Made by a program: the position numbers and the translations under genes
In this document: piece by piece, positions 1 through 64,000 of the stretch
How the letters are laid out: every line of letters starts with the position of its first letter
How positions within the stretch are numbered: the stretch's first letter is position 1
The notes under the pieces: generated by a model
Databases searched by the model: none
Told to the model about the DNA's origin: nothing
What the model saw: the letters and a program-made list of their open reading frames with translations, nothing else
Virus record (IMG/VR): IMGVR_UViG_3300005842_000485
Location: 26,566-90,565 of that record
DNA length: 64,000 nt
From: a virus
Reading direction: 5' to 3' (one strand)

Positions 1-39
1 AAGCCATCTGCGATGCCGTGAACTTCGCGCTGGACTGCT

Positions 40-378
40 GTGAGCCAACGAAGGTTCGTGAACGTCCTCGCGACGGCGGAGAATCTGGCACCGACGGCCC
101 GGTTCTGTACGATCATCGGTGACTCCATGTCCCCCGTGCTGGAATCGGGGTGGGTCGTGCGTATCGACACGTCCAAGCTCCCGCAGCCGGGGGATGTTAC
201 GGCGGTATACATCGATGGCGAGGGCGGGATGGTGGGGTACTGGCAGGGCGGAAAGAAGCCCATGCTCGACAAGGCGAATCCCGCGTACGCATCGGTGGAT
301 CTGACAGCCAAAGGGACGTGGAAGGTTGTCGGTGTCGTGGTCGCCATTGTGAACGCGCCGATCCAATCTCGCGCGTGA
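40..378 (+). CDS. S24/S26 peptidase-like (LexA/CI C-terminal-like) domain protein, possibly inactive
   Basis: IIGDSMSP.L..G..V.ID motif and C-terminal W.VVGVV; the usual catalytic-Lys motif is not evident. Confidence 0.6.
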   Translation: MSQRRFVNVLATAENLAPTARFCTIIGDSMSPVLESGWVVRIDTSKLPQPGDVTAVYIDGEGGMVGYWQGGKKPMLDKANPAYASVDLTAKGTWKVVGVVVAIVNAPIQSRA

Positions 379-506
379 CGGCTATACTGGCTACGATTTT
401 TGTCGAGGGGCGTTCGTCGCCTGTCGCCGACACGTACGTTGTGGGGTTCGGAGGCGGTGTGGGCGTCCGTTCGGCCATCATCTCGAAAGCGAGTGATCCG
501 ATACAG

Positions 507-2237
507 GTGAAGAACCGGACGCTGTTCTTCGGCGACAACCTCAGAATCCTCCGAGAGAAGTTCCCTTCCAACGAGGGGTACTTCGACCTCATCTATCTCG
601 ATCCGCCGTTCAACTCGCAGGCGAACTACAACATCCTCTTCCGCGAAGGACTTGTGGATAGCCCCGCCCAAGTCCATGCCTTTGAAGACACATGGCACTG
701 GACGCCCGAGACGCAGGCGCTCTTCACTGAACTAGCATCCGAACCTCGCTACACACAGAAAGTCTCGGAGGTGATGCAGGGGCTCGAGAAGGTCATCGGC
801 CACAACGATGTCCTGGCGTACCTCACGATGATGGCTGTCCGGCTCGTCGAGCTCCACCGCGTCTTGAAGGAGAACGGCTCGCTCTATCTGCATTGCGACC
901 CGAGTGCAAGTCATTACCTGAAAGTCGTACTCGATGCCGTATTCGGACCGAAGTACTTTCGGAATGAAGTCGTGTGGAAGCGGAGCAGCGCGCACAGCAG
1001 TTCAAAGCGATACTCGCCGGTCCACGACACGATCCTCTTCTACACGAAGAGTGACGACTACACCTGGAACAACATCTATACGCCACTCCCGCAGGAGACG
1101 GCAGATGCTTGGTATAACAACGTCGAAGCAGATACTGGTCGGCGCTTCAACCGAGCCGATCTCACCGCAGCGGGAACACGCACAGGTCCCTCCGGCGCGC
1201 CGTGGCGAGGGATTGACCCGACCTCGAAAGGACGGCATTGGGCGATCCCTGGGTTCGTGAAGGACGTTGTGGCGGGATTGGAGACGCAGGCCGCGCTGGA
1301 TGCTCTCGACGCGGCAGGAAGAATCTTCTGGCCAAAGTCCACGGGCGGCGTGCCGATGTTGAAGCGGTATCTTGAAGAGGCCAAGGGCATCCCGCCGCTG
1401 GACACCATCACGGATATTAGCCCCCTGAACAACGTCGCTGCGGAACGGCTTGGCTACCCAACGCAGAAGCCGCAGGCACTCCTCGAACGGATCGTCACAT
1501 GCAGCTCGAACGTCGGTGACTGGGTGCTCGATCCGTTCGGCGGGTGTGGAACGACAGTCGCAGCAGCAGAAGCGCTCGATCGAAACTGGGTCATCATCGA
1601 CATCACGACGCTTTCGATCAATCTCGTGAAGCGACGGATTGAGAAGGCGTATCCCGACAAGGCGCTCGACATGACGGTGGACGGCTACCCGGCCGATCTC
1701 GCCGGCGCGCGGGAACTCTTCGACCAGGACCCCTACCAATTCGAGTATTGGTGTTGCGACCTTGTGAACGCGCAGCCAGCAGGCGACAAGCGCCAAGGCA
1801 AGATGAAGGGTGCCGATAGGGGGATCGACGGCATCATCACCATCGTTGAGCCCGCGGCGAATGGTGGAGTCCAGTACCGCAAGGTGATCGTCCAGGTGAA
1901 GGGCGGACACATTTCGTCGCCGCACCTTCGGGACTTCCGCGGCACGATCGATAGAGAACACGCGCTCGGCGGCGTGTTCATCACCATGGAGCCGCCCACA
2001 AAACCGATGGTGCAAGAGGCGACGGAGGCCGGCACTTTCACGTACAAGATGAACAATCAGAAGTTCCCCGTGATCCAAATACTCACGGTCGCGGAGTTGC
2101 TCGATGGAAAACGACCCAACCTCCCCAACGTCATTGCCTACGCAAAACAGGCGCAGCTTGCGACCGCCGTCCCTGAACAGGCGAGTCTCCTTGGCGGCGG
2201 GGCGTCGGCTCCTCCTCCGAAACGCCGTTCTCGTTGA
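507..2237 (+). CDS. N6/N4 DNA methyltransferase fused to a C-terminal Mrr-like restriction endonuclease domain
   Basis: IYLDPPFNS, YPTQKP and VLDPFGGCGTT motifs; C-terminal DRGIDG...VQVKGG. ORF is open from 150; GTG at 507 chosen as likely start. Confidence 0.88.
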   Translation: MKNRTLFFGDNLRILREKFPSNEGYFDLIYLDPPFNSQANYNILFREGLVDSPAQVHAFEDTWHWTPETQALFTELASEPRYTQKVSEVMQGLEKVIGHNDVLAYLTMMAVRLVELHRVLKENGSLYLHCDPSASHYLKVVLDAVFGPKYFRNEVVWKRSSAHSSSKRYSPVHDTILFYTKSDDYTWNNIYTPLPQETADAWYNNVEADTGRRFNRADLTAAGTRTGPSGAPWRGIDPTSKGRHWAIPGFVKDVVAGLETQAALDALDAAGRIFWPKSTGGVPMLKRYLEEAKGIPPLDTITDISPLNNVAAERLGYPTQKPQALLERIVTCSSNVGDWVLDPFGGCGTTVAAAEALDRNWVIIDITTLSINLVKRRIEKAYPDKALDMTVDGYPADLAGARELFDQDPYQFEYWCCDLVNAQPAGDKRQGKMKGADRGIDGIITIVEPAANGGVQYRKVIVQVKGGHISSPHLRDFRGTIDREHALGGVFITMEPPTKPMVQEATEAGTFTYKMNNQKFPVIQILTVAELLDGKRPNLPNVIAYAKQAQLATAVPEQASLLGGGASAPPPKRRSR

Positions 2238-2949
2238 GGCACCTCCAGAACCTCCCGATGCTGCGGCGGAAGAGGCAGCGGCGAATAAGGCCGCAGAGGA
2301 GAAGTACAAGCAGGAAAAAGCGGCCTTCTTTGAATCCCTCACGAAGGAGCGTAGCCGGTTCATCGAAGGGAGGGCCGAGCAATCGAAGACCTACGACCAA
2401 ACCATCCTCACCTTCTCGGCCGGTGCGATTGGTCTCTCGATTACGTTCGTTGAGAAGATCGCGCCGAACCCGTTCGCGCCATGGCTACTCTACGGATCGT
2501 GGACATGCTTCGGCCTCGCGGTACTCTCGGTTGTTGTTTCATTCGTCGTCAGCCAGATGGCGTTCGACAACGAGATTACGTACGTGGACGCATCGTGGGC
2601 GGCGGTTGTGGGACAGACTGACCCGCCAGAGAAGCGAGCAAACAGGTATACGGAGCACACCGACAAGCTTAATCTCGTTTCCGGAGGGATGTTCGTGTGC
2701 GGCATCGTGTTCTTCGTGCTCTTCGGGGTCTGTAACTGGCCCGCGAAAAAAGAGGCGAGTACACTACGAGGAACACCGATCAAAATTGAGATCACCGGAG
2801 AAATGATGCCCGACAAGATGAACGTAATCACAAGGCCCGGAGCTGTCATCGAGGTGAAGAAGGGCAACACGCCGACACCGGCAATGCTGCCGCAAGCACC
2901 AAAGCCCGTTGTACCGACACCCGCGCCCGCGCCGACGACGAAGAAGTAG
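2104..2949 (+). CDS. Hypothetical membrane protein with 3 TM segments and Pro-rich tail
   Basis: YDQTILTFSAGAIGLSITF and two further hydrophobic segments; start uncertain (overlaps the MTase end). Confidence 0.7.
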   Translation: MENDPTSPTSLPTQNRRSLRPPSLNRRVSLAAGRRLLLRNAVLVEAPPEPPDAAAEEAAANKAAEEKYKQEKAAFFESLTKERSRFIEGRAEQSKTYDQTILTFSAGAIGLSITFVEKIAPNPFAPWLLYGSWTCFGLAVLSVVVSFVVSQMAFDNEITYVDASWAAVVGQTDPPEKRANRYTEHTDKLNLVSGGMFVCGIVFFVLFGVCNWPAKKEASTLRGTPIKIEITGEMMPDKMNVITRPGAVIEVKKGNTPTPAMLPQAPKPVVPTPAPAPTTKK

Positions 2950-2957
2950 GAGCCACC

Positions 2958-3137
2958 GTGCCAAACGAAACGCATATGGTCGAACAGCCGTCCAAGTTGG
3001 GTCAATTCGGGGAAGCGCCGATCCAAGCGCTGCTAGCTCCGATACCGCAACCACCAGCATCGCCGGCGAGTACTCCCGCTCCGGCAGCTCCAGTGCCGTC
3101 TCCCGGAAGTGTCAGCGGCGGTGCAGCGTCGAAATAG
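2958..3137 (+). CDS. Small Pro-rich peptide (59 aa, MPNETHMVEQPSKLGQFGEAPIQALLAP...)
   Basis: Hand-translated; AGGAG SD then GTG directly after the upstream stop; below the ORF track cutoff. Confidence 0.5.
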   Translation: MPNETHMVEQPSKLGQFGEAPIQALLAPIPQPPASPASTPAPAAPVPSPGSVSGGAASK

Positions 3138-3152
3138 AGGGAAGATACGACG

Positions 3153-3359
3153 GTGAGTATTTTTGCCTTGATCACGACGGCCACTTCTCCAGTACGGGCA
3201 TTGCTGGCAGGATTTCCGAAGCTTCTGAAGCGGAAGGAAAAGATCCCGGCGATCATCCACGTTCATGTCGGAGCGGAGATTACCGGCGACGTTGGGGACA
3301 TCACTGGCGTCGGGACCGAGGAGCAGAAGGTGACCGACGACGCTTGCTCAACGAGATAG
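3153..3359 (+). CDS. Small hypothetical protein
   Basis: 68 aa ORF with GAGGGAAG upstream, tightly packed in the + strand run. Confidence 0.4.
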   Translation: MSIFALITTATSPVRALLAGFPKLLKRKEKIPAIIHVHVGAEITGDVGDITGVGTEEQKVTDDACSTR

Positions 3360-3383
3360 TGAGTCCGGAGTCGGAGTGGTGAC

Positions 3384-3599
3384 GTGAGCCTGATAGATCG
3401 AATCATCACATTACTGACCACATCGTATGGAGTCAGTCCGGTGTCCTCGATGCTGCGCCAGAGACCAGAGCTACCGAAGCAGGCGAGTCAAACCGATACT
3501 GTATTGCCAGCAAACATGAAATCTGCGGTCGAGCAAGAAGTTGCGACCGGTGCTGGTGGTGAGCATGAAGCCGGGGCGCCGCCTCCTGGTGCTAGATAA
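3384..3599 (+). CDS. Small hypothetical protein
   Basis: 71 aa ORF with GGAG upstream, continues the + strand run. Confidence 0.4.
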   Translation: MSLIDRIITLLTTSYGVSPVSSMLRQRPELPKQASQTDTVLPANMKSAVEQEVATGAGGEHEAGAPPPGAR

Positions 3600-3709
3600 G
3601 CGTGGATCGGGGGTTCATTGCCCCGGCGTTGCCCGCATGGATCGCCAATGACGAAGGTGCGGCATGCGGGAACCTCCGCGCTTCAAGTCCAGCAAAGACC
3701 TCTAGTGCA

Positions 3710-3991
3710 TCAGCCGTAACCACGATCGGGAGGCGTGTCGGTTGGGGGTGCCGATGCCCTATTGTTCGCGCGCCACGTGGTGAGTTCGATCCAGAGCAGT
3801 CGCGTTGCACGTCCCACGTGATGAAGATGCTCCTTGACGCGAATGACGAGAAAGCGCGCGATCTCTAAGCCAAGCGCCAGTTCGTGCAGCAGGCCGAGCA
3901 GAAGTGCTACTGCGAGAACAAGGCATGCGAGGACGACGAGGATTGGGTGTGAAGTGAAGAGGTCCGAAGTCGCGATGTCGAACGTTCCCAT
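3710..3991 (-). CDS. Small membrane protein, paralog family member 1 (type I toxin-like)
   Basis: TM helix, then LGLLHEL...VKEHL...ELTTW; RBS TTGGAGCGGACT-ATG; aligns by eye with 47744-48160. Confidence 0.7.
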   Translation of the reverse strand: MGTFDIATSDLFTSHPILVVLACLVLAVALLLGLLHELALGLEIARFLVIRVKEHLHHVGRATRLLWIELTTWRANNRASAPPTDTPPDRGYG

Positions 3992-4330
3992 AGTCCGCTC
4001 CAAGCTCGCGGTGGTTTCCCACCGGGATTGTCGCGAGCAGAGCGGATCGGGACATTTGCTTCTTCCGCGATACTACAGCGGATACTTCCGGTCCCCGACC
4101 GTTACACGTTCGGTGTCACACCATAGCCTCCTGCGGCTCGCGCGCAGGAACCGAGGGCGTCACGCTCTCGGAGTCGAACTGTACCCGTGGGCGGAGGAGT
4201 GAAACCTCCGTAAGCAGGCCGTGTTCTGTGGCGAGTACAACCGAAGCATAAAGCGGGCCAGCGACAGCGCACTGATGGGAGCGGGTTTTACGATGTCAGG
4301 ACTCACCGATCGTGTGCATGCTGGGTAGGG
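3992..4330 (-). ncRNA. Structured leader RNA with RBS-sequestering stem (copy 1)
   Basis: TCCGCTC (4040-4046) pairs with RBS GAGCGGA (3994-4000), enclosing a CGGTGG-GAAA-CCACCG hairpin; several adjacent hairpins at 4065-4211. Confidence 0.6.
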
Positions 4331-4359
4331 AAAGCGCAGGCACCGGACACTCCTAGGGT

Positions 4360-5331
4360 ATGAAGAAATCAAAAGCGCTTCTCCTGGTCTTGGCCGCTGC
4401 GTTGCTCTCCACCTCACCTGTCTTCGGGTGGAATGCCAGAGGACATGAGGCGGTCGCGGCGATCGCATGGGACAACATGCAGCCGGCGACGCAAAAGAAG
4501 GTCACGGAAATCCTGAACGCGGCGAAGGCGGGGGACTGCCTGCACGAGCTCGGGACGGGATTTGATGCACGAACGTTCTTTATCAAAGCCGCGACGTGGC
4601 CCGACGTCGTCCGGCCGGGCGATAACGACACGCGGCCGTGCACGAAGTTCCATGATCGAGACGCACACTTCTTCGATCACTTTTGGTCAGGAGTCTCGGG
4701 CGGCAAGGACGACGAAGCTCCGAAGGCGCTAATCATTGTCCCCAAGAAGAGGCCTACGACGAACGCAATCGAACGGGTCTACGAGTTTCGTCCGCTGGTG
4801 GCGTGCAAGAAAACGCCGTGCTGTGGAACGCCGGCTGATCGTGCGCATGACCTCGCATGGATGCTCCATCTCGTCGGGGACATCCACCAGCCGTTGCACA
4901 ACGCGGCGCGCGTTACCACGGAACCGAAGGAGAAGGAGGGTGACCACGGAGGAAACCTCTTCCTCTTGAAGAAAGGCACGATTCCAGACAACCTCCACAG
5001 CTTCTGGGACGAGATCATCGACGAGTCCATCCCGCGAAATGGCGAAGCGGAGATGGTGTACATCAACCGGGTCATCAAGCAGATCCAAGCGGATCACCCC
5101 AAGGCATCGCTCGCGGCGCGCATGCAATCAGGGGATGTTGGCGCGTGGTCGGCAGAAGGACTCGCGACGGCGGAGCGGATGGGGTATCCGAAAGCGTTGC
5201 AGCGTGGCGAAACCCCGAGCGACGAGTATCGCAAGGCGGTATTTACGGTTGCTGACGAGGCGATTGCGCTTGGCGGCTACCGGCTCGCGGACTTGCTCGA
5301 CAACATGTTCGGTACGGCAGCGAATCCGTAG
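4360..5331 (+). CDS. S1/P1 nuclease, secreted
   Basis: Signal peptide, WNARGH, AATWPD, HLVGDIHQPLH, GGN, NLHSFWD, GGYRLA motifs. Confidence 0.95.
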   Translation: MKKSKALLLVLAAALLSTSPVFGWNARGHEAVAAIAWDNMQPATQKKVTEILNAAKAGDCLHELGTGFDARTFFIKAATWPDVVRPGDNDTRPCTKFHDRDAHFFDHFWSGVSGGKDDEAPKALIIVPKKRPTTNAIERVYEFRPLVACKKTPCCGTPADRAHDLAWMLHLVGDIHQPLHNAARVTTEPKEKEGDHGGNLFLLKKGTIPDNLHSFWDEIIDESIPRNGEAEMVYINRVIKQIQADHPKASLAARMQSGDVGAWSAEGLATAERMGYPKALQRGETPSDEYRKAVFTVADEAIALGGYRLADLLDNMFGTAANP

Positions 5332-5342
5332 GCTGCCACCAG

Positions 5343-5609
5343 TCAGCGCGCAGCGTTATGGCCGGCAGGGGACAGGGCCGCTCGCGCCCGAGCTACATCC
5401 GCAAGCGTGACCTCGGTAACAGTGCCATCGGTAGCTTTCACGCGAATCGGAGCAATGTCGGCACGGAATGGTGGCTCTAGCTGCGCGATGGCGTCACAGA
5501 CGGCAACGAATGGGCGTAGCGCTTCGTCCTTCCGTTCGATCTCTTGTTCAAGCTTGGAAATACGGTCATCCAAATACCGTAACTCGATCTCATATGCGGT
5601 TTCACTCAC
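5343..5609 (-). CDS. Phage hypothetical protein
   Basis: Last gene of the overlapping minus-strand small-gene operon; EALRPF motif common in small phage ORFs. Confidence 0.6.
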   Translation of the reverse strand: MSETAYEIELRYLDDRISKLEQEIERKDEALRPFVAVCDAIAQLEPPFRADIAPIRVKATDGTVTEVTLADVARARAALSPAGHNAAR

Positions 5610-5874
5610 TTAGCTGTTGTGTAGGTAGTGAGAAGACGCTATAAGGATTCCGAGCAGCAAGCATGTCGGCGGCACCGTGTGTGATGCCCGTGCTTTCCTC
5701 TGCGATCTGGACGCACCGGTGGTAGCCCTGTTCCATCGCGTCACGGATCACAACCGTAAGGTTCTCCACAGCGATTTCACTTAGGTCATCCACAACGTTG
5801 CAATAGTAGTCCGCGTACTCTTCTGGTGTATGACAATCCGCGAGCGTCCGTGGTGTCTCTGATGGTTCAGTCAT
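5602..5874 (-). CDS. Phage hypothetical protein
   Basis: Translationally coupled ORF in the operon. Confidence 0.55.
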   Translation of the reverse strand: MTEPSETPRTLADCHTPEEYADYYCNVVDDLSEIAVENLTVVIRDAMEQGYHRCVQIAEESTGITHGAADMLAARNPYSVFSLPTQQLSE

Positions 5875-5953
5875 GGCGATGTAAATATAAGAATTGTTGT
5901 TACGATGGCGGCGGTGGCCAGAGCGACAATGTAGAGGACGTATTCTCTATTGG

Positions 5954-6226
5954 TCATGCTGCTTCTTCGGGAGGAGGAGAGGGGGGAAGGTCGCGCACTT
6001 TGTCTCCTTGGGGTGGGAATGCATCACTCGTCCATGCCGCATAAGCCATGCGCCAGTACCGCTCCGCTGTGTCACGCACTCGTGGCTCATCTTCCGCTAG
6101 GCGGGCAATCTCCTTCGCGTCATAGACGATGCCGTGCAAGTGCCAGTAGAGGCGCGTCGCCTCTTCCCTCGCCTTCCTGATCTCCTCGGCACAATCGTTA
6201 CAGTCCTTATGTTCCTCATGCGACAT
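5954..6226 (-). CDS. Phage hypothetical protein
   Basis: MSHEEHKDCNDC start just after the HNH gene stop. Confidence 0.5.
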   Translation of the reverse strand: MSHEEHKDCNDCAEEIRKAREEATRLYWHLHGIVYDAKEIARLAEDEPRVRDTAERYWRMAYAAWTSDAFPPQGDKVRDLPPSPPPEEAA

Positions 6227-6230
6227 CGGC

Positions 6231-6698
6231 TCAGTGGTTAGTGATCTGATTAAGCTTCGCGAACTCACCGTGAACCTTGCTGGCGAAGACGTTGTAGGAG
6301 AGTGCCGCCGCATCCTCCGTGTTGTGGTACTCCGTGATACGGCCATACGGCGTACGAATCTGCATCCTCCATTTCCCGCGCTTCGTCGGACTCACCCCGA
6401 GATGCCGGGACGCCCCACGTAGCTTTCGCCTATTCGCGTTGTTCTGCGCCAGCGTTGCCACGCGGAGGTTCGACCTTTGGTTGTTTAGACCGTTGCCGTC
6501 GATATGGTCTGTGAACATTCCAGATGGCGGCGGCAAGACCTCGCGGTGCATGTGGACGCGCTTCCCGCCTGCCACGCGGCGAGCATAGAACGTCCGATCC
6601 CTGTTCTTTTCAGCGAACCACTTGTAAGCAGAAAGACGTTCGTAACCAGCGTCGTCTACGAACGCGAACATATCCTGAGTTAGCGGGATGAGCATCAT
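6231..6698 (-). CDS. HNH homing endonuclease with AP2-like C-terminal DNA-binding domain
   Basis: IPLTQ..FAFVDD, MHREV, DHIDGNGLNNQRSNLR...QNNAN, GVS...KW, AALSYN...HGEFA.LN. Confidence 0.92.
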   Translation of the reverse strand: MMLIPLTQDMFAFVDDAGYERLSAYKWFAEKNRDRTFYARRVAGGKRVHMHREVLPPPSGMFTDHIDGNGLNNQRSNLRVATLAQNNANRRKLRGASRHLGVSPTKRGKWRMQIRTPYGRITEYHNTEDAAALSYNVFASKVHGEFAKLNQITNH

Positions 6699-6937
6699 GT
6701 GGAGCGGCGTTCAATGCGGATACCATCCTCAGCTTGTAACACCTCGTTTCTCAGCTTCTCAACCTCCTCCTGGTGCTCCTGCTCACGGTGATCGATGATC
6801 GAAAGTAGGAAGAGCATCTCGCGCCCGAGGTCAGCCAGAGATTCTTTCGGGGAGGTAGTAAGGTCAGCGGCGATGTCACGCAGCGCAGTAATCCGGTCTT
6901 GTTCTTTGGGGGTGGTGTCGTTACTTGGCATCAGCAA
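6695..6937 (-). CDS. Phage hypothetical protein
   Basis: Coupled ORF (ATGA overlap with the HNH gene). Confidence 0.5.
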   Translation of the reverse strand: MLMPSNDTTPKEQDRITALRDIAADLTTSPKESLADLGREMLFLLSIIDHREQEHQEEVEKLRNEVLQAEDGIRIERRST

Positions 6938-7223
6938 CAGAGTTATCTTTACAGTAGATGGCTCCTATAACTTGGTTCTCGATGTCCGTGCGGCTCTTAG
7001 AGAGATCGCTTATCGCCAAACGAGCGATGGAACGCACGAGTGTTCTGTCATCTGCGTCTCGTATCTCGCGAAGTGCTTCAAGTGCCCGGACGACTTTGAG
7101 GGGAGCAATCCAGCAATCTTCACAAACTCCCGTCTTAGCCTCCTCCGTGTGCCACGCCGCATATGGCTTGTCATATGCGCATATCAGACATGAGCCGTGT
7201 GGCAGCGTTAAACCTTCAGGCAT
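6921..7223 (-). CDS. Phage hypothetical protein with CxxC pairs
   Basis: CLIC...CEDC; C-rich leader. Confidence 0.5.
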   Translation of the reverse strand: MPEGLTLPHGSCLICAYDKPYAAWHTEEAKTGVCEDCWIAPLKVVRALEALREIRDADDRTLVRSIARLAISDLSKSRTDIENQVIGAIYCKDNSVADAK

Positions 7224-7500
7224 CGGAGGGTGGGTTAGTGGTAGTGATGGCGGCGAGGGCGTCACGGATGATCGTCTCCATGCAGACGTGGCCTTGATCT
7301 TTGGGACAGACGCCTTGTGGAGCGTAGCGACGCAAAGATCGTAGTGCCTTCTCTGCAATGGCGAGCTTGCGGCGGTCTTCCTGAATCGTGGCGAGGAAAC
7401 GCAGCGGGTCGATAGTCACTGCCCCAAGCTCTAGCTGAGTAAGGATTACCTCAATCCGGTCTAGCTCCTCGTCCGTGTACGGCTTCACTTCATTGCTCAT
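7216..7500 (-). CDS. Phage hypothetical protein
   Basis: Coupled ORF with ACCACTCCCC-ATG leader. Confidence 0.55.
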   Translation of the reverse strand: MSNEVKPYTDEELDRIEVILTQLELGAVTIDPLRFLATIQEDRRKLAIAEKALRSLRRYAPQGVCPKDQGHVCMETIIRDALAAITTTNPPSDA

Positions 7501-8152
7501 GGGGAGTGGTCAGGAAGAAGTTGAAGAGGGCCGATACCGCCTGGATATCAGCGTTGTGTTTTGAGGCGTCATTGTCTTCGAGCGGCCAAAGTAAACCATC
7601 CTCAAAGTCTTGCCGATCGGCTACATCGACGTGCGGATACTTCCCTGTGGCATACGTGTAGAGGCGTGGCTCAAAACGACCATTCTGAATAGCGACTCCC
7701 CACACGTGGTCGCCGCCCTGCGGCTCCCAGCCGTTTCGGTTGATGAGTGCCTGTACCGCCCTATTCACGAGCGGTTCTACCTTGAGACGGAGTTCTGCGT
7801 CTTCCTTGATGCGGTAAGCGCCACAGTTTGCAAACAGCCGCGCGTCTATGTCTCCGGGCGTGTGGGTATCTTGCGATGGCCTATCACGGTCGAACGGACT
7901 GACAAAGAAGAAGTGCTCATTGTTTGCTGGCTCCCACGGGTACGGGCGCTCTGGCTCGTCAGGGATGGGGGCGAACCACTCCGGGTTGTTTTCCACTGGA
8001 TACGCCAGTTGGCGACACTCGCAGTCCCTCCCTCCTTCAAGCCAGTACGCAACGTACACACCATTATCAACACGGGAAGGCTCAAAGATTTTGCCTGTTC
8101 CAGCAGCCGGGCATCCAGGGAGGTCTTTGAGGAGACGAAACTTCTTAGGCAT
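7490..8152 (-). CDS. Phage hypothetical protein (FRLLKDLP...PEWF...WEP type)
   Basis: Starts MPKKFRLLKDLPG; resembles a recurrent uncharacterised phage family (from memory, unverified). Confidence 0.6.
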   Translation of the reverse strand: MPKKFRLLKDLPGCPAAGTGKIFEPSRVDNGVYVAYWLEGGRDCECRQLAYPVENNPEWFAPIPDEPERPYPWEPANNEHFFFVSPFDRDRPSQDTHTPGDIDARLFANCGAYRIKEDAELRLKVEPLVNRAVQALINRNGWEPQGGDHVWGVAIQNGRFEPRLYTYATGKYPHVDVADRQDFEDGLLWPLEDNDASKHNADIQAVSALFNFFLTTPHEQ

Positions 8153-8384
8153 TTCTATGAGGGTTACATTCGGCCAAGACGAAAACATCCGATTTACTCA
8201 AACCGAGATATTCTTTGACGTAGTCTGCCGCTTCGTCCCATCCCTGCGCGAGTGCTTCTTTCTTCACACGGCGCAATACATTCCGGATAACCCTAGGATA
8301 AATAGCAGAGTTCCGTTGGTTGTAGAGGCTCGCAACAAGTTGATCCTCTGCTCTACGCTCTTCTGGTGTAATCGTCTGCGACAT
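8145..8384 (-). CDS. Phage hypothetical protein
   Basis: C-rich leader, coupled ORF. Confidence 0.55.
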   Translation of the reverse strand: MSQTITPEERRAEDQLVASLYNQRNSAIYPRVIRNVLRRVKKEALAQGWDEAADYVKEYLGLSKSDVFVLAECNPHRNA

Positions 8385-8396
8385 AGGGGCCGGTGG

Positions 8397-8675
8397 TTAG
8401 TTTGCGCGACCAATGATCTCGACGTTGGGCATGCACCCTTCATCGTCCGTGCGGCCCATGATATGGGTAGAGCATTCATAGCCGCTCTGGTGCTCCCAGT
8501 TGTACTCCCAGCCCCAGCCGCCGAGTTCACGGCGGACAACGAATGTACCGGTGCGCTCGCCTGTCGGACTATGCGGGTAATCGTTGCTGGCATCGACGCG
8601 CAGAATGTCACCTACTGTGATCTCGATACCGTTCTTGTCGTAGAGGCCCGTGCTATTCACGCTCTCCTGTGACAT
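8397..8675 (-). CDS. YopX family phage protein
   Basis: STGLYDKNGIEITVGDIL...VEIIG signature. Confidence 0.85.
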   Translation of the reverse strand: MSQESVNSTGLYDKNGIEITVGDILRVDASNDYPHSPTGERTGTFVVRRELGGWGWEYNWEHQSGYECSTHIMGRTDDEGCMPNVEIIGRAN

Positions 8676-8689
8676 AGGGGGATGGGTGG

Positions 8690-8917
8690 TTAGGAGATTG
8701 CCTGTGCCGCGATCCGCCGATTGATCTGGTTCATGCGCTCGATGGTGGCGACGTGTTTAGCGCACTCCTCTACGAGTTCCTGCTTCTCTCGCTGGAACTG
8801 ACGGATGACCTCGCAGAGCCACCGAACATCAGGGTTGCCGAGATCTGCGTCGTTGTGTTGCGCCCAAAACTCGATCCGTTCGAGGCGAGTCTCGATGTGT
8901 TCTGGTGCTGGTTCCAT
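8690..8917 (-). CDS. Phage hypothetical protein
   Basis: DVRWLCEVI followed by coiled coil; leader CACCTCCACCTCCC-ATG. Confidence 0.55.
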   Translation of the reverse strand: MEPAPEHIETRLERIEFWAQHNDADLGNPDVRWLCEVIRQFQREKQELVEECAKHVATIERMNQINRRIAAQAIS

Positions 8918-8931
8918 GGGAGGTGGAGGTG

Positions 8932-9084
8932 TTAGCCGCGCGACCACCCGCCGCCAACAAGGACGACGATGCCGGCAATGAGCGCGAGGACGCCGAGGAA
9001 GATCGACGGCACGGAGATATGGAATAGCTCGATGCATCCAATGAGGATGAGGTAGAGCCCGAGGGTGAGATTGGAGAGCGACAT
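8932..9084 (-). CDS. Small two-TM membrane peptide (50 aa, MSLSNLTLGLYLILIGCIELFHISVPSIFLGVLALIAGIVVLVGGGWSRG)
   Basis: Hand-translated; fills the gap in the operon; below the ORF track cutoff. Confidence 0.65.
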   Translation of the reverse strand: MSLSNLTLGLYLILIGCIELFHISVPSIFLGVLALIAGIVVLVGGGWSRG

Positions 9085-9096
9085 AGTGTGGAGCGG

Positions 9097-9354
9097 TTAG
9101 GATGACGACGGGATGGGCATGCCGGCTCGAGCGAGTTTCATCCGCACCGCCTCTCGGTAGCTCGTGCCTTCAGGGAGGAAGTAGAGCGTCGAGGTCGTGG
9201 CTATCGGCGGACGCGGATTCGGGGCGTCGCTTCCTGGGTAGCGCACTTCACAGGCGTCTTCCGTCACTGCGTCCCCGATCTCGACGAGATCATTGCTGCG
9301 GGTCAGGGCGTAGCGTGGCTCCGGTGTGTCGTCGGGGGTCTCACGCAGCGGCAT
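9097..9354 (-). CDS. Phage hypothetical protein
   Basis: MPLRETPDD start coupled to the upstream ORF. Confidence 0.5.
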   Translation of the reverse strand: MPLRETPDDTPEPRYALTRSNDLVEIGDAVTEDACEVRYPGSDAPNPRPPIATTSTLYFLPEGTSYREAVRMKLARAGMPIPSSS

Positions 9355-9550
9355 CTTCGTCGATGGGAAGGATGCCGCGCTCTTGGAGGGCCTTGAGGAG
9401 AAGGCCTGGGAAGATGGCTCGATGCGAGATATGGCGGCTATCGGCCTCGCGGTAGCTCTGTTCTCGGAGATTGCAGTATTCATCCAATGGGATGTACTTC
9501 AATGCGAGGTCGTAGATGTCCGCGTTCGTGAGGGTGCCTACGGTCGTCAC
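9341..9550 (-). CDS. Phage hypothetical protein
   Basis: GTG start overlapping the upstream stop (GTGA). Confidence 0.5.
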   Translation of the reverse strand: MTTVGTLTNADIYDLALKYIPLDEYCNLREQSYREADSRHISHRAIFPGLLLKALQERGILPIDEDAAA

Positions 9551-9903
9551 AGCAGCGCGTGTGAAAACGAGACCTGGTGGCCGGGGCATGACACGGGACA
9601 GGGGCCGGAGAGATCGCAGGGTGACCGGCGACCCGTGGTGCGAAACTGCGGAACGGCGCGCGAAATGGCACCCTGCCAAGACTTCGGCACATCCTCCCAC
9701 GCGACTGTCGGACAGTCATCGACGAACCACGTGTTGCTCGCCGCTGGCGAGGTGGCGATACGGGGACGTTCTGAAATCCCCGAGACTGCATTGAAGATGA
9801 CCGGGTTGCCACGGACATCTTGGAGGCCGGTATCGACAAAGTATTGCTCGTAGCCAGGCAGGGAGTTCTTCGTATACCGACGGATGGTGTAGCGGGGCGT
9901 CAT
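9547..9903 (-). CDS. Phage hypothetical protein, first gene of the left early operon
   Basis: ATG at 9903 downstream of early promoter cassette P1. Confidence 0.55.
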   Translation of the reverse strand: MTPRYTIRRYTKNSLPGYEQYFVDTGLQDVRGNPVIFNAVSGISERPRIATSPAASNTWFVDDCPTVAWEDVPKSWQGAISRAVPQFRTTGRRSPCDLSGPCPVSCPGHQVSFSHALL

Positions 9904-9994
9904 TTGTGTTGAGGGTGAGGAGGTGAAGAACAATCTAAGACTACGCCTCTCCTACTGGATGTCCAGAGTGCTTATGCACGACTTATCCACAAAA
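9904..9994 (-). promoter_or_regulatory. Early promoter cassette P1 with tandem DnaA-like boxes
   Basis: TGTGGATAA-gt-CGTGCATAA, TGGACA-N16-TAGTCT, leader TTCTTCACCTCCT. Confidence 0.65.
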
Positions 9995-10004
9995 TAGAGC
10001 GTCG

Positions 10005-10208
10005 TTAGTGGACGGTTTCTCGTCGGACGGGAAGCGCGGCGCGTGGCTTTGCCCCGCAGTTTGAGCACGGCGTATCCAGCCAGCGTTCGTAGGCCGCATC
10101 GTCTTCCTGATCGGTCATGTCAGATGTAAACCAGAGCGGGATGCTGTGACCGCAGGCGGCGCAGTAGGCAGAAGCGCACCCGCCGTGGACGGGGTCAGGT
10201 GAAGCCAT
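10005..10208 (-). CDS. Small zinc-ribbon protein
   Basis: CAACG...CSNCG. Confidence 0.5.
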   Translation of the reverse strand: MASPDPVHGGCASAYCAACGHSIPLWFTSDMTDQEDDAAYERWLDTPCSNCGAKPRAALPVRRETVH

Positions 10209-10249
10209 AGCGGTATGATAGATGGATCACCGGAAAGAAGGAGTCACGC

Positions 10250-10777
10250 ATGCCGCGTTCACGGAAGCCGGGAACGACCGCCGCCGAGATACGTCCGGGA
10301 CAAGCCAGCTATGTGCTGGATCGGCTCATCAAGGACAAGCGCATCACGCCGTACGACATCCAGCGCTACGTCGCGGACATGGGGAAGGAGATCGACGAAC
10401 TCCAACGCCGACTTGATTCCTTGCGCACGGCGCATGCTCCCCAAGGGGTGCGTCGCGAACTCCCGCCGCCACCACCACCAACGCCACGCAAGCGCCGGCG
10501 TCGTCGTGCTCCGCTGCGCGCTGGGAGCGTCGTGCCGCCAGCAAGTTTGCCGGAGCGTCCGACACCCCCGGAACCACGAAAAGAGAAACAACCGCCATCG
10601 AAGAAGCCAGCTATGGGCGTGAGCGCTGAAACACTGGCCTCCCGGCAGCTCCAAGGTCGGTATTTGGCGCTCATCCGGCAGATTCCCGCACAGAAGCGCG
10701 CGCAGTACGCGAAGACAGCGAAGGAGAAGGGTCGCGAGGCGGCGATCAAGGAGATGCGTAATGCGCGTCGGAAGTAA
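10250..10777 (+). CDS. Basic hypothetical protein, possibly nucleic-acid binding
   Basis: Strong SD AAGGAG; coiled coil, Arg/Pro linker, C-terminal SRQLQGRYLALIRQIP...GREAAIKEM. Confidence 0.75.
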   Translation: MPRSRKPGTTAAEIRPGQASYVLDRLIKDKRITPYDIQRYVADMGKEIDELQRRLDSLRTAHAPQGVRRELPPPPPPTPRKRRRRRAPLRAGSVVPPASLPERPTPPEPRKEKQPPSKKPAMGVSAETLASRQLQGRYLALIRQIPAQKRAQYAKTAKEKGREAAIKEMRNARRK

Positions 10778-11807
10778 GGGAGACGGTCGGCGCCGGAACT
10801 GGCTCTTCGCGGTGGTGGCGCTTTGCGCCGTTGTTGTGCCGGCACTGGCGCAGGATGACCCGGTGCTCGCACAGCAGATGCCGCGTCATGATGGAACGTA
10901 CCAAGCACACGAAGCGGATCACCCGATGTACGGCGGGACGATTACGTTTCGGAAGCGCGGGGAGCATGCGGTGGGGATGTTTGCGACACCGTATGGATTG
11001 ATGTGCTACCAAGGAACGCTCTCAAGGGAGACGAACCGGGGTATCGGGGAAATCCAGGTCGCGGACGTTATCCGGCTCGAACACGATGCGACGACCAACG
11101 CCGCGCGGTTTGTGCCCGTCTACGAGAGCGACCGCGACCACTTCACGCCGCTGCGCTTCGGAACTCCGGTTGAGCTGTTCCCGAACCCCTATGCGTTGCT
11201 CGCGACGCCACCTGCTCTTATCGCGAGAGATACCGGGTGGCTGAATGAGTGCTCGAAGCATTACGGGGAGCCGGAAGAACCGCCTGCCCCGTGCGGCGAC
11301 CCGTCCCTCCGTGGCACGGAGCTGAATGAAGGGTCGATGAAGTACTTCGACTCGGAGCCTGTATGCACGTGGTATCAGACGCATGCATGCACGGTCGAGA
11401 ATGTATTCGCCGTCCTCCTCGCGACGCCGGCCGCCATCGGCCCACTTAGGAAGGATGTCGGGCAGCCGCAGGTCGTCGAGGATTGCGGGATGCTGCTTCT
11501 TGAATCGATTGGGGCCGACAACCGGATCAGAACGGAGATCGACGAACGGCACCACCTCATCCGAAACTACACACTCCCCGGTCACATCTTTTATCCCGGC
11601 AGCGTCATCCGGTTCGTCGTCGACATCAACAATCGCGTGGACATCAATACCGAGGGCCTCGGGACAGAGAACCTGCTGAAGAAAAGCGTGAACGAGGCGT
11701 TCGCGCTGTTCATCTGGAAGCGGCCGAACCAAGCGCTTCGGGACGCGTTCTTTGCGAAGTACGCGCCGCAGGCGAAGCCGAAGAAGAAGCCGACGCATAA
11801 AAAATAG
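10761..11807 (+). CDS. Secreted hypothetical protein, paralog A
   Basis: Signal peptide; shares WLN.C...EEPP, CTVENVF, VEDCG, NYTLPGH.F.PG with the next gene. Confidence 0.8.
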   Translation: MRVGSKGDGRRRNWLFAVVALCAVVVPALAQDDPVLAQQMPRHDGTYQAHEADHPMYGGTITFRKRGEHAVGMFATPYGLMCYQGTLSRETNRGIGEIQVADVIRLEHDATTNAARFVPVYESDRDHFTPLRFGTPVELFPNPYALLATPPALIARDTGWLNECSKHYGEPEEPPAPCGDPSLRGTELNEGSMKYFDSEPVCTWYQTHACTVENVFAVLLATPAAIGPLRKDVGQPQVVEDCGMLLLESIGADNRIRTEIDERHHLIRNYTLPGHIFYPGSVIRFVVDINNRVDINTEGLGTENLLKKSVNEAFALFIWKRPNQALRDAFFAKYAPQAKPKKKPTHKK

Positions 11808-11823
11808 CGGATCTGAAGGATGG

Positions 11824-12915
11824 ATGATGGCAACGAAACCCGTGCTGCGCCTTGTGGCTGCGATGTTCATTGTCATGGTGACGCTTGCCGCTGATGCTGC
11901 GACGAAGAAGAAGCCGGCCAAGACGCCGCCAAAGCCCGAAGCGAAGAAAGACCTGGCGCACACCACGAAAGACGGCGCATACACCGCGAACGGTTGGTAT
12001 CGACAGTTCTTGTACCGGGGAGTGACGTTTCAGAAGCACGGAACGAACGTCGTAGGCTTCACGGCCGACAACGCCAATGTCTACTGCTTTACGGGGACGG
12101 CGGAGGGAAACATCATCCACGTCGCAGATGCCGTGTCCTGGGAAGACGAGTACGACACCCATGGCAGCCAAACAGGAAAGTATCACTTCATCCCGCTTCG
12201 CGATGATGAGAAGCCAGATCTTCGCGAGTTTCGCATGACGGACGTGCTTGAGACGTTCCCGGAATATTACGTCGGCTGGATCAAGCAGAGTCCGGAGATC
12301 ATCAAGCGCGATGAGCGGTGGCTGAACGGATGTGTGGGGTACTTCCGGGGCGAGCGTCCTGCGGAGGTGGCAGAAGAACCGCCGCCATGCGATGACGAGC
12401 AACTTCGACCGGCCATGAAATCTGCCGGTCAGTGGCCGACGTATCTCACCCTGTTTCCCCATACGGTGTGTGAGGTGAAGGGCGATCAGAACTGCACGGT
12501 TGAAAACGTGTTCCGGCTGCTAGTTGAAAACCCAGCCGCGATCGGGCCAGCGAAAGACCCCGAGACGCAGACCGTCGAAGACTGCGGTGTCCTCGTGCTC
12601 GACTCGTTTAAGAATCTCCTGAGACCGAAGGAGGAAGAGCGCGCAGAGGACGACAATCTCATCAAGGTGGACATCGACGAGGAGCACCACCGCATCACCA
12701 ACTACACGCTGCCAGGGCATGTGTTCTGGCCGGGGCAGGTCATCCGCGAGATCGTGCTCAAAGACGGCAAGGTGGGCGTGAAAACCACGGGATATGGGCA
12801 CGAGGGCATCATCACGAAGTGGGTGGTGAACTTGATGACAGCAAACCCGGCGTGGGCCCGCTGCGACGATGTGCTGATCGAGGCCTACAAGCACACGTAT
12901 GGCGACAACGAGTAA
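11824..12915 (+). CDS. Secreted hypothetical protein, paralog B
   Basis: Signal peptide; same motifs as 10761-11807. Confidence 0.8.
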   Translation: MMATKPVLRLVAAMFIVMVTLAADAATKKKPAKTPPKPEAKKDLAHTTKDGAYTANGWYRQFLYRGVTFQKHGTNVVGFTADNANVYCFTGTAEGNIIHVADAVSWEDEYDTHGSQTGKYHFIPLRDDEKPDLREFRMTDVLETFPEYYVGWIKQSPEIIKRDERWLNGCVGYFRGERPAEVAEEPPPCDDEQLRPAMKSAGQWPTYLTLFPHTVCEVKGDQNCTVENVFRLLVENPAAIGPAKDPETQTVEDCGVLVLDSFKNLLRPKEEERAEDDNLIKVDIDEEHHRITNYTLPGHVFWPGQVIREIVLKDGKVGVKTTGYGHEGIITKWVVNLMTANPAWARCDDVLIEAYKHTYGDNE

Positions 12916-12956
12916 CGACGACCAACTCGACTACACGCGTGTCTTGATACGACAGA

Positions 12957-14063
12957 CTACGGGTCGAAGAACTCAAGCGCCGTGCCCTCGGCGTTCACAC
13001 GGATTTGTTGCAGCGGTGAGCCGAGACCACTGAGGCCAGTACCCCCGAAGTAAACGCTCAAGGGGGATGCGAAGACGAGCGCGGAAGCATCGACGGCCGG
13101 CAGCTGCGGGTTGAGTCCGTAGATTTGCCCACCGAGCGTCCCCCCGCCGTCCATGGTCATATTGGTGGACGACTCCGTGAAGACGATGGAGTTCCCTGCG
13201 GAGCCAGCGGCGACTGCTTGCACGGCGACATTGCCATCAGCCTGATCGAAGGCGGCAACGGTCACCAGATCGGCGTTGATCGCAGCGGCAATGTTCCCTC
13301 CGGCCTCCGCAGCGCTGGAGCCGATGGTGACTTCGCCGGTTCCTGTACGCGTGGCCTTCCACGTGAACGTCTGCGTGTCTACTACGAATGTCTCATCCGC
13401 TTCCGCCAATCCAGACATCGTGATGAGTCCCATCGCCTGCGCGGACGGCGAAAGCTGGACAATCTGATCGCCAGCAGTCCCAACATCAAGAAGCGCAGCC
13501 GTTCCGAGTCCTGTGATCTGCGCGGCGTTGATGGCAGTTACATTTGCCGCATCCACGTCAGGAAGCGCAGGGTCACGACCACCGTACAGGGTGCCTGATC
13601 CGCCCATCGAAGCGTTGGTGACCGACTCGGTGAAGACGATGCTGTTACCTGCGGCACCGGCTGTGACAGCCGTGATATTGACTACTTGGCCGATGTCGTT
13701 CACGACGGCAACGACGCTTGCAAGATCAGTGTTGATGGCATCAGCGATATTCGCCCTCGTCTCTGCGGCATCAGGCCCAATGGTGACCTCTCCTACCCCT
13801 GACCGAAGTTCCTTGAAGATGAAGGTTTGCGTATCGACAACAAACGTCTCATCGACAAGCGGAAGGCCATTGACACCGAAGGCACCTGCCGCCGCGATTG
13901 CCTCGGTGAGCTGTACGAGATCTCCAGAGCCATTGAAGGTATTGCCTTGAACCGTGACGTTTGCGGAGAGCCGAGCATCGCCCAGTGTCCCGGATGTCAG
14001 GTCAGAGGCGTCGGTCGAGCCACCACCTCCGCTCGATGGGGCCTGGGAGAGATTGATAGCCAT
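12957..14063 (-). CDS. Virion fibre/decoration protein with internally duplicated domain
   Basis: Two copies of DETFVVDTQTF..K..R.G.GEVTIG...AGNSIVFTES; C-terminus QQIRVNA.GTALEFF.P. Confidence 0.7.
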   Translation of the reverse strand: MAINLSQAPSSGGGGSTDASDLTSGTLGDARLSANVTVQGNTFNGSGDLVQLTEAIAAAGAFGVNGLPLVDETFVVDTQTFIFKELRSGVGEVTIGPDAAETRANIADAINTDLASVVAVVNDIGQVVNITAVTAGAAGNSIVFTESVTNASMGGSGTLYGGRDPALPDVDAANVTAINAAQITGLGTAALLDVGTAGDQIVQLSPSAQAMGLITMSGLAEADETFVVDTQTFTWKATRTGTGEVTIGSSAAEAGGNIAAAINADLVTVAAFDQADGNVAVQAVAAGSAGNSIVFTESSTNMTMDGGGTLGGQIYGLNPQLPAVDASALVFASPLSVYFGGTGLSGLGSPLQQIRVNAEGTALEFFDP

Positions 14064-14089
14064 GGCAGGGCAGGTGGGGAATCAGATGA

Positions 14090-14119
14090 AGCGTAGGGGC
14101 GGGCTATGGAAGCGGTCAA
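14090..14119 (-). promoter_or_regulatory. Late-type promoter
   Basis: TTGACC-N18-TACGCT; one of 5 similar copies. Confidence 0.65.
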
Positions 14120-14133
14120 CGCGTGCAGTTGTG

Positions 14134-16260
14134 CTATTGCGTTTCAACGGCATCGACGCGCACTGTCCAGTTAATCGTCTTTCCCGTAGAGCCAGTGACT
14201 TCTACCTTGAGGGCATCGTTCGTATCGTTCGCCGTGACGGTGACATCCCAGTTAAGCGAGTCGCCGCCGTCATCTGCGATACTGGTTTTCAGGACGGTTC
14301 CGATGAGCGAGGTTGTCCCACCGACATTCTTTAACCCACCCTCAATGCGCCAGACGCGCCCGATGTTATCGGTTGTGGAATAAGCAACGACATTCATACG
14401 GAATCCAATGGCCTTCCCGGATGCAAGCGTAAGTCTATTGGAGGCGACATTCCCCAAGAACACTTCAGTAACCGTCGCATTCGTTGTCTGCTTCGAGTAG
14501 GGGTAATCCGAGTACCTAGCATTTGTTAGTCCGCTTGAGGCGGATGCCGCCTCTTCGAAGGCGCGAGCTACGGTGAGGTTGAACCCTTTTGCAATGCCAC
14601 CGACTGCGGAAACGACCGCGCTCCGGCCGATGGCGATGCCTTGTGCCGCGGTAACGCTGGTTGATCCCCCAAGTGCCGTTGCATCATTCGCGCTCACCGC
14701 AGCAGCAGAGCCAATCGCCGTGCTGTCTGTTCCGCTTGAGACATTCGCACCGGCACCAAACGCTGAACCACCAGTGCCAGCGACAGTAGCTAGTGCTCCA
14801 ACAGCGGTAGACGAGTCAGCGGATGTGCTTGTTCGATCCCCGATGGCGACTGCTTGGACGTAGGCAACGCTACTCTTACGCCCGAGAGTTGTCCCAATGT
14901 CGCTAGTCCCTTCCCCTGCGCCGAGCGAATAGCCAACCCAGTTCGTGCCGTCGAATATATACGTCTTCTTTCCTCCGCGCCCTATGAAGTCGATTGTCGT
15001 TCCACCACTTTGAATGGTGAGGTCACGCACCGCGTTCGTTGCCGAGGAATTGCGGATTGTGAACTTACTGCCCGTAGCAGGCGGCCCAGTCGTCACCATG
15101 TTTACGGTGCGCGATGCACCGCTTGGGAGGAGGACTTGGTAGGTCGAGTCCGTGCCAACAGTAAGGGTGCGCGTCCCAGTGATCGTCTCGATGTTCACTG
15201 TCTCCGTTCCCCCTGCGGCAGCAGCCCACTTCACGCCGTTGGTTGAGGCTGCGTCGGCGGTGAGGACTTGGCCATCCGAGCCCACGCCGAGCTTATTGAG
15301 CGATGCGCCTCCAGGGGAGGTTAAGAGATCGCCCTTCGTGTAGGTCGTTTGGCCCGTTCCGCCATTTGCCGCAGCGACGGTGCCGGTGACGTTCGATGCT
15401 GTGCCGGTGGTGTCGGCCGCGTTGTTCGGGATGTCCGCAGAGACGAGCGCGCGGAAGGTCGGCGCCGCAGCGCCACCCGAGGTTGGGCCAGCAAAGACGC
15501 CGTTGGCGCTCTGGTTCGCTTTGGAGACAGCGAGCGTGCCGGACGTGGTGACGGGAGAACCGCTGACGCTGAACTCCGATGGAACGGTGAGGGCAACGGA
15601 GGTGACGGTGCCAACTCCTCCTCCTCCCCCACTGAAATTGGCCGCGAATAGGTTGCCGTCTTTGTCGAATCCACCAGCACCACCCGCGACAGAGAGCAAA
15701 TCAGCGGTGCTCGCGCCGTTCGCATCAATCTGAACTGTTGGTGCAGCGTTCGACGCATCCGAAGACTTAAACCAAGCGGAGTTTCCCCCGGCGCTTTGGG
15801 CCCCCACGCCGTTACCGGTCGTCGATGCGGTGAAGAAGCCGCCATAGCCGTCCTTGCCGGAGCCACGGATGCCGACACCACCAGTCCCGCCGAACGGCGA
15901 GATGTTCGCCGAGCCTTCGATGGCTGCTGTGCCCCCAGAGCCGGCCGTGGCAGCGGAGATTCTCGTTCCAGTATCGACGACGCCGATGTTGAGAAGGACT
16001 TGGGACGTGGAGTCTTTGACTTGCGCAATCGGGTTTGTTTGGCCGGCTTGCCCCTTGAGTGTGATCGCTGCGAAGTCCCCCGTGGGCGTAACGGTGTTCC
16101 GCGCCGCACTTGCCGGCGCAAGAATGACGGCTGAGGACACGTCAACCGGTGCGTCATCCCACGCTGCGGAGGTGCCGTCGATGGCGACAGGGACTTGGCC
16201 TGCGGTAGGGGTTCCGGTGATCTCCACGCCATTTACGCGGCGAACGTTGGACTTCGGCAT
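14134..16260 (-). CDS. Tail fibre with YadA-like (Hep/Hag) head repeats
   Basis: Gly/Thr-rich; GGTGQTTYTKGDLL...GQVLT motif; repeated (S/A)TA(I/V)G...A units. Confidence 0.8.
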   Translation of the reverse strand: MPKSNVRRVNGVEITGTPTAGQVPVAIDGTSAAWDDAPVDVSSAVILAPASAARNTVTPTGDFAAITLKGQAGQTNPIAQVKDSTSQVLLNIGVVDTGTRISAATAGSGGTAAIEGSANISPFGGTGGVGIRGSGKDGYGGFFTASTTGNGVGAQSAGGNSAWFKSSDASNAAPTVQIDANGASTADLLSVAGGAGGFDKDGNLFAANFSGGGGGVGTVTSVALTVPSEFSVSGSPVTTSGTLAVSKANQSANGVFAGPTSGGAAAPTFRALVSADIPNNAADTTGTASNVTGTVAAANGGTGQTTYTKGDLLTSPGGASLNKLGVGSDGQVLTADAASTNGVKWAAAAGGTETVNIETITGTRTLTVGTDSTYQVLLPSGASRTVNMVTTGPPATGSKFTIRNSSATNAVRDLTIQSGGTTIDFIGRGGKKTYIFDGTNWVGYSLGAGEGTSDIGTTLGRKSSVAYVQAVAIGDRTSTSADSSTAVGALATVAGTGGSAFGAGANVSSGTDSTAIGSAAAVSANDATALGGSTSVTAAQGIAIGRSAVVSAVGGIAKGFNLTVARAFEEAASASSGLTNARYSDYPYSKQTTNATVTEVFLGNVASNRLTLASGKAIGFRMNVVAYSTTDNIGRVWRIEGGLKNVGGTTSLIGTVLKTSIADDGGDSLNWDVTVTANDTNDALKVEVTGSTGKTINWTVRVDAVETQ

Positions 16261-17436
16261 TTACTCGATGGGGACAGTGGGGAGCGCGCCATCGGTGACG
16301 ACACGCATGTAATCGGCGATCTGCTCCAGCGTCATCCCAAGCCGGAAGCTCCGTCGAACTGGGCCGATGCCGAGCGTGAGATGGACGCCATCGGGCTTGT
16401 ACTCGACGCGGGTGATCGAGAACGTGGTGCCGGAGAGTGAAGGGATGTTCCGCAGTTCGCAGGTGTCGCCAGGCTGGATCGTCTCGATGTCGTAGCCACG
16501 GGCGTCCGTGCTCGCATCGAGGATGTCCACCTCATAGGTCTGGATCGGGGTGTTGTGCTCTTGGATGTAGCGCTCGGCGATGGAGACAGCGGTGGCCGAG
16601 TCGTCGATATGCGAGTCCGTGACAATCTGCGTCCGGCGTCCGTACGTCGATTGCGAGGTGGTCGTGGACAACGGCCGCTCCAACGCGATCACCAAACCAT
16701 CGGCGTCACTCTTGTTCCAGAAGTAGACCGTGTTCTTGAGATCCACGATGCTCTCGGTTTCGTGGAGCGAGACGAGATCGCGGCCGAGCGTGAAGAGATG
16801 TTTCGTGCCGGAGTCAAAGTTGCGGTACGAGAAGACCCCCGCCGCATCGACGTACCAATACCAGTCGCCGGGGCCGAGACCTTTGATGCGTCGGATAGCA
16901 TCCAAGTACGTCTCGGAGCCTACCTGGATGGAGATGGTCTTGCCGGTGGTGAGGACGGACGATGCGGTGTAGTGGACGTTCCCGAACGCGCCCGCCGAGA
17001 GCTTTGCACGGTCGAGGATGTATTTGAGGATCGTGGCGATCTCGGTCGAGCTCCACGTCTTCGCAATGTCGGCACCGAAGGCGTTGCTATCGCGGAAATA
17101 GTCATCGGAAAGCTGCTTCACGTATGGCGAGACAGTGACTATCACCTGGTCGCCTGCAGCCGTGATGGAGCGGTCGATGGTCTCGATGACGCCGGCGTGA
17201 ATGAGCACTGTCCCGGTGTCGCGGACGCAGTACGTCTCGACGGTGTTGCCGTTCGCGAGATCGCTCCCTGCGTAGTCGAAGGGGACGTTGAGCGAGATCG
17301 AGAGCGGACCAAGGCCGGAGTCCACCTCCTTGGAGAAGGCCGGGTCGCTCGCCACCGAGACGAGCGCACCCGAATCTCCTCCCCATGTGCCGAGGAGCGT
17401 CCCGCCCGACCGGACACGGTAGAGATAGCGCTTCAC
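16261..17436 (-). CDS. Baseplate hub / Tal-like tail protein
   Basis: Position after the Dit-like gene; WYWYVD, SQSTYGRR, IQPGDT motifs. Confidence 0.7.
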   Translation of the reverse strand: MKRYLYRVRSGGTLLGTWGGDSGALVSVASDPAFSKEVDSGLGPLSISLNVPFDYAGSDLANGNTVETYCVRDTGTVLIHAGVIETIDRSITAAGDQVIVTVSPYVKQLSDDYFRDSNAFGADIAKTWSSTEIATILKYILDRAKLSAGAFGNVHYTASSVLTTGKTISIQVGSETYLDAIRRIKGLGPGDWYWYVDAAGVFSYRNFDSGTKHLFTLGRDLVSLHETESIVDLKNTVYFWNKSDADGLVIALERPLSTTTSQSTYGRRTQIVTDSHIDDSATAVSIAERYIQEHNTPIQTYEVDILDASTDARGYDIETIQPGDTCELRNIPSLSGTTFSITRVEYKPDGVHLTLGIGPVRRSFRLGMTLEQIADYMRVVTDGALPTVPIE

Positions 17437-19775
17437 AGGAATGTCGCGCGATGAGAGACGACCACGGAGGATGGCGAGACGCCTGCGCCAACCGGGTCGT
17501 TCCCCTCAAGAATGGCGAAGCCGTACTTGCTCGCGGTGGAAGCCCACGCGCCTCCAGCCGGGGCGGTGCAGAGTGAGAGCAACCCCGTGCTCGAGGTGGT
17601 GTCCACGGGGATGTACCAGGACTGCGGCAAGGTGCCTGTCGAAGTGGAGAAGACGAGCGCGTAAGTCGTCGAGGCGCTCACGGGGATGTCGGCCGCCCAC
17701 ACGACTTCGATTGGGATGAGGGAGGCGTTGTACGCAGCGGGGCTCGTGACGACGTACGAGGTGTTGTCGTACTTGCTGATCGTGACCTGCGCGGCGTTGC
17801 CGTTCACGTCGTTCACGGCCGTTCCGGTCGGGAGGCCGGCGCTCGTCGTCTCCAAGCGGATCACGATGTCGCCGTGGTCAGCGGTGCTCGATTGCTGTCC
17901 GATGTAGACCCACGTACCGCGCTGCCGGATGTGGGTGTTCGTGCCGGATGAGAACGTGAGCGCGCGACGAACGCCGTTGGCCCCCCCGGTTCCTCCCCCG
18001 AAGTTGAGGTAGTCACCGAACCGCGAGGAGATGTCGTAGAAGCTCGCGGCGCCGAGCTGCGACGACGGGAAGGCAACTGAGAGTTGATTGAAGCCGGGCA
18101 GGAGCTTCGGGAAGCTGCCGGAGATTTGCACCGTGTTGCTGATGCTGTCCGCGAGCAGCGTCCGCGTGTTCAGGTACACCTGATCCGTGGTGATGTTCGA
18201 GTTTCGATAGGTCAGCGTGTTCGTCTGCCCCGTCGCATAGTCGGTGACTTCGAGGTAGGCGCAGCGGATCGCGGTGTTGTTGGCGTAGATGCCCCACGCG
18301 CCCGCCCCCGTCGTCTTGACGTTGCCGGAGAAGAACCGCACCCAATCGTCGGAGTAGTCGAACTTGTACCAAAGCTCGGCTGTCTGTCCTTTGCACACGA
18401 GCTTCACCCACCACCAGCGATCGAAGTACGCGCCTGTACGACCGGCCGCTTGCAACTGGCCGTCGAAGATGCCGGGGAACGCGCCAAACTCACCGGAGAT
18501 GACGCCAGACTGCCGGAGCGTCGGCGCTTCGGATGGCGCGCGGGCGAAGACGCCGAGGGTTGAGCTGGTCGGCCGGTAGAGGAAGGCGATGATCTCCCCG
18601 TCTTGGACTTGCAGGTTCCGGATGGCCGCCGTAACGGTGCCGGTTGCGGTCGATTCGCGGAGCGTCTTGAGGTACGCCTGGTGCGCCCCGATGGTCCATG
18701 TGCCGGTCAGGGTGTAGACGGCTGCCGCGGCGGTGGCATTTGCGTAGGAGCCGAAGGTGTCGAGGAAGTGATCGGCGACGACCACGCGCGATGGGAGGAT
18801 CGAGCCGATGCCGACGTTCACGCTCACGGGCTGACTGCCTGACCCGTCGAACGCGAGCGGGACGAACCGCTGTGCGTTCGCGTCGGTCGGCGTCGTGCGG
18901 GTGACCGTGATCGCGGACTGTGCGCTCCCCTCCGAGCAGGAGAACGTGACCGAGAACGGCACCCACGTCACGTTGTAGTGCTCGCGCGGGTAACTGATGT
19001 CAGAGGCGAGCGCGACGTCGTACATGCGGCTATCGGTAGTGGTCGAGAGGCGAAGATCATCGAAGGACACGTTGACCGTGACCGCGGCCAGAGACAGCGC
19101 GGTAAGCCGGACGCGGCTGATCGACGCCCACGTTGGCGATCCGGTGGTGGTGAAGGCGCTCCGGAGGATGGAGAACTCGTTCCAGCCGTTCGCGAAGCCG
19201 GAGGAGATGGTCTTCACGTAGTAGTCCGTGCCTACGGTGGTCTCGAAGCGGAGCGAGACCGTGTCGAGCTTCGTCGCGTCGTCGATGTACGCCCACAGCT
19301 TCACCGTGTCCGTATCCGCGAACGCGGAGAGGTCGTAGCTCATGTCGGAGGTTGCGACAGTCGCGACCGCGTTCGTGGAGGTAAGCTTCATCGCGCGACG
19401 ACCGATCTTGTAGTTCGTGAAGTCCCACGAGCTTGCGCCCGTCCACACCTCGCCTTCCTCGAACGTCGAGACGTGACACTCGGTCGTGCCGTAGTTCGTG
19501 ATCTTGAGCTTCCCAGGCCGCGTGAGAAGCGCCTTCAACGTGTCGAGTTTGTCCTCGAAGTCCGCTTGGCTGGATGCGACGATCGCTCCCTGGATCGTGA
19601 TGGACTTCGCGCGCGTCTGAAGCTCGCGGAAGACTCGCCCCGAGCCGCGGGCAACGTCGGTCTCGGTGAGTTGGACGGACGGCGAGCTGTCATGCCGCAC
19701 GATCTCGATGAGGGTTCCCGTCGAGCCGTTGAAGTCGTCGAGCTGCGTCCCGTTGTAGTAGTAGTGCTGGCTCAT
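17433..19775 (-). CDS. Distal tail protein (Dit-like) with inserted beta-sandwich domains
   Basis: Directly after tape measure; KSITIQG...LDTLKALL N-terminus and FPKLLPGFNQL; GWNEFSI lectin-like insert. Confidence 0.7.
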   Translation of the reverse strand: MSQHYYYNGTQLDDFNGSTGTLIEIVRHDSSPSVQLTETDVARGSGRVFRELQTRAKSITIQGAIVASSQADFEDKLDTLKALLTRPGKLKITNYGTTECHVSTFEEGEVWTGASSWDFTNYKIGRRAMKLTSTNAVATVATSDMSYDLSAFADTDTVKLWAYIDDATKLDTVSLRFETTVGTDYYVKTISSGFANGWNEFSILRSAFTTTGSPTWASISRVRLTALSLAAVTVNVSFDDLRLSTTTDSRMYDVALASDISYPREHYNVTWVPFSVTFSCSEGSAQSAITVTRTTPTDANAQRFVPLAFDGSGSQPVSVNVGIGSILPSRVVVADHFLDTFGSYANATAAAAVYTLTGTWTIGAHQAYLKTLRESTATGTVTAAIRNLQVQDGEIIAFLYRPTSSTLGVFARAPSEAPTLRQSGVISGEFGAFPGIFDGQLQAAGRTGAYFDRWWWVKLVCKGQTAELWYKFDYSDDWVRFFSGNVKTTGAGAWGIYANNTAIRCAYLEVTDYATGQTNTLTYRNSNITTDQVYLNTRTLLADSISNTVQISGSFPKLLPGFNQLSVAFPSSQLGAASFYDISSRFGDYLNFGGGTGGANGVRRALTFSSGTNTHIRQRGTWVYIGQQSSTADHGDIVIRLETTSAGLPTGTAVNDVNGNAAQVTISKYDNTSYVVTSPAAYNASLIPIEVVWAADIPVSASTTYALVFSTSTGTLPQSWYIPVDTTSSTGLLSLCTAPAGGAWASTASKYGFAILEGNDPVGAGVSPSSVVVSHRATFL

Positions 19776-19784
19776 AGGAAGGCG

Positions 19785-22709
19785 TTAGGCGGGCATGCCG
19801 GATGCGACGCGGCGGTATTCGTGGTGGAGCTTCTCGGAAATCTTCGTGGCGAGGCGGTCGATGTCCGCATCGTTCCGGACATGCACGTCTCCGTGGACGT
19901 TCACGACCACGCCGCCGCCATTCATTCGGTGGCGCGGGTCGCTGCGGGGGATCACCTCTTCTCCGGGCGTGAGCATCGCGGGAACAGTGTCGCCCCATCC
20001 AGAGCCAGGAACGATGCCGCCGCTCGCGAACCGGGGTACGAGCTGCGCCCGTTCACCAATGTTCTTCTCGGCGACGCGGCGCGCAATGTATCCGGCAAGG
20101 CCACCCGTGAGCACGTTCGTTGCGGTGTCGAGACCGCTGCCGGCGACCGCGCCATCCTGGAGTGCCTTGATGGGATGGAGGAGCGGACTCGTAAGAATGG
20201 CATTCGTAAGCTGTACGACCGCGCCCATGAGTCCCGTCATTGATCCGGCGAGGCTCGTCCCGAGTTCGATCTCAAGGTTCTTTGTCGCGGCGGCAACCTT
20301 CTCCATGGCGCCGTAGACATCATTGTTCACGTCCGCAGCGCCCGTCGCGGCACCGGTCGCGGTCTTCAACGTGTCACGGATGCGTTCAAGGATGCCGAGG
20401 TTCTGGCCCTTGTCGCCGAGGAGCGCGACCATCATTGCGCCGCCGCGCTTTCCGAGGAAGTCGTACGCGGCGCCTGCGCCCATGGCGGAGTTCTTCAGCT
20501 CGTCGATGAGTGCAGCTTCGTCTTTCAGCGGCTTCGTCATGCCGCCGATTTGCTCTTCTGCGCTGGCGATCGCGGGCTTCAGCTGCTCGTTCGCCTTCTT
20601 GAGATCATCGATCTTGCCGGTGTAGGTCTCCAGTGTCTTCTGGTTGCCCTTGATCTGCGCGTCGTAGGTATCGACCTGACCTTGTTCGGCATCGCGGGCG
20701 GTCTTCAGCGCGGCGAGTTTGGACGAGAGGTCGCCGTACTGATGGGCGACCGTGGGTAGCTCGGCCATGATCTTCCCGAAGGGCTGCTCCTCCGCGACGA
20801 GGCCCAACTGCTCCTTCAGTTCCTTGGCCCGCTCCTTGATCTGGAAGACTTGATTCCCGAACTGCACCGCCTTCTCCAACTGGAGCGCTTGCACCTCGTC
20901 CTGGAGCGACTTCAAGGTGTCGTCGCCCTGCTTCTTCGCGCCAAGCTGCCCGGTGACGCCCTGGATACCAGCGAGGATGTTTTGCGCAGTATCCGGGCCG
21001 AGCTTCCTTCCTGCGGCGATGTCCGCGGCGTTTGCTGCCTTCTGAATCGCGCGCTTCGCAGGATCGAATTGCAGAGAGTCGCGGAGATCGACTTGCTCTT
21101 TCTCGCGCGTCAGCCTGGCGATCTCCTTGTCCAGTTGATTCCCGCCGAAGAGATCAGCTGGCGAGAGGTTGACCTTGCGGAGTTGCAGTTCCTTGATCTG
21201 CTGCCCGATCTTGAAGGAGGTGTCGCTGAACGCCTCCTCGCCCTTCAACTCCTCGTTGCGAAGGTCGGCGAGTTCCTTCTCCAGGTCTTTCACGTGGCCC
21301 CGCGCCTTGGCTGCAGCATCGCCCATCTCCCCGTACTGCCGGACGAGGCGTTCGCTCGCTGATTCGTGGTTGCCCATCTCGTCGGTCGTGCCGGCGAGCG
21401 CGGTCTTGAAGTCCTCGGTTTGCTGCGTCAGCCGGAGGTTCGCGAGTTCCTGCTTCTGCGCGGCAAGCTGCGCCTTCTCAATCTGGCTATCAAATGCCGA
21501 CATGCCCGTGATCTGCGGGTCGCTGAGCTGCTCGAGTTGCGTCTTGGTCTTCGCAAGCTCGTCCGTTGTCGCCGTGATCGCCTGCTTCGTCGCATCGAGC
21601 TTCTCTTTCCAGCCGTCTTGCTCGTCGCTCAAGGCGGAGATGCGCGACTTGAGCGTATCGGCAAGTTCGCTGTAGGACGCGATGGCGACGTTGTTCTTGT
21701 CCTCGGCGTCTTGGAGCGCGAGAAGCTTGGTACGTGCGTCATCGAAGGCGGAGGCTTGCTGCTTTTGCTGCTCGAAGAGTCCCGCACGTGTCGGGCCGAC
21801 ACCACCTGCGGCGGTGAAGGCATGTTCGCGATCGATGTCGCCTTGGAAGGAGGCGGGCGTGCGGTAGAAGTCCACCCCGGCGTCCCGCATCCCTTGGAGC
21901 TGCTTCGCGCTCGGCGCCTCGCCTGCGGAGAAGAAGAGCTTTTGGAACTGGGCCGCCTGTGCATCGGAGAATCCGAGCTGCTTCAGGCGCGTGGTGACCG
22001 CAAGGTATGACTCCAGCGAGACGCCCGCCGTTGCCGCAGCTGCACCGGCGGCGGTGATCTGCTGTTGGAAGCCCTCGGCGGTGGTGCCGGCGAGCTTGAA
22101 CGCCTCGTACATGAGGTTCGCCACATGGCCGGTGTCCTCAAGGTTCAGGTTGAACTGGCGCAGCGTCACGGCGGTGGCGTCGGCCACGTCGCCGAGGTCT
22201 TGCATCGTGGCGGTCGCAGCATCCAAGACGGGCTGCAACTGCTCCTTCGTCATGGAGAACACGTCGAAGCCCGCATCGCGGAACTTCGTCAGGCCGCCGA
22301 GAACTTTGTCTTCCGAGAAGATCGTGCCCTGCGAGAGGCCGAGGACGAGTTGATGGATGCCTTCGGATGCCTGCTGGAAGGCGGCTCCGGTCTTCCCAGA
22401 GGAGACCGCGAGCTTGTCGAGCATCTGATCGAAGCCCGAGGCGGCCTTGAATGCATCGGTGATGAGACGGACGGCCGCGTAGACCGACAAGAACTGCGCC
22501 GCGACGGTGCGGAGTTGTCCACCGAGGTTGCCGAGCGCCGCGCCGTGATCGGTAGTCGCCTTCGACCAGTCTCGGAAGGCGGCGGCTGACTCTTTCGTGT
22601 TGACGTTCAGCGCGTCGATGTCGGTGCCGAGCGCTTTGACGTTGCCGGCACCCGCGACATTGGCCGAAATGTTGATCGACGCGGAGATCGCGTCGTTGAA
22701 GTCCGGCAC
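19785..22709 (-). CDS. Tail tape measure protein
   Basis: 974 aa Ala-rich helical/coiled-coil protein; C-terminal FASGGIVPG...DTVPAMLTPGE. Confidence 0.92.
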   Translation of the reverse strand: MPDFNDAISASINISANVAGAGNVKALGTDIDALNVNTKESAAAFRDWSKATTDHGAALGNLGGQLRTVAAQFLSVYAAVRLITDAFKAASGFDQMLDKLAVSSGKTGAAFQQASEGIHQLVLGLSQGTIFSEDKVLGGLTKFRDAGFDVFSMTKEQLQPVLDAATATMQDLGDVADATAVTLRQFNLNLEDTGHVANLMYEAFKLAGTTAEGFQQQITAAGAAAATAGVSLESYLAVTTRLKQLGFSDAQAAQFQKLFFSAGEAPSAKQLQGMRDAGVDFYRTPASFQGDIDREHAFTAAGGVGPTRAGLFEQQKQQASAFDDARTKLLALQDAEDKNNVAIASYSELADTLKSRISALSDEQDGWKEKLDATKQAITATTDELAKTKTQLEQLSDPQITGMSAFDSQIEKAQLAAQKQELANLRLTQQTEDFKTALAGTTDEMGNHESASERLVRQYGEMGDAAAKARGHVKDLEKELADLRNEELKGEEAFSDTSFKIGQQIKELQLRKVNLSPADLFGGNQLDKEIARLTREKEQVDLRDSLQFDPAKRAIQKAANAADIAAGRKLGPDTAQNILAGIQGVTGQLGAKKQGDDTLKSLQDEVQALQLEKAVQFGNQVFQIKERAKELKEQLGLVAEEQPFGKIMAELPTVAHQYGDLSSKLAALKTARDAEQGQVDTYDAQIKGNQKTLETYTGKIDDLKKANEQLKPAIASAEEQIGGMTKPLKDEAALIDELKNSAMGAGAAYDFLGKRGGAMMVALLGDKGQNLGILERIRDTLKTATGAATGAADVNNDVYGAMEKVAAATKNLEIELGTSLAGSMTGLMGAVVQLTNAILTSPLLHPIKALQDGAVAGSGLDTATNVLTGGLAGYIARRVAEKNIGERAQLVPRFASGGIVPGSGWGDTVPAMLTPGEEVIPRSDPRHRMNGGGVVVNVHGDVHVRNDADIDRLATKISEKLHHEYRRVASGMPA

Positions 22710-23225
22710 TTAGAGGGTCGGGAGGAAATAGCTCTTGGCGTGAAGCGCTTGCTGAACGCCGATGCGAAGGGCCTCGAGGACGCGTTCTTCACCGAGCTTC
22801 AGGACGGGAGCGACCGACTGCTCAAACCAGTGCTTCGCTTGGATGCGCGTCGTGCCGCGTTCCGTGAACCATCCGTAGTTCACTTTGGCGCGACGTACCT
22901 TGCGGCGGCTGAACAGTTGCTCTGCTTCAAAGGCGACCTGCGCGCGCGCATTGCGGGGGTCGGCGGAGAACCGCGCGGAGAGGCCATCCGCGTTCGTGCT
23001 CGGGTCAACGCCGATGGATGATCGCAGTTGCCCGGTCGCGACGGGCGCTGCATGCCTGGCAGCGAGCACCGCGTCATCCGCTGCGTCATAGAGGGCGCGA
23101 CGGACATTGAGACCGATGAAGGTAGAGGAGCCGAAGTCGAGCAGTTCACCGCCAAGAGCTTCCAACCCGGCCGCTGCTTCGGCGACCCCCTGGACGTTCA
23201 CCGAGATGTAGTCGGTCGAGGGCAC
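22710..23225 (-). CDS. HK97 gp10-like tail completion protein
   Basis: APVATGQLRSSI, YGWFTERGTTRIQAKHWF; likely GTG start at 23225. Confidence 0.75.
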   Translation of the reverse strand: MPSTDYISVNVQGVAEAAAGLEALGGELLDFGSSTFIGLNVRRALYDAADDAVLAARHAAPVATGQLRSSIGVDPSTNADGLSARFSADPRNARAQVAFEAEQLFSRRKVRRAKVNYGWFTERGTTRIQAKHWFEQSVAPVLKLGEERVLEALRIGVQQALHAKSYFLPTL

Positions 23226-23235
23226 AAGGGAGGGA

Positions 23236-23478
23236 TTAGCGCTTCGCTCGGCGGGACTTCCGTTCGAGCGCTTCGAGCTCGGCTTCGGGGGATCGCGCTC
23301 TAGCCTTAGCTTGCGGCGTGTTCTCCGCCTCGGCAATCAGGATGCGACGGAACATCTGCACCTTCTCGGCCGGGAGCTGGTAGATGCCCACGCCGAACTC
23401 GCGCACCATGCGGAGTTCGTCGATGGCCGGATGGCCGTGGCCGCGCCTTACCGCTTCTTCGAGGTCTCTCCTTTTGGG
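23236..23478 (-). CDS. -1 frameshift extension of the tail assembly chaperone (gpT-like)
   Basis: Slippery C-CCA-AAA at 23472-23478; -1 frame open to TAA at 23236-23238 (PKRRDLEEAVRRGHGHPAIDELRMVREFG...). Confidence 0.8.
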   Translation of the reverse strand, partial: PKRRDLEEAVRRGHGHPAIDELRMVREFGVGIYQLPAEKVQMFRRILIAEAENTPQAKARARSPEAELEALERKSRRAKR

Positions 23479-23783
23479 CTTTCTGGATCGTTCGCGGCAT
23501 TCGCGGCGCTGTAGAGCGCGGCAACGGCTTCCTCAAGCCGCTTTCCGTCCTTCGGCGAGAGCTGTTTGATCGCGTCGAGGCTGATGCCCTTGGGGATCAC
23601 GGAAAGCATGGCGTTCCTGCGCGCGGTGATGTAGCTGCCGTCGATCTTCCGCTCACTCGTCTCGGGGTCGAACTGGATCGCGGCGTTGCCGGCATCCTCA
23701 ATCGCGAGCATGTCGCCGTAGGAGAGCGCGAGGGCAACATCCGTGTTGGCATCGTCGAGGTGGACGGTCGTAGGAGAGTCCAT
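23448..23783 (-). CDS. Tail assembly chaperone (gpG-like)
   Basis: Between tail tube and tape measure; slippery site near 3' end. Confidence 0.8.
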   Translation of the reverse strand: MDSPTTVHLDDANTDVALALSYGDMLAIEDAGNAAIQFDPETSERKIDGSYITARRNAMLSVIPKGISLDAIKQLSPKDGKRLEEAVAALYSAANAANDPESPKGETSKKR

Positions 23784-23853
23784 GCGGAGGAAGGGTTGGT
23801 GGTAGACCGAGGCCGGGCGCGGGGCGGCGCATCCGCCCCTGCACCCTCTCTTC

Positions 23854-25074
23854 TTAGTACGCCGAGGTGCCGTTTACAAGTACCACCTGGACATCGTAGC
23901 CGTCGCTTGTGGAGGTCGCGCAGACGGCGGTGATGGCCTCCTCGATGATGCCGTCGCTCCCAAGGTTCACATCGTAGGGATTGATCCGAGCCGCTGCGAT
24001 CTTGTGCGTCACGGAGTCTTTTGTCGTTGCCGCGCCGGAGATCAGGTTGCCGCTGGTGGTGACGACGAAGGCGATGTCTTGCCGATCCCGCAGGTACGAC
24101 AGGTACGTGAGGTCTTGGTGGTAGAACTTGGTGGTCATCGTGGCTCCGTAGCCCTTCACGAGGATCGTGGCCGGGAAGCGGGAGAAGTCACCGGTGCCAT
24201 TCGGGGCGTAGCGCGCCTCCAAGTCCTGATTGAAGTCGATGGTGAAGTCCTCCAGCCGCTGTACCGCGCTGGCACCGGAGACCGTCGTGCCGATGGAAGT
24301 CGTCGTGCCGCCCATCCATTGCATGTACGGCGATGCCGAGGAGTACGACGGGGTGCTCTTCTTGATGACGACAAGATCACCTGCCGTATGCGTCACTCCG
24401 GTAATCGCGCTGCCGAGCGTGAGCGTTGTGCCGTTCGTATTCACGGCCGCAATCGTGTATTCGGCCTGGTTCGTTGAGTCCTTGAACGAGACGTAGATCG
24501 TATCCGAGGTGGTGAGGCCGTGGTTCGAGTCGAGGACGAGCGTGGTGCCGGAGCTTGCGGTGGTCGCGACCTTCGCTTTCGTGAAGCTATAGCGCGCCAT
24601 CACGCTGAAGTCGGTCATCCAGACGTTGCCCTTGATATAGGGCTTGTAGTTGCCGAACTGACAGCCGACGTAGCGCTTCACGTACGTCGAATCGGTGTTC
24701 CCGATGTCGAGCGTGTAGGTCGGAATGCTGCCGGACGCCGTGGATGCGAACGTATGCGTGTAGGCGGCGGTGTCGGTGGGGCCGCTCGTCGAAGGGGAAC
24801 CGAAGCAACCAGAGAGGAAATGGCCGAGGATCGCCGGCTGCATCTGCATCGAAAGTTGGCCGGCGGGCGCGGCGTTCTTGCCCGGCACCATGAAGTAGTT
24901 CTTGGAGCGGGTATTGGCTGCCGGGCCGAGGACATCGGACTCGTAGCCGGTCACGATGCTTTCAGCATCGAAGTAGCCGTAGTTCGTCGGCTTCACAGCC
25001 GTCCCTGCGGTCGTTTCCTTCACGACCGCGAGGTAGCCGCGCTTGCCGTAGGCGTAGAAAGGGGTGGTCGCCAC
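23854..25074 (-). CDS. Tail tube (major tail) protein with an internal beta-rich insert
   Basis: LAVVKETTAGTAV.P, YTHTF, PTYTLDIG...YVGCQ motifs; position in the module. Confidence 0.85.
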   Translation of the reverse strand: MATTPFYAYGKRGYLAVVKETTAGTAVKPTNYGYFDAESIVTGYESDVLGPAANTRSKNYFMVPGKNAAPAGQLSMQMQPAILGHFLSGCFGSPSTSGPTDTAAYTHTFASTASGSIPTYTLDIGNTDSTYVKRYVGCQFGNYKPYIKGNVWMTDFSVMARYSFTKAKVATTASSGTTLVLDSNHGLTTSDTIYVSFKDSTNQAEYTIAAVNTNGTTLTLGSAITGVTHTAGDLVVIKKSTPSYSSASPYMQWMGGTTTSIGTTVSGASAVQRLEDFTIDFNQDLEARYAPNGTGDFSRFPATILVKGYGATMTTKFYHQDLTYLSYLRDRQDIAFVVTTSGNLISGAATTKDSVTHKIAAARINPYDVNLGSDGIIEEAITAVCATSTSDGYDVQVVLVNGTSAY

Positions 25075-25076
25075 GG

Positions 25077-25283
25077 TCAGTCGTCGTTAGAGGGCTTGGG
25101 GCGCGAAGGCTTGGCGGGTGCGTCCTCGGTCTTCGCTGCCGGGGCGTCGTTGCGGACGAAGTTCACGCCGTCGCAGAGATCGGCGGCCATCGCTTCGGAG
25201 ACCTCGCGGGATTCGCCAGGCCCGACGAGGCCGAGACCTTCGACGATGCGCCCGTCCGGGTTGGGATTCTTGATGAGGGGCAT
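25077..25283 (-). CDS. Small phage structural-module protein
   Basis: 68 aa ORF between tail terminator and tube genes. Confidence 0.65.
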   Translation of the reverse strand: MPLIKNPNPDGRIVEGLGLVGPGESREVSEAMAADLCDGVNFVRNDAPAAKTEDAPAKPSRPKPSNDD

Positions 25284-25303
25284 GGAACGGTGCGGGGAGG
25301 GGC

Positions 25304-25768
25304 TTAGGTGCGCTGGACGAGGTACTCGCCCTGACAGTCGATGATCGCGATGCGGAGCGGCGGGCTGCTCTTCGTGTCGTACGTGAGCATGTAGGAGAGG
25401 ATGCGGTTTACCACGCAGCCGCTCGACTGCTGGCCTAGACTGATGTTCGCGTCCTTCCGCAGCGCGGTCAACGCGGTGTCCACCATCGTCACGAAGGCCG
25501 TCTCATTGGCCTCGGTATCCGAGAACTTGTCGAAGATAGTGACGCGCGACGTGACGAGCTGCCGGTTAAGGCCACCGGCGCCAACCACGGTCATCTGGTC
25601 GGTGGAGCGGTTGGTGGCCGGTTCGACCGTCCAGAAGGGCCACTTCAAGGCGAGGTTTCCGAAGTCGCGGTAGCCCCACTTGTAGCCCTGGGCGAAGGTG
25701 CCAGCCGTCGCCCCGGTGATCGAGTTCATGACGGTGTACAAGCCGTCTCTATGGAGCGACAGCGACAT
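25304..25768 (-). CDS. Putative tail terminator / head-tail protein
   Basis: Size and position. Confidence 0.6.
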   Translation of the reverse strand: MSLSLHRDGLYTVMNSITGATAGTFAQGYKWGYRDFGNLALKWPFWTVEPATNRSTDQMTVVGAGGLNRQLVTSRVTIFDKFSDTEANETAFVTMVDTALTALRKDANISLGQQSSGCVVNRILSYMLTYDTKSSPPLRIAIIDCQGEYLVQRT

Positions 25769-26154
25769 CAGGATGTGGTGTTGAGGTCAGCGACGGCGTG
25801 CTGGAGGAGGAGTTCGAGGTGCGTCGGCATATCGACGACATCGACGACGGAGTACGTCACGCCAGCAGCAGTAACGAGGTCGCTCACCTGAATCTGCGTG
25901 GGGACGGTGAGGTGGTTCAGGATGCCGTGGTAGAAGTCCCGGAGCGGCGCGCCTTCGACGCTGGTATCGGCCATCCGCGCCTGCGTAATGAACATGGGGA
26001 TCCCCGTAAGATGCGCCGCGGCTGGAGCCATTTGGCCGGTGGTGTTATTCCGGATGAGCCGTTGGATCGAAGCGGTGGTGCCGAAATCGGCGATCGCATC
26101 GAGATTCACGGCCTGCATCCAGGCTTTGTCCGCGCTCGTGAGCATGCCCGCCAT
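25768..26154 (-). CDS. Putative head closure / head-tail joining protein
   Basis: Size and position; IQVSDLVTAAGVTYSVVDV. Confidence 0.6.
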   Translation of the reverse strand: MAGMLTSADKAWMQAVNLDAIADFGTTASIQRLIRNNTTGQMAPAAAHLTGIPMFITQARMADTSVEGAPLRDFYHGILNHLTVPTQIQVSDLVTAAGVTYSVVDVVDMPTHLELLLQHAVADLNTTS

Positions 26155-26816
26155 CAGCCGCGCTGGAAGCTGAACGTACCGAAGGAGGATGCGTTGGTCG
26201 CAATCTCTTTGAGGCTCTCTTCGAAGCACTCCATCCGCTCTTCGGCAAGGGAAAGCCATCGCTTCGACTCACCACTCTTCGTGATGCTGACGGAGCCGCC
26301 GCCGAGCGAGTAGTCGAAGTAGGAGGCGGCGACGGTGGCGCGCTGCTCAAAGGAGCGCGCGGAGGAGTAGTCGAGGGCAATCTTGATCCATTCAGCAGGG
26401 AGGAGGGGGATCGTCCACGTTCCGCCGTAGCGGATCGTCCATGTTCCGCTTGCGGTCGGCGCGCTAACGAGGGTGATCGTGCGGCCAAAGATGGTGAAGT
26501 GCGTATCGAGGTACAGGAACCCGCCAGCGGCGTCCTCGATGCGGTAGACGGGCGCGTTATAGAAGGGGGAGTAGTCAACAACCGTGCTCGGCTCCACGAT
26601 GCTCGAGGTCGAAGTGATCCAGTCGGCGGGAACGGGATACGTACGCGTTCCGCTCGTCACGGAGAGGCTGGCCGATGTCGGCATCGGCGACGCACGGGAT
26701 ATGGATGCGAGCGCATCGTCCCGCCACGCGTTGTAGACAGCATCTGCGAAGACCGCGGGCGATCCAGCGTCGTTAGCGTCGATCCGCTGTCGGGCGAGGA
26801 AGTCGATGGTCGTCAC
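26154..26816 (-). CDS. Putative head-tail adaptor
   Basis: Position; SVTSGTRTYPVPADW, FDYSLGG...SITKS. Confidence 0.65.
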   Translation of the reverse strand: MTTIDFLARQRIDANDAGSPAVFADAVYNAWRDDALASISRASPMPTSASLSVTSGTRTYPVPADWITSTSSIVEPSTVVDYSPFYNAPVYRIEDAAGGFLYLDTHFTIFGRTITLVSAPTASGTWTIRYGGTWTIPLLPAEWIKIALDYSSARSFEQRATVAASYFDYSLGGGSVSITKSGESKRWLSLAEERMECFEESLKEIATNASSFGTFSFQRG

Positions 26817-27154
26817 GCAGCGTTCGCGAGGTAGTCAACACCTTCACCGTCTGCGCCTGCCTTGACAGAGATTTTCACGAGGTCATCGATGTCGAGCGAC
26901 ACCGCGTCCTTGGTGTAGAGCGGGAAGTATTCACTCCCCACAGGGCCGATCAAGACAGCGAGCGTGTTGCCGCTTTTGGCGCGGATGATGACGTTGCGGG
27001 CCTTCGTGCTTGTGGCGACGAGCGTTTCAGGTGTTGCGGCTGCGGCAACCGTCTTTGAACCCGCACGCAAGGTCGAGGTGAAGGAGCCGTCGTACTGGCG
27101 GCCGAGGACTTCTTGTTCCGTGGTGTCGTTCGGGTTCGTAAGGCTGTTCGCCAT
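26813..27154 (-). CDS. Small beta-rich virion accessory protein
   Basis: VIIRAKSGNTLAVLIG...GEGVDY; has its own promoter. Confidence 0.65.
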   Translation of the reverse strand: MANSLTNPNDTTEQEVLGRQYDGSFTSTLRAGSKTVAAAATPETLVATSTKARNVIIRAKSGNTLAVLIGPVGSEYFPLYTKDAVSLDIDDLVKISVKAGADGEGVDYLANAA

Positions 27155-27181
27155 GCTGGGCTGGTGGGAGGATTCGTCTCG

Positions 27182-27211
27182 ACGCTACGGCGCGGAGCGG
27201 AACGCGGTCAA
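27182..27211 (-). promoter_or_regulatory. Late-type promoter
   Basis: TTGACC-N18-TAGCGT. Confidence 0.65.
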
Positions 27212-27212
27212 T

Positions 27213-27246
27213 CGAAGAGGACGCCGTTCCAACGGCGTCCTCTTCG
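27213..27246. terminator. Perfect inverted repeat / terminator-like hairpin
   Basis: CGAAGAGGACGCCGTT-CC-AACGGCGTCCTCTTCG after the 27275 gene; weak U tract. Confidence 0.6.
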
Positions 27247-27274
27247 CGTCGAGGTCGAGGTGAGTTTTTTGAAA

Positions 27275-27898
27275 CTACGGAGTGAAGAACTCCAAGGCGG
27301 TGCCGCCCGCGTTTACGCGAATCTGCTGAAGCGCCGAGCCGAGCGTGAGAAGCGGAGTCAATTCGGCAGGCATCCGAGCGTCGGGGACAGTGCCACTCGC
27401 GAGGTTGTCGGCGTTCGCGGCATCGGACGCGACTTCTTCAAGCGCGGCCTGTACCTGTGTCGCAGCGATTGTGCCAGCAGGAGTGAAGGCGATGGCCGAC
27501 GCTGCGTGCGCCGCCGTAGCGTCTCCGGTGTGGTCGGTCACGAGCGCGGCTGCGTCCGTCGCGACCTCTTCGACGGCTGCCTGCACGGTCGAAGCGGCGA
27601 TGGTTCCGGCGGGGGTGAATGCGACAGTCGCGGCAGTCTGCGCACCAAAAGCCAGCACTTCTTTCCAGTCGCCGTTCGTGGTCGGGCTGTTCGTGGCGAG
27701 GATGTAGGTCTTGCCGGTGTCGCTCTGGATGGCGACATCACCCTTCTGGGCGCTGAGTGCGAGGCGCGCGGCCTGGTTCGCGACGACGGAGACATCAGTG
27801 ATCGCGAGATCGACGTCATAGACAGCCACGGGCTGGCCGTTGGCGTCGGTCGTGATGTACTTGTTTGCGGCTTGGACCGGAGGAAGGTTGAGGGACAT
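27275..27898 (-). CDS. Head fibre/decoration-like protein
   Basis: ARLALSAQKGDVAIQSD; two AFTPAGTIAA..VQAA.EEVA repeats; C-terminus shared with the 12957 gene. Confidence 0.7.
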   Translation of the reverse strand: MSLNLPPVQAANKYITTDANGQPVAVYDVDLAITDVSVVANQAARLALSAQKGDVAIQSDTGKTYILATNSPTTNGDWKEVLAFGAQTAATVAFTPAGTIAASTVQAAVEEVATDAAALVTDHTGDATAAHAASAIAFTPAGTIAATQVQAALEEVASDAANADNLASGTVPDARMPAELTPLLTLGSALQQIRVNAGGTALEFFTP

Positions 27899-27928
27899 GG
27901 GGTGTGGAAGAAGATGGCTGTTGCCCGA

Positions 27929-27958
27929 ACGCTACGGCGCGTATTCGATGGCGGTCAA
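27929..27958 (-). promoter_or_regulatory. Late-type promoter
   Basis: TTGACC-N18-TAGCGT; shares cgcgccgTAGCGT with the 27182 copy. Confidence 0.65.
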
Positions 27959-27970
27959 CGAGGTTGCGAG

Positions 27971-28297
27971 CTATGCAAACGGAACGCGTTGTGCCGATGA
28001 GATTCCAAGCGCGTGGCGTTCGTCATACTGCCGGGAGAACGAGACCTTGGCCGACTCAACGAGCCAGCGCCAGTTGAGGCGGTGAAGCAGGAGAAGAAGC
28101 CAGTCTCCGGGGCCGCCCGCAAACTCGTCTAATTCGGAGATGGCCGCGAGCTTCAGCGGAAGATGGCCGGACAATTGGTACTTGATCCAGTAGGCGCGCT
28201 TTGATCGGTTGCGCGAGTCCGCGTCGGCTTCAAGAAAGAGGCGGTTGTCGATGCGGCGAAGGTACTCCGTGAATGTGCGGCTGTTGTGGTCGGGCAT
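27971..28297 (-). CDS. Phage hypothetical protein
   Basis: MPDHNSRTFTEYLRRIDNRL start behind a pyrimidine-rich leader. Confidence 0.6.
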   Translation of the reverse strand: MPDHNSRTFTEYLRRIDNRLFLEADADSRNRSKRAYWIKYQLSGHLPLKLAAISELDEFAGGPGDWLLLLLHRLNWRWLVESAKVSFSRQYDERHALGISSAQRVPFA

Positions 28298-28322
28298 TGC
28301 CGGAGACGGAAAGAGGAAGGAC

Positions 28323-28601
28323 TTAGCGGCCCTTCCTCTTCTTGGCGGGAGCGTCTTCGGACTGCGCCTCTTCGGACGCGGCAGCGGAAGGGGCAGACGG
28401 CGACTCTTCATCAGCCGTCTGTTCGGGGATGGCGACGGCCACGGGCGATTCCGGATCATCTTTCCTCGGTGCGACGGGGGCCTCGGCGTCTTCGGAACGC
28501 GTTTCCACGACCGACCAGCCTACTTGCCCGATAAATTGGGCGGCTTCCTCATCGGTGAACCACGATTCAACGCCACCTGGATTGCGGAGCTTCTTCAACA
28601 T
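28323..28601 (-). CDS. Small acidic protein following the capsid gene
   Basis: MLKKLRNPGG...PAKKRKGR. Confidence 0.6.
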   Translation of the reverse strand: MLKKLRNPGGVESWFTDEEAAQFIGQVGWSVVETRSEDAEAPVAPRKDDPESPVAVAIPEQTADEESPSAPSAAASEEAQSEDAPAKKRKGR

Positions 28602-28629
28602 ACTAGGGGAGAGGTTATTGGGATGTGAC

Positions 28630-28654
28630 GGAGGAGAACGTAGCATTCTCCTCC
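28630..28654. terminator. Hairpin after the major capsid gene
   Basis: GGAGGAGAA-CGTAGCA-TTCTCCTCC. Confidence 0.5.
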
Positions 28655-28676
28655 GGTACACGCCAGGAACCTCTAT

Positions 28677-29588
28677 TTAGGCGCCGTACACATACAGACC
28701 GAGCGTCGGGCGCACGACCTTCACGCCGTAGAGGACGTCGTAGGTCATGATCGTCGCGAGGTCCTTGTGGCTCCACGAAGCGGTGAAGCGGATGCCCATC
28801 TTCGTCTGCGGGTCGGAGGCCACCGCGCTCATGACAGCGCCGGAAAACTCGTTGCTCGGGCTGTAGAGCGGCGCAGAGGCCAAGGCCAGCGCGTCGGGGT
28901 TGAACGCGAGGTTCTTGTCACCGGCGGGGCTACCAGTCCGCGAGATGTTCTGGTCCACGTAGATGTCGAAGCCGAAGAGCGAGGTGAGCTTCGCGTTCTG
29001 GACAGCCGAGGGCGAGCCCACCGTGTTCGCCTGGACGAAGAGGCTCTGGCCGAGCAGGTCGCTCTGGCTCTGGGAGCCGATGACGAGGACATTGCCGGTC
29101 GGCGACTTCGCGTCGATGAGGCGCTTGTTCGCGAGCCGCAGCCCCGCGGGATCGATCGCGGTGCCCTGCGTGCCAACGGCGGTGCCGGTGAAGTTCGCGG
29201 CTTCGGCGATGAGATCGGCGTCGATCTGGTTCGCGAGCGACTTCATTGCGGCGTCCGTGAACGCCTGCATCTTGTCGTCGATCATCAGGGTCTTCGCGAC
29301 ATCCTCGGTGGCGACGGACGACTCGTAGTGCTTGTTCAGCACGACTTGGACGTTCGAGAACGTCGGCGTCTGAAGCGTGATCTCGGTCTGCACCGCCTTG
29401 GCGTTCGCCGCGATGGTGAGCGAGTTGAGGATGTTGACGGTGTTGCCCTTTTGTTTGAACTCGGAGTCCCAAGTGCGGGACACGATGCCCGGAAGGACAA
29501 CGTTGTTTGAGAGGGCGACGAGGGCTTTGTTGGCCCAAATCTGCGGGATATTGGCCGCAGCAGTCGTCGCGGAAATGGTGTTCGCCAT
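28677..29588 (-). CDS. Major capsid protein (P22 coat-like, HK97 fold)
   Basis: IPQIWA, KGNTVNI, SLANQIDADL, LFGFDIY, YDVLYGVKVVRP. Confidence 0.92.
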   Translation of the reverse strand: MANTISATTAAANIPQIWANKALVALSNNVVLPGIVSRTWDSEFKQKGNTVNILNSLTIAANAKAVQTEITLQTPTFSNVQVVLNKHYESSVATEDVAKTLMIDDKMQAFTDAAMKSLANQIDADLIAEAANFTGTAVGTQGTAIDPAGLRLANKRLIDAKSPTGNVLVIGSQSQSDLLGQSLFVQANTVGSPSAVQNAKLTSLFGFDIYVDQNISRTGSPAGDKNLAFNPDALALASAPLYSPSNEFSGAVMSAVASDPQTKMGIRFTASWSHKDLATIMTYDVLYGVKVVRPTLGLYVYGA

Positions 29589-29607
29589 GTGGGGCGTAGG
29601 GGGGTAA

Positions 29608-30399
29608 TTACGTGGTGATGCGCCCCTCCTTCACCGCCTTGTCGATCTCGGGTTGATGTGCCTTGTAGAAGGCAAAGTCCTCGATCTGCTGGCGGCTGAA
29701 CGTCGTTGCTCCTGCAACCGCAGCGGGACTTGTCGCGGCCGATCCAGCTCCGGCTTTACCGGAGAAGGGAGACTTCGCGATGTAGTCGTTCGCTGCGAGG
29801 AATTGCTGGACTTTGGCGTGGAGGGGGGTGCCAACGTCGCCGTCCACGACGACCTCTTTGGTCGCGGGATCGACGCTGACGGTGTGCTTATTCTTGAAGA
29901 GGACGACGGCCGCTTCCGCATTCTCGGCGGTATCCGAGAAGAGGGCGAGCAGCGCGTTGTCGATCTTCGATGTCTCGATCGCTTTCTTCAGTTGGTCGCG
30001 TTCGGCCTCGGCTGCGGCCTTGGCTTCTTCAAGCGTCTTCCGGTCGCGTTCGGCCTTCTCGCGATCGAGGGCGATGATCTTCTCAAACTCGCCCTTCTCT
30101 TCGAGGCGCTTGCGCTCCTTCTCTTCCTGCTCCCGTTTCACCGCGTCTTCTTTGTCGCGGTAGGACTTCAGGAGGTCGTCGCGCTCTTTCAACTGGGTCT
30201 GCCAGTTCGCTTCGGCGTCTTCACGCGCTTTCTTCTCTCGCGCGACGCGCTTCGAGATCATCTCGTCGATCTCGGCTTGGGTAAGAGCTTTCGTCTCCGG
30301 TTTATCGCCATCCGTGGGCGCCTGCGCTGGGTCCGCGGCAGGGGGCGTGGTGACCGGCTCCGTTGCGGGAGGGGTCGCAGTGTTTGGCTCTTCAGCCAT
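29608..30399 (-). CDS. Capsid scaffold protein
   Basis: LTQAEIDEMISKRVAREK, coiled coil, directly upstream of the capsid gene; ATG at 30399. Confidence 0.85.
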   Translation of the reverse strand: MAEEPNTATPPATEPVTTPPAADPAQAPTDGDKPETKALTQAEIDEMISKRVAREKKAREDAEANWQTQLKERDDLLKSYRDKEDAVKREQEEKERKRLEEKGEFEKIIALDREKAERDRKTLEEAKAAAEAERDQLKKAIETSKIDNALLALFSDTAENAEAAVVLFKNKHTVSVDPATKEVVVDGDVGTPLHAKVQQFLAANDYIAKSPFSGKAGAGSAATSPAAVAGATTFSRQQIEDFAFYKAHQPEIDKAVKEGRITT

Positions 30400-30590
30400 A
30401 GGAGTAGTGAGGAATGAAATGCCGTGTGTACGTGCGTCCACGCGCAGGAGGGGCCTGCCCTGCGAGCAGTAAGGTCTGATTGCTAGATGGAACCGCCGTT
30501 CAATTCGGCGGGACTGGATGTGAAGGATCGCTGTGACGCTGCGTGTGGATGCGCTGTCAGGCTTACTTCACGGTCGATGCGCGGGGGCCG

Positions 30591-31199
30591 TCAACACTCG
30601 AACGAATGAGAGACAGAGACGGAGGTGATGAGCCGGGGCGCGCCAATGTGGGTTGCGAGTCCGTGCTTCTTCGCGTCACGGGCGTTCCAGTACAGGTCTG
30701 CATGTTTGTTCTGGTCGATGAGTTTCGTGAAGTAGCCGGCGGGCTTCCCGCAGCTCTTCGCGACGCGCGAATAGACCACGTCTTGCAGTCGCTCAAGCTC
30801 CTTCACGTCCACCTTCATGTCCTCCGTCTTGCCACCGATCTCGGAAGAGATGTCATGGAGCATGAACGTGGCGGAGGGCGCGGCGTAGCGTTGATGCCCG
30901 AGCGCAAAGAGGAGCGCGCCGCAGCTCATCGCTTTCGATTCGCAGATGGTGATGACGGGGAGCGTCGCACTGTCGATGATCGCGACCATTCCGAGAAGGG
31001 CGTAGGCATCGCCGCCGTAGGAATCGATGACCACAGGGATGACGGGCTGCCCGGTTTCGTGGGCACGGGACATCTCTTCCCCAAACCGCCCCAGGCTCGG
31101 TTCATCAAAGTCATTGACGGTGACTACGACCGGCCGACGCACCATGTCTTCGAGCTTCGATGGTAGAAGGCCATGGCCAGCTTGGAGGATGACGTTCAC
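30591..31199 (-). CDS. ClpP-family protease, probably prohead maturation protease
   Basis: IDSYGGD, AMSCG (Ser), TFMLH (His), AKKHGLATHI; GTG at 31199. Confidence 0.85.
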   Translation of the reverse strand: MNVILQAGHGLLPSKLEDMVRRPVVVTVNDFDEPSLGRFGEEMSRAHETGQPVIPVVIDSYGGDAYALLGMVAIIDSATLPVITICESKAMSCGALLFALGHQRYAAPSATFMLHDISSEIGGKTEDMKVDVKELERLQDVVYSRVAKSCGKPAGYFTKLIDQNKHADLYWNARDAKKHGLATHIGAPRLITSVSVSHSFEC

Positions 31200-31232
31200 G
31201 CTCCGGGTCGGGAAAGAAGTGGGGCACCCCTC

Positions 31233-31262
31233 ACGTTGCGTGTCGCGGAGCCGGACGGTCAA
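31233..31262 (-). promoter_or_regulatory. Late-type promoter
   Basis: TTGACC-N18-CAACGT. Confidence 0.55.
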
Positions 31263-31284
31263 ACGACGGTTAACGGCATGCAGA

Positions 31285-31314
31285 CGCGGAGCGCGGTAGA
31301 TACCGCGCTCCGCG
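31285..31314. terminator. Perfect hairpin ending the cargo gene
   Basis: CGCGGAGCGCGGTA-GA-TACCGCGCTCCGCG. Confidence 0.6.
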
Positions 31315-31325
31315 AGACTCGTGGG

Positions 31326-32249
31326 CTACAGGGGCTTGGGAGCGGCGATGTACGGCTTGTGCGTCGCCTCCCACATCTTTTCCTCAATCCACCGATGCAG
31401 TTCGGCATTGCGCTGGCTGGCGGGTTTCGCGTCGAGGAGGTCTTTCACGCGTGCCATCAACTCAACCTCTTCCTTGTACGGTCCATCAACCCAGACCAGA
31501 TCAGCAGATGTTCCAGTCTTCGTTGGGATGACAACCTTCTCGACGACGAGCTTCACTGGAGAACCCTCCGGGTCTTTCAGGATGTCGATGACGGTTTCCA
31601 CAACTTCCTGCCAGTCCGTCGGGTTGTGTGAAAGCTCCTTCTTCGGAATCTGACATTTCGGACGCGGCCATCCGCTCTTATAGCGGGCCTTCACCGCAAC
31701 GGCGGCTGCTTGAAGTTCCTTGAGTTGCTGCTCGTAGGTAAGGGTAGATGGCTTGTGTGACGCAGCCATTTGCGATGGCAAATTCGGGCACGCGTGACTC
31801 CCGACCTTTACGGCGTCACTTTTGGTTGTCTTGCTACCATCACCGTGGTCAACGTGACCGTTCACATTAGCGACAGATGACGAACTGCCGGTGGATGTCC
31901 GCCCGATCACCGCTGGTGTCGGTCGCTCGGTGGCCTTCGGCTTCGGGTCAGGTTTGGGCTTTTCCTTCGGTTTGTCCGGCTTCTGGTCGGGCGCGGTATA
32001 TGTTGGGTGCTCTCCAGACATCTGAACGCTCGGCGCGCTCGGAGTGTTATGACTTGGCTGTTCGCGATCCACGTGCCCGACACTAGGATCGACCTGATGA
32101 CCACCGCCACCCGCTCCGCCTGCTGAACCACCGCCGCCTCCTTCGCCCGTCATGCGGACAGACGGTCCGCCCAGACGCTCCGCGAACGCTAGGTGCGTCG
32201 GTAGCAAGCCAACGCAGAGAATGAGAAAGGCGATACATGTACGTCGCAT
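31326..32249 (-). CDS. Secreted low-complexity hypothetical protein (cargo in the head module)
   Basis: SD GAAGGAG, signal peptide, Gly- and Pro/Lys-rich N-half. Confidence 0.7.
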   Translation of the reverse strand: MRRTCIAFLILCVGLLPTHLAFAERLGGPSVRMTGEGGGGGSAGGAGGGGHQVDPSVGHVDREQPSHNTPSAPSVQMSGEHPTYTAPDQKPDKPKEKPKPDPKPKATERPTPAVIGRTSTGSSSSVANVNGHVDHGDGSKTTKSDAVKVGSHACPNLPSQMAASHKPSTLTYEQQLKELQAAAVAVKARYKSGWPRPKCQIPKKELSHNPTDWQEVVETVIDILKDPEGSPVKLVVEKVVIPTKTGTSADLVWVDGPYKEEVELMARVKDLLDAKPASQRNAELHRWIEEKMWEATHKPYIAAPKPL

Positions 32250-32396
32250 GGTTGCTCCTTCATACTGCGACGACAGACAAAGGCAATCGGTACGCCTACC
32301 AAGCCCAGCAGCCGCCAAGAATGGCAACTGCGTTTCCAAGATCAGGTGGACTTCACCGGATTGACACACGGCTGTGGTCGATTCGGCATCGGCGCC

Positions 32397-33206
32397 CTAC
32401 GCAGCTTCGACGTAGTGATCCACGTCGAGCCAGCAGCGGCAATTCGGGTCAGACAGTGCATCCAAGGCTTCGGATACGGGCCGCGCTTCGGAAATTTGGA
32501 TTTCGACTTCATCTTCGACGAAGAACTGGCCCTCTAACGCTTCGTGGCTGTCTCTCACCCGGTCATCGCCCTGCGTGTGGTAGATGAGGACGGTGATGAT
32601 CCCGGTCTCTTTGCGGATGAGGTAGGCAGCTTCTTCGGCCACGCGGCCGTTGAGCCGCGTGAGCTCGGACTGGACGAGACGGCGCGCAGCGTAGGCCGGG
32701 CCCGCGGCGCCGGTGGACACTCCGACGTAATACTGCTCGACGGCGTGGATGAGATGCTCTGGGGCCGCGCCCTGCCGCAAGCCCAAGACGAAGCGCTGGC
32801 GAAGCGCCGTGCGTTCTGCTCCGCTCAGAAGCGAGATGCGTTGCCCGACGTTCTTTCCTGCGATGACGGCGCGTTCGGCTTGCTGCGTCAGCCGTTGGAT
32901 CGTCTTCGTGGAGAAGATGGGGACAGCAGAGCGGGCGGCTTGATAGCGCAGCGTGGCATCCGCAATCCCTTCGTACCCGGACGCCAGCTGTGAACGGAGT
33001 GCTGCGCGTTGCGCCGCGAGGACGCCATCGGTGGCGCGCATGAGCGGCGCGAGGCTGCGGATGCCGGAGGGCTGAAGCTCTCGAATCGCATCGACGAGCT
33101 CTCCAGGTGTCGAGGCGACCACCCGGACAGCACCGCGCTCCGTCCGCAAGTAGGTACGGAGGAGCTGCAGGCGGTACTGCGCCGCAGCGGGAGGAAGCTG
33201 CGGCAC
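32397..33206 (-). CDS. Head morphogenesis / minor capsid protein (MuF/SPP1 gp7-like)
   Basis: ARRLVQSE, TQGDDRVRDSH, PNCRC. Confidence 0.85.
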   Translation of the reverse strand: MPQLPPAAAQYRLQLLRTYLRTERGAVRVVASTPGELVDAIRELQPSGIRSLAPLMRATDGVLAAQRAALRSQLASGYEGIADATLRYQAARSAVPIFSTKTIQRLTQQAERAVIAGKNVGQRISLLSGAERTALRQRFVLGLRQGAAPEHLIHAVEQYYVGVSTGAAGPAYAARRLVQSELTRLNGRVAEEAAYLIRKETGIITVLIYHTQGDDRVRDSHEALEGQFFVEDEVEIQISEARPVSEALDALSDPNCRCWLDVDHYVEAA

Positions 33207-33209
33207 GGG

Positions 33210-34691
33210 CTACGCGGCAGGACTGATAGTCGCCTGGGTATCGCGGCCTGCCACGGCTTCCGATGCCTGGGAGAAGCTCTTCGTCAGCGCTTGCTCGAGC
33301 TGGTTATCGTCTGGGGTTGTGTCGATCTCTTCGTCGATCTTGGTGTCGGTCGCTTCGTCGAGGCCAGGGAAGGTCTCGTCCACAACGCGTTTCTTCACCA
33401 AGCGATTGAAGGTGGGTGAGACGTTGAGACTAAAGAGGCCCAGCGATTCGTCGATGGTGTCCGCAAGCGTCGTGACGTTGAAATCCGTTGGGTAGGTGAT
33501 GGAGACGGGCACCTCGTCCTTGTTCATCCACTTGTAGAAAAGCCGGATGATCTTGCGCTCGCCGTCTTCGAGGTTCTTGGCGATCTTCGCGAAGGCGCTG
33601 TTGGACTCGTGGAACTCGTAGGCATGGGCGATCCCGGATTTCTCGGACGAGGTGCTCTTTCGGTCCTGGAGCTTCGCCATCTCGATCAGCTCACGGTGGG
33701 CGTCCTCGATCCGCTGCATGATGATCTCGGCGGGATTCGAGGGCGGTGTGATGTAGGAGGGCGGGCTCGTGCCGGCAGGGAAGAACAGCCCCTTCTGCGT
33801 GCCGAGCGCTTGCGTGAGCGATTTGATCTTTTCCGGGGTCGTCTCCCCGTCGATCGGGAGCGCGAGGATATTGAATGCCTGGCGGTACAAAAACTCGTCC
33901 AGGAGCGATTGGTAGTTGTAGATGGCCCGGTTGAGGATCGAGGTATCGACGACGACCGACTCGCCGACTTCGAGGTACTGCAAGTGTTCCTTCGCCGGCG
34001 TGAACACGGCAGGGACTTCACCGAGGCCATGATCGCCGCGGTCGAGTTCTTGGCCATCCTCGTTGTGGACGATGAACTCCGTTCGCGTCCAGGTGCGGTA
34101 AATCTTCGTGGGTGTAACCCGAGAGGCGAATGGCGCCGAGGTATCTGCGGCCGTCTCGCAGACGCGAACCCAGAGGTAGCTGCCGTTCGCGTCGATTGCC
34201 CAGTCCACGACCTCAAGGGGGCTGTAGACGCGCAGGTAGGGACGTATGCCGAGGGTGCGGTCTTGGCGGCGGGTCTTGGATTTCGTTGCGTCGCTCGGCA
34301 GGTCAACGATGGTCACCGTGTGGCCTTGGATCATGCCGACCTTGCCCACCTGCTCGGCCATGATCTGTGAAAGCGGCGTCCCCTTGCGGTCGGCATCGTT
34401 CTCAAACTCCCGGAAGAGCGCGTCGTCAGTCTGGCGTTCGATGGGCTCCTTGAAGATGAAGGACGAGTAGATGTCCACCTGCTTGCGGACGAGGTTCGTG
34501 AAGGTCGCGCGGTTCAGCCGATCCCCGTAGTCATGCTCGGTTTCGCGGGCATGCCGGAACAGGTAGGCGGACTTTCGGGTGTACGTGTCGCCGCCTTGGT
34601 AGGAGTCCACGTAAAACTCCCAATCGGGCGAAAGCTGCTGATAGAGAGGGTGCGTCTCCTTCAGACGCGCAGCGATGCTGCTGTCGGCCAT
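33210..34691 (-). CDS. Portal protein
   Basis: THPLY...W....DSYQGG, HGLGEVP, SGIAHAYEF, YPTDF; follows terL. Confidence 0.9.
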   Translation of the reverse strand: MADSSIAARLKETHPLYQQLSPDWEFYVDSYQGGDTYTRKSAYLFRHARETEHDYGDRLNRATFTNLVRKQVDIYSSFIFKEPIERQTDDALFREFENDADRKGTPLSQIMAEQVGKVGMIQGHTVTIVDLPSDATKSKTRRQDRTLGIRPYLRVYSPLEVVDWAIDANGSYLWVRVCETAADTSAPFASRVTPTKIYRTWTRTEFIVHNEDGQELDRGDHGLGEVPAVFTPAKEHLQYLEVGESVVVDTSILNRAIYNYQSLLDEFLYRQAFNILALPIDGETTPEKIKSLTQALGTQKGLFFPAGTSPPSYITPPSNPAEIIMQRIEDAHRELIEMAKLQDRKSTSSEKSGIAHAYEFHESNSAFAKIAKNLEDGERKIIRLFYKWMNKDEVPVSITYPTDFNVTTLADTIDESLGLFSLNVSPTFNRLVKKRVVDETFPGLDEATDTKIDEEIDTTPDDNQLEQALTKSFSQASEAVAGRDTQATISPAA

Positions 34692-34748
34692 GCGTGGTGC
34701 GGGGGAATCACTGGAACCCTAGCGGTGCTTGCGGAAGGCCGTCGAGCC

Positions 34749-36335
34749 TTAGCCGTCGAACGTGAAGGTGGAAACCATGGAGGCGAGGCCGACTTCCTCG
34801 GCGAGCATAAGGCAGTAGACGACGACATCCATCGCGTCATCGTGCTTCGGCTTGATCTTGCCGTCTCGGGTGTAGCCGCAGACCTCATCGACCGCGAAGG
34901 CATGCTTTTGCTTCTGCATGTAGACGCGGCCTTGCTCGAACGTCGGCTGGTGCCTGGTGAGCCGGAAGATCTTGTCGGTGACCGGGCGTAGCTCGCGGGT
35001 CGGGATTGAGAGGCCTGCGGCGGTTGCGGCGCGGTCGATGCCTTGCTTGAGCGCTTTCTGGTACATGACAGTCTCGATGCCGAGCGTCTGGATGCGATCT
35101 CCGACGCGCTGCCGCCATTCGACGTGCTTCTGTACTGCCCCCGTCACTTGGCGGTCGTAGGGCATCCGGTCGTGGATGAAGTCGAGGAACCACCGCGTCC
35201 CGTTCGGGTGCGCGGCCATGACCCCCATGGCGAAGAAGTCGGCCGTGTTCTTCTCCGAGATGGCCGGATCGATGGCTTCATACAGCAGGCATTCCGAGAG
35301 CTTCACGACCACGCCGTTGTGGCCGATGAGGTACGTCTCTGTTTTGCCATCTTCGACCACGGTCTCCAGCCGGAAGTCGTGGATCTGCGTGGGCGTGACA
35401 ATCTGGTTGCCCGATGCAACCGGCTCGCTCTGGAACTCGGTCGCGAACCGTGTCGATCCGATCAGGCGACGGGTGCTCCAGAGATCGAAGTAGTCGTGGC
35501 GCGCCGGCCACAGCACCACCGCACCCGTATCCATCGCATCCCGATGCGCTTCGTAGAATGCGCGCGAGGCGTCCACACCCACGCCCCCGTCGTTCTGCGC
35601 TCGGGCCCAGACGACGGCGCACTCCTCCCAGAGGGCTTGGTTGGTGGGCTCGCGGATAATCGCTTGCTTCTTGATGACCTGGTAGCCGCCAGACGCGGCC
35701 ACGCGCGCCATCGCTGCGTCTTCGTGCAGCATCGTTCCGACCCAGATCACGCGTCCGACGTGCGGATCGCGCATCGGGAAGATCTCGGCTTCCCACCACT
35801 CTTGCGTGTTGTCGCGCAGGTCGGTGGTGGCGATGGTCTTCAGGTTCTCAATGTCGTCGCCGAGAACGAGATCAGGACGCTGTTCCTCGTCACGAGACCC
35901 ACGGTCAGAGGAGCCGTGCGACGAACAGGAAATCTGGCCACCGGAGGCGAAGACTAGTTCGTGCCCGTTGTCCGTCTCGATCTTGAGTTCTTGGCCGAAG
36001 TCACGGAGAAGTCGCGCATATCGGCCGTTCTTATTGGTGGCCGCACGGCGGATGTTGCGCAAGATCTTCGTGGCCTGCTTGTCGGTTTCGGAGAAGAGGA
36101 TCTGGTAGCGCTTCCTAGCTGTGACGTGATTCCAGAGTGGATAGATCAGCGACACCCACGTGGTCTTCGCGTGGTCGCGCGGCCAGTAGACGACGAGATG
36201 CCCATTGCCGCCTTGGAGTTCCTTGATGATCTCCAGGTGGAAGTCCGGAATCGGGCCAGAGATGTAGTGTGGGAAGTAGTACGCGCCGAAGACCGCAAGA
36301 GAATTGCGGGCAATCTTCCGCGCTAGCCTCGGTAC
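34749..36335 (-). CDS. terL: Terminase large subunit; start codon non-canonical or uncertain
   Basis: Walker A WPRDHAKT lies upstream of the track's GTG at 36155; RPDLVLGDDIE, VGTMLHED, AIDPAIS, HDDAMD motifs. Confidence 0.9.
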   Translation of the reverse strand, partial: VPRLARKIARNSLAVFGAYYFPHYISGPIPDFHLEIIKELQGGNGHLVVYWPRDHAKTTWVSLIYPLWNHVTARKRYQILFSETDKQATKILRNIRRAATNKNGRYARLLRDFGQELKIETDNGHELVFASGGQISCSSHGSSDRGSRDEEQRPDLVLGDDIENLKTIATTDLRDNTQEWWEAEIFPMRDPHVGRVIWVGTMLHEDAAMARVAASGGYQVIKKQAIIREPTNQALWEECAVVWARAQNDGGVGVDASRAFYEAHRDAMDTGAVVLWPARHDYFDLWSTRRLIGSTRFATEFQSEPVASGNQIVTPTQIHDFRLETVVEDGKTETYLIGHNGVVVKLSECLLYEAIDPAISEKNTADFFAMGVMAAHPNGTRWFLDFIHDRMPYDRQVTGAVQKHVEWRQRVGDRIQTLGIETVMYQKALKQGIDRAATAAGLSIPTRELRPVTDKIFRLTRHQPTFEQGRVYMQKQKHAFAVDEVCGYTRDGKIKPKHDDAMDVVVYCLMLAEEVGLASMVSTFTFDG

Positions 36336-36367
36336 GAACGTATGGGGCGAATGTGAATGCTGCCCTT

Positions 36368-36397
36368 ACGCTGCCTATGGCTTACGGGAGCGGTCAA
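36368..36397 (-). promoter_or_regulatory. Late-type promoter for terL
   Basis: TTGACC-N18-CAGCGT. Confidence 0.55.
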
Positions 36398-36410
36398 CGC
36401 GCCGGAGCGG

Positions 36411-36983
36411 TCAGCCGCGCGTGGGATTAGGGCCTTTCGGTAGATCAATATGGAACACGAAGCGAGCGATGGCGAGCAGGGTTCCACCGACGACCAACCC
36501 CACCCCGAGGCCGCAGCGAAACTCGAACGGCAGTCTCGTCAGGAACACGAGGATTGGCGAGAAGGCGAGTGCGCCCAGCCCTTGGACCCAGTGCAGAACG
36601 TAGAGCCAGCGCGTTTGGCGTATCACCGTGCGCTTCACGTCGATGCGGCCGCCATCGGACTCCCAGAGACCGGTGTCCATGTCTTCGATCCGCTTGGTCA
36701 GTGCTTCGTGGAGTCGAGCCGCTCGGCTTGCCTCGGCCGACTGGATGTACGCGACGATGCCCGTCACCACCGCATACGCAGCAAATAGCCCAGCCGTGCC
36801 TCCGGCCGCTGAGAGCAGGAACGAGCGGTAGCGGATGAGCGGGAGAATGAAGGCGAGCGCTGCACCTGTCGTCGCTACAAGGAGGTAGACAGAGGCGAGG
36901 CGACCCATCCGCCACGCCACGACAACCACCGGGTTTCGGTCCTCAGGGATTGGACGGACAATTTGAATTGCGCTGAGGTTCAT
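36411..36983 (-). CDS. Four-TM membrane protein (cargo)
   Basis: MNLSAIQIVR start with ATGA overlap; hydrophobic segments. Confidence 0.7.
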   Translation of the reverse strand: MNLSAIQIVRPIPEDRNPVVVVAWRMGRLASVYLLVATTGAALAFILPLIRYRSFLLSAAGGTAGLFAAYAVVTGIVAYIQSAEASRAARLHEALTKRIEDMDTGLWESDGGRIDVKRTVIRQTRWLYVLHWVQGLGALAFSPILVFLTRLPFEFRCGLGVGLVVGGTLLAIARFVFHIDLPKGPNPTRG

Positions 36984-37318
36984 ACGCCGTGCTTCCCGAG
37001 GTACGCGCGAACGACGGCAGTGACCCCGACAACACCGACGCCCACGAGGAGGGCGAAGTCCGCGCCGTCGAAGAGGACTTCCATCTCGACGAGGTGAAAG
37101 AACACCTTGTTCTGCGGAACACCGAGGATGTGCGTGAGGCCCCAATGGAAGGCTTGGATCACGGCGAAGATCCCAAACAGAAGGATGGCGTGCGCGACCC
37201 ACTCCGCGAACGCCCGTAGACAGCGGTCGCCCAGCTTTCGAAGAAACGCACCGAACGGGATCGGTAGGGCTGGCAGCACTGGTGCGGCCGGCACCGCCGG
37301 CTTCGCGTGATTGGCCAT
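36980..37318 (-). CDS. Two-TM membrane protein (cargo)
   Basis: Two hydrophobic segments, coupled to the next gene. Confidence 0.65.
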   Translation of the reverse strand: MANHAKPAVPAAPVLPALPIPFGAFLRKLGDRCLRAFAEWVAHAILLFGIFAVIQAFHWGLTHILGVPQNKVFFHLVEMEVLFDGADFALLVGVGVVGVTAVVRAYLGKHGV

Positions 37319-37360
37319 TAGTTGTGAAGCTAGTGTAGCCCGGATCGTTCCGGAAAGATG

Positions 37361-38194
37361 TCAGTCGCCCGTTTCATCTCGACGCTGCCGGAGCATGTAT
37401 TCGGTGCGAAAAACGACTTCCCCGAGCTTCACCAGCGCGATGTAGGTTTCACAGACGAGCGCCGTTCGAGCGTTGATCTTCGCCTTTTCCTCATCCTCTT
37501 GGAGCTTCCCGCTCCGGATCATTGCTTCGTAGCTCTCGCCCTCTGGCTTCCCCCACGACTGCGCTTCATAGGCTGCCCGATCGCGACCGATGAGATCACG
37601 CTGGACGTGGGCCGGCTGGGTGGCTAACCCATGCGCCGCGACGTGCCTTGCCTCCCGACCTTTGCGCGCAGCCGTGAATCCAGTTCGGAGCTGCGCAACC
37701 TCCGTGTCGAGGCCGGCATCCAGAAGCAGATCGTACGATGCGTTCAGTTCACCTTTTTGCTCACTTTTCTGCCCAAGGACAGCGGTGATGAGAAAGTCCC
37801 GGAGGCGATCCGCGGCAGCGGTCAGGGCGACGAGCGCCGCGAATTCGCTGAAGTCAAACTCGGTGGGCTCGACCCGGAGCCACGGCACGTGCGGCTGATA
37901 GAGGAGCATCTGGCCGACGAAGTGCCGGGAAGTCTTCATGAGGCCGAAGAAGTCGCTGCCGAGCTCCATCAAGCGCTGCTCTTGTGCCGTTGGCGCGCGC
38001 TTCGGAGGGATGTCGTCCTGCCAGCCCATGAAGTCGTGGTCATAGGGCGGGTTTTGCACCCACATGACGTAGCCGACGAACTCGGGATCGATCTCCTCGA
38101 GGTTCAGCCAGCCGTAGTGATCGACGTCGAATACTCCTCGGGCGCGGAGAAGCACCTCTGCGTCTTTCTTGAGTAACCCGAGGTCCGTGGCCAT
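37361..38194 (-). CDS. Hypothetical protein with HEPN-like RxxxxH motif
   Basis: Helical protein with REARHVAAH. Confidence 0.6.
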   Translation of the reverse strand: MATDLGLLKKDAEVLLRARGVFDVDHYGWLNLEEIDPEFVGYVMWVQNPPYDHDFMGWQDDIPPKRAPTAQEQRLMELGSDFFGLMKTSRHFVGQMLLYQPHVPWLRVEPTEFDFSEFAALVALTAAADRLRDFLITAVLGQKSEQKGELNASYDLLLDAGLDTEVAQLRTGFTAARKGREARHVAAHGLATQPAHVQRDLIGRDRAAYEAQSWGKPEGESYEAMIRSGKLQEDEEKAKINARTALVCETYIALVKLGEVVFRTEYMLRQRRDETGD

Positions 38195-38310
38195 CCGACG
38201 TGTGTGTACCAGAGCACGTGTCGCGGCGTCCAGATGCGGAAAACGAGCGGGAGCATGCCAGGAACCGTGCGACGATGAGCGCAACAGCCAGCAGCCCAGT
38301 GGAGGATCAC

Positions 38311-38880
38311 ATGCAGAGGTTCGTACTGGCGCTTGTTAGCGTGCTACTCGCGTTTTCGGCCTACCCGGAATGCGTCGGAAAGCAGCGATGGGACGTGAAA
38401 ACAACGGCGGACGACGACGCAGAGAACATCAAGAAGAAGCACATCGACACGACCGTCGCGCAGCTCCGCGCGCTGGATCGTCCTGCGGACTTGAAGCGCA
38501 AGAGTCCGCGGACGAGCGGGACAGAGGAGACGATCTACGTTCTGGATGCTGTGCTGGTGACGTTCTTCACCGAGGCAGATCAAGACCGTCATCTCGTGCT
38601 CAAGGCACGCGGCAAGTTCATGGTCGCCGAGATCGCCGATCCACGCTGCGTGGCGAGTTCGGCGCGCTTCCATGACGAGATTCACGCTGTCCGGGAGGCG
38701 TTCGACGATCACTTCAAGCAGACGAACGGGAGGGTCCGGAAGTCGAAGAAGGTCGTGAACGAGCGCGTGCGTGTCACCGGTGTGGGGTTCTTCGACTCGC
38801 CGCACAAGGTCACCAATGCGGCACCAAACTTCATCGAACTGCACCCGGTCATCAAGATCGAGTTCTTGGACGAAGAGTAG
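38311..38880 (+). CDS. Secreted OB-fold-like hypothetical protein
   Basis: SD GGAGG, signal peptide; C.G.QRWDVKT, EAD.DRHLVL, VTGVGFFD, IELHPV. Confidence 0.75.
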   Translation: MQRFVLALVSVLLAFSAYPECVGKQRWDVKTTADDDAENIKKKHIDTTVAQLRALDRPADLKRKSPRTSGTEETIYVLDAVLVTFFTEADQDRHLVLKARGKFMVAEIADPRCVASSARFHDEIHAVREAFDDHFKQTNGRVRKSKKVVNERVRVTGVGFFDSPHKVTNAAPNFIELHPVIKIEFLDEE

Positions 38881-38889
38881 TCGTCTGGG

Positions 38890-39108
38890 CTACGCAGCTT
38901 CCGGGTAACAACGCCGGCAGCGGCACGTCCAATAGTGTTCGCGCGTGTCCTGTTCGTTCGCTTGCGCGGAATCAAGTTGCACGGGGACGGGAACGGTCTC
39001 ATCGACGTTGTGGGCAGTCACAATGCCGATGATGTCGTCCGCGTTGTCTCGGATAACCCAAATGGCGGGCCGACACCAGCATCGCTCTGTGTGCTCGTGT
39101 TCCTTCAC
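38890..39108 (-). CDS. Small Cys/His-rich phage protein
   Basis: HEHTERCWCRP...HN; coupled to terS. Confidence 0.6.
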   Translation of the reverse strand: MKEHEHTERCWCRPAIWVIRDNADDIIGIVTAHNVDETVPVPVQLDSAQANEQDTREHYWTCRCRRCYPEAA

Positions 39109-39692
39109 GCCGCGTCGCGTATGGCTTCCACAACTGATGCGCCATCGAACCCGGCCTGCTTAAGTGCAGCGACGAACGCCTTCATCTCTTCCGGCGTGGC
39201 TTCGGTATTCAAGTTCATGTTCGTCACGGCGCCCGTGACCTCTTGCTTCTCCACCCATGCCCCGGTGAGCTTGGCCTTTGCGACGATGACATCCTTCTTT
39301 TGTCCGAGGGCTTGAACGGCGGCGTGGTAGCTCTTCTTCTCCACGGGTGCGAGGGCTTGCTGCGAAATCTGCTGGAATTGCAGGGCGAGGTCGTCGAGCT
39401 GTTCAGAGAGTTCGAGCCGCGTATCTTCAACATCGATCGAGGCGTCGGCTCGAAGCGCTTCCCGCACCGCTTTCCGGTCATCGCGGATCGTGCGCTCGGA
39501 GATGTCGTAGCCCTGTTTGGCGTACATCTCCACCACCTTGTCCGGCTGTGTGATCCCGCGGCGTATGAGTTGGAGGAGGTAGCGTCGGCGTTCGATGGTC
39601 TTGTCCTGGTCGCCGAGCTTCACCGAGACAGACGTTGCGGCCTTGGAGCGCTTCACGATGCGGTGTTTCTTCGTGCGTGGACGACGTGACAT
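39105..39692 (-). CDS. Probable terminase small subunit (HTH)
   Basis: ERRRYLLQL...ISERTIRDD HTH; AKLTGAWVEKQEVTG C-terminus; upstream of terL. Confidence 0.7.
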   Translation of the reverse strand: MSRRPRTKKHRIVKRSKAATSVSVKLGDQDKTIERRRYLLQLIRRGITQPDKVVEMYAKQGYDISERTIRDDRKAVREALRADASIDVEDTRLELSEQLDDLALQFQQISQQALAPVEKKSYHAAVQALGQKKDVIVAKAKLTGAWVEKQEVTGAVTNMNLNTEATPEEMKAFVAALKQAGFDGASVVEAIRDAA

Positions 39693-39714
39693 TCTCGGCA
39701 GGTATTGGCAGATG

Positions 39715-40071
39715 CTATGCGGCTTCTTTGGGAGCGCCGCACGGGGCGAGCAGGTGGTGTTCTCCTTGCGCCAAGATGAACGGTACGCTGTCGATCAGGT
39801 TGTTGGACGTGATGATCCACCGGCGGTCACTCCGGTAGCTGGCGATGGCGTCGCAGGCTGTACATCTCAGCGTGGCGACGCAGGCGAGCGGGTCATCGGC
39901 CGCGTCCACATGCGCTTTGAGATCGTGGCCAGCGGCTTTGATGCCGGGGATGGACTGCTGGGCGCGTTCAATCGGAGTCACATGCGGCGAAGTGGAAGTT
40001 CCTCTCCTGTCTAGCACAGGGGAGGCGCGTTGGCGAGAGTAGACGGGTAGGGAAATGCGCGGCTTTGGCAC
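39715..40071 (-). CDS. Phage hypothetical protein
   Basis: GHDL...CTAC; start uncertain. Confidence 0.45.
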   Translation of the reverse strand: MPKPRISLPVYSRQRASPVLDRRGTSTSPHVTPIERAQQSIPGIKAAGHDLKAHVDAADDPLACVATLRCTACDAIASYRSDRRWIITSNNLIDSVPFILAQGEHHLLAPCGAPKEAA

Positions 40072-40099
40072 TCCTACAGAAGAGAGAGTCTACGCCGCC

Positions 40100-40771
40100 A
40101 TGATGACAACCGAGCCACCGACCCCAGTATCTGGGCCATCCGCCGCACCGACCGTCACCAAGCCAGAACTACCGACGCAGCTCATCAAGGATTGGGTGTA
40201 CTACGTTGTTGGCTTCGGCGCCGCTGTCGGCATCGGTCTCGCTGTGTGGCTTGGTAAGGTCGGCGTACCGCTGTTTTCGCCTCTCCTCGACATCATTCCG
40301 AACGAACTCCGGCCGACACTCATCCCGCTCTCATCTGCGCTCATGGGTGTAGTCGCGGTGGTGGTGCAGTATTACGCGGATCGCAAAGGAAACACGGACA
40401 AGCTGTTCGCGTTTGCGCTAGCGTTCACAGTCGCCGCCTTCATCGGGCTTGTCGTCGTCCGGACAAAGCTCGTCGTCCCCATCGAGACCACGCCAGGAAC
40501 GCGGGTGACTTTTCTCGTCTGTCTATCCGTGCCGCAAAAGACACCGTGCGTCGGCGTGGGGAAGTCCGAGTGCATCGAGCGGCTGACATTCAACCCTTCG
40601 TACATCCGATCGTTCTTCGGTGACAGCTGCTTGGAAAACGCGGAACTTGGTGTGGAAGCGGCGTATTTGGCGTTCATGGCCTGCTTCGGCCTGATGGTAG
40701 GGATCGTGGTTGCCCGTCGAAAACACCAGCAGCAGGGCCAGCAAGTCACGACGGAGGGTCAGCAGCCATGA
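40100..40771 (+). CDS. Four-TM membrane protein (cargo)
   Basis: Hydrophobic segments with a Cys-containing loop. Confidence 0.75.
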   Translation: MMTTEPPTPVSGPSAAPTVTKPELPTQLIKDWVYYVVGFGAAVGIGLAVWLGKVGVPLFSPLLDIIPNELRPTLIPLSSALMGVVAVVVQYYADRKGNTDKLFAFALAFTVAAFIGLVVVRTKLVVPIETTPGTRVTFLVCLSVPQKTPCVGVGKSECIERLTFNPSYIRSFFGDSCLENAELGVEAAYLAFMACFGLMVGIVVARRKHQQQGQQVTTEGQQP

Positions 40772-41580
40772 AGAACCTCCTCGCCGTAGCGATGCTCGCT
40801 CTCGCTGGGTGTGCGAGCGCGGCGCAACCGGTGGCTGCTTCCACAGCCGCAACCGTAACGAAGGCGACGCGGGGTGTGACGAAGGTACCGGAGACCGTTC
40901 GGGCGGCTGACGAAGCGCCACCGGTGTCACGCGCAATCGCCGACGCGCAAGAAGCACAGCTTCAGGCGCAGTTGGCACCCTTCCGCGCGAAGGTTCTTGA
41001 GGGACGTATGCTGCCCATCGAGGCCACGTTCACGAGCTTTCCGCCGAGAGTCGTGAAAGGCGTGCGGGCGAATGTGGCAAACGACTGGGTAGAAAGTACC
41101 GGCGAGGATTTACATCGACGGCTCGACAGCCTGGAATGGAAGGAAGACCCCCAGATGAAGGATGTCGCGGCCTTTGTACAAAGCCAAGTGGATTCGCGCA
41201 CCCGAAACAACCAGATGCCGATTCAGGAGGGCGGGCTCGTTGCACCCGAGGCTGTCCAGAGTTACGTGAACGACATTCTCTCGATTCTCGATCAGGCGAA
41301 GAGCAGCGCCTCCCGTATCACTATCACCGTCATCACGGCGCCCAAGGGCGCGACATTTGAACTCTGTCGCGAGTTCGTTCCTACGGACTGTACATCTGTT
41401 GGAACGAACGTGACTTTGGCTGATATTTTCCGGGGTCGTTACATCTACAAGATCACCCTCAAAGGGTATCAGAAGGTGCAAGCGCCGCTGAACCTTGTGA
41501 ACTTCACGCAGTCGCGGTTGTGGTGTCCGCTTCACGCCGATTCGGACAGCGCCGGCGCGGTTCCTTGTACGCCGCAGTAA
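40768..41580 (+). CDS. Lipoprotein (cargo) with C-terminal PEGA-like beta domain
   Basis: Lipobox LAGC; ITVITAPKGAT...GRYIYKITLKGY. Confidence 0.75.
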   Translation: MKNLLAVAMLALAGCASAAQPVAASTAATVTKATRGVTKVPETVRAADEAPPVSRAIADAQEAQLQAQLAPFRAKVLEGRMLPIEATFTSFPPRVVKGVRANVANDWVESTGEDLHRRLDSLEWKEDPQMKDVAAFVQSQVDSRTRNNQMPIQEGGLVAPEAVQSYVNDILSILDQAKSSASRITITVITAPKGATFELCREFVPTDCTSVGTNVTLADIFRGRYIYKITLKGYQKVQAPLNLVNFTQSRLWCPLHADSDSAGAVPCTPQ

Positions 41581-41584
41581 TGAG

Positions 41585-42208
41585 CTACGCCGCAAGCGAG
41601 TTGTCCGACTGGCCCCACTCCACAACGATGCGTTCAAGGGCAGTCCCTGGCTTGCACCGTTCGCGTTTACAGAAGCCGCCGATGATGTCGTCAACGATCT
41701 CGGCCGCTTCCTTTGCCATCTTGAACTTCAGGGTCGCCCACGTCTGGCTTTCATCATCTCGATGGTCGTCTTGCGCGTTCTGGTCATTCGGCGCAACGAG
41801 GTCGAGCGTCAGTGCGTCCAAGCCGAGAAGTGGAAGATCATCCTTCGGAAGTGTGTCGATCTGGATTGAGAGTTGCGGCAAGTCCCAAGCGCCGAAGGTG
41901 CCATTGTCAGCAATCCGGATGCGGGTTTTCTCCTCTGGCGTGAGGTCGCGGAGATAGATCACAGGACACTTGCTCTTCAGATCCGTATAGACATCGTGGC
42001 GCTGGCAGCCGCCGACGATCTCGCATGTACTCTTCTCAACGAGGATCGCCTTGAAGTCTCCGCGCTTGATGCTCTCCCTGAGCGCGGCGAAGGCTCCGGG
42101 ATATGCAGTCTTCAATCGGACACGCGGGTTATCCGCGGCCGGCTTCAGTTCGGCGGGATCAAGCCAATGAATCGTGTCATCGATGATGTAGGAAGCAAAA
42201 CGGTTCAC
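41585..42208 (-). CDS. ParB/Srx-like N-terminal domain protein
   Basis: LKPAADNPR, LRESI, IVGGCQR, IADN...GAWD; typical upstream of terminase genes. Confidence 0.85.
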   Translation of the reverse strand: MNRFASYIIDDTIHWLDPAELKPAADNPRVRLKTAYPGAFAALRESIKRGDFKAILVEKSTCEIVGGCQRHDVYTDLKSKCPVIYLRDLTPEEKTRIRIADNGTFGAWDLPQLSIQIDTLPKDDLPLLGLDALTLDLVAPNDQNAQDDHRDDESQTWATLKFKMAKEAAEIVDDIIGGFCKRERCKPGTALERIVVEWGQSDNSLAA

Positions 42209-42408
42209 GGGAGCTTCGAGGAGGGTACGGCCAGGAAGAACCAGCTCTGCGTCGTGCGCTCGCCGTCCTGTTCGATATGAACTTCAACAACGGATTCGTC
42301 GCCGATCAACGCGAGGACGTCGATTGTCTCCGAGATTGCGGGATCGTCGAGACATTGGCGCATGAGGCCGAATTGGAAATCGGGAGGATCGATCTCGCGC
42401 AGGTTCAA
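42205..42408 (-). CDS. Small hypothetical protein
   Basis: Coupled to the ParB-like gene. Confidence 0.45.
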   Translation of the reverse strand: MNLREIDPPDFQFGLMRQCLDDPAISETIDVLALIGDESVVEVHIEQDGERTTQSWFFLAVPSSKLP

Positions 42409-42441
42409 GTCGATGGTTGATTAGGAAGCAATATCCGCCAC

Positions 42442-42837
42442 TTATCCAGAGATGAGCGCAGCCAAGGAGAAGAGGCAGAGGAGCGTGAAGCCGGCCCATG
42501 CTGCCCAAAGGAGAGCGGTCGAGAAGGTCAGCAACGGCTCGTAGGTAGGTAAGACATCCGAGACGGTGAACGGACGGCGGGTATCAGGCCATGTATACGA
42601 AGAAAGCTGGCTGGTGAAGATTGTCGAAGATGTTGCGTCCGGCAGCTTACCAGCGGAATAGACAATCCGGGGTTGTTTGGGGATGTGGTTCTTCCTTTTC
42701 GGTCGTTTCAGAGCCGCGCCACCTTCCAGCGTGAAGAGACGCCCCTCTGCAATATCTCGAAGTCCGGCGTTAAGCGCTTGCTGTACGGCTTGCTCAACCG
42801 GTGCGCGCTTCGGATGCGGTTTCTTCTTCGGTGGCAT
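42442..42837 (-). CDS. Hypothetical protein with C-terminal TM segment
   Basis: MPPKKKPHPK start with C-rich leader. Confidence 0.5.
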   Translation of the reverse strand: MPPKKKPHPKRAPVEQAVQQALNAGLRDIAEGRLFTLEGGAALKRPKRKNHIPKQPRIVYSAGKLPDATSSTIFTSQLSSYTWPDTRRPFTVSDVLPTYEPLLTFSTALLWAAWAGFTLLCLFSLAALISG

Positions 42838-43022
42838 GTGTGGCGAAGTCAGTGTCAGATGCACAATACCCGCTCGCAGACACATTGCAAGGGCATAAGA
42901 AACCCATGAGTGTATGCCGTCAGGGACGAACGATCTCCCTTTGACGAGCTTCGACGGCGCGGCGTAGGCCGAGGACATACAGGGACACGTGTTCCCTCAT
43001 AACTCGGAAAGGAGCCGTCGCC

Positions 43023-43529
43023 ATGAAGAAGCTGCTGATGCTGTGCCTTGCTGTCCTCGTTTTCTTGCCTGTCGTGTACGCAGCCGAACGCATCGAGCCG
43101 TTCTGGGTCGTCCATGGGCATGCGGAAGACCCGGTGCATCACATCCTGTACGTCGTCGCGCGCGAAGTAGGGGGGGCTCATCGCTGGATTGTCACGGCGC
43201 ATGAGATGGTGCAGGCGGAACGCCAGGCGGACGGCTCGATGGCCTACAGCTACCGCGACGAGGCGTGCGTCCTCTACATCGACGAGGACGGGGACGAGCA
43301 CTTCACGCCGAAGGAACGCCGCTGGAAGACGACCGCCGATCACGCCTGCGCGCTGACGGAGAGTCCCGTGACGCTCGCGCTCGATCTCGCGCCTGATGGC
43401 TCGGTCGCGATGTTGCACGTGCAGACGCCGCCGAAGAAGCGGCATGCGGAGTCGCAGGTCGCGCTGCTCGATGTCGCCGGAGCCGCCCATGTCGAGCGGC
43501 AGTATCAACTCGGCGCTCCGACGGAGTGA
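43023..43529 (+). CDS. Secreted hypothetical protein (cargo)
   Basis: SD GAAAGGAG, MKKLLMLCL signal peptide; followed by hairpin CCCCGCCA-TG-TGGCGGGG. Confidence 0.75.
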   Translation: MKKLLMLCLAVLVFLPVVYAAERIEPFWVVHGHAEDPVHHILYVVAREVGGAHRWIVTAHEMVQAERQADGSMAYSYRDEACVLYIDEDGDEHFTPKERRWKTTADHACALTESPVTLALDLAPDGSVAMLHVQTPPKKRHAESQVALLDVAGAAHVERQYQLGAPTE

Positions 43530-43678
43530 ACGAGCTGTCTGTATGACCGAGGCCCCGCCATGTGGCGGGGTTGTTCGGCGTACGGGTCAGGAAGCGTAGG
43601 TAGGGAAGCGGCGCGCCGCGTCACTCCTTGAATTGAACGGCAGATGCGCCGAATCGGACTCGTGACCTGCGTGTCGGC

Positions 43679-44458
43679 GTGGACAATGGCAGGGGCGGGC
43701 TGTGGACGAAACAGAAAACGGTGCGCCCATTCTCGGGGCGACGGCTGGGAGAGACGAGTATGGAAGTGAAGGAAGAACGCGAACGCACGGCGACAGGGCG
43801 CGTGTTGAGCTGGACACTGTGGAAGATGGCGATGCCGCTCGCCTTGGCGATCCTGTTATTGCAAATGCTTAAGATGGGTAGGGTCGCGTGGTTGCAGGGA
43901 TTCGGTACGTCCATCTTAGGGCATATGCAAGTCGGATTCATCCTTGCCGGGCTCACGAGCTTTGCCTACGAGTGGACGGCATACGTTCGACGAGGCAATG
44001 CGCTGGCGGAGAAGCTGGCGCACTTGTTCGTAAAGGCTTCACGAACGGCGCATAAGCCGAAGCCACGAACGAAAGCACCGACGCTCGCAATGGTGATGGC
44101 CGAGGAGTTTGAAGCGAGTGTCTCCAGGCTCATTTTCCTGCTCTCAAGCGTCCTGCTCGGGCTCACGCTCGCTGGGCTTCTCTGGCGTGATCGGAGCTTA
44201 ACCGTGGTGGCGTGTGGTGTTGGCGCGTTGATCCTTGTCGCGCATGCGCGACAAGGAATGTTGCGCTGGCGGATCGAGCGTGGGTATTTTGGGAGTAGCG
44301 AACACGAAGTGCGAGAATTGCTCCGTTTCGCTTCGCAGCACCCCCGGCCGACAGACTTCTTTGACGGTGGCGGACTGCTGCCAGCGTTCGAGATCGGGGA
44401 GCGCAAAGAACAGTCGAAGCTGTGGGCAGCGCCCGGAGAAGCGGAGGTCACCCCGTGA
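43679..44458 (+). CDS. Membrane protein (cargo)
   Basis: Four hydrophobic segments; start uncertain. Confidence 0.6.
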   Translation: MDNGRGGLWTKQKTVRPFSGRRLGETSMEVKEERERTATGRVLSWTLWKMAMPLALAILLLQMLKMGRVAWLQGFGTSILGHMQVGFILAGLTSFAYEWTAYVRRGNALAEKLAHLFVKASRTAHKPKPRTKAPTLAMVMAEEFEASVSRLIFLLSSVLLGLTLAGLLWRDRSLTVVACGVGALILVAHARQGMLRWRIERGYFGSSEHEVRELLRFASQHPRPTDFFDGGGLLPAFEIGERKEQSKLWAAPGEAEVTP

Positions 44459-44868
44459 GTGCCGAAGCGCTGACATCGCTGCTCGGCCGTGCGATCGATT
44501 ACCTCTTTCTGGACGACCGGCGCGCATCGTCAATGGGCATCTCATTCGGTGCGACGATCCTCATGCTCACGCGAGTGTTCCATCCCGCGCTGGCACAGCA
44601 GCACGTAGTCGATCTGAACGCCGCGCATCCGATGCTTTTTCTTGTCGCCGGCATGTTCCTGTTCAACCTTCCGCGATTCATCCGTGGAGATGCGCTTCCA
44701 AAGACGGCGGAGACGAGATTGAAGCTCGTGCGTTCCGAGCTGCGCGCGAAGAGAATCTCGCACGTCGAAGCACAGCAACTCTACAAACGTATCCTTGAGG
44801 AAGAGTTGCAAGCATTGATTGTTGACCGCACTCGAAAGCCACCGGACGCGGCGATTATGGCGAAGTAA
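44455..44868 (+). CDS. Two-TM membrane protein (cargo)
   Basis: GTGA-coupled to the previous gene. Confidence 0.65.
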   Translation: MSAEALTSLLGRAIDYLFLDDRRASSMGISFGATILMLTRVFHPALAQQHVVDLNAAHPMLFLVAGMFLFNLPRFIRGDALPKTAETRLKLVRSELRAKRISHVEAQQLYKRILEEELQALIVDRTRKPPDAAIMAK

Positions 44869-44895
44869 GCTGAAGCGGCGAGCTTCGGCAGAAAA

Positions 44896-45807
44896 TCATT
44901 CGACGGTTGATGCAAGCGCTTCGCGCGTCGTGCTCTGTAGTTCCATCGCGTCAATGATCGAGGATGCTGCGTGGTGAATGCGGTCAGCGGAAGCGGCAAT
45001 CTTCTTCGTGTCGCCGTCCGACCACGACGATACGTACGGAAACGTGTATTCCGAGGTGTCCAGGCCGTAGTAGTTCAGAACGACGAAGGCCACGGACTCC
45101 GCTTCTAGCTCGCGTTGCTCCTTCGGGATCTCGTCGGTTGGGATCCCCACGTGCATGGCGACGTGTGCCTTCTCGTGGATAAGGGTCTTCACGGCTTGCA
45201 AGTCGTCCACGCCTTCACGGGTGACGACCTTGCCGGTCTCCTTCGAGACGTAGCCGTAGTGCCGGCCGACAAGATGCTCTTCGCCGACTTCATAGCCGTC
45301 GCTCCCGAGGACGCGGGTGATCGTGGCGCGCAGTTCTTGAATCTCCTCGGAGGTGCCGCGTAGCTCGTGGATGATCTCGGGGACGGGATCGCCCTCGGTT
45401 TGGCTGACATCGAAGACGTAGCCGGTGATGAAGCGGACGCCACTCTCCTCGGGTGTGTCGTCTGTGGTTTCTTCCTGGGCGGCGTTCTTGCCCTTCTTGT
45501 ACGTGCTCGGGACAAGAATCATCAGGCCGTGCTCACCCTTCTTTACGGAGCGGTTGTGCTGTTGCCATTGCCGGAATCCCATGACGAGGGATGCACTCGG
45601 CATCTGTGAGTAGATGAGGAGCGTGTTCTTGAAACTAAAAGCTCGGGTGTGCTGCGCAAGGAATGTCAGATAGGCGCGGTACTGCTCGGAGTCGCGGAAC
45701 GATTCGACGCCCCGTTCTAGCATGTCGTGAGCGGCGCGGAGCTTCGCTTGCTTCTGCTCGAGCCACGTCTCCCGGTCGAAGTCTGTTTTGGGGGTACGGC
45801 GAGCCAC
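44896..45807 (-). CDS. ArdC-like ssDNA-binding / zincin metallopeptidase antirestriction protein
   Basis: FSFKNTLLI.SQ.P.A..VMGF.QW....R.VKKGE, VFDVSQTEG, TLIHEKAH, ELEAESVAF. Confidence 0.9.
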   Translation of the reverse strand: MARRTPKTDFDRETWLEQKQAKLRAAHDMLERGVESFRDSEQYRAYLTFLAQHTRAFSFKNTLLIYSQMPSASLVMGFRQWQQHNRSVKKGEHGLMILVPSTYKKGKNAAQEETTDDTPEESGVRFITGYVFDVSQTEGDPVPEIIHELRGTSEEIQELRATITRVLGSDGYEVGEEHLVGRHYGYVSKETGKVVTREGVDDLQAVKTLIHEKAHVAMHVGIPTDEIPKEQRELEAESVAFVVLNYYGLDTSEYTFPYVSSWSDGDTKKIAASADRIHHAASSIIDAMELQSTTREALASTVE

Positions 45808-46088
45808 TACTCTGGCGTTTCTATATCATCGTCATCCAAGATGAACCGGTGTCCGGCTTCGGATGTCTCCGCTGGTGTCAGTTCAATGAGCTTGACGTTC
45901 TGGCCGACGGCGTACTTACGGTGGCAAGCAACACACTCAAAGTTGTAAAAGAAGGCTGCGTCGATGTGTGAATGATGTCCGCAGACGCAGTGGACATCCA
46001 TACAGACATCGGTGCCTTTCCACTGAATCCACCCGCCCGTAGCTGTGGGAGGGTTGTCGCGTTCGTAAACCTGTTTGTAGTAGTCCAT
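45807..46088 (-). CDS. Small Cys-rich phage protein
   Basis: WIQWKGTDVCMDVHCVCG...CVAC. Confidence 0.7.
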   Translation of the reverse strand: MDYYKQVYERDNPPTATGGWIQWKGTDVCMDVHCVCGHHSHIDAAFFYNFECVACHRKYAVGQNVKLIELTPAETSEAGHRFILDDDDIETPE

Positions 46089-46100
46089 GAAACGCGGTGG

Positions 46101-47408
46101 CTATATGGCTTGCTTTGAATCGAGGAGTTGCGACAGCGGGGACTCGCCGAGGAACTTCGCGTCGCGGCCGTAGAACAGCACGCGGTCATCAACGAAGAAC
46201 ACGAGGACGCCGAGCTTGGCGAAGTCGGCGTACCAGTGCGCGACTTCGATTCCAGCGACCTTTGCGATTTCGAGGTAGAACAAGCAGTCGGTCTGCCAGT
46301 CGTACTGGTAACAGAGTTCGCTCCGGAGTTTGCTCCGGAGTTTGCTCCAGAGTTTGCTCCGGAGTTTGCTCCGGAGTTTGCTCCAGAGTTTGCTCCGGAG
46401 TTTGCTCCAGAGTTCGCTCCCGAGTTCGCTCCCGAGTTCGCTCCGGAGTTCGCTCCGGAGTTCGCTCCGGAGTTTGCTCCGGAGTTTGCTCCAGAGTTCG
46501 CTCCCGAGTTTGCTCCCGAGTTCGCTCCCGAGTTTGCTCCCGAGTTCGCTGGCCGTGGGTAGATCGGTCGCGTGAACGATCAGCCGATGGTCGGCCTTAT
46601 AGGAATCGGTGCTTGCGAGCAGTTGCTTGCCGCGCGGCCCCCACGCGACAGAGACGGGAAGCTCGGCAACGGTGCGGAGCCGTGAGACGCGCACCTTATC
46701 GTCGCCCATGCCGCAGCGGTCTTCTTGTTCGTAGGTGCAAAAGAACACGCGATCGGGAACGTTGTAGTTCCCGGCGCCGGCGAGGGTGTGTCCGAGGTGG
46801 AGACCAGTGCCACACTCGCTGCCATCCTTCTCCGCGGCCGGCTCCTGCGTGACCTTCCCGACACGGTACAGGGCATGTTTGCCGGTGTCGCGGGAAGTGG
46901 CGAAGCTCTGTCCCTTGGCGTCGGTGTACTTGAAGCCGTACCTGATGCCCTGCCATTCGCAAAGCGCGACAAGGAGCAGCCATACGAAGTCGTCTTCATC
47001 GAGGCCGCCGATACCAGTCCCAAGTCCAGAAAGGAGGAGCGTTTCGCCGGGGTTGATGCTCTTGAGCGCGAAGGCGAGCGCGCCCGCAACGAGCGGGCGC
47101 GAGGAGCGCAGCGATGCATCAACGGTGACGGTAAAGATGATGTCGTCGATACGCTGATTACCGGCTTCCCGGTCAATCCGCGCACATACATCCGGATAGC
47201 GATGGGCGATCTGTGCGTCGAGGCCGCCGCCCATGGTGAAATTGGGGTTGGACGCAGAAGCAATGACGCCTTCGAAGGAGAAGATGTCCCCGGTTTTCGT
47301 CTCAACCGGGACATCGAGAGGAAGGTATTTGAGCGCCTTGGAAACCTTGGCGATGAGAGATCGGTTGCGATCAATGACGAGAATACGGGGTTGTTTGTTC
47401 CGGGGCAC
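46101..47408 (-). CDS. Macrodomain + phage domain + tetrapeptide-repeat protein
   Basis: GDIF...IASASNPNFTMGGGLDAQI...GLGTGIGGL (macro); GFKYTD...YRVG...ECGTGLH; 20x S(E/K)L(G/R/W/C). Confidence 0.8.
   Translation of the reverse strand: MPRNKQPRILVIDRNRSLIAKVSKALKYLPLDVPVETKTGDIFSFEGVIASASNPNFTMGGGLDAQIAHRYPDVCARIDREAGNQRIDDIIFTVTVDASLRSSRPLVAGALAFALKSINPGETLLLSGLGTGIGGLDEDDFVWLLLVALCEWQGIRYGFKYTDAKGQSFATSRDTGKHALYRVGKVTQEPAAEKDGSECGTGLHLGHTLAGAGNYNVPDRVFFCTYEQEDRCGMGDDKVRVSRLRTVAELPVSVAWGPRGKQLLASTDSYKADHRLIVHATDLPTASELGSKLGSELGSKLGSELWSKLRSKLRSELRSELRSELGSELGSELWSKLRSKLWSKLRSKLRSKLWSKLRSKLRSELCYQYDWQTDCLFYLEIAKVAGIEVAHWYADFAKLGVLVFFVDDRVLFYGRDAKFLGESPLSQLLDSKQAI
46314..46550. repeat. 12-bp tandem repeat, ~20 units GAGTT(C/T)GCTCC(G/A/C)
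   Basis: Read directly; coding VNTR. Confidence 0.97.
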
Positions 47409-47567
47409 GAGTGTTGCGGTTAGGAGGTGACACCTTCACGATACCCCGGCTGCTGGACAGCGCAAGGTCAAGAGTCGCTTTTGTGGATAACTCGTGCATA
47501 GTTGACTTGTAGGCGCAGGCGACGCGGCGTACTGTAAGAGTGTCGTCACTTCCTACCAAACACCAAT
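47409..47567. promoter_or_regulatory. Divergent early promoter region P2 with tandem DnaA-like boxes
   Basis: + strand TGTGGATAA-ct-CGTGCATAG, TTGTAG-N17-TACTGT, leader TCACTTCCT; - strand TATCGT and leader TCACCTCCT. Confidence 0.65.
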
Positions 47568-47855
47568 ATGTACGATTGCGAAGCCGGATGCGGCCATGTT
47601 GAATGGATCGTCACGCTCGCGTCCTGCAAGGTCTTCTTCCTCTGCGGCGAGAAGGCGCTGCGGATGCTGACGCTCGCTGGCGAGGTCGGTTGTTCCTCGC
47701 ATATCGCGAGTCTGCGCGGTGCGGCGATGGAGCTTGCTAGCCACTACTGCGCTGAAGTCGGCATTGATGAACGCTCGGATCTTCCGCGCGACATCGAAGA
47801 CGAAAAAGTGCGGGAGTTCACAAGGCTCCATTGGCGCAACCGCGCGGCCGAGTAG
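47568..47855 (+). CDS. Phage hypothetical protein
   Basis: Directly downstream of P2 with a C/A-rich SD-less leader. Confidence 0.55.
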   Translation: MYDCEAGCGHVEWIVTLASCKVFFLCGEKALRMLTLAGEVGCSSHIASLRGAAMELASHYCAEVGIDERSDLPRDIEDEKVREFTRLHWRNRAAE

Positions 47856-48160
47856 CGCTTACGCAGCATGTTCCTTCTGCGGCCTCGAGGCTTGGGGAAA
47901 AGTACAAAGGCATGGGAGATGCGTCGGGCGCGATCCCAGGTTGTGAATGAACGCTTGATGCGACGGAGCGTCTGGCGGCCGGCGGTCAGCTCATCTTTGA
48001 TGTGGTCGAGCAAGACGACGAAGCAATCACCGAGAATCCGGAGGTCGTGAAGGACGCCGAGACCGAGGGTCAAGATGAAGAAGAGCGCGAGGATGGCTGC
48101 GGGCAGAGGATGAGCGAACGCGTGTTCAATGAGTTTGGTAAGCCATGGATGTTCGCGCAT
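47744..48160 (-). CDS. Small membrane protein, paralog family member 4
   Basis: HP...LGVLHDL...IKDEL...FTTW aligns with 3710-3991; SD GGAGGACGGAG; longer C-tail. Confidence 0.7.
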   Translation of the reverse strand: MREHPWLTKLIEHAFAHPLPAAILALFFILTLGLGVLHDLRILGDCFVVLLDHIKDELTAGRQTLRRIKRSFTTWDRARRISHAFVLFPKPRGRRRNMLRKRYSAARLRQWSLVNSRTFSSSMSRGRSERSSMPTSAQ

Positions 48161-48360
48161 GCGCTCCGTCCTCCGTTTGAGAACCTAACGAGTTGAGCGA
48201 GGCTGCGGACATCCCAAGGGCAACAACGACGAGGAGAGGGAACCCTAGGCGAACATGCGTTGCAAGCGGAGGTCGCCTGGAACTCGAAACCAAGCGGCCC
48301 GTTCCTGCAAACTTGGATGAAGAATACCACGAGAGGTATGGCTGCGCCGCATGATCGACC
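48161..48360 (-). ncRNA. Non-coding leader with anti-SD segment (copy 4)
   Basis: CTCTCCTCGTCGTT can pair with AACGGAGGACGGAG; ATGTTCGC can pair with GCGAACAT in the first codons. Confidence 0.45.
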
Positions 48361-48717
48361 CTACTCGCGGCTGGCAGGGCCCGCGTTGAGGAGCAAGAGG
48401 AAGCAGGAAAACGCAAGCAACGCAGCGGCGGCCTTCGGGCTTTCGAATGCCAGCGCTGTGAGTCCTGTGAGGTATGCGATGAGTAGTACTGCGTCACGGA
48501 TGGCAGCGCGGCGCGTCGGTATGATCGTCACGTTCTCGAAGTAGAGACCATCCAGCCCTTCGTCGAACAGCGTGAGGAGTCCGCGAGCTTCGGCATGTGA
48601 ACGCTGCATCCCTTTCGGCTCGGTAGCGGAGCGGGCATTACTGACGACCGTCACCGCTTCGTCTTTGGTGAGATACATGGTCGTGCCGTCTGGATATGTA
48701 GCGATATAGGGCTTCAT
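48361..48717 (-). CDS. Phage membrane protein
   Basis: MKPYIATYPDG start; C-terminal TM segments. Confidence 0.55.
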   Translation of the reverse strand: MKPYIATYPDGTTMYLTKDEAVTVVSNARSATEPKGMQRSHAEARGLLTLFDEGLDGLYFENVTIIPTRRAAIRDAVLLIAYLTGLTALAFESPKAAAALLAFSCFLLLLNAGPASRE

Positions 48718-48727
48718 GCGGAGGGTG

Positions 48728-49096
48728 CTAAAAGAGGGGAACTTGTATGGCGCTAGGTTTCGCCGGAGGAGTATGGGTTCCACGGATGCGGGCCGCGACT
48801 TCTGACCAGGGAATCACACCCTCTCGATCCTCGTAGCGAAGCCAAAGCCCCTTCGTTGATCCCTCGAAGATAGCGCGCTCGCGTGTGCCTCCCCACCAGC
48901 GGCAGCGGCCTCTCGCAAGGGCGATAGCGTCTGCGTCTGTTGCTGCCGCGCGGATCGCCCGTTCGATGCTGCGATGCTCGATGTTTGATGCGGCTAGTTC
49001 CACGGCCCACAGAATGTCCTCTTCGGTGAGTGGGCCACGTGACGGGCCATCAAGCAGGCGGTCACCATCGGCGTCGTCAGGCGTGTCCAGCGACAT
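48728..49096 (-). CDS. Phage hypothetical protein
   Basis: KGL......REGVIPWSEVAARI...Q.PLF. Confidence 0.55.
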   Translation of the reverse strand: MSLDTPDDADGDRLLDGPSRGPLTEEDILWAVELAASNIEHRSIERAIRAAATDADAIALARGRCRWWGGTRERAIFEGSTKGLWLRYEDREGVIPWSEVAARIRGTHTPPAKPSAIQVPLF

Positions 49097-49367
49097 GCAT
49101 GTGTGGCGTGATGGATCGAGCGAGCGTCTCTTGCGCGTCGAGGGAGAGACCGGCGTCCTTCCATCCCTGCTTTCGGCCTTGGGTGAAAGCGTCGCCCTCA
49201 AGGGCCAAGCATTCCAACAGAACGAGTTTTAGGCGTGCGACAAGGAGTGCAGCACCGTGGCCTCGCGGGGCTTGCGAAGACGCTTGCAGGTAGGCGTGCG
49301 CCTCACCTACCACGCCACGTGCATTGGCGAGCGCGTCGTCGCGGGTGCGAGTGTTGAAAGTCCGCAT
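49077..49367 (-). CDS. Phage hypothetical protein
   Basis: In operon with SD-less leader. Confidence 0.5.
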   Translation of the reverse strand: MRTFNTRTRDDALANARGVVGEAHAYLQASSQAPRGHGAALLVARLKLVLLECLALEGDAFTQGRKQGWKDAGLSLDAQETLARSITPHMHVAGHA

Positions 49368-49381
49368 GGATATGCGAGGCG

Positions 49382-49597
49382 TTATAGGAGACGTGGAGAG
49401 CGGAGAATCTGAATCTCACGGCGCTGCTGCGCGATGCGCGCGAGAAGTCTGTACGTGAGGAGAGTCGGCGGAGGCGCGGGCATTGACAGGTCATGCGAGA
49501 CCTGTGCTTTCCAGTCGGCCTCGTTGCCGAACGTGGCCTTGATATATTCGTCAGACAACGGCGTTAGAAACTCCGCCGCGTTGTCGAGGTTAGCCAC
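49382..49597 (-). CDS. Phage hypothetical protein
   Basis: In operon. Confidence 0.5.
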   Translation of the reverse strand: MANLDNAAEFLTPLSDEYIKATFGNEADWKAQVSHDLSMPAPPPTLLTYRLLARIAQQRREIQILRSPRLL

Positions 49598-49609
49598 GTG
49601 TGCTGGTGG

Positions 49610-49888
49610 TTAGCTATTGGAGAGACTAGCTGGTACGGACAAGTAATACTCCTTCGGCGCGGCCACCCAGCCGATAGGCAACTCTGTAAGGCGCAGGGTT
49701 GCAACTTGCCGTTGGAGACGTGTCACCTGTTCCTCAAGCGCCTCGATGTACGAGCTGTTGTCAGCCTGCGCGATCATCCAGCCGATTTCTCCGGTACGCG
49801 CACGGTTGGCAGACGTCCTCGTATTGTCGCGGCACTCTGCGATGCGCTTCACCAAGCCTTCGTCTGTTAGGGAGGCGATGAACTTCAT
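49610..49888 (-). CDS. Phage hypothetical protein
   Basis: In operon; coiled coil. Confidence 0.55.
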   Translation of the reverse strand: MKFIASLTDEGLVKRIAECRDNTRTSANRARTGEIGWMIAQADNSSYIEALEEQVTRLQRQVATLRLTELPIGWVAAPKEYYLSVPASLSNS

Positions 49889-49899
49889 GTTCTTTGTGG

Positions 49900-50088
49900 T
49901 TAGGTATTCGAGGACGCGAGCTTCTTCTGCTGATGCACGGCCTTGCGGTTCTCCTCACACTTCGGGCAGTTGATCCCTGTGGTATCGCCCGGCTCCGCCA
50001 GGAAGGTGTGTCCTTGCGGGCACTCCATCTGAGCGTAGATGCGAATGGTGGCGCGAGTGGTGATGACTTCGAGGGTGGGTTGCGGCAC
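49900..50088 (-). CDS. Small zinc-ribbon protein, first gene after P3
   Basis: CPQGH...CPKC; GTG at 50088. Confidence 0.55.
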   Translation of the reverse strand: MPQPTLEVITTRATIRIYAQMECPQGHTFLAEPGDTTGINCPKCEENRKAVHQQKKLASSNT

Positions 50089-50170
50089 GTGAGGCGTGGG
50101 TGAAGAACAACCTAACAATACGCCTTCCAGCGGGTACTACAAGACCACATATCCACGAGTTATGAACATT
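50089..50170 (-). promoter_or_regulatory. Early promoter cassette P3
   Basis: TGTTCATAA-ct-CGTGGATAT, TTGTAG-N16-TATTGT, TAGGTTGTTCTTCACC (near-identical to the P1 leader). Confidence 0.65.
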
Positions 50171-50188
50171 CTGATGGTGTCGAGACAC

Positions 50189-50491
50189 TCACCCGTTCGG
50201 GGCCTCCGGGGTCGTTCGTGGCTTCTCTTGCGGTGCATGCAAGGCCGCGTGGAGATCGGAAGGCCATTTGTGGAGTTCCTCAAGGACGGCCCGCAGGTGT
50301 TTGAGCATATGTACGGTGCACCGGCGCGCGAACTTCAGCACGGCACACAAAAGAACGAAGAAGAGTGCGAGCGCGTGCATCTCGGCGCAGTACCCAGCGA
50401 CGATGAGGAAGGTTGCCGCTCCCGCGTACTCAAGGGCATGAGCGACCGCTGTAAGGAAGGTAATGGTGGTGTCGATCTGCGCCGTGTCCAT
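50189..50491 (-). CDS. Small membrane protein, paralog family member 2
   Basis: H.LE.AGA..FL.VA.YC...LKFAR...EEL..W; RBS TTGGAGCGGAGCT-ATG. Confidence 0.75.
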   Translation of the reverse strand: MDTAQIDTTITFLTAVAHALEYAGAATFLIVAGYCAEMHALALFFVLLCAVLKFARRCTVHMLKHLRAVLEELHKWPSDLHAALHAPQEKPRTTPEAPNG

Positions 50492-50811
50492 AGCTCCGCT
50501 CCAAAGACCGGCACGGATAAGAGACCCGTCCGGAAGTTGGTGGGTACGAGCGGATCAAGATGGAATCGGCGAACCGATCGCCCTTAGCTGGCGCCTTCCT
50601 GCCCCCGAGAGAGCTGCGCCGCCCCCGAGGGGGTTGCCAGTAGCCATGCATCTCGCGGCATCCCACCGTAGCAGTAGCCGCACGATCCGAGACGATGATG
50701 GTTGGTTTCCGGCGTACCAGAGCACAACCGTCGTCTCGGTCAGTCGCAACCCACTACACGCGACCGACCTGCAAATCGGAATGGGCAATGGCGAGTGTTT
50801 ATTCCGAACGG
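50492..50811 (-). ncRNA. Structured leader RNA (copy 2)
   Basis: TCCGCTC (50548-50554) pairs with the RBS (50495-50501); long hairpins such as CCGAGACGATG...CGTCGTCTCGG. Confidence 0.6.
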
Positions 50812-51048
50812 TCAGGGACGCCATGCTCGCAGTTCCTCGGTGAGTCCGGCCACGGCTTGCGCGGCATGGTGGGTGCGCTCTCGGGCGAAGCGGAGCGCGT
50901 GGGTTGCGACCGTGGCGGTGAATGCAACAGCTTCTGTCAGGCCGCAGTAGATCGCGACGAGCAGGAAGAGCGTGGCTCCCGCGCGTTCGATGAGATGGAC
51001 AGCACTCCGAAGGAGGTTGAACGGGTGCGTCCGCGTCGGTTCTGCCAT
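50812..51048 (-). CDS. Small membrane protein, paralog family member 3
   Basis: H.IERAGATLFLLVAIYC...LRFAR...EELRAW; RBS TTGGAGCGGATC-ATG. Confidence 0.75.
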   Translation of the reverse strand: MAEPTRTHPFNLLRSAVHLIERAGATLFLLVAIYCGLTEAVAFTATVATHALRFARERTHHAAQAVAGLTEELRAWRP

Positions 51049-51400
51049 GATCCGCTCCAATGTCCTACCGAGCCGAAGACTCGGAGATGAATTGGCGAGT
51101 GATGAGCAGACCAGGGGTTCTACTTACATGAACAGGCCCGTAAGCCGCGGGTCAGACGCCTGTGACGCGGGCTCGCTAACGGAGGGGCGTCGCGCTGGAT
51201 GTTCCCGTCGGGCGGGTGGCGTGTTCAATGAGCTACCTGTTGCGTCGTGGGTCGCTGGCTGCCTGACCTCCGACGCGTCCTAGCGACTCCCTTTTCTCAT
51301 CAAGACGATTGAGTGTCGGTCGCTACTGTCGGCCACTCGCAGCCGACCCATGCCATATTTGGCAGCTAAGAAAAGAATACTGCAAAAGTCAGGCAAGGTG
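51049..51400 (-). ncRNA. Structured leader RNA (copy 3)
   Basis: GGTCTGCTC (51104-51112) pairs with GAGCGGATC via G-U wobbles; inner CCGAGTC-TTCG-GCTCGG hairpin; more hairpins upstream. Confidence 0.6.
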
Positions 51401-51417
51401 AACCGCCGTTCGGGACA

Positions 51418-51456
51418 GAACAAAGAGGGGCGAAGGCCGGAAAGCCAACGCCCCTC
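51418..51456 (-). terminator. Intrinsic terminator after the DarB-like gene
   Basis: GAGGGGCGTTGGC-TTTCCG-GCCTTCGCCCCTC followed by TTTGTTC. Confidence 0.7.
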
Positions 51457-51467
51457 AACAGGAACGG

Positions 51468-54400
51468 TTAGAACAATGAGATTTGTGCTGCGGCCGTGAT
51501 CGGAACCGGGATGATGGCCGGCTCGGGATCGACGACTAGGGCAACCGGGAGAACGGACCCGGGAACGTAGACGGCGCGGGGCTTCTTCGTGATGCGCCTT
51601 GCGACTTCGAGTTGGGCGGCGTTCGTCGCGCGTTCCAAGATGTCTGCGACGGTGGCGTACCGCGCCGTGCCGTCGATGGCTTCTCGGAGCGCTTGGAACT
51701 TCGCGCCGCATAGGTTATGCATGTCCTCATCAATCGTGCCGCCCGAGAGCAGGATGTACTCGTAGCACTCCTTTACCTGGCCGGGGCGGTGGATGCGACC
51801 GCAGACCTGTTTGAGAATCTCCGGCGACCACTCGAGCGCGAGCACGATGATGTGGTTCGCGCCGATGATGTCCAGCCCGCGCGCGATGGCTCCCATGCTC
51901 GCGAGGAGCACCGGAGTCTCGTCGCGGTTGAACTCCTTAATCAGCTCGTGGCGCTTCTTCATGGACACGCCAGCGGTAACCTGCGTAAAGCCGATGCGCT
52001 CACGTTTGAGGCGAATACCCACCGCTGCGAGGAGTGGTCGAAGGGGCGAGGTGACGATCACCTTGTCGCCGCGAGATCGGATGTCGCGGATGAGCCGCAA
52101 CGTCTCCTCGATCTTTGCGGTTGTCGCGCCGCTCGGCAACGCGATCTGCGGACATTCGGGATGGTCGCGGACAAGATGTTCTCGCGCCGTGGGATCGGAA
52201 GCAGCGAAACGGAGTGACCACAAGCACTGTGAGATCACGCCCATGTTCACGTCTTCGTTCTGATGCTGCGCGAGCTCGCGGTTGATGCGATCCGTTGACC
52301 ATGATTCGTAGGCGGCGTAAAGCTGCGCCTGATCCGAGAACATCCCACAGCGAGCGATCTGGGGCGGGTGCTTCGTCGGGAGCGTTGCCATCTCGCCGTC
52401 CACGCGCCGAACCATGAATGGCGCCATCATCCGAGAGAAGAGGTTGAGGCTTGAGACTTCGGGGAGCATCAATGCCTTGCCGACGTGCAAGGTTTCCTCG
52501 TACTCGCGCGTGACGAACTTGAACGTGGCGTAGCAATCGAGAAAGCGTTTTGATCCTCCTTTGTAGCTGTACGGGAACAGCGGGTTATCCCAACCGAGCA
52601 GCCAGGAGATCGTCCAGAACACGTCGGTGACGTAACCCTTGAACAACGTGGCTGATAGGACGTACCGACCCTTGGACTTGAACGAGCGGAGGGCTTGTCC
52701 TCGCAGCGAGAGTTTGGACTTGGCGACTTGCGCCTCGTCCGCGATGACGCACGAGAAGAGCTTGGACAAGGATTTGTAGGCCGGCCGCTGGCGGCGTGCG
52801 CCGTCGTAGCTGTAGGCCACAAAGCCGCAGGCGTGGCAGACGTGGCCCGTCCACTGTTCCGCGTCTTCGCACTTTGGACAGGAACGGACAGCGACTTCAT
52901 ATTCGGTGCCGCACTCGCAGGTTTCGGATGTGATGCCCGTCGCTTCGTGACGTACGGCACCGTCTTTATCGAACTTCACGCAGTCCCACGGCTCGAACGT
53001 CTTGCTGCCATCGAGCGCGAGGAACTCATAGCTGGTGATCCAGAACCCCGTTGGCTTCGAGCCGGAGCGAATCTGCTCACGCAGGTCTGAAACGGCACGG
53101 TGTGTGTCGAGCCGATGCCCGACCACGCCGAATTGCTGACAGGCTTCGAGCCACTTTTCCACGAGACGTGACTCGCAGATGACGAGGGTGCGTTGGTACT
53201 GCCGGGCTTTGGCGACGGCGGTAGAAACAGGTGTCTTGCCTCCCCCGACTTCCCAAGCGATGTAGGCGCGCGGTTTCGTGATGAGACGCGCGCCGTCTTC
53301 GTTCTGGTAGTCGAACAGATGCGGCGCTTGTCGCGAGAGCAGGTCGCGGTTGCGTTCTACTTCCTCGGCGAGCAAGTCATCTACGTCCTCGATGACGGGG
53401 AGCGCGAAGGCGCGCAGGAACAGCGAGACGGCGGTTTCATCGACTTCCGCGACATCGAGCAGGCCCGCGTCCGTTTCCACCTGCAGGAGAAGGTAGCCGC
53501 GGTCGATCTGGGTAATCACCCGCTCGTCACGGTCTTTCGATTCGTTCCGTACCGTCTCCTCCGCAGCGGTCTCGCGTTTGCGAATCCACGTCGGGTGAAT
53601 GCGATACGAGACGCCTTCGCGCCAGAGCACGGATGCTTCGGCGCCCGGCATCAGGGCAACGCCGGTGTCGGTGGCGCGCACACCCATGGAGACATCCGCG
53701 ATTGCGGGGTACGGCTTGTCGTCGAAGTAGCCGATGAGCTGATGCGGCTTCGGGCGGTAGAGCGGGATCGAGAGACGCGTGTAGCGTTTCTGTTGCCGCG
53801 CGATCTTCTCCTTCGCTCGTTCCGTGATGGCCGGTTCAAACCCGAGATTCGAGAGTGCCGCGAGCGCTTCATCCGCTCCGCGCTTGATGAGCGCGGGTGG
53901 TGAACAATACGCATCGATAACTCCGACCCGGACGCCTTGCACGGGTGAATACACCTGCACGGTGGCGTTCAGGAAGTCGAGCATCGCCTTAGCCGAGAGG
54001 TCAGCGGTGATGCCCTTCTCGGACAGCGTGACGGCGTTCGTCTGCGGCAGTCTGACCAAGAGATTCACTTGCGGCAGATCGAGCGCGGTGACGAGCGGAA
54101 CACCGTAGTCCGGCATCGCGTCACTGATGACGACCCCCAAGCGGTCAGAGAAGTTGTGTGTGAGCGCGTCCAGCGCGTGAAGCGTCGGCTCGCGGCTCTC
54201 CCGCCCGTACTCGCGGTGTCCCGCTTTCGTGGCGACGACGAGATCGACGGAGACGTCGATGCCGTATTCCTCGGTAAACGCGTGGGCGACCGTGATGCGC
54301 GCGCGGAGGTCGAACTGCTTATAGAGCGTGGTCCGCAGCGCGGCATCTTTCCCGTTCTCGAACGTCGAGGACGGGATGATGGCAACGAGCAGACCGTTCT

Positions 54401-54947
54401 GCGTGAGCGCACGCGCGCAGAGTTCGAGCGTGAACGCTTGAGACTCCACGGAGCCGTGCTGGTTCACTGTCTCCCAGCCTTCGGTGGTGGGGACGTTCCA
54501 CCAGATGCCAAAGGGCGGATTCGTGACGATGACGTTCGCCCCCTCGTCGTACGGCAGACCCTTGAGGATCTTCCGGTACAAGAGGAGATCGCCGACGCGG
54601 ACGTTCTTCGAGAGTAGGTTGCGTTTCGCAACCGCCGCCGAGTCTTCGTCCATCTCGACGCCGAGCACCTGCGCGCCGGACGCGCGGAACGGCAAGAGCA
54701 GGCGGCCGGAGCCACACGTCGGGTCGAAGACGACGAGATCGGCGGGTGTCGTCACTGTCGCGCGGCCGTTGCCGTTGTAGCCGCGATGCGGCTGCGTGAC
54801 ATGCCCGAGCACCGCGTCCGCGATGACCTGGCAGATCGTGGTGCTCGTGTAATAGCTCGCGTGACTGCTGGCGTTCCAGCGACGAAAGCCGAGGTTGTGA
54901 TTCGAGTCGCGTCCAGAGAACGCGAGATCAGGCGCAAGGTCTGTCAT
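51468..54947 (-). CDS. DarB-like N6 DNA methyltransferase + SNF2 helicase fusion with Zn-finger insert
   Basis: VFDPTCGSG, VTNPPFG; EVGGGKT, IADEAQ, LSAT, RGLDI, QVCGRIHRPGQ; CECG/CPKC/CHAC insert. Confidence 0.88.
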   Translation of the reverse strand: MTDLAPDLAFSGRDSNHNLGFRRWNASSHASYYTSTTICQVIADAVLGHVTQPHRGYNGNGRATVTTPADLVVFDPTCGSGRLLLPFRASGAQVLGVEMDEDSAAVAKRNLLSKNVRVGDLLLYRKILKGLPYDEGANVIVTNPPFGIWWNVPTTEGWETVNQHGSVESQAFTLELCARALTQNGLLVAIIPSSTFENGKDAALRTTLYKQFDLRARITVAHAFTEEYGIDVSVDLVVATKAGHREYGRESREPTLHALDALTHNFSDRLGVVISDAMPDYGVPLVTALDLPQVNLLVRLPQTNAVTLSEKGITADLSAKAMLDFLNATVQVYSPVQGVRVGVIDAYCSPPALIKRGADEALAALSNLGFEPAITERAKEKIARQQKRYTRLSIPLYRPKPHQLIGYFDDKPYPAIADVSMGVRATDTGVALMPGAEASVLWREGVSYRIHPTWIRKRETAAEETVRNESKDRDERVITQIDRGYLLLQVETDAGLLDVAEVDETAVSLFLRAFALPVIEDVDDLLAEEVERNRDLLSRQAPHLFDYQNEDGARLITKPRAYIAWEVGGGKTPVSTAVAKARQYQRTLVICESRLVEKWLEACQQFGVVGHRLDTHRAVSDLREQIRSGSKPTGFWITSYEFLALDGSKTFEPWDCVKFDKDGAVRHEATGITSETCECGTEYEVAVRSCPKCEDAEQWTGHVCHACGFVAYSYDGARRQRPAYKSLSKLFSCVIADEAQVAKSKLSLRGQALRSFKSKGRYVLSATLFKGYVTDVFWTISWLLGWDNPLFPYSYKGGSKRFLDCYATFKFVTREYEETLHVGKALMLPEVSSLNLFSRMMAPFMVRRVDGEMATLPTKHPPQIARCGMFSDQAQLYAAYESWSTDRINRELAQHQNEDVNMGVISQCLWSLRFAASDPTAREHLVRDHPECPQIALPSGATTAKIEETLRLIRDIRSRGDKVIVTSPLRPLLAAVGIRLKRERIGFTQVTAGVSMKKRHELIKEFNRDETPVLLASMGAIARGLDIIGANHIIVLALEWSPEILKQVCGRIHRPGQVKECYEYILLSGGTIDEDMHNLCGAKFQALREAIDGTARYATVADILERATNAAQLEVARRITKKPRAVYVPGSVLPVALVVDPEPAIIPVPITAAAQISLF

Positions 54948-55432
54948 GCGTTCTCCTTCTGTAGATCGCGGAGCCAGTACGTGAGGGCTGCTGGGCGGTC
55001 GAGCGCGTAGGCGGGGACGCTGGAGTTGCCGTCGTCTTCCGTTTTGTCGATGCCGGCCGAGTGATACGACGGGTACTCGTGGGAGAGTGCGCGGATCGCC
55101 CGGTCAATGTCGGGTGCGGGGATGCCGTGGGCTTCAAAGAGCAGACGCAACCCCGCCTCTTTCGTCGCGCCGACGAAGAAGCGCTTGTCGTTCGTGCCAT
55201 CGAAGTACGCAGGCTTCCATGCGGTGAAGACGCGGCGGTTGCCGTCCTTTGCGACGATCAGTTCCCAGTTCTTTTCAGGGAGATCATCTTTCGTGAGCGG
55301 TGCCGTCCCGAAAACTTGCACCATCGCCCACTTGTCGTAGCGAACGCGGTAGCCACGGATCAGGTAGAACGACTTGCCATTGATCTGGACATACTTCGTC
55401 CCGTCGATGTCGAAGGTACGCATCGTAGGCAC
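54944..55432 (-). CDS. Hypothetical protein coupled to the DarB-like gene
   Basis: ATGA overlap. Confidence 0.65.
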   Translation of the reverse strand: MPTMRTFDIDGTKYVQINGKSFYLIRGYRVRYDKWAMVQVFGTAPLTKDDLPEKNWELIVAKDGNRRVFTAWKPAYFDGTNDKRFFVGATKEAGLRLLFEAHGIPAPDIDRAIRALSHEYPSYHSAGIDKTEDDGNSSVPAYALDRPAALTYWLRDLQKENA

Positions 55433-55546
55433 TCCTTTTGGGCGTGGTGAGGTGGGCTGACGCGGAATGCGTCAGGTGTGAAGGGGCGAGGCGGCGTCGG
55501 CCTCTAGCCCCAAAGGTGGGGGCGCGTCGAAACGCGCGTCAATGCG

Positions 55547-56692
55547 TTACGCGGCGTCGAGGAGAGGTATTTGATACGGAACGACTTGGATGTGGGGCTC
55601 AAAGTTTGGAGACGAAGGCAATGACGAACGCGGAGGCAGCGGGGATGCAACGCCGATGCGCTGTTCTGCGAGTCGCAAGTAATCGGGGTTCAACTCAATC
55701 CCGATGAAGGAACGACCTTCTTCGCGCGCAACTTGGCCGGTCGTGCCGCTTCCCATGAAGGGATCGATTACGACGCCATCACGCGGAGCACCAGCGAGAA
55801 TGCACGGACGAATCAAATCCGGTGGGTACGTGGCGAAGTGCGCGCCTTTGTACGGCCGCGAGGCGACCGACCAAACCGAGCGGCGATTTCGAGTAAGCCA
55901 AGGGACGTTAGCTACCTTGAGAAGCCCCGCCTTTGTCCGATGTTCTTCCGTGGCCGACGCGTCGTACGCGTTGACGTACTTATGACTCTTGTTGCCAGAA
56001 ATGCGAGGCTTCATCGAGGCTCTGCCTAGTTGATGTGCGCCTGTCTTTCCAGTGTGGAACTCGCTGCCAGCGGAGCCACGCGACGCGGGTTCCTGCATGG
56101 AAGCAGTGTCGAAGTAGTACCGCGGGGACTTCGAGAGAAGGAAGATGTACTCGTGCGCTTTCGTGCAACGGTCTGTCACGCTTTCAGGCATCGGGTTCGG
56201 CTTAGCCCAAATGATGTCTTGGCGAAGGCGCCAGCCGTCCGCTTGTAGGGCAAGCGCAACGCGCCAGGGTACTCCGAGCAAATCTTTCGGCTTCAAACCG
56301 ACTTGCCTCCCACGTCTGACGGGATTCGTGTTGATCGGCGGCATAGAAGAACGAAGTGTCGATTTGTCGCGTCCTCCGGTTGCCCCGTTGCCGCCTGTCG
56401 TGGTGTTCGCGTACGAGTCACCGAGATTTAACCAAAGGGTGCCGTCGTCGCGTAAGACACGCCGCACATCTCGAAAGACGGAGACGAGCCGACAGACATA
56501 GCAGATGCGGCAGGAGTCCCGAGTGGCCCACCCCAAGCAGTCAGCGGTGTTTTCAGCGCCTAGCTGCCCCCGAACACCGTAGTCCCGGAGGCCGAAGTAC
56601 GGCGGCGATGTAACGCATGTCTGCACCGACCCGGAAGGAATGTCCCGCAGCCGATCAAGGCAGTCACCGAGGAGTAGTTGCACATCAGACAT
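55547..56692 (-). CDS. Site-specific DNA methyltransferase (N4/N6 family)
   Basis: [53 protein letters not shown]. Confidence 0.95.
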
Positions 56693-57053
56693 CGCGACCT
56701 GCGTTAACGCACCTAGAGCAGCCCTTAAGGCCTTCTTTCGTATGTGCTGGGTAGAAGTCATAGATTTCAAGTGCGTTTCGTAGCGCGTTCTCCTGCTCCC
56801 AGGCGCCAGCTACGCGATTGCGACCATGCGCTCTGGCAGCGGACTGGGACGTCATCGAGTGCGTGCGCCGAATCGCACGTTCGTGGGACGCAGCGGCCGT
56901 CTTGAGTTCTCCGGCAGTCTCGGAGAGCCGGAGTTCAAGCTCGCGCCGTGTGTAATTTGATGCGAGGACTCGCGACCAGTCGCTGTATTCGTCGTAGCGC
57001 CAAGTCACTTGCGGCGGAGTGGCGGGGACGAGGAGGGGTTGAACGTCAGGCAT
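56685..57053 (-). CDS. Phage hypothetical protein
   Basis: Coupled ORF. Confidence 0.55.
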
Positions 57054-57064
57054 CGGGCGTGCCG

Positions 57065-57259
57065 TTAGCGTGACAGCTCGGCTGCGTCCGCGAGGTCTGC
57101 GAGGGTTGACGCCTGCCACTCGTGGCCACAGTCGTTGCAGGAGAAGACACCCCAGCCGGGTTTCAGTTCATCGACGCACTCAAAATCCTCGTGCTTGCAG
57201 TCGGCGTCATCGGGAAGCGTGGCTTCGCCAGAGTCGTGCGTAGCTTGGGGATGTGACAC
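57065..57259 (-). CDS. Small zinc-ribbon protein
   Basis: CKHE...CNDCGHEW; leader TTCACCTCCTCACCACCACCCCT-GTG. Confidence 0.6.
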   Translation of the reverse strand: MSHPQATHDSGEATLPDDADCKHEDFECVDELKPGWGVFSCNDCGHEWQASTLADLADAAELSR

Positions 57260-57294
57260 AGGGGTGGTGGTGAGGAGGTGAAGTACTTTTGCGA

Positions 57295-57540
57295 CTAAGT
57301 GGCTTCAGCGCGAGCCTTGCGCGTGGCGACATGCAGCGCGTCTGACGCGGCGCGGAATGCGGCGTATGCGTCCGCGAGAAGAGTACCCGGCTCGCCATGC
57401 CCCTTCTCGGTGTAGCGCACGTCGCCTGCGCGCTCGGAGGGGAAGGCGCGCTTGATCTCGGCCATCCAAGCGTCGTCAGTGGCGAGGGCCTTGCGGTAGA
57501 GATCGTGGAGGATGTTGGTCGCGGTGTTGACGTCGGACAT
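57295..57540 (-). CDS. Phage hypothetical protein, first gene after P4
   Basis: DDAW.AE....F...AGDVRYT..G. Confidence 0.65.
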   Translation of the reverse strand: MSDVNTATNILHDLYRKALATDDAWMAEIKRAFPSERAGDVRYTEKGHGEPGTLLADAYAAFRAASDALHVATRKARAEAT

Positions 57541-57624
57541 CGGAGGTGGGAGGTGAAGACACTTTCACTGTACGCTTCTGACAGGATTTGTGAAGGTGCT
57601 GAATGCACGAGTTTTCCACAAAAA
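57541..57624 (-). promoter_or_regulatory. Early promoter cassette P4
   Basis: TGTGGAAAA-ct-CGTGCATTC, TTCACA-N16-TACAGT, leader TCTTCACCTCCC. Confidence 0.65.
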
Positions 57625-57656
57625 TTGGGATGTATTCTGGTGAGTGTTTTCGACCC

Positions 57657-57968
57657 TTATCTGTGGGAAGTCATGTTGCGCGGAGCGAGTTGTGTGAGCG
57701 TTTTGCGAAGAATGGTATCGGCATCTTCGGTGTGCTGACGGAGGAATCGATCAAGGGCAGGGAGGTCGTCTGCCAGCGTCAGCGTGACAAACTGGGCCCA
57801 TAGATCAGCGGAGAGGGAGCGAAGGTGGTCCGCAAGCGCCATGAAGAACGCTTCGTCGGCTTCCGCTTGTGTAGCTGGCGGAACGGTAAAAGATGGATCA
57901 GCCGCGCGAAGCGGCGCGAACACAACGTCTCGATGAGCGGCGAGTGCATCAGCAAGCGTCAGCGGCAT
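57657..57968 (-). CDS. Small helical hypothetical protein (DUF5663-like by eye)
   Basis: LS......F......DD...L..FL.......D.I pattern; family call tentative. Confidence 0.45.
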   Translation of the reverse strand: MPLTLADALAAHRDVVFAPLRAADPSFTVPPATQAEADEAFFMALADHLRSLSADLWAQFVTLTLADDLPALDRFLRQHTEDADTILRKTLTQLAPRNMTSHR

Positions 57969-58015
57969 GCACCGATGCTACACAGGCGGCTCCACGCGTC
58001 TCACCATCGTAGAGG

Positions 58016-59158
58016 TCACGCGACGAAGAGGGGCAGGCGAAGCGTCATCGGCCGGTCGTCTTTGCGGCCGGTGACTTGTGAGAACACGGGCGCGGTAATG
58101 CGAGACGCGAGATGGGCAAAGATCGGCGTCCCGTCTGCAACGGGCAGGTCTTTCAGGAAATGATCGCGGCTCCACTTCTCTCCGGTGGGCTCGTCTCCTA
58201 AGTGGAGATCAGCGGAACGGGTCATGAGGAAGAGGCCCGTTCCTTTCTTGGGAAGCTTTTCGGAAATCACGTCTTCAATCATCCGCGCGTGCGCGTCCGT
58301 CTGACAGTGGAAGAGCACGCGGAATGAGGTCATCCCATGCGCGCCGGTCATTGCCGCGACGCTTTCAACGCCTTTCTCGCGGTTGAGGAGCAAGTACCGA
58401 TCAACCTTCTCGATGATCTTGTGTCGCGCGGATGTTCCCGTCTCTGCTTCCAGCGCGAAGCCGAACTCTCCGATGGTGAAGAACCCGTCCGGCTCGATGG
58501 TCTGGCGCTTGCCGTCATGCTCAAAGGAGAGGTTCACGGCACCGTCCCCAAGGATGTTCTCGACCGCCGCGCCCATCTGCCGGGCACCGAACCAAAGAAT
58601 CGAGAGCACTGTGGAGGCGAGGATGCGGTGGCGCACATCGGAGGGCTCGTCGCTGATGAACTTCAAGGCGAGGTCGGTGTTGTATTGGAGCATGGCGTCC
58701 ACGCGATCCGCAGGGAGTCCTTGTTCCGTGAGCATCTCAAGGAGCCGCTTGCGAAGCGGGGCTGCGGTCTTCGCCACCGCCTCGGCTTGTTCGTCTGGAA
58801 GCGCGAGGTAGTGCATCCGGAGGCGGGCGACTTCTTGGGCGCGCCCCGTTTCGAGCGTGTAATAGAAATGCCGGGAGCCGGGGAGGTAGCGCCCGAACTT
58901 CGGGTCGAAGCGGGAGAGCCAGCGCGCATTGAAGAGTGCCGTGAGGCGCTTGATCCAGTTCACCATGCCGAGTTCCCCGCTGGCATACGCGGAGAGGTAG
59001 AGCGCTTGCGCCTTCGCAAATCGCAGGTGGAAGAGATCGACCAGCACCGCAATATCACGCGCCTGGAGGACGAGCGAGCGCGGCGCGGACGGGTGGTAGC
59101 GGGATCGGCGCGTGGGGAGAGACATGCGTGGAGACGCGAGGGGATCAGCGCTAGTCAT
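58016..59158 (-). CDS. Replication-relaxation (Replic_Relax) family protein
   Basis: LQARDIAVL..L...RF, RL..L, HRI, IEPDGFF, FALEAETGT, KV.RY, FRVLF. Confidence 0.8.
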   Translation of the reverse strand: MTSADPLASPRMSLPTRRSRYHPSAPRSLVLQARDIAVLVDLFHLRFAKAQALYLSAYASGELGMVNWIKRLTALFNARWLSRFDPKFGRYLPGSRHFYYTLETGRAQEVARLRMHYLALPDEQAEAVAKTAAPLRKRLLEMLTEQGLPADRVDAMLQYNTDLALKFISDEPSDVRHRILASTVLSILWFGARQMGAAVENILGDGAVNLSFEHDGKRQTIEPDGFFTIGEFGFALEAETGTSARHKIIEKVDRYLLLNREKGVESVAAMTGAHGMTSFRVLFHCQTDAHARMIEDVISEKLPKKGTGLFLMTRSADLHLGDEPTGEKWSRDHFLKDLPVADGTPIFAHLASRITAPVFSQVTGRKDDRPMTLRLPLFVA

Positions 59159-60747
59159 GCGGGCGTCTCGCCTCCTTCGTCAACGGCGGTACGTCGCTTC
59201 GGGTCTTTCCTTCCCCGGTCTTTCCGCGTCTTCGGGAGTTGCGGGGCGTCGGTCACGGGTGGAGGTGCAGTCTCCGCGTGCACGGGCGGTGTGAAGCGTT
59301 CTTCGACATGCAGCCGCACAAACTGAATGCGGTGGGCCTCTCGCGCGAGATCCCGGTGCTCCGGATTGATGGTCTTGTAACGATGCCGAACGCGGATCGC
59401 ACGGGCGGACGGATCGATGTGGTACGCCGTTCCGATGGGAAGCTCGAGGAGGCGGAGCGCGTGGGCATCAAGCGCTTCAGTAATCCGGACGCGCTCCTCG
59501 CCAGTCACCGTTCCTGCGGCTCCGCCATCCGAGGACATGTCGTTGTCGCCACTCATGCCGGCCGCCCAGGTTGCGGAGGTGGTCTTTGTGAGGGTCGGTA
59601 GCCGGGCTGCGGTCAGAGAGACACGCCGAAGGTGCGTCGCGATCTGGCGCGCGGACTCAAAGGTGCCAGGGCGGAAGAACACCAAGTGCTGCATGGCGGA
59701 GAGAATCTCGTCGTAGTGCGCGCCGCGATCTCCAATCTGTCGTCCGGTCTGGAAGAGGAACCAGTGGTAATCGGAGCGGTTGCGCGCCATCGCGACATGA
59801 AGGGCGTAGAGATCAGCGTTCATCCCTTGCTGCTCATCGACGACGACGAGGGACGGACGATTCGATGCGCGTGAGGCAAGGAACGCGTTCCTGATGCCGT
59901 AGAGCGCACGGCGGAAGATGCCTGCGGTGGTGGGGTTTGCATCCGCTGGATCGACGAGGAGTACACCGCCTCGGGAGTGGAACGCGCCGTAGTCGATGCT
60001 GTCCCGCCGGAAGAAGGACGCGTACTCCAGCGTGAGCCACGCGAAGTTTCTCCGCGTCGAACCCGTGAGGACATTGAACTGCACGGGGCTTCGCTGCGTG
60101 GTGTAGTACAGCTCATTGAGGACATCGAGTTGCGCCCGGACATAGGCATCACGGTGACCGTGACGGTCGATGTCGATCCAAAGCTGGACGCGGTACGCCT
60201 CATCTCCATGCGTGAGCACTGACGCAAGCTCGGTGACGGGGCGGTGCCCGGCAACCAAAGCAGCGAAGGCGGCCGATCCGTACGTGTGGACAAGGCGGTA
60301 GTCCTCGCTGCCTTCCGTCGTATGCGCGAGGGTCGCCATGATCGCGGAGACGCGTTCATGCACGGTTTCAAACCGAGGGAACCCGTGGGCGTCGATCTTG
60401 GGGCGCAGCTTCGCGAGGTCGAAGGACAGCCCGCTCTCGTTCTCCGGCTGGACGCGAAGATGCAGGATGCGCGAACGCATGCGTCGCATGTCGGCGCCCG
60501 CCTCCTCGCGCCGCTCGATCCAGCCGTAGAGCCGGGCGGCGAGATCGGCGGCGAGCGTACCGATGCCATCGAGGACGAGCATCGGAACCTCGGGGCGCTT
60601 GCGGAACAGGTAGGCCAAGCACTCGCGCGCCACAGAGGTCTTTCCGGAGCCGCTCGCGCCCTCGAAGAGGTGGTGCCGCAACAGGTGTTCGGGCGAACGC
60701 GCGTAGATGCGATGGGACGGCGTTTCGCCAAGGGCAAGCGCGGTCAT
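59155..60747 (-). CDS. VirD4/TraG-like P-loop ATPase
   Basis: HHLFEGASGSGKT (Walker A), LVVVDEQQ (Walker B), FQ...QI. Confidence 0.8.
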   Translation of the reverse strand: MTALALGETPSHRIYARSPEHLLRHHLFEGASGSGKTSVARECLAYLFRKRPEVPMLVLDGIGTLAADLAARLYGWIERREEAGADMRRMRSRILHLRVQPENESGLSFDLAKLRPKIDAHGFPRFETVHERVSAIMATLAHTTEGSEDYRLVHTYGSAAFAALVAGHRPVTELASVLTHGDEAYRVQLWIDIDRHGHRDAYVRAQLDVLNELYYTTQRSPVQFNVLTGSTRRNFAWLTLEYASFFRRDSIDYGAFHSRGGVLLVDPADANPTTAGIFRRALYGIRNAFLASRASNRPSLVVVDEQQGMNADLYALHVAMARNRSDYHWFLFQTGRQIGDRGAHYDEILSAMQHLVFFRPGTFESARQIATHLRRVSLTAARLPTLTKTTSATWAAGMSGDNDMSSDGGAAGTVTGEERVRITEALDAHALRLLELPIGTAYHIDPSARAIRVRHRYKTINPEHRDLAREAHRIQFVRLHVEERFTPPVHAETAPPPVTDAPQLPKTRKDRGRKDPKRRTAVDEGGETPA

Positions 60748-61124
60748 AGCTCCTCGTCCTCCTCCATCAACTGCTGCCGGAGTCTCGTGTTGGAAGCTTC
60801 GGATTCCGCGAGCTGGCGTTTGAGCCGGTCGAGTTCTGACCGTTGGGCGACGCGGGCAAGCGTGGCTTCAAGCGGCGCGTCGAGCGCACGTTCGCGCTGT
60901 TCAACAGCAAGCTCGGCGAGCCTCACGCGCGCCTTGGCTTCTGCCTGCTTCGCGTGCTCCTCCTCGATCATGGTCGTGAGCCGTTCGTTCGCGAGGTTCG
61001 TGAGGATGGGCGCGAGCCGTCGTGCGCCTTCAAGCGCCCGTTCTCGGTACTCGATGAGGGCATCCGTGCGGATGAGTTCCAGTTCCACGGTGGCCCGCCG
61101 CTGAAGGAGATCGGCGTCCATCAC
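60744..61124 (-). CDS. Coiled-coil hypothetical protein
   Basis: Coupled in the operon. Confidence 0.65.
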   Translation of the reverse strand: MMDADLLQRRATVELELIRTDALIEYRERALEGARRLAPILTNLANERLTTMIEEEHAKQAEAKARVRLAELAVEQRERALDAPLEATLARVAQRSELDRLKRQLAESEASNTRLRQQLMEEDEEL

Positions 61125-62152
61125 CGCTTTCCTTGAGGCGAGAAGGACGTCGGGTCAACGTAGGCATCACCGAGGAGTCGACGCAGTTCCTTGTCGAGTT
61201 GCGCGGCGTAGTCTTGTCGCCTGTGGAGGAGCGCTTCGCGCTCGCGCACCTCGTCCCATGGACGGCGCGCAAGCTCGCGCGCGTGGGCCACCTGCCGTTG
61301 TCGTTGCCGCTCCTTCCACGCGAGCACCGAGGCCACCAGGAACCCCGTGACGAGCAGGCCGGCGAAGCCTCCGAGACACCACGCGAACGCCCGCGTCTCC
61401 GCGTTCCAAAACGGCTTCGTGAAGAGCGGTGGAACCGGCCTCCCGGCCTGCTCGCAGCGATCCGCGTATGCACGGCGGAGCAGCCGCGCAGCGTTGGCAT
61501 CCGGCCCGTACTCTTCGCCGAGGAGCGGCGCACCGAGCGCGGTTCCGATCCAGTGGTAATCCCCGCGAGCGGGGATGAATCCTCCGTCGTGCATATGGAG
61601 ATGTGTACTCGGGTCGAAGAGGTACAGATCGGCCGCGTCATCCGAGGACACCAGCACCCCGATGACCGGCGCAGGCGCGAACGCCGGATCAACCACCGTC
61701 GCTCCGTTCCAGGCCACGGGTGTCACGATGTGCGGAAACGCCCGATCGTGGAGGTGCTCTCCAGGAATCGAGAACCCGGCAAGCGGATCGCCCGACAGAC
61801 CGCGCATGAAGCCGAGGGTCATCAGCAGCGCGAGGCACCCGAGCACGCGTCGCACCTGCGCCGCCACGGATAAGGACGCCGCGTCGGGCGCATGCCCGAC
61901 TTCGATCCGATGACCCCGGAGCACCAGCGATGGGGCGATAGCCGTGGCGCTTGTTGCCACGGGCGTCGGATCGAAGTCGGGAACCGGAGGCCGGGTGATT
62001 CTTCCGGCCGGAGGAGCCCGACGCGGCCAAACGGGAGTCAGGACAAGCACGTTCCGAAGAAGCATCGGAAGCACACTCCGGTCGTGAACGCGGGCGAGAT
62101 AGCCGGCGAGCCGCGACGTGACAGGCGACGGACGAGTGCGGGCGGCCATCAT
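61121..62152 (-). CDS. Membrane protein with two TM segments
   Basis: Coupled in the relaxase/ATPase operon. Confidence 0.65.
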   Translation of the reverse strand: MMAARTRPSPVTSRLAGYLARVHDRSVLPMLLRNVLVLTPVWPRRAPPAGRITRPPVPDFDPTPVATSATAIAPSLVLRGHRIEVGHAPDAASLSVAAQVRRVLGCLALLMTLGFMRGLSGDPLAGFSIPGEHLHDRAFPHIVTPVAWNGATVVDPAFAPAPVIGVLVSSDDAADLYLFDPSTHLHMHDGGFIPARGDYHWIGTALGAPLLGEEYGPDANAARLLRRAYADRCEQAGRPVPPLFTKPFWNAETRAFAWCLGGFAGLLVTGFLVASVLAWKERQRQRQVAHARELARRPWDEVREREALLHRRQDYAAQLDKELRRLLGDAYVDPTSFSPQGKR

Positions 62153-62337
62153 GCGCTCGCGGGGCGCTCGGCGGGTTCAGCGGACTTGGGGCGCTTCGTC
62201 AGGGTGGCGAATTGGCCCATGGCGTACTGCGCGATCTTGCGGGCCGCTTCAGTGGAGGCAGCGGTGTCTTCAATCGTGCGCGCGTCGGAGTAACTGAAGT
62301 CGGGGCCTTCAATGATGACGGAGAGGGGCTTGCTCAT
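62149..62337 (-). CDS. Small hypothetical protein
   Basis: SD GAAAGGA; first gene of the operon. Confidence 0.5.
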   Translation of the reverse strand: MSKPLSVIIEGPDFSYSDARTIEDTAASTEAARKIAQYAMGQFATLTKRPKSAEPAERPASA

Positions 62338-62534
62338 CTGGCGTTCCTTTCGGTTGTCCCGAACGCGATATGCGACGGGAGCGTGAAGGAAGCGTGCAGG
62401 ACGAGCGGCGGTGGCTGTCGAAGCACGTCGAAGGGAGGCGATTGGCGGGGAGTCCCGGGACGGCTACGGTGGGAGTGCGGCCCTTTTCCAACCAGGAACC
62501 CTACTACCGCACCGGCAAGGCACGAGGAGGCGAT

Positions 62535-63215
62535 ATGCCCACGCAGCGGTATCTCTTCGACCAGATGAACGAAGCGCAGGGGGCGATCCTGCGTGACGAG
62601 GAGCCGTCGTATCGGCTATTCGAGCACGGCAGCGCAACGCTCTCCGATTCGGAACTCGTCGCGCTTGTGACCGGTCGGCCTGTAGAGGAAGCACGGATGT
62701 TCCTTCGAGACGGCCTGCCGTCGTTTGCGCGACGTCCATGGGGTGCGGGCCGGCGGCACCAGATCGGGAGGACGGTCGCTGTGCGGATCGCCGCGAGCTT
62801 GGAGCTTGGGCGGCGCGTGGCGATGGCGACCATCGAGTTTGGCGACACCGTATGTGTTGAGGACTTGGGGCCGTTCCTCGCAACCCGCTACGGTGATGCG
62901 GTGCAAGAGCACTTCGGCGCCGCATTTCTCAATGCGCGCCGGGGGATGATCGCACTCCGAGAACTGTGCGTCGGGACGCTGAACTCCGCGCTGGTCTCTC
63001 CACGTGAGGTCTTGCGGAGCGCGCTCGAACTCCATGCCGCAGGGATCATCGCGTACCACAACCATCCAAGCGGCGACCCGTCACCATCAGTCGAAGATCT
63101 CACCGTGACGATGAAGCTGCGGAACGCAGCCAAGAACATGGACATCGACTTCATCGACCACGTGATCGTGGCGAAGCGTCGGTACTACTCCATGGCCAAG
63201 CACGGGCACTTCTAA
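62535..63215 (+). CDS. radC: RadC family JAB-domain protein
   Basis: LSDSELVAL, ELGRR, GTLN..LVSPREV, HNHPSGDPSPS.ED, DHVIV; SD GAGGAGG. Confidence 0.93.
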   Translation: MPTQRYLFDQMNEAQGAILRDEEPSYRLFEHGSATLSDSELVALVTGRPVEEARMFLRDGLPSFARRPWGAGRRHQIGRTVAVRIAASLELGRRVAMATIEFGDTVCVEDLGPFLATRYGDAVQEHFGAAFLNARRGMIALRELCVGTLNSALVSPREVLRSALELHAAGIIAYHNHPSGDPSPSVEDLTVTMKLRNAAKNMDIDFIDHVIVAKRRYYSMAKHGHF

Positions 63216-63225
63216 AGGAGGAGCG

Positions 63226-63543
63226 ATGCAAGCACAGCATGTGTTTCTAAACCTCTTCCATGGGCGGAGCGATCCGTACGCAGAGATGGAAGACTGGGGT
63301 GAGCTAGGACCGATCCTCGGCCCGCTCAAGTACGTGCACGTCACGTACAACTCGTACATCCACATCAGCTTCGACGGCGCGGACTTCGACCTGACGTTCA
63401 CGAACGATTGCGTCGCCTATGACGGCGCGTTCTACGGCGACTTCAGCGTCTTCGCCGAAGCGACGGCGGACGATCCTGACGTGCGCTCCCGGCGCGAAGA
63501 CCCCGCAGTCAGCATGGCGAAGCTCATCGAGCAGCGCCGCTAA
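63226..63543 (+). CDS. Hypothetical protein
   Basis: SD AAGGAGG; LFHGR.DP...MEDWG..GP..GP...YDG.FYGDF. Confidence 0.75.
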   Translation: MQAQHVFLNLFHGRSDPYAEMEDWGELGPILGPLKYVHVTYNSYIHISFDGADFDLTFTNDCVAYDGAFYGDFSVFAEATADDPDVRSRREDPAVSMAKLIEQRR

Positions 63544-63592
63544 CCAGCCGGTTCCCGGCTGCAACCCCCCGACATCTGAAAGGAGACCGGCG

Positions 63593-64000
63593 ATGAGTAT
63601 CGCATCGCGGTTGAAGGACGTGCGCAAAGGCGCAGGACTCAGCGAAAAGGAGCTGGCGCGGCTCTCCGGCGTCCATGAAAAAACGATCAGTTCCTACGAG
63701 TCTGGTCGGCGTATCGGACGCATGAAGATTGAGCACTTGGTGAAGATGCTTGCCGTGATCGGCATGTCGCTGCCGGTGTTCTTCATGAGCGTGGACGAGG
63801 AGCGGGAGACGGTAGCGATGAATGCGGAAGACGGCCCTGCATTCCGGTTCTTTGACCGGTTCATGGCGCTCCCGGAAGACACGCAGCGCGCGCTCCTTCC
63901 GGCGTTTCATTTGCTGACCGACATCGTGGAGTCCCGTGACGCGCGGCGCGCGGTCGCCGATCCGCTGACGGCGGTGAAATCGCTCGCGCGCGTGGGGTAG
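63593..64000 (+). CDS. XRE-family HTH transcriptional regulator
   Basis: RLKDVRKGAGLSEKELARLSGV...TISSYESG; SD GAAAGGAG. Confidence 0.9.
   Translation: MSIASRLKDVRKGAGLSEKELARLSGVHEKTISSYESGRRIGRMKIEHLVKMLAVIGMSLPVFFMSVDEERETVAMNAEDGPAFRFFDRFMALPEDTQRALLPAFHLLTDIVESRDARRAVADPLTAVKSLARVG

What the first reader, a model, noticed from the sequence alone, without database searches (positions are those of the whole stretch)
3710..51400. Dispersed family of four small membrane proteins, each behind an RBS-sequestering structured RNA leader (candidate new type I TA-like or riboregulated system)
Seen: four minus-strand ORFs (3710-3991, 47744-48160, 50189-50491, 50812-51048; 78-138 aa) share a TM helix, an amphipathic helix and a C-terminal Trp motif (IELTTW, RSFTTW, EELHKW, EELRAW). 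They form two close pairs: HP...LG.LH(E/D)L...TTW and H..E.AGA..FL.VA.YC...L(K/R)FAR. Three use the same RBS, TTGGAGCGGA-N2/3-ATG. About 50 nt upstream each carries its complement (TCCGCTC, TCCGCTC, or GGTCTGCTC with G-U pairs), enclosing a hairpin whose sequence differs (GAAA loop, cUUCGg loop, CCGG-ACGG stem). Structure is therefore conserved where sequence is not. Each has a further 150-300 nt of hairpin-rich DNA upstream with no convincing gene. Established: SD-sequestered, highly folded mRNAs encoding membrane peptides define type I toxins such as Hok, Ldr and AapA, which are usually shorter. Inference: an unrecognised toxin/antisense, abortive-infection or timed-lysis module present in four copies.
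Basis: partly seen in the sequence, partly recalled or inferred. Interest (0 to 1): 0.85.

Follow-up and report, generated by a model that had tools for sequence, protein, structure and literature searches.

The report
Small membrane proteins behind folded leader
Four related small membrane-protein genes of a soil prophage share a conserved folded RNA leader that covers the ribosome-binding site; both the protein family and the RNA are undescribed, and nothing found here shows a toxin-antitoxin pair.

Summary
The four minus-strand ORFs are paralogs of an unnamed family of about 40 small single-pass membrane proteins. The family is under purifying selection (dN/dS 0.10 and 0.33). It occurs in 22 of 124 genomes of one Acidobacteriota family.

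Copies A, C and D carry the exact word TTGGAGCGGA before ATG. It pairs with an upstream CCGCUC, around a variable apical hairpin. The same leader precedes 12 of 25 distant homologs. On 17 leaders, 81% of cells pair against 35-48% in slid controls, and G-U outnumbers A-C 25 to 8, which points to the mRNA strand. A model built only from foreign leaders ranks A and D highest in the window.

New here: a second upstream hairpin with a covarying stem. Its conserved GCGAGU loop complements the conserved ACUCGC internal loop. It is clear in B, plausible in A, loose in D and absent in C.

Rfam, Pfam and PHROGs give no match. No recurring antisense promoter, partner gene or endolysin was found. The best reading is a new cis-acting translational gate. 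The type I toxin-antitoxin reading is unsupported but not excluded. Protein function and trigger are unknown.

The parts
3710..3991 (-). Copy A: 93-aa single-pass membrane protein of the A/B subtype (HP..TM..LG.LHE..K..ELTTW)
   Evidence: The AF2 model is one long helix, residues 16-79, pLDDT 81; the second model gives 6-80.
3986..4051 (-). A leader hairpin (HP2). Anti-SD GATCCGCTC at 4040-4048 pairs with TTGGAGCGGA at 3994-4003. Inner helix GCUCGCG:CGCGAGC. Apical hairpin GGUGG-GAAA-CCACC.
   Evidence: -40.5 kcal/mol, z -4.8; 43.9 bits, but a seed of that model; 21.7 bits, E 1.2e-3, with a model built without any window sequence.
4130..4148 (-). A upstream hairpin (HP1): stem CCUGCG:CGCAGG, loop CGCGAGC carrying GCGAG
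   Evidence: (present in the MFE fold). Not part of alignment A9, so judged by eye only.
47744..48160 (-). Copy B: 138 aa, A/B subtype with an Arg-rich C-terminal tail
48155..48208 (-). B proximal leader: CGCUCAACUCGUU ... GGAGGACGGAGCGC-AUG. This is a weak, degenerate form of HP2.
   Evidence: z +0.94; -12.6 kcal/mol; 12.6 bits, E 0.3
48275..48295 (-). B upstream hairpin HP1: GCUUGG-UUUCGAGUU-CCAGGC. The loop complements AACUCG of the proximal leader.
50189..50491 (-). Copy C: 100 aa, C/D subtype (H..E.AGA..FL.VA.YC...FAR...W)
   Evidence: dN/dS 0.33 against the L005 ortholog (0.20 for the core).
50486..50559 (-). C leader hairpin: UCCGCU:AGCGGA (P1), CCAA:UUGG (P2), apical CCGG-ACGGG hairpin. 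AUGGA also pairs with an upstream UCCAU.
   Evidence: (z -2.2). Not detected by the independent model R2.
50812..51048 (-). Copy D: 78 aa, C/D subtype
   Evidence: dN/dS 0.10 against the L005 ortholog.
51043..51115 (-). D leader hairpin: GGUCUGCUC:GAGCGGAUC (two G-U pairs), internal loop AUCACUCGCC, CCAAU:AUUGG, apical CCGAGUC-UUC-GGCUCGG
   Evidence: and 115 (18.6 bits, E 8e-3, with the independent model)
51164..51191 (-). D possible HP1 equivalent: GACGC...GCGUC stem with an 18-nt loop holding UUAGCGAGC. A loose fit.
   Evidence: By eye only.
50985..51334 (.). Stretch covered by identical contigs in two rhizosphere RNA libraries (D leader plus the first 64 nt of the D ORF)
   Evidence: X6 covers 50985-51295 and X14 covers 51184-51334. 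Strand unknown, and DNA carry-over is not excluded.

Best explanation
These are four paralogs of an undescribed family of small (about 70-140 aa) single-pass membrane proteins from one family of soil Acidobacteria and their prophages. Each gene is a stand-alone unit with its own 5' leader.

The leader is a conserved RNA element that is not in Rfam. Its proximal hairpin (HP2) pairs an upstream CCGCUC with the (U)GGAGCGG word that holds the Shine-Dalgarno GGAG, 6-7 nt before AUG. It closes over a variable apical hairpin, so the ribosome-binding site is double-stranded by default. In many members there is also an upstream hairpin (HP1), 45-100 nt further 5', with a covarying stem. It presents a conserved GCGAGU loop that is complementary to the conserved ACUCGC internal loop of HP2.

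Shown: the paralogy, the purifying selection, the conserved pairing with compensatory changes, the strand of the structure, and its specificity for this gene family.

Inferred: the hairpin keeps translation low until something opens it. Candidates are re-pairing driven by HP1, an RNase cut, or a trans-acting RNA or protein that recognises the invariant words.

Inferred more weakly (about 0.4): the product is a membrane-active protein that is harmful when over-made and serves the mobile element in conflict with the host or with other phages.
For: Protein family. The exhaustive profile search finds 43 representatives at E<=1e-3, 40 of them 66-183 aa, with shared motifs. dN/dS is 0.10 for D and 0.33 for C. 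Both AF2 models give one long helix. The family is in 22 of 124 genomes of one GTDB family. In the class sample, 18 of 401 genomes match, all from that family. In the phylum sample, 1 of 401 matches.

Leader. Exact TTGGAGCGGA occurs only at the three RBSs. The word is not a general RBS context in host-family genomes: 143 matches against 147 for the reversed control in 5 genomes. The same leader stands before 12 of 25 distinct homolog ORFs from other genomes and before the D and C orthologs in metagenome locus L005, where the apical hairpins differ in sequence.

Pair counts on 17 leaders: 81.0% of cells paired against 34.9-48.4% when slid; covariation 0.311 against 0.065-0.128; 9 of 15 pairs change on both sides; 0 of 500 shuffles reach the observed value.

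Non-Watson-Crick cells: 25 G-U against 8 A-C, as expected if the sense RNA folds.

Model R1 finds nothing else above 18 bits in the window. Its 11 strong hits in 124 genomes all precede family genes, though all are seeds. Its 6 weak hits lie in or before unrelated genes.

Model R2, built from 11 foreign leaders only, gives L005-D, A and D as its three best hits in 71.6 kb.

HP1 and the loop pairing, on 8 leaders: 88.4% of cells paired against 34-45% when slid. All 4 core HP1 stem pairs change on both sides. The loop-to-internal-loop helix is 95.8% paired, with one UA-to-AU swap in 2 sequences. GCGAG lies within 110 nt upstream in 12 of the 13 leaders that carry ACUCG, against a background of 0.20 per 110 nt.

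No Rfam match, even at E<=1.
Against: Ensemble accessibility of positions -14..+3 is only moderately low: A 0.30, B 0.36, C 0.24, D 0.35, against 0.43 +/- 0.13 for 49 other long ORFs. At least 8 of the 49 lie below 0.29, under A's value; their starts were guessed crudely.

RNAalifold on the MAFFT alignment recovers only the 5-pair P1.

P1 itself is almost invariant. Its support is complementarity plus one variant lineage (L022/L037) and G-U changes in D.

Four of the six loop-pairing base pairs never vary and so say nothing.

In L026 and L028 a separate GGAGG lies between the motif and AUG. In L021 and L038 the motif is doubled. Direct SD masking is therefore not uniform.

13 of 25 homolog ORFs have other leaders. 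C and its L005 ortholog were missed by R2.

Alignments A7 and A9 and both structures were drawn by me from these same sequences, which favours the unslid register.

No experiment or strand-specific RNA data exists. The RNA-library contigs over the D leader could be DNA carry-over, and the runs were selected with this very stretch.

Nothing bears directly on toxicity or on what opens the hairpin.
Confidence: 0.66

Rival explanations
1. Type I toxin-antitoxin modules. The small membrane proteins are toxins, their folded mRNAs are translationally inert, and an unseen antisense RNA, overlapping the leader or the 3' end, is the antitoxin.
For: SD pairing in a folded leader of a small membrane-protein gene. 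Several copies per element. Prophage locations. RNA-library contigs that cover only the D leader and stop 64 nt into the ORF could be a leader-overlapping RNA. From listings and abstract openings only: type I toxin mRNAs use SD sequestration and structural switches (PMC6733600, PMC5416894, PMC5066626, PMC13000454).
Against: 0 sigma-70-like promoters on either strand around all four copies, and terminators at chance level. In four homolog loci there are two antisense-strand promoter-like hits at unrelated positions and none in the other two loci. The distal D leader is not conserved between the window and L005. The G-U over A-C bias puts the conserved structure on the sense strand. The proteins are 66-183 aa with conserved polar motifs. 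The promoter scan is crude, and Acidobacteria promoters may differ, so this rival is weakened but not excluded.
Confidence: 0.13
2. Holins or antiholins for lysis timing. The leader hairpin would tune translation in the way the sdi stem-loop does for lambda S (recalled, not read here).
For: One TM helix plus a charged C-terminal part. The record has no recognisable lysis genes: 0 matches to PF00959, PF01510 and PF01464. C and D are a conserved tandem pair. In L021 and L025 the gene sits just upstream of the terminase genes, where lambdoid phages keep lysis genes (the placement rule is recalled).
Against: No Pfam or PHROG holin match. No endolysin domain in any neighbour examined. In L021 and L025 the gene lies on the strand opposite the flanking phage genes. 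Four dispersed copies, and copies in a chromosomal-looking setting (GGDEF sensor, peptidases, AraC) in G461, do not fit one lysis cassette. In L005 the pair lies between an S24 repressor-like gene and the integrase, which is lysogeny territory.
Confidence: 0.07
3. The hairpins are real but are not a translational gate. They could be 5' stabilisers or RNase-processing sites of the mRNA, or a heat- or cold-sensitive RNA thermometer. The proteins would be harmless small membrane regulators or stress proteins.
For: Accessibility is only moderately lower than for other genes. Some members carry a second, unmasked GGAGG. In G461 the pair is followed by a receiver-domain gene in an ordinary chromosomal region. 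The conserved cytoplasmic ELTTW motif suggests a specific protein partner.
Against: In most members the paired word holds the only SD, at ideal spacing. At -19 to -38 kcal/mol at 37 C the hairpins are far more stable than the weak, mismatched stems of ROSE or fourU thermometers (the comparison is recalled). The start codon is also paired in A, C and L005-C.
Confidence: 0.14

Closest known systems
Type I toxin mRNAs with a sequestered SD (tisB/istR-1, dinQ/agrB, aapA1/isoA1, hok/sok, timPR)
   Same: A small membrane-protein gene whose folded 5' region pairs the Shine-Dalgarno sequence. Often several copies, and often on prophages. Transcribed yet poorly translated by default. Sources: listings and abstract openings of PMC6733600, PMC5416894, PMC5066626 and PMC13000454; other details recalled.
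   Different: No antisense RNA gene was found. The proteins are two to four times longer and have conserved polar motifs. The masking is a local hairpin plus an upstream hairpin, not a 5'-3' long-distance fold. Toxicity is untested.
Lambda S holin sdi stem-loop (recalled; no paper read)
   Same: A phage small membrane protein whose translation start is governed by a stem-loop at the RBS.
   Different: No dual start, no endolysin neighbour, four dispersed copies, chromosomal copies as well.
rpoS-type leaders opened by an sRNA that pairs with the inhibitory strand (DsrA, RprA; recalled)
   Same: An upstream strand masks the SD. The near-invariant anti-SD strand plus the ACAACUCGCC loop would make a natural landing site for an activator.
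   Different: No activator was found. A 16-nt search for extra copies or complements in 5 carrier genomes gave 50 hits against 27 for the control, none convincing.
Prophage morons / lysogenic-conversion minigenes (recalled concept)
   Same: Self-contained small genes with no fixed neighbour, some on the strand opposite the flanking phage operons.
   Different: A shared, conserved structured leader across the family is not a usual moron feature.

Membership tests
Type I toxin-antitoxin system | An antisense RNA antitoxin gene overlapping or next to the toxin gene | tested here: inconclusive
   0 promoter-like sites on either strand in the window regions. No recurring antisense site in 4 homolog loci. 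The scan covers only a sigma-70 consensus, and no strand-specific RNA data was available.
Type I toxin-antitoxin system | A small hydrophobic toxin, usually under about 60 aa (size limit recalled) | tested here: not met
   78-138 aa here, and 66-183 aa for the 40 small homologs.
Type I toxin-antitoxin system | Toxin mRNA folded so that the SD is paired | tested here: met
Type I toxin-antitoxin system | Growth arrest or death on toxin expression | not testable with these tools
   Needs an expression experiment.
Holin | One or more TM domains and a charged C-terminus | tested here: met
Holin | Sits in a lysis cassette beside an endolysin | tested here: not met
   Neighbours carry no endolysin domain. 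PF00959, PF01510 and PF01464 are absent from the whole record, which is estimated 78% complete.
Holin | Match to a holin family in Pfam or PHROGs | tested here: not met
   No significant hit at E<=1.
Any Rfam RNA family | Covariance-model match | tested here: not met
   0 matches at gathering score over 64 kb. At E<=1, nothing on the leaders.
RNA thermometer (ROSE, fourU) | A weak, mismatch-bearing SD hairpin that melts near growth temperature (criterion recalled) | tested here: not met
   MFE of -18.7 to -37.9 kcal/mol at 37 C for 16 of 17 leaders; B is -12.6.
CsrA/Rsm-controlled leader | GGA motifs at the SD plus a CsrA protein in the host | tested here: not met
   GGA-GC-GGA is present, but PF02599 is found in 0 of 5 carrier genomes. 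The control rings in E. coli, B. subtilis and T. maritima.

The most novel reading that the evidence does not exclude
The two-hairpin leader (HP1 loop GCGAGU pairing with the HP2 internal loop ACUCGC, next to the masked SD) is a new class of structured, switchable cis-regulatory RNA. It would respond to a factor or a signal and co-regulate a small regulon of membrane proteins spread over the chromosomes and prophages of one Acidobacteriota family. A prophage carrying four copies would then plug its own genes into a host control circuit.
Probability: 0.25. Interest if true: 0.7.

Novelty: new variant of a known kind. Interest (0 to 1): 0.55.

Why it matters
Acidobacteria are abundant in soil, and very little of their RNA-based regulation or of their phages' accessory genes has been studied. 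This finding gives a defined RNA motif, absent from Rfam, that can be tested by mutation. It also gives an unnamed protein family, found on chromosomes and prophages, that the motif controls. One carrier, G461, has a single 5.9-Mb contig that the protein collection lists under NCBI, so a strain for bench work may exist. If the proteins prove toxic or protective, this would be a new kind of prophage-borne, translationally gated membrane effector. If not, it is still a clean new example of leader-controlled small membrane proteins.

Tried and rejected
Family and fold look-ups that gave nothing:
- Pfam and PHROGs on the four proteins.
- ESM Atlas on A: best score 0.79, which is noise level.
- Cluster names: only 'hypothetical protein', apart from one 'ArsR family regulator' label on P0010, which I take to be a mislabel.

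Searches for more DNA relatives:
- IMG/VR protein-pattern scans with A2 and A3 found no relatives.
- The GTDB contig scan with A2 found none.
- DNA-pattern scans gave 10, 2 and 1 stretches, all chance matches on inspection.
- The single metagenome scan gave only L005, L006 and a weak L007.
- So the DNA around most of the 40 homologs was never seen.

CsrA idea: rejected.

Trans-acting partner: the 16-nt search gave nothing clear.

Conserved neighbour gene: none within 1.5 kb in 25 loci.

D+C heteromer: complex prediction returned 'no answer'. It counts neither for nor against binding.

Second structure job: by my mistake it was given A5, whose first row is A again, so no model of a C/D-type protein was made.

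No fold search was run, because a single helix gives meaningless matches.

Parts of 47400-51600 without cover in the RNA runs are not evidence of silence.

The weak R1 hit at 62144-62189 (17.7 bits) was looked at and left as probable chance.

Supplementary files of papers were not consulted. No paper was read beyond the listing and the opening of its abstract.

Full report
What is there.

The window is bases 26566-90565 of a 90.5-kb IMG/VR provirus record. It has about 60% G+C, no tRNA gene and no Rfam match at gathering score.

They are A 3710-3991 (93 aa), B 47744-48160 (138 aa), C 50189-50491 (100 aa) and D 50812-51048 (78 aa).

They align without gaps from Met1 to the C-terminal Trp. Pairwise blastp, with composition correction off, gives A-B 5e-7, C-D 3e-13 and A-D 1e-7. 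A profile of the four finds only these four places in the whole record.

The proteins are real genes of an unnamed family.

Pfam and PHROGs give nothing significant. A word-indexed search found 16 proteins. An exhaustive profile search of 1.84 billion representatives found 43 at E<=1e-3. Forty of these are 66-183 aa; the other three are long proteins with repeated weak matches.

There are two subtypes:
- A/B type: HP, a TM helix, LG.LHE, a conserved Lys, then ELTTW(K/D) (alignment A6).
- C/D type: H.IE.AGA, FL.VA.YC, FAR(E)RT.H, and a terminal W.

Against their orthologs in metagenome locus L005, dN/dS is 0.10 for D and 0.33 for C, or 0.20 for the C core.

AlphaFold2 models A as one continuous helix, residues 16-79 with alignment A6 and 6-80 with A5 (pLDDT 81 and 82). 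That is an N-terminal TM segment running into a long basic amphipathic helix. By the positive-inside rule (recalled) this would lie in the cytoplasm.

The ESM Atlas gave only noise-level neighbours.

Distribution.

Using a Terriglobales MAG as centre, the A/B-type profile matched:
- 1 of 401 genomes sampled across the phylum;
- 22 of 124 genomes of that one genome's GTDB family, at 27 places with up to 3 per genome;
- 18 of 401 genomes sampled across the class, all 18 belonging to that same family.

The family was not found outside that GTDB family in the genomes searched. C/D-type genes were found only in the window and in metagenome contigs.

Context.

No gene recurs within 1.5 kb of the 25 homolog loci.
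- L021 and L025 lie between HTH and VRR-NUC-like genes and the small and large terminase genes, on the opposite strand. A 20-kb view of G041:C23 is prophage-like, with Toprim and TerL.
- In L005 the D-C tandem sits between an S24 repressor-like gene and an integrase.
- In G461 a tandem pair lies among ordinary-looking chromosomal genes (GGDEF sensor, peptidases, AraC, a receiver-domain gene).
- In the window the neighbours are an S1/P1 nuclease, methylases, a helicase fusion and an ArdC-like gene.

The proximal leader hairpin.

A, C and D have the exact word TTGGAGCGGA two or three bases before ATG. It occurs nowhere else in 64 kb. In five carrier genomes TGGAGCGG-N2-6-ATG is no more common than its reversed control (143 against 147), so it is not a general RBS context.

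Forty to fifty bases upstream lies GATCCGCTC in A and C, or GGTCTGCTC in D.

RNAfold gives the same three-tier hairpin in A, C, D and in the L005 orthologs. P1 is the anti-SD paired with AGCGGA. P2 is CCAA:UUGG, or in A GCUCGCG:CGCGAGC. P3 is an apical hairpin that differs in sequence. The z-scores are -4.8, -2.2, -1.9, -4.4 and -1.7. B does not fold this way (z +0.9).

The decisive step was reading the upstream 85 nt of the homologs from other genomes. Twelve of 25 distinct ORFs carry the same design: CCGCUC, A(C/A)AACUCG(C/U)C, a short apical hairpin (UCCUC-GAAA-GAGGG, GUCUC-GAAA-GAGAC and others), (U)GGAGCGG, 3-8 nt, AUG.

There are variants:
- L022 and L037 have UUCCGUCCA paired with UGGACGGAA.
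- L044 has GGAGAGAG.
- L021 and L038 carry the GGAGCGGAC word twice.
- L026 and L028 have an extra GGAGG after it.

The other 13 ORFs have different leaders.

Tests of the hairpin.

On a 17-leader MAFFT alignment (A7) with my P1-P3 structure:
- 81.0% of cells pair, against 34.9-48.4% when the partner column is slid.
- Covariation is 0.311 against 0.065-0.128.
- 9 of 15 pairs change on both sides.
- 0 of 500 shuffles reach the observed value.

Among non-Watson-Crick cells, G-U outnumbers A-C 25 to 8, which places the structure on the mRNA strand and not on DNA or an antisense RNA.

Model R1, built from all 17, finds only the four leaders in the window (43.9, 43.0, 41.9 and 32.7 bits) and then nothing above 17.7 bits. 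In 124 genomes its strong hits are the seeds. Its six weak hits lie inside or before unrelated genes.

Model R2 was built from the 11 foreign leaders alone. Its three best hits in window plus L005 are L005-D (24.4 bits), A (21.7) and D (18.6). B is marginal at 12.6 bits, and C and L005-C are missed.

Limits of these tests:
- RNAalifold on A7 recovers only P1.
- P1 is nearly invariant.
- Ensemble accessibility of -14..+3 is 0.24-0.36, against 0.43 +/- 0.13 for other ORFs, which is low but not extreme.
- The long spacers further upstream fold no better than shuffles.

A second, upstream hairpin.

I lined up the 110 nt before the anti-SD. This showed a hairpin, HP1, with a conserved loop U(U/A/C)GCGAGU(U/A) and a stem that changes by pairs: CCCGG:CCGGG, CUUGG:CCAAG, CCUAG:CUAGG and CGGUU:AACCG.

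The loop is the complement of the conserved ACUCGC internal loop of the proximal hairpin. That explains why those unpaired bases are conserved.

On 8 leaders (A9):
- The whole structure is 88.4% paired, against 34-45% when slid.
- All four core HP1 stem pairs show changes on both sides.
- The loop-to-loop helix is 95.8% paired, but four of its six pairs never vary. One pair swaps UA to AU in two sequences.

GCGAG lies within 110 nt upstream in 12 of the 13 leaders that have ACUCG (B has UCGAG), and in 1 of the 4 that lack it. The background is 0.20 per 110 nt.

In the window, B has a canonical HP1 at 48275-48295. A has a plausible one at 4130-4148. D has a loose one at 51164-51191. C has none. 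The tertiary pairing is therefore a well-motivated hypothesis, not a demonstrated fact.

What it is not.

- Rfam has no match at E<=1 on the leaders.
- CsrA, suggested by the GGA-GC-GGA word, is absent from 5 of 5 carrier genomes, while the control rings.
- Sigma-70-type promoter scans found nothing on either strand around the four genes, and terminators were at chance level.
- In four homolog loci there is no recurring antisense site.
- No endolysin domain lies beside any copy, and three common endolysin families are absent from the record.

Expression.

The stretch 50100-51400 occurs in rhizosphere and soil metagenomes. Two metatranscriptome runs from two studies each hold one identical contig, at 50985-51295 and 51184-51334. 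Both lie over the D leader and the first 64 nt of D.

This is a weak hint that the leader is transcribed in nature. The strand is unknown, DNA carry-over is not excluded, and the runs were chosen with this stretch.

Reading.

The best-supported account is a cis-acting translational gate. The SD, and in several copies the AUG too, is held in a stable hairpin of -19 to -38 kcal/mol. That hairpin is conserved across proteins only 20-51% identical to A. A second hairpin is placed to touch its internal loop.

What opens it is unknown. The near-invariance of both P1 strands and of the internal loop, while P3 and the HP1 stem drift freely, suggests recognition by HP1 itself, by an RNase or by a trans-acting factor.

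The protein's role is also unknown. Stand-alone genes, several copies per element, prophage sites and tight translational control fit a membrane-active accessory protein that is harmful in excess. The chromosomal copies and the conserved cytoplasmic motif fit a regulator equally well.

The type I toxin-antitoxin label rests on resemblance only. Its defining antisense partner was looked for and not found, although the tools used could have missed it.

Comparison with the literature.

This rests on search listings and the openings of abstracts only (PMC6733600, PMC5416894, PMC5066626, PMC13000454; for holins) and on recall, which is marked as such in the other fields.

No search of mine found this motif or family in print. 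The scan's own notes hold nothing like it on other DNA.

Noticed in passing
L023:1416-1506 (+) and L042:1374-1464 (+): Two other family members, one in G461 and one in G448, share a different leader: GGACCGG(U/A)GAAGCCGG(G/A)CCGAAAG, then a GC-rich hairpin, before their AUG. This may be a second leader type for the same protein family.
   Followed up: no
L005:4567-7577: In a related metagenome contig the D-C tandem pair lies between a Peptidase_S24 (CI/LexA-like) gene and a phage integrase, that is, in the lysogeny module.
   Followed up: partly
L077 (G461:C1:1719000-1738900), small genes at about 9789-10607: A tandem pair of family genes is followed after 28 nt by a gene for a 273-aa protein with a receiver domain, in a chromosomal-looking region (GGDEF sensor, M13 peptidase, AraC). 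The family is therefore not confined to prophages.
   Followed up: partly
window 62144-62189 (-): A weak match of leader model R1 (17.7 bits, E 0.01) overlapping the start of the 343-aa ORF 61121-62152. Only CCGCU...GAGCG-C-AUG is shared. Probably chance.
   Followed up: partly
whole record G000: No match to the endolysin families PF00959, PF01510 or PF01464 anywhere in the 90.5-kb provirus record (estimated 78% complete). Its lysis genes remain unidentified.
   Followed up: partly
window 47744-47930 (-): B has a 60-residue Arg/Ser-rich tail after the ELTTW-equivalent motif. Two homologs (P0022, P0033) have similar Arg-rich tails, so the tail may be real and not a lost stop codon.
   Followed up: no
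L021:1753-1826 (-) and L038:1750-1826 (-): In these two homologs the GGAGCGGAC word is duplicated 13 nt apart. The anti-SD could pair with either copy, which looks like a built-in decoy or two-state switch.
   Followed up: no
window 50489-50811 (-) against L005:6238-6558: The 320-nt D-to-C spacer keeps conserved blocks at both ends, although synonymous sites of the flanking genes are near saturation. One block is a UNCG-loop hairpin that reads UCGG-UUCG-CCGA in the window and UCGG-UACG-CCGA in L005.
   Followed up: no

Follow-up and report, generated by a model that had tools for sequence, protein, structure and literature searches.

Gene content of the prophage

The stretch of DNA analyzed here (the window, 64,000 nucleotides) makes up most of a temperate, siphovirus-like prophage that comes from soil and is recorded in IMG/VR as a provirus of 90,565 bp, with the first bases of the record falling within an integrase gene. 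The GC content is 61% along the whole length of the element. The 90.5-kb contig that holds the window is denoted G000, and two diverged relatives, with portal identities of 60% and 43%, are denoted G001 and G002. Genes were called with a home-made caller that employs a 3-periodic Markov model and does not use RBS information. Leaders were assigned to a C-rich class (at most 3 G and at least 8 C within -20 to -1; these thresholds are arbitrary) or to a strict SD class (5-mer core at a spacing of 3-12). Among the 67 genes called in the window, 26 have C-rich leaders, 13 have strict SD sites and 28 have neither.

Four small genes on the minus strand (8397..9354; 92, 75, 50, and 85 aa) each carry a C-rich, G-poor leader (TCCTAACCACCCATCCCCCT, GGCTAACACCTCCACCTCCC, CATCCTAACCGCTCCACACT, and CATCCTTCCCATCGACGAAG) with TAA as the upstream stop codon. 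An SD-led cassette on the opposite, plus strand (10250..12915), with starts at 10250 (AGAAGGAG), 10761 (AAGGAG) and about 11824 (GAAGGA), has no match in Pfam, PADLOC or PHROGs and no orthologue in G001. The tail module (12957..25768, minus strand), in which 11 of the 12 called genes have C-rich leaders, consists of genes of 368, 708, and 780 aa, a Prophage_tail-like gene and the genes for the tape measure protein (19785-22709) and a minor tail protein (23854-25074); the orthologues of this module in G001 and G002 retain the C-rich leaders. All six genes of the head-proximal module (26813..30399, minus strand) are C-rich-led, namely four genes at 26813-27154, 27275-27898, 27971-28297, and 28323-28601 and those for the major head protein (28677-29588) and the scaffold (29608-30399), and the N-termini of the products line up with those of G001 from residue 1. 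A promoter-like repeat, TTGACC-N17-GTAGCGT, occurs on the minus strand at 27182..27211 and, upstream of the start at 27898, at 27929..27958 (2 matches in the window vs. 0.02 expected), and G001 has copies at the orthologous places. The copy at 27182..27211 ends about 28 nt ahead of the start at 27154, so that the predicted 5′ UTR barely exceeds the C-rich tract.

The minus-strand genes for head morphogenesis (32397-33206), the portal (33210-34691) and the large terminase (34749-36155) have no SD; with 4 G, the C-rich leader of the portal gene (TTCCCCCGCACCACGC) falls just beyond the threshold. Within the head module lies an SD-led gene (31326..32249, minus strand; GAAGGAG-N5-ATG; GC3 0.64) that encodes a low-complexity protein with a signal peptide and belongs to no PADLOC or Pfam family. 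This gene is an insertion, given that it is missing from G001 between orthologous flanking head genes, and is accordingly moron-like.

The variable island adjoining the terminase (38311..44868, plus strand) contains the SD-led genes 38311-38880, 40768-41580, 43023-43529, and 44455-44868, interspersed with minus-strand genes that include the C-rich-led 41585-42208. The matching position in G001 is occupied by a non-orthologous SD-led island with DruA and GHKL-ATPase genes. Farther to the right, a 435-aa gene (46101..47408, minus strand) has a C-rich leader containing CACCTCCTAACC. An SD-led pair on the same strand (51468..55423) comprises a 159-aa gene (54944-55423; AAAGGAG) and the gene for a 1159-aa protein with an N6-methylase and an SNF2 helicase in a DarB-like layout (51468-54947; GAAGGAG); the pair has orthologues in G001, where the leader of the 159-aa gene is C-rich. 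C-rich leaders also precede an 81-aa gene (TCACCTCCCACCTCCG) and a Replic_Relax-domain gene (58016-59125) in the minus-strand segment 57295..59125. The right arm (59155..64000) is mainly SD-led and includes a 530-aa ATPase-like gene (start 60747; GGAGGAGG), genes 60744-61121 and 62149-62337, RadC (start 62535; GAGGAGG), 63226-63543 (AAAGGAGGAG) and an HTH gene (63593; AAAGGAG) that extends past the end of the window. G001 has a right arm that is likewise SD-led and in synteny with this one.

Two classes of leaders

A preliminary description of this DNA had pointed to two interleaved leader styles in one element, quoting five C-rich starts, all on the minus strand (8675, 14063, 23783, 29588, and 34691), and nine SD-led starts (10250, 32249, 38311, 43023, 54947, 60747, 62535, 63226, and 63593). 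All 14 starts and leaders are found in the sequence as written, save for one extra C at 29588, and the RBS-blind gene calls bear out the coexistence of the two styles; the caller picked different starts for three genes (10250, 32249, and 62535). Over the whole contig, C-rich leaders precede 38 of the 104 genes, compared with 4.1% of 1,608 internal ATG/GTG controls (p = 5e-26), and strict SD sites precede 17 of the 104, compared with 3.0% (p = 2e-8). The respective counts are 44/126 and 19/126 in G001 and 26/70 and 8/70 in G002, with control values across the three genomes of 4.1-5.4% for C-rich leaders (p from 1e-15 to 1e-28) and 3-6% for SD sites. The classes form clusters yet interleave along the element, as is apparent from the class strings. 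Because about half of the genes (148 of 300) fall outside both classes, the two styles are to be regarded as two enriched tails rather than a clean dichotomy. In eleven comparator loci, C-rich leaders amount to 0-9%: none among 157 genes in six other phage loci (GC 38-63%), and 7 among 160 genes in plasmid stretches of Granulicella, Cupriavidus, Gemmatirosa, and Singulisphaera together with phage KS14.

The C-rich leader is a start-anchored tract of 15-20 nt that is nearly G-free, with about 55-65% C, only 20-25% A and no SD; CACC is mildly enriched around -15 to -9. The G-poor tract is confined to -20 to -1: in the 38 C-rich leaders with spacers of at least 60 nt, the G content is 27-33% at -60 to -35, 11% at -20 to -16 and 4-7% at -15 to -1, and it is back to normal past the start codon of the C-rich-led genes. 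The mean MFE of the region from -30 to +21 is -6.4 kcal/mol for C-rich leaders, vs. -11.0 for SD leaders and -11.6 for the rest (p = 7e-10 and 4e-16). In 80 of 108 cases, no other start codon of the ORF precedes the C-rich start. However, G-free runs of at least 14 nt are frequent genome-wide (282 in G000, only 14 of which end at a called start), which makes the C-rich tract a signal in the statistical sense rather than a unique site.

The two classes differ in their placement within operons. C-rich leaders are found on 62 of 111 genes behind spacers of 1-100 nt but only on 7 of 42 first genes (p = 1e-5), whereas SD sites are found on 13 of 42 operon-first genes vs. 31 of 258 others (p = 0.004). 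The stop codon TAA accounts for 36 of 57 stops within 25 nt of the next start and for 35 of 143 farther stops (p = 5e-7). Genomes that use SD may likewise have TAA ahead of a nearby next start, and one study reports that, in short spacers, the choice of stop codon may be affected by the SD motif (PMC2784483).

Conservation and origin of the two gene sets

The reciprocal best hits between G000 and G001 include 12 pairs with C-rich leaders on both sides (the N-termini agree in 10 of these), 4 pairs with SD on both sides and one SD/C-rich pair; between G000 and G002, 10 orthologous pairs are C-rich on both sides. Given that the dual pattern is present also in relatives this distant, it is old and maintained. 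The SD-led genes belong chiefly to the integrase-proximal arm and to variable islands on the opposite strand. In the lysogeny arm of G001, duplex energy puts the first 7 called genes, as well as 11 of the last 12, into the SD class; the integrase is one of these genes. The central SD-led island of this genome carries the genes for DruA, a pair of GHKL ATPases, and HTH (Cro/C1-type) and S24 proteins. The association of lysogeny with SD has exceptions: no SD is called for the S24 repressor-like gene at 63448-64260 of G001, the Replic_Relax gene has a C-rich leader within the SD-rich right arm of G000, and one G000-G001 orthologue pair has switched leader class.

The division into a phage backbone and SD-led cargo that was proposed earlier holds only in part. 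The SD-led genes are more often operon-first and less conserved, and one of them (31326-32249) is inserted, but SD-led arms are syntenic in G001. Moreover, the difference in conservation is modest: among genes of at least 100 aa, 17 of 38 SD-led and 53 of 78 C-rich-led ones are conserved among the relatives (p = 0.025). With nearly half of the SD-led genes conserved and the arms syntenic, the SD class is not just recent cargo.

The preliminary description further suggested that a phage of an SD-poor phylum, such as Patescibacteria, gained SD-led cargo across phyla through a host jump or an episymbiont-host shuttle. The presence of two genuine, interleaved leader styles agrees with this scenario, as does the atypically low GC3 at 7490-8152 (0.61), 57657-57968 (0.57), 31326-32249 (0.64), and 55547-56770 (0.64), but the low-GC3 genes occur in both leader classes. 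Neither GC nor GC3 separates the two sets in G000 (0.768 vs. 0.754, p = 0.56) or in G001 (p = 0.31). The cargo genes of this scenario (DarB-like, relaxase-like ATPase, RadC, and HTH) each have an orthologue in synteny in G001. The supposedly Patescibacteria-like gene 7490-8152 has 56% GC, and the Atlas clusters nearest to it, which are under the 0.9 lead threshold, are viral. The best cultured match of the portal is from an Acidobacteriota phage (30% identity), and the others are from Pseudomonadota phages. Nor is the assembly chimeric at the class junctions, which are crossed by contigs from an independent sample (run X2; 31835-34790, 36937-41736, and 42030-46343) at even depth and without any difference. 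A cross-phylum jump or shuttle is thus very improbable, and the leader split looks like an old design and not like the trace of a host jump.

Two proposed expression programs in one phage lineage

The split between the leader classes is statistically real, anchored at the start codon, conserved in two diverged relatives and not caused by a chimeric assembly. Because the same host ribosomes read both classes, the two signals would represent two expression programs rather than two phylogenetic origins. Our preferred explanation, which on the sequence data we give about an even chance of being correct, is that a single phage lineage uses C-rich leaders for lytic operons and SD for lysogeny, defense, and moron genes. 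The C-rich, SD-less leaders would serve the long operons for tail, head, lysis and replication along with the small early genes. Canonical SD sites at normal spacing would serve the genes that a prophage expresses on its own, namely those of the integrase-proximal and maintenance arm (with the genes for the relaxase-like ATPase, RadC, and HTH), those of the variable islands on the opposite strand and genes inserted singly. The C-rich leaders may function as SD-independent sites of ribosome entry or re-initiation. A C-rich leader without G cannot form stable structure, nor can a G-free leader hold ATG, GTG, or TTG, so that the first start codon met by the ribosome would be the right one. In the short intercistronic spacers where most of these leaders are located, ribosomes would come from the upstream cistron; leaders behind the promoter-like repeat would require de novo ribosome binding. 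Transient pairing of the C-rich tract with G-rich segments of 16S rRNA may help, by analogy with the in vitro data of Barendt et al. (2012).

It is hardly credible that wrong starts, strand compositional skew or a chimeric assembly mimic a second class. The caller is indeed home-made, and the minus strand, the sense strand of most lytic genes, is richer in C than the plus strand (GC skew 0.03-0.14), but internal ATG/GTG codons on the same sense strands reach only 4%, the comparator loci yield next to no C-rich leaders with the same caller, orthologue N-termini agree, early genes of the left arm on the plus strand are C-rich-led too, and independent contigs bridge the junctions. Instead of being ribosome signals, the tracts could bind another factor, such as Rho (as rut-like RNA with C>G) or a regulator that recognizes RNA, or could belong to a transcription signal. 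Rho prefers C-rich, G-poor RNA, and the tracts are located between cistrons of long operons; however, rut sites are several times longer than ~20 nt, whereas the G depletion spans only about 20 nt and stops exactly at the start codon even in long spacers, and G000, G001, and G002 encode no KH, CSD, S1, S21, or IF3 domain, which makes this reading unlikely.

A further alternative, possible although not probable, is that the phage mirrors an SD-poor host lineage in which many ordinary genes have C-rich, SD-less leaders; the phage core would have adapted to this host, and the SD-led genes would be mobile cassettes that move from element to element and keep their own strong SD. Such a host is compatible with published data on SD usage, which ranges by bacterial class from 10% to 86% (Spartobacteria 10%, Gemmatimonadetes 22%, Blastocatellia 32%, Acidobacteriia 45%; PMC10783764), with the GeneMarkS-2 "group X" genomes, described as having no pronounced start signals (10.1101/193490), and with the statement of Barendt et al. 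that the hosts of phages with C-rich UTRs have C-richer UTR profiles (PMC3310771). The lower conservation of the SD-led genes and their location in variable islands also fit. Three observations count against this alternative but are not decisive, given that the sampled stretches do not include the true host. C-rich leaders amount to 0-9% in stretches from three soil phyla and a Burkholderiales megaplasmid (1/26, 1/30, 4/44, and 0/25). In G001, strong SDs are used by the integrase and throughout the att-proximal arm, although these genes must function in an uninfected lysogen. GC3 is equal in both classes.

Comparison with known systems

Phage morons and the variable defense islands of prophages are a concept associated with Hendrix and Juhala. 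The SD-led genes resemble them in that they frequently lie on the opposite strand, come first in their unit, match no family and have no counterpart in the relatives; the difference is that 17 of the 38 are conserved and whole SD-led arms are syntenic. Phage T4 encodes the endoribonuclease RegB, which cleaves early mRNAs at the GGAG of their SD sites and is a precedent for a phage sorting gene classes by GGAG in the initiation region. No RegB-like or other translation-modifying gene was recognized in this phage, and the link is offered only as an idea.

Barendt, Shah, Barendt and Sarkar (2012, PLoS Genet; PMC3310771) applied ribosome display to a reconstituted E. coli system and thereby selected C-rich RBSs; their paper also describes single C-rich 5′ UTRs in phages KS14, Nigel, and Syn5, suggests late-gene use and finds the selected RBSs inefficient in E. 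coli cells. Like the leaders of this prophage, these RBSs are cytosine-rich sequences of 18-20 nt before the AUG, without an SD, and the KS14 example, gp24, is the sole C-rich leader that our caller finds in KS14. However, the published examples are the single most C-rich UTR of each phage, whereas here about 36% of the genes of the phage clade have such leaders, which are conserved between orthologues. Barendt et al. report no position dependence and no selection against structure; the signal described here is anchored at -20 to -1, with a CACC peak at -15 to -9 and much weaker folding. The A/U-rich unstructured leaders of Bacteroidota and cyanobacteria (GeneMarkS-2 groups B and X; 10.1101/193490) are similar in that the mRNAs are leadered, a start-proximal compositional signal replaces the SD and a functional anti-SD may remain in the cell. 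That signal, however, is A-rich and host genome-wide, whereas the one described here is C-rich and belongs to a phage of 61% GC, alongside strong SDs in the same element.

The two leader classes

Genes were called with a self-trained 3-periodic Markov model from which ribosome-site information was excluded because circularity had to be avoided, and the 20 nt preceding each start were taken as the leader. Leaders with at most three G and at least eight C were classed as C-rich. A strict Shine-Dalgarno (SD) site was defined as AAGGA, AGGAG, GGAGG or GAGGT placed with its end 3-12 nt upstream of the start; this core-plus-spacing rule replaced a duplex-energy criterion (dG <= -6) that proved too lax, being reached by 13-18% of controls, but that still underlies the GC3 comparison and the arm counts of the relative G001 reported below. 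Genes for which the record offers less than 30 nt of upstream sequence, including the truncated integrase gene of the complete 90,565-bp record (G000), were left out of the counts, and the loci L003 and L005 were left out of the analysis because they are fragments of the group of a second relative, G002.

The preliminary description had proposed two interleaved styles of translation initiation, and this observation is confirmed: every leader quoted there is present in the sequence, the nine SD sites named were verified, and C-rich and SD classes alternate in runs along the element. Among the 67 genes of the window, 26 have C-rich leaders, 13 have strict SD sites and 28 have neither. Across G000, C-rich leaders precede 38 of 104 genes, whereas on the same sense strands such a leader precedes 4.1% of 1,608 internal ATG/GTG codons (p=5e-26); strict SD sites precede 17 of 104 genes, compared with 3.0% of the control codons (p=2e-8). 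The two styles are the two tails of the gene set, with almost half of the genes in neither.

Conservation in diverged relatives

The portal protein has 38 homologues in the protein collection, 13 of them with 50-65% identity. Two relatives were analyzed in detail, namely G001, a 97-kb provirus inside a 751-kb metagenome contig (portal 60% identical), where it occupies, by offset, about 624,186-721,358 of the 751,278 bp of Ga0111539_10000004, and G002, a 68-kb record (portal 43% identical). The same C-rich/SD split is found in both: C-rich leaders precede 44/126 genes in G001 and 26/70 in G002, and strict SD sites 19/126 (3.4% in controls) and 8/70 (5.9% in controls), respectively. G000 and G001 share 46 reciprocal best hits; the leader is C-rich in both members of 12 of these pairs and a strict SD in both members of 4, with a single outright class switch; 10 G000-G002 pairs are C-rich in both. 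Among genes of at least 100 aa, those with C-rich leaders are more often conserved in a relative than SD-led ones (53/78 vs 17/38; p=0.025).

Composition of the C-rich leader

In the 108 C-rich leaders pooled from the three genomes, G accounts for 3-11% and C for 50-67% of the bases from about -19 to -1, so that, as in C-rich non-SD ribosome binding sites, some 18 nt before the start are cytosine-rich and an SD is absent. The tract keeps a fixed position next to the start codon: in the 38 C-rich leaders that follow a spacer of at least 60 nt, G falls from 27-33% at -60..-35 to 11% at -20..-16 and 4-7% at -15..-1, and returns to normal 3' of the start codon. The mean folding energy of the -30..+21 region is -6.4 kcal/mol in the C-rich class vs -11.0 and -11.6 kcal/mol in the other classes. 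The stop codon is TAA in 36/57 cases when it lies within 25 nt of the next start and in 35/143 elsewhere, an excess that fits avoidance of G, although SD-using genomes may show a similar bias.

Words that exceed the expectation from composition are CACC, CCACC and TCACC, all modestly; CACC occurs in 65 C-rich leaders vs 44 expected from shuffles, a count reached by none of 500 shuffles, with its maximum at about -15..-9. The longer word CACCTCC is present in 4/38 G000 leaders (0.7 expected), and CCTCC occurs 22 times across the C-rich leaders overall vs 17.9 expected. A copy of the 16S anti-SD is rejected as a feature of the clade, given that CACCTCC is missing from all 70 leaders of the relatives (0/44 in G001 and 0/26 in G002).

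Several known types of leader or signal do not describe these tracts. The Bacteroidota-type A-rich leader carries its motif about 3-9 nt before the start, and A amounts to 11-27% at -15..-1 in the C-rich class. Coupling by stop/start overlap would apply to few genes, the spacer being zero or negative in 15 of 108 C-rich-led genes, with a median of 33 nt. A rut site, the loading site of Rho, is an unstructured region of several tens of nucleotides with more C than G that is independent of start codons; here, the depletion of G is restricted to -20..-1 and stops at the start codon. As a separate observation, a gene-free 0.9-kb locus to the left of the window (contig positions 18581-19474, in the G000 stretch L011) contains GGTGA five times vs 1.8 expected, three of these within SD-like GAGGTGA or GGAGGTGA contexts, and lacks GGTGG; this excess was judged too small to build a trans-acting RNA upon.

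Gene-calling and assembly controls

The C-rich class is not a general product of the gene caller: applied to six comparator phage loci (GC 38-63%), among them Tunturiibacter phage Tunturi_4, the best cultured relative by portal, the same procedure yielded C-rich leaders for 0/157 genes. The annotated starts of Tunturi_4 were also inspected, and the six comparators amount to about four independent ones because L006-L008 are near-identical to each other. In Granulicella, Cupriavidus, Gemmatirosa and Singulisphaera plasmid stretches together with Burkholderia phage KS14, the same caller gave 7/160 C-rich leaders; annotated Granulicella starts were likewise inspected. The C-rich start is the first start codon of its reading frame in 80/108 cases, and 10 of 12 G000-G001 orthologue pairs have matching N-termini.

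Chimeric assembly, raised earlier as a possible source of the junctions between the two styles, is excluded for 27000-46999. This 20-kb region has even depth in Logan contigs of a sequencing run from another sample and study (X2), and contigs of this run span 31835-34790, 36937-41736 and 42030-46343 with 0 differences, crossing several C-rich/SD junctions.

The element and its genes

In IMG/VR, the single 90,565-bp record is classed as a provirus; the window comprises its bases 26,566-90,565. Its GC content is about 60% throughout; ARAGORN detected no tRNA, no rRNA was found in the 90,565-bp record, and no Rfam family reached its gathering score in the window. The record start truncates a tyrosine integrase gene, and the left arm further encodes DnaB, a weak RepB-primase-like protein and an M15 peptidase. 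The minus-strand morphogenesis block of the window is of the siphovirus type and consists of genes for the large terminase (34749-36155), portal (33210-34691), a head morphogenesis protein (32397-33206), scaffold (29608-30399), major head protein (28677-29588), minor tail protein (23854-25074), tape measure protein (19785-22709) and a Prophage_tail-like protein (16261-17436). Within this block, a 207-aa protein of PHROG 5207 (function unknown; 27275-27898, minus strand) shares 90% identity with its G001 orthologue across 162 aa, the neighboring orthologues being 40-70% identical, which points to recent exchange or unusually strong constraint.

Elsewhere, the window encodes an N4/N6 methylase fused to an Mrr-type nuclease (441-2237), an S1/P1 nuclease (4360-5331), an ArdC-like protein (44896-45807, minus strand), a 1159-aa protein combining an N6-methylase and an SNF2 helicase in a DarB-like layout (51468-54947), a second, N4/N6 DNA methylase (55547-56770, minus strand; Pfam E=2e-45), a Replic_Relax protein (58016-59125, minus strand), RadC and an HTH protein. 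The second methylase is probably a recent acquisition because its GC3 is low (0.64), its start is ill-defined and it was overlooked by the Markov caller.

Genomic location of the two styles

C-rich leaders are typical of genes within long operons, preceding 62 of 111 genes behind spacers of 1-100 nt but only 7 of 42 first genes; SD sites show the opposite trend (13/42 first genes vs 31/258 others). In G001, the lax duplex-energy rule puts the integrase gene and the other six of the first seven called genes, as well as 11 of the last 12, in the SD class; were the genome circularized, both arms would be joined in a single block surrounding the attachment site. In both G000 and G001, the terminase is adjoined by an SD-led island on the opposite strand, with unrelated contents. 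The G001 island (54356-64260; record stretches L017 14356-19655 and L018 615-4260) encodes two GHKL-type ATPases, a DruA-domain protein, a Cro/C1-type HTH protein and an S24 peptidase-domain protein and looks like a defense-plus-immunity island. The proteins of the window island are ORFans, without a family match; among ten SD-led window proteins, PADLOC assigned no family to nine and PHROGs none to all ten.

Inside the head module, the SD-led gene 31326-32249 (minus strand) encodes a signal-peptide protein with long low-complexity stretches rich in Gly, Ser, Pro and Lys, and has a GC3 of 0.64. In G001, the orthologues of 30591-31199 and 32397-33206 enclose no counterpart of it, so that this is an extra gene between conserved genes that is absent in a relative, as morons are, and a candidate lysogenic-conversion or exclusion moron. 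The SD-led arms differ from morons in this respect, being syntenic between relatives. A promoter and a terminator of its own are also expected of a moron; the consensus scan for such signals, which covered 1-14500, found no sigma-70-like sites there, with terminator-like sites at chance level.

Some C-rich tracts lie about 28 nt 3' of a repeat, TTGACC-N17-GTAGCGT, that occurs twice in the window (27182-27211 and 27929-27958) vs 0.02 copies expected by chance. Further copies are found in the left arm (8068-8096 and 9516-9545 of the G000 stretch L012) and at orthologous positions of G001 (8103-8131 of its stretch L016 and 5594-5623 of L017), all, like those of the window, on the minus strand. 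The repeat is probably a phage-specific promoter, perhaps a late one.

Host mirroring, cross-lineage transfer and the host search

The coexistence of two styles had been tentatively attributed to a phage backbone from an SD-poor lineage carrying cargo from an SD-using host, by a jump across phyla or by shuttling between host and episymbiont. The division into backbone and cargo is partly right, as the moron candidate and the islands of unrelated content illustrate, but several of the supposed cargo genes, encoding the DarB-like protein, a 530-aa ATPase in a relaxase-like block, RadC and the HTH protein, have syntenic G001 orthologues with 33-61% identity. By the lax SD rule, neither GC nor GC3 differs between the leader classes in G000 (GC3 0.768 vs 0.754, p=0.56) or G001 (p=0.31), and GC3 of the SD class is somewhat lower in G002 (0.832 vs 0.894, p=0.012); the handful of low-GC3 genes is spread over both classes. 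The gene 7490-8152, thought to resemble Patescibacteria, has a GC content of 56%, and its nearest Atlas clusters are viral, with sub-threshold scores. Taken together with the conservation of the split in diverged relatives, these results argue against a recent transfer of either kind. Leader style should not be taken for a mark of foreign origin.

A more serious alternative is that the C-rich style mirrors an SD-poor host and is not private to the phage. Published figures for SD usage run from 10% in some bacterial classes to 86% in others (PMC10783764), and it is this wide range that keeps host mirroring a serious rival. The balance leans towards a phage-specific programme, given how strong the SDs of the integrase arm and the defense islands are and how rarely C-rich leaders occur in the sampled comparators.

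The identical portal protein is present on four contigs, the longest of 526,312 bp; two scans of genome contigs found no relatives, and the metagenome scan returned only 21 kb, inside the related prophage on the 751-kb contig. The ends of G000 and G001 contain integrase, RadC, HTH and unnamed genes, with no recognizable host housekeeping genes. In tblastn searches against plasmids, the 530-aa ATPase had no match, DnaB matched many phyla at up to 44% identity, matches to the DarB-like protein were confined to its helicase part (up to 26%), and the ArdC-like protein matched mainly Actinomycetota (36-39% identity); none of these matches amounts to a host call. The ArdC-like matches, along with the Replic_Relax gene, give a weak hint at a host in Terrabacteria. 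The Atlas search with the portal recovered viral and Pseudomonadota clusters only, and the 11 matching sequencing runs listed are all DNA-type rhizosphere or soil samples.

A possible mechanism and its precedents

A tract without G can form no G-C or G-U pairs and contain no ATG, GTG or TTG, and the only stop codon possible in it is TAA. It could accordingly present ribosomes with an open runway that is free of start codons and leads up to the true one. Because the majority of tracts lie between cistrons, ribosomes that finish the upstream gene might re-initiate there; behind the promoter-like repeat, where the 5' UTR would be little longer than the tract itself, ribosomes would have to bind de novo. 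That the C-rich leader drives initiation is inferred from its anchoring to conserved starts. None of the three genomes encodes S21, S1, cold-shock (CSD), KH_1 or IF3_C domains.

A bolder and, in our estimate, rather improbable version is that C-rich leaders constitute a private, SD-independent channel for all lytic genes in an SD-using host, with lysogeny, defense and moron genes remaining on the SD channel of the host. Were this so, lytic translation would be shielded both from leaky read-through expression in the lysogen and from any shutdown of SD initiation during lytic growth by the phage or by host defense (RegB of T4, for instance, cuts GGAG), and the phage would be the first natural case of an entire viral programme running on C-rich ribosome binding sites in vivo.

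Gene finders based on SD scoring will mis-start such phage genes. The lineage also makes several questions testable, namely whether C-rich leaders recruit ribosomes de novo or support re-initiation only, whether they need S1 or pairing with rRNA, and whether they keep lytic and lysogenic expression apart.

Initiation without an SD is common on leadered mRNAs but poorly understood, and the clade-conserved dual design of translation initiation in this temperate soil phage is a variant of known non-SD initiation that, at this scale, is undescribed in the literature searched: no phage or genome with systematic C-rich leaders is reported there except in PMC3310771. The closest precedent is the set of C-rich, non-SD ribosome binding sites obtained by ribosome display with E. 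coli ribosomes in vitro, for which pairing to G-rich 16S segments was proposed (Barendt et al., 2012; PMC3310771). The same source points to isolated cases of C-rich UTRs among phages (KS14, Nigel and Syn5) and suggests use in late genes. C-rich sites of this kind were so far a curiosity of in vitro work, backed by such single natural anecdotes; the lineage described here supplies about 100 natural C-rich leaders, anchored to start codons and kept between orthologues, with SD sites alongside as a built-in control.
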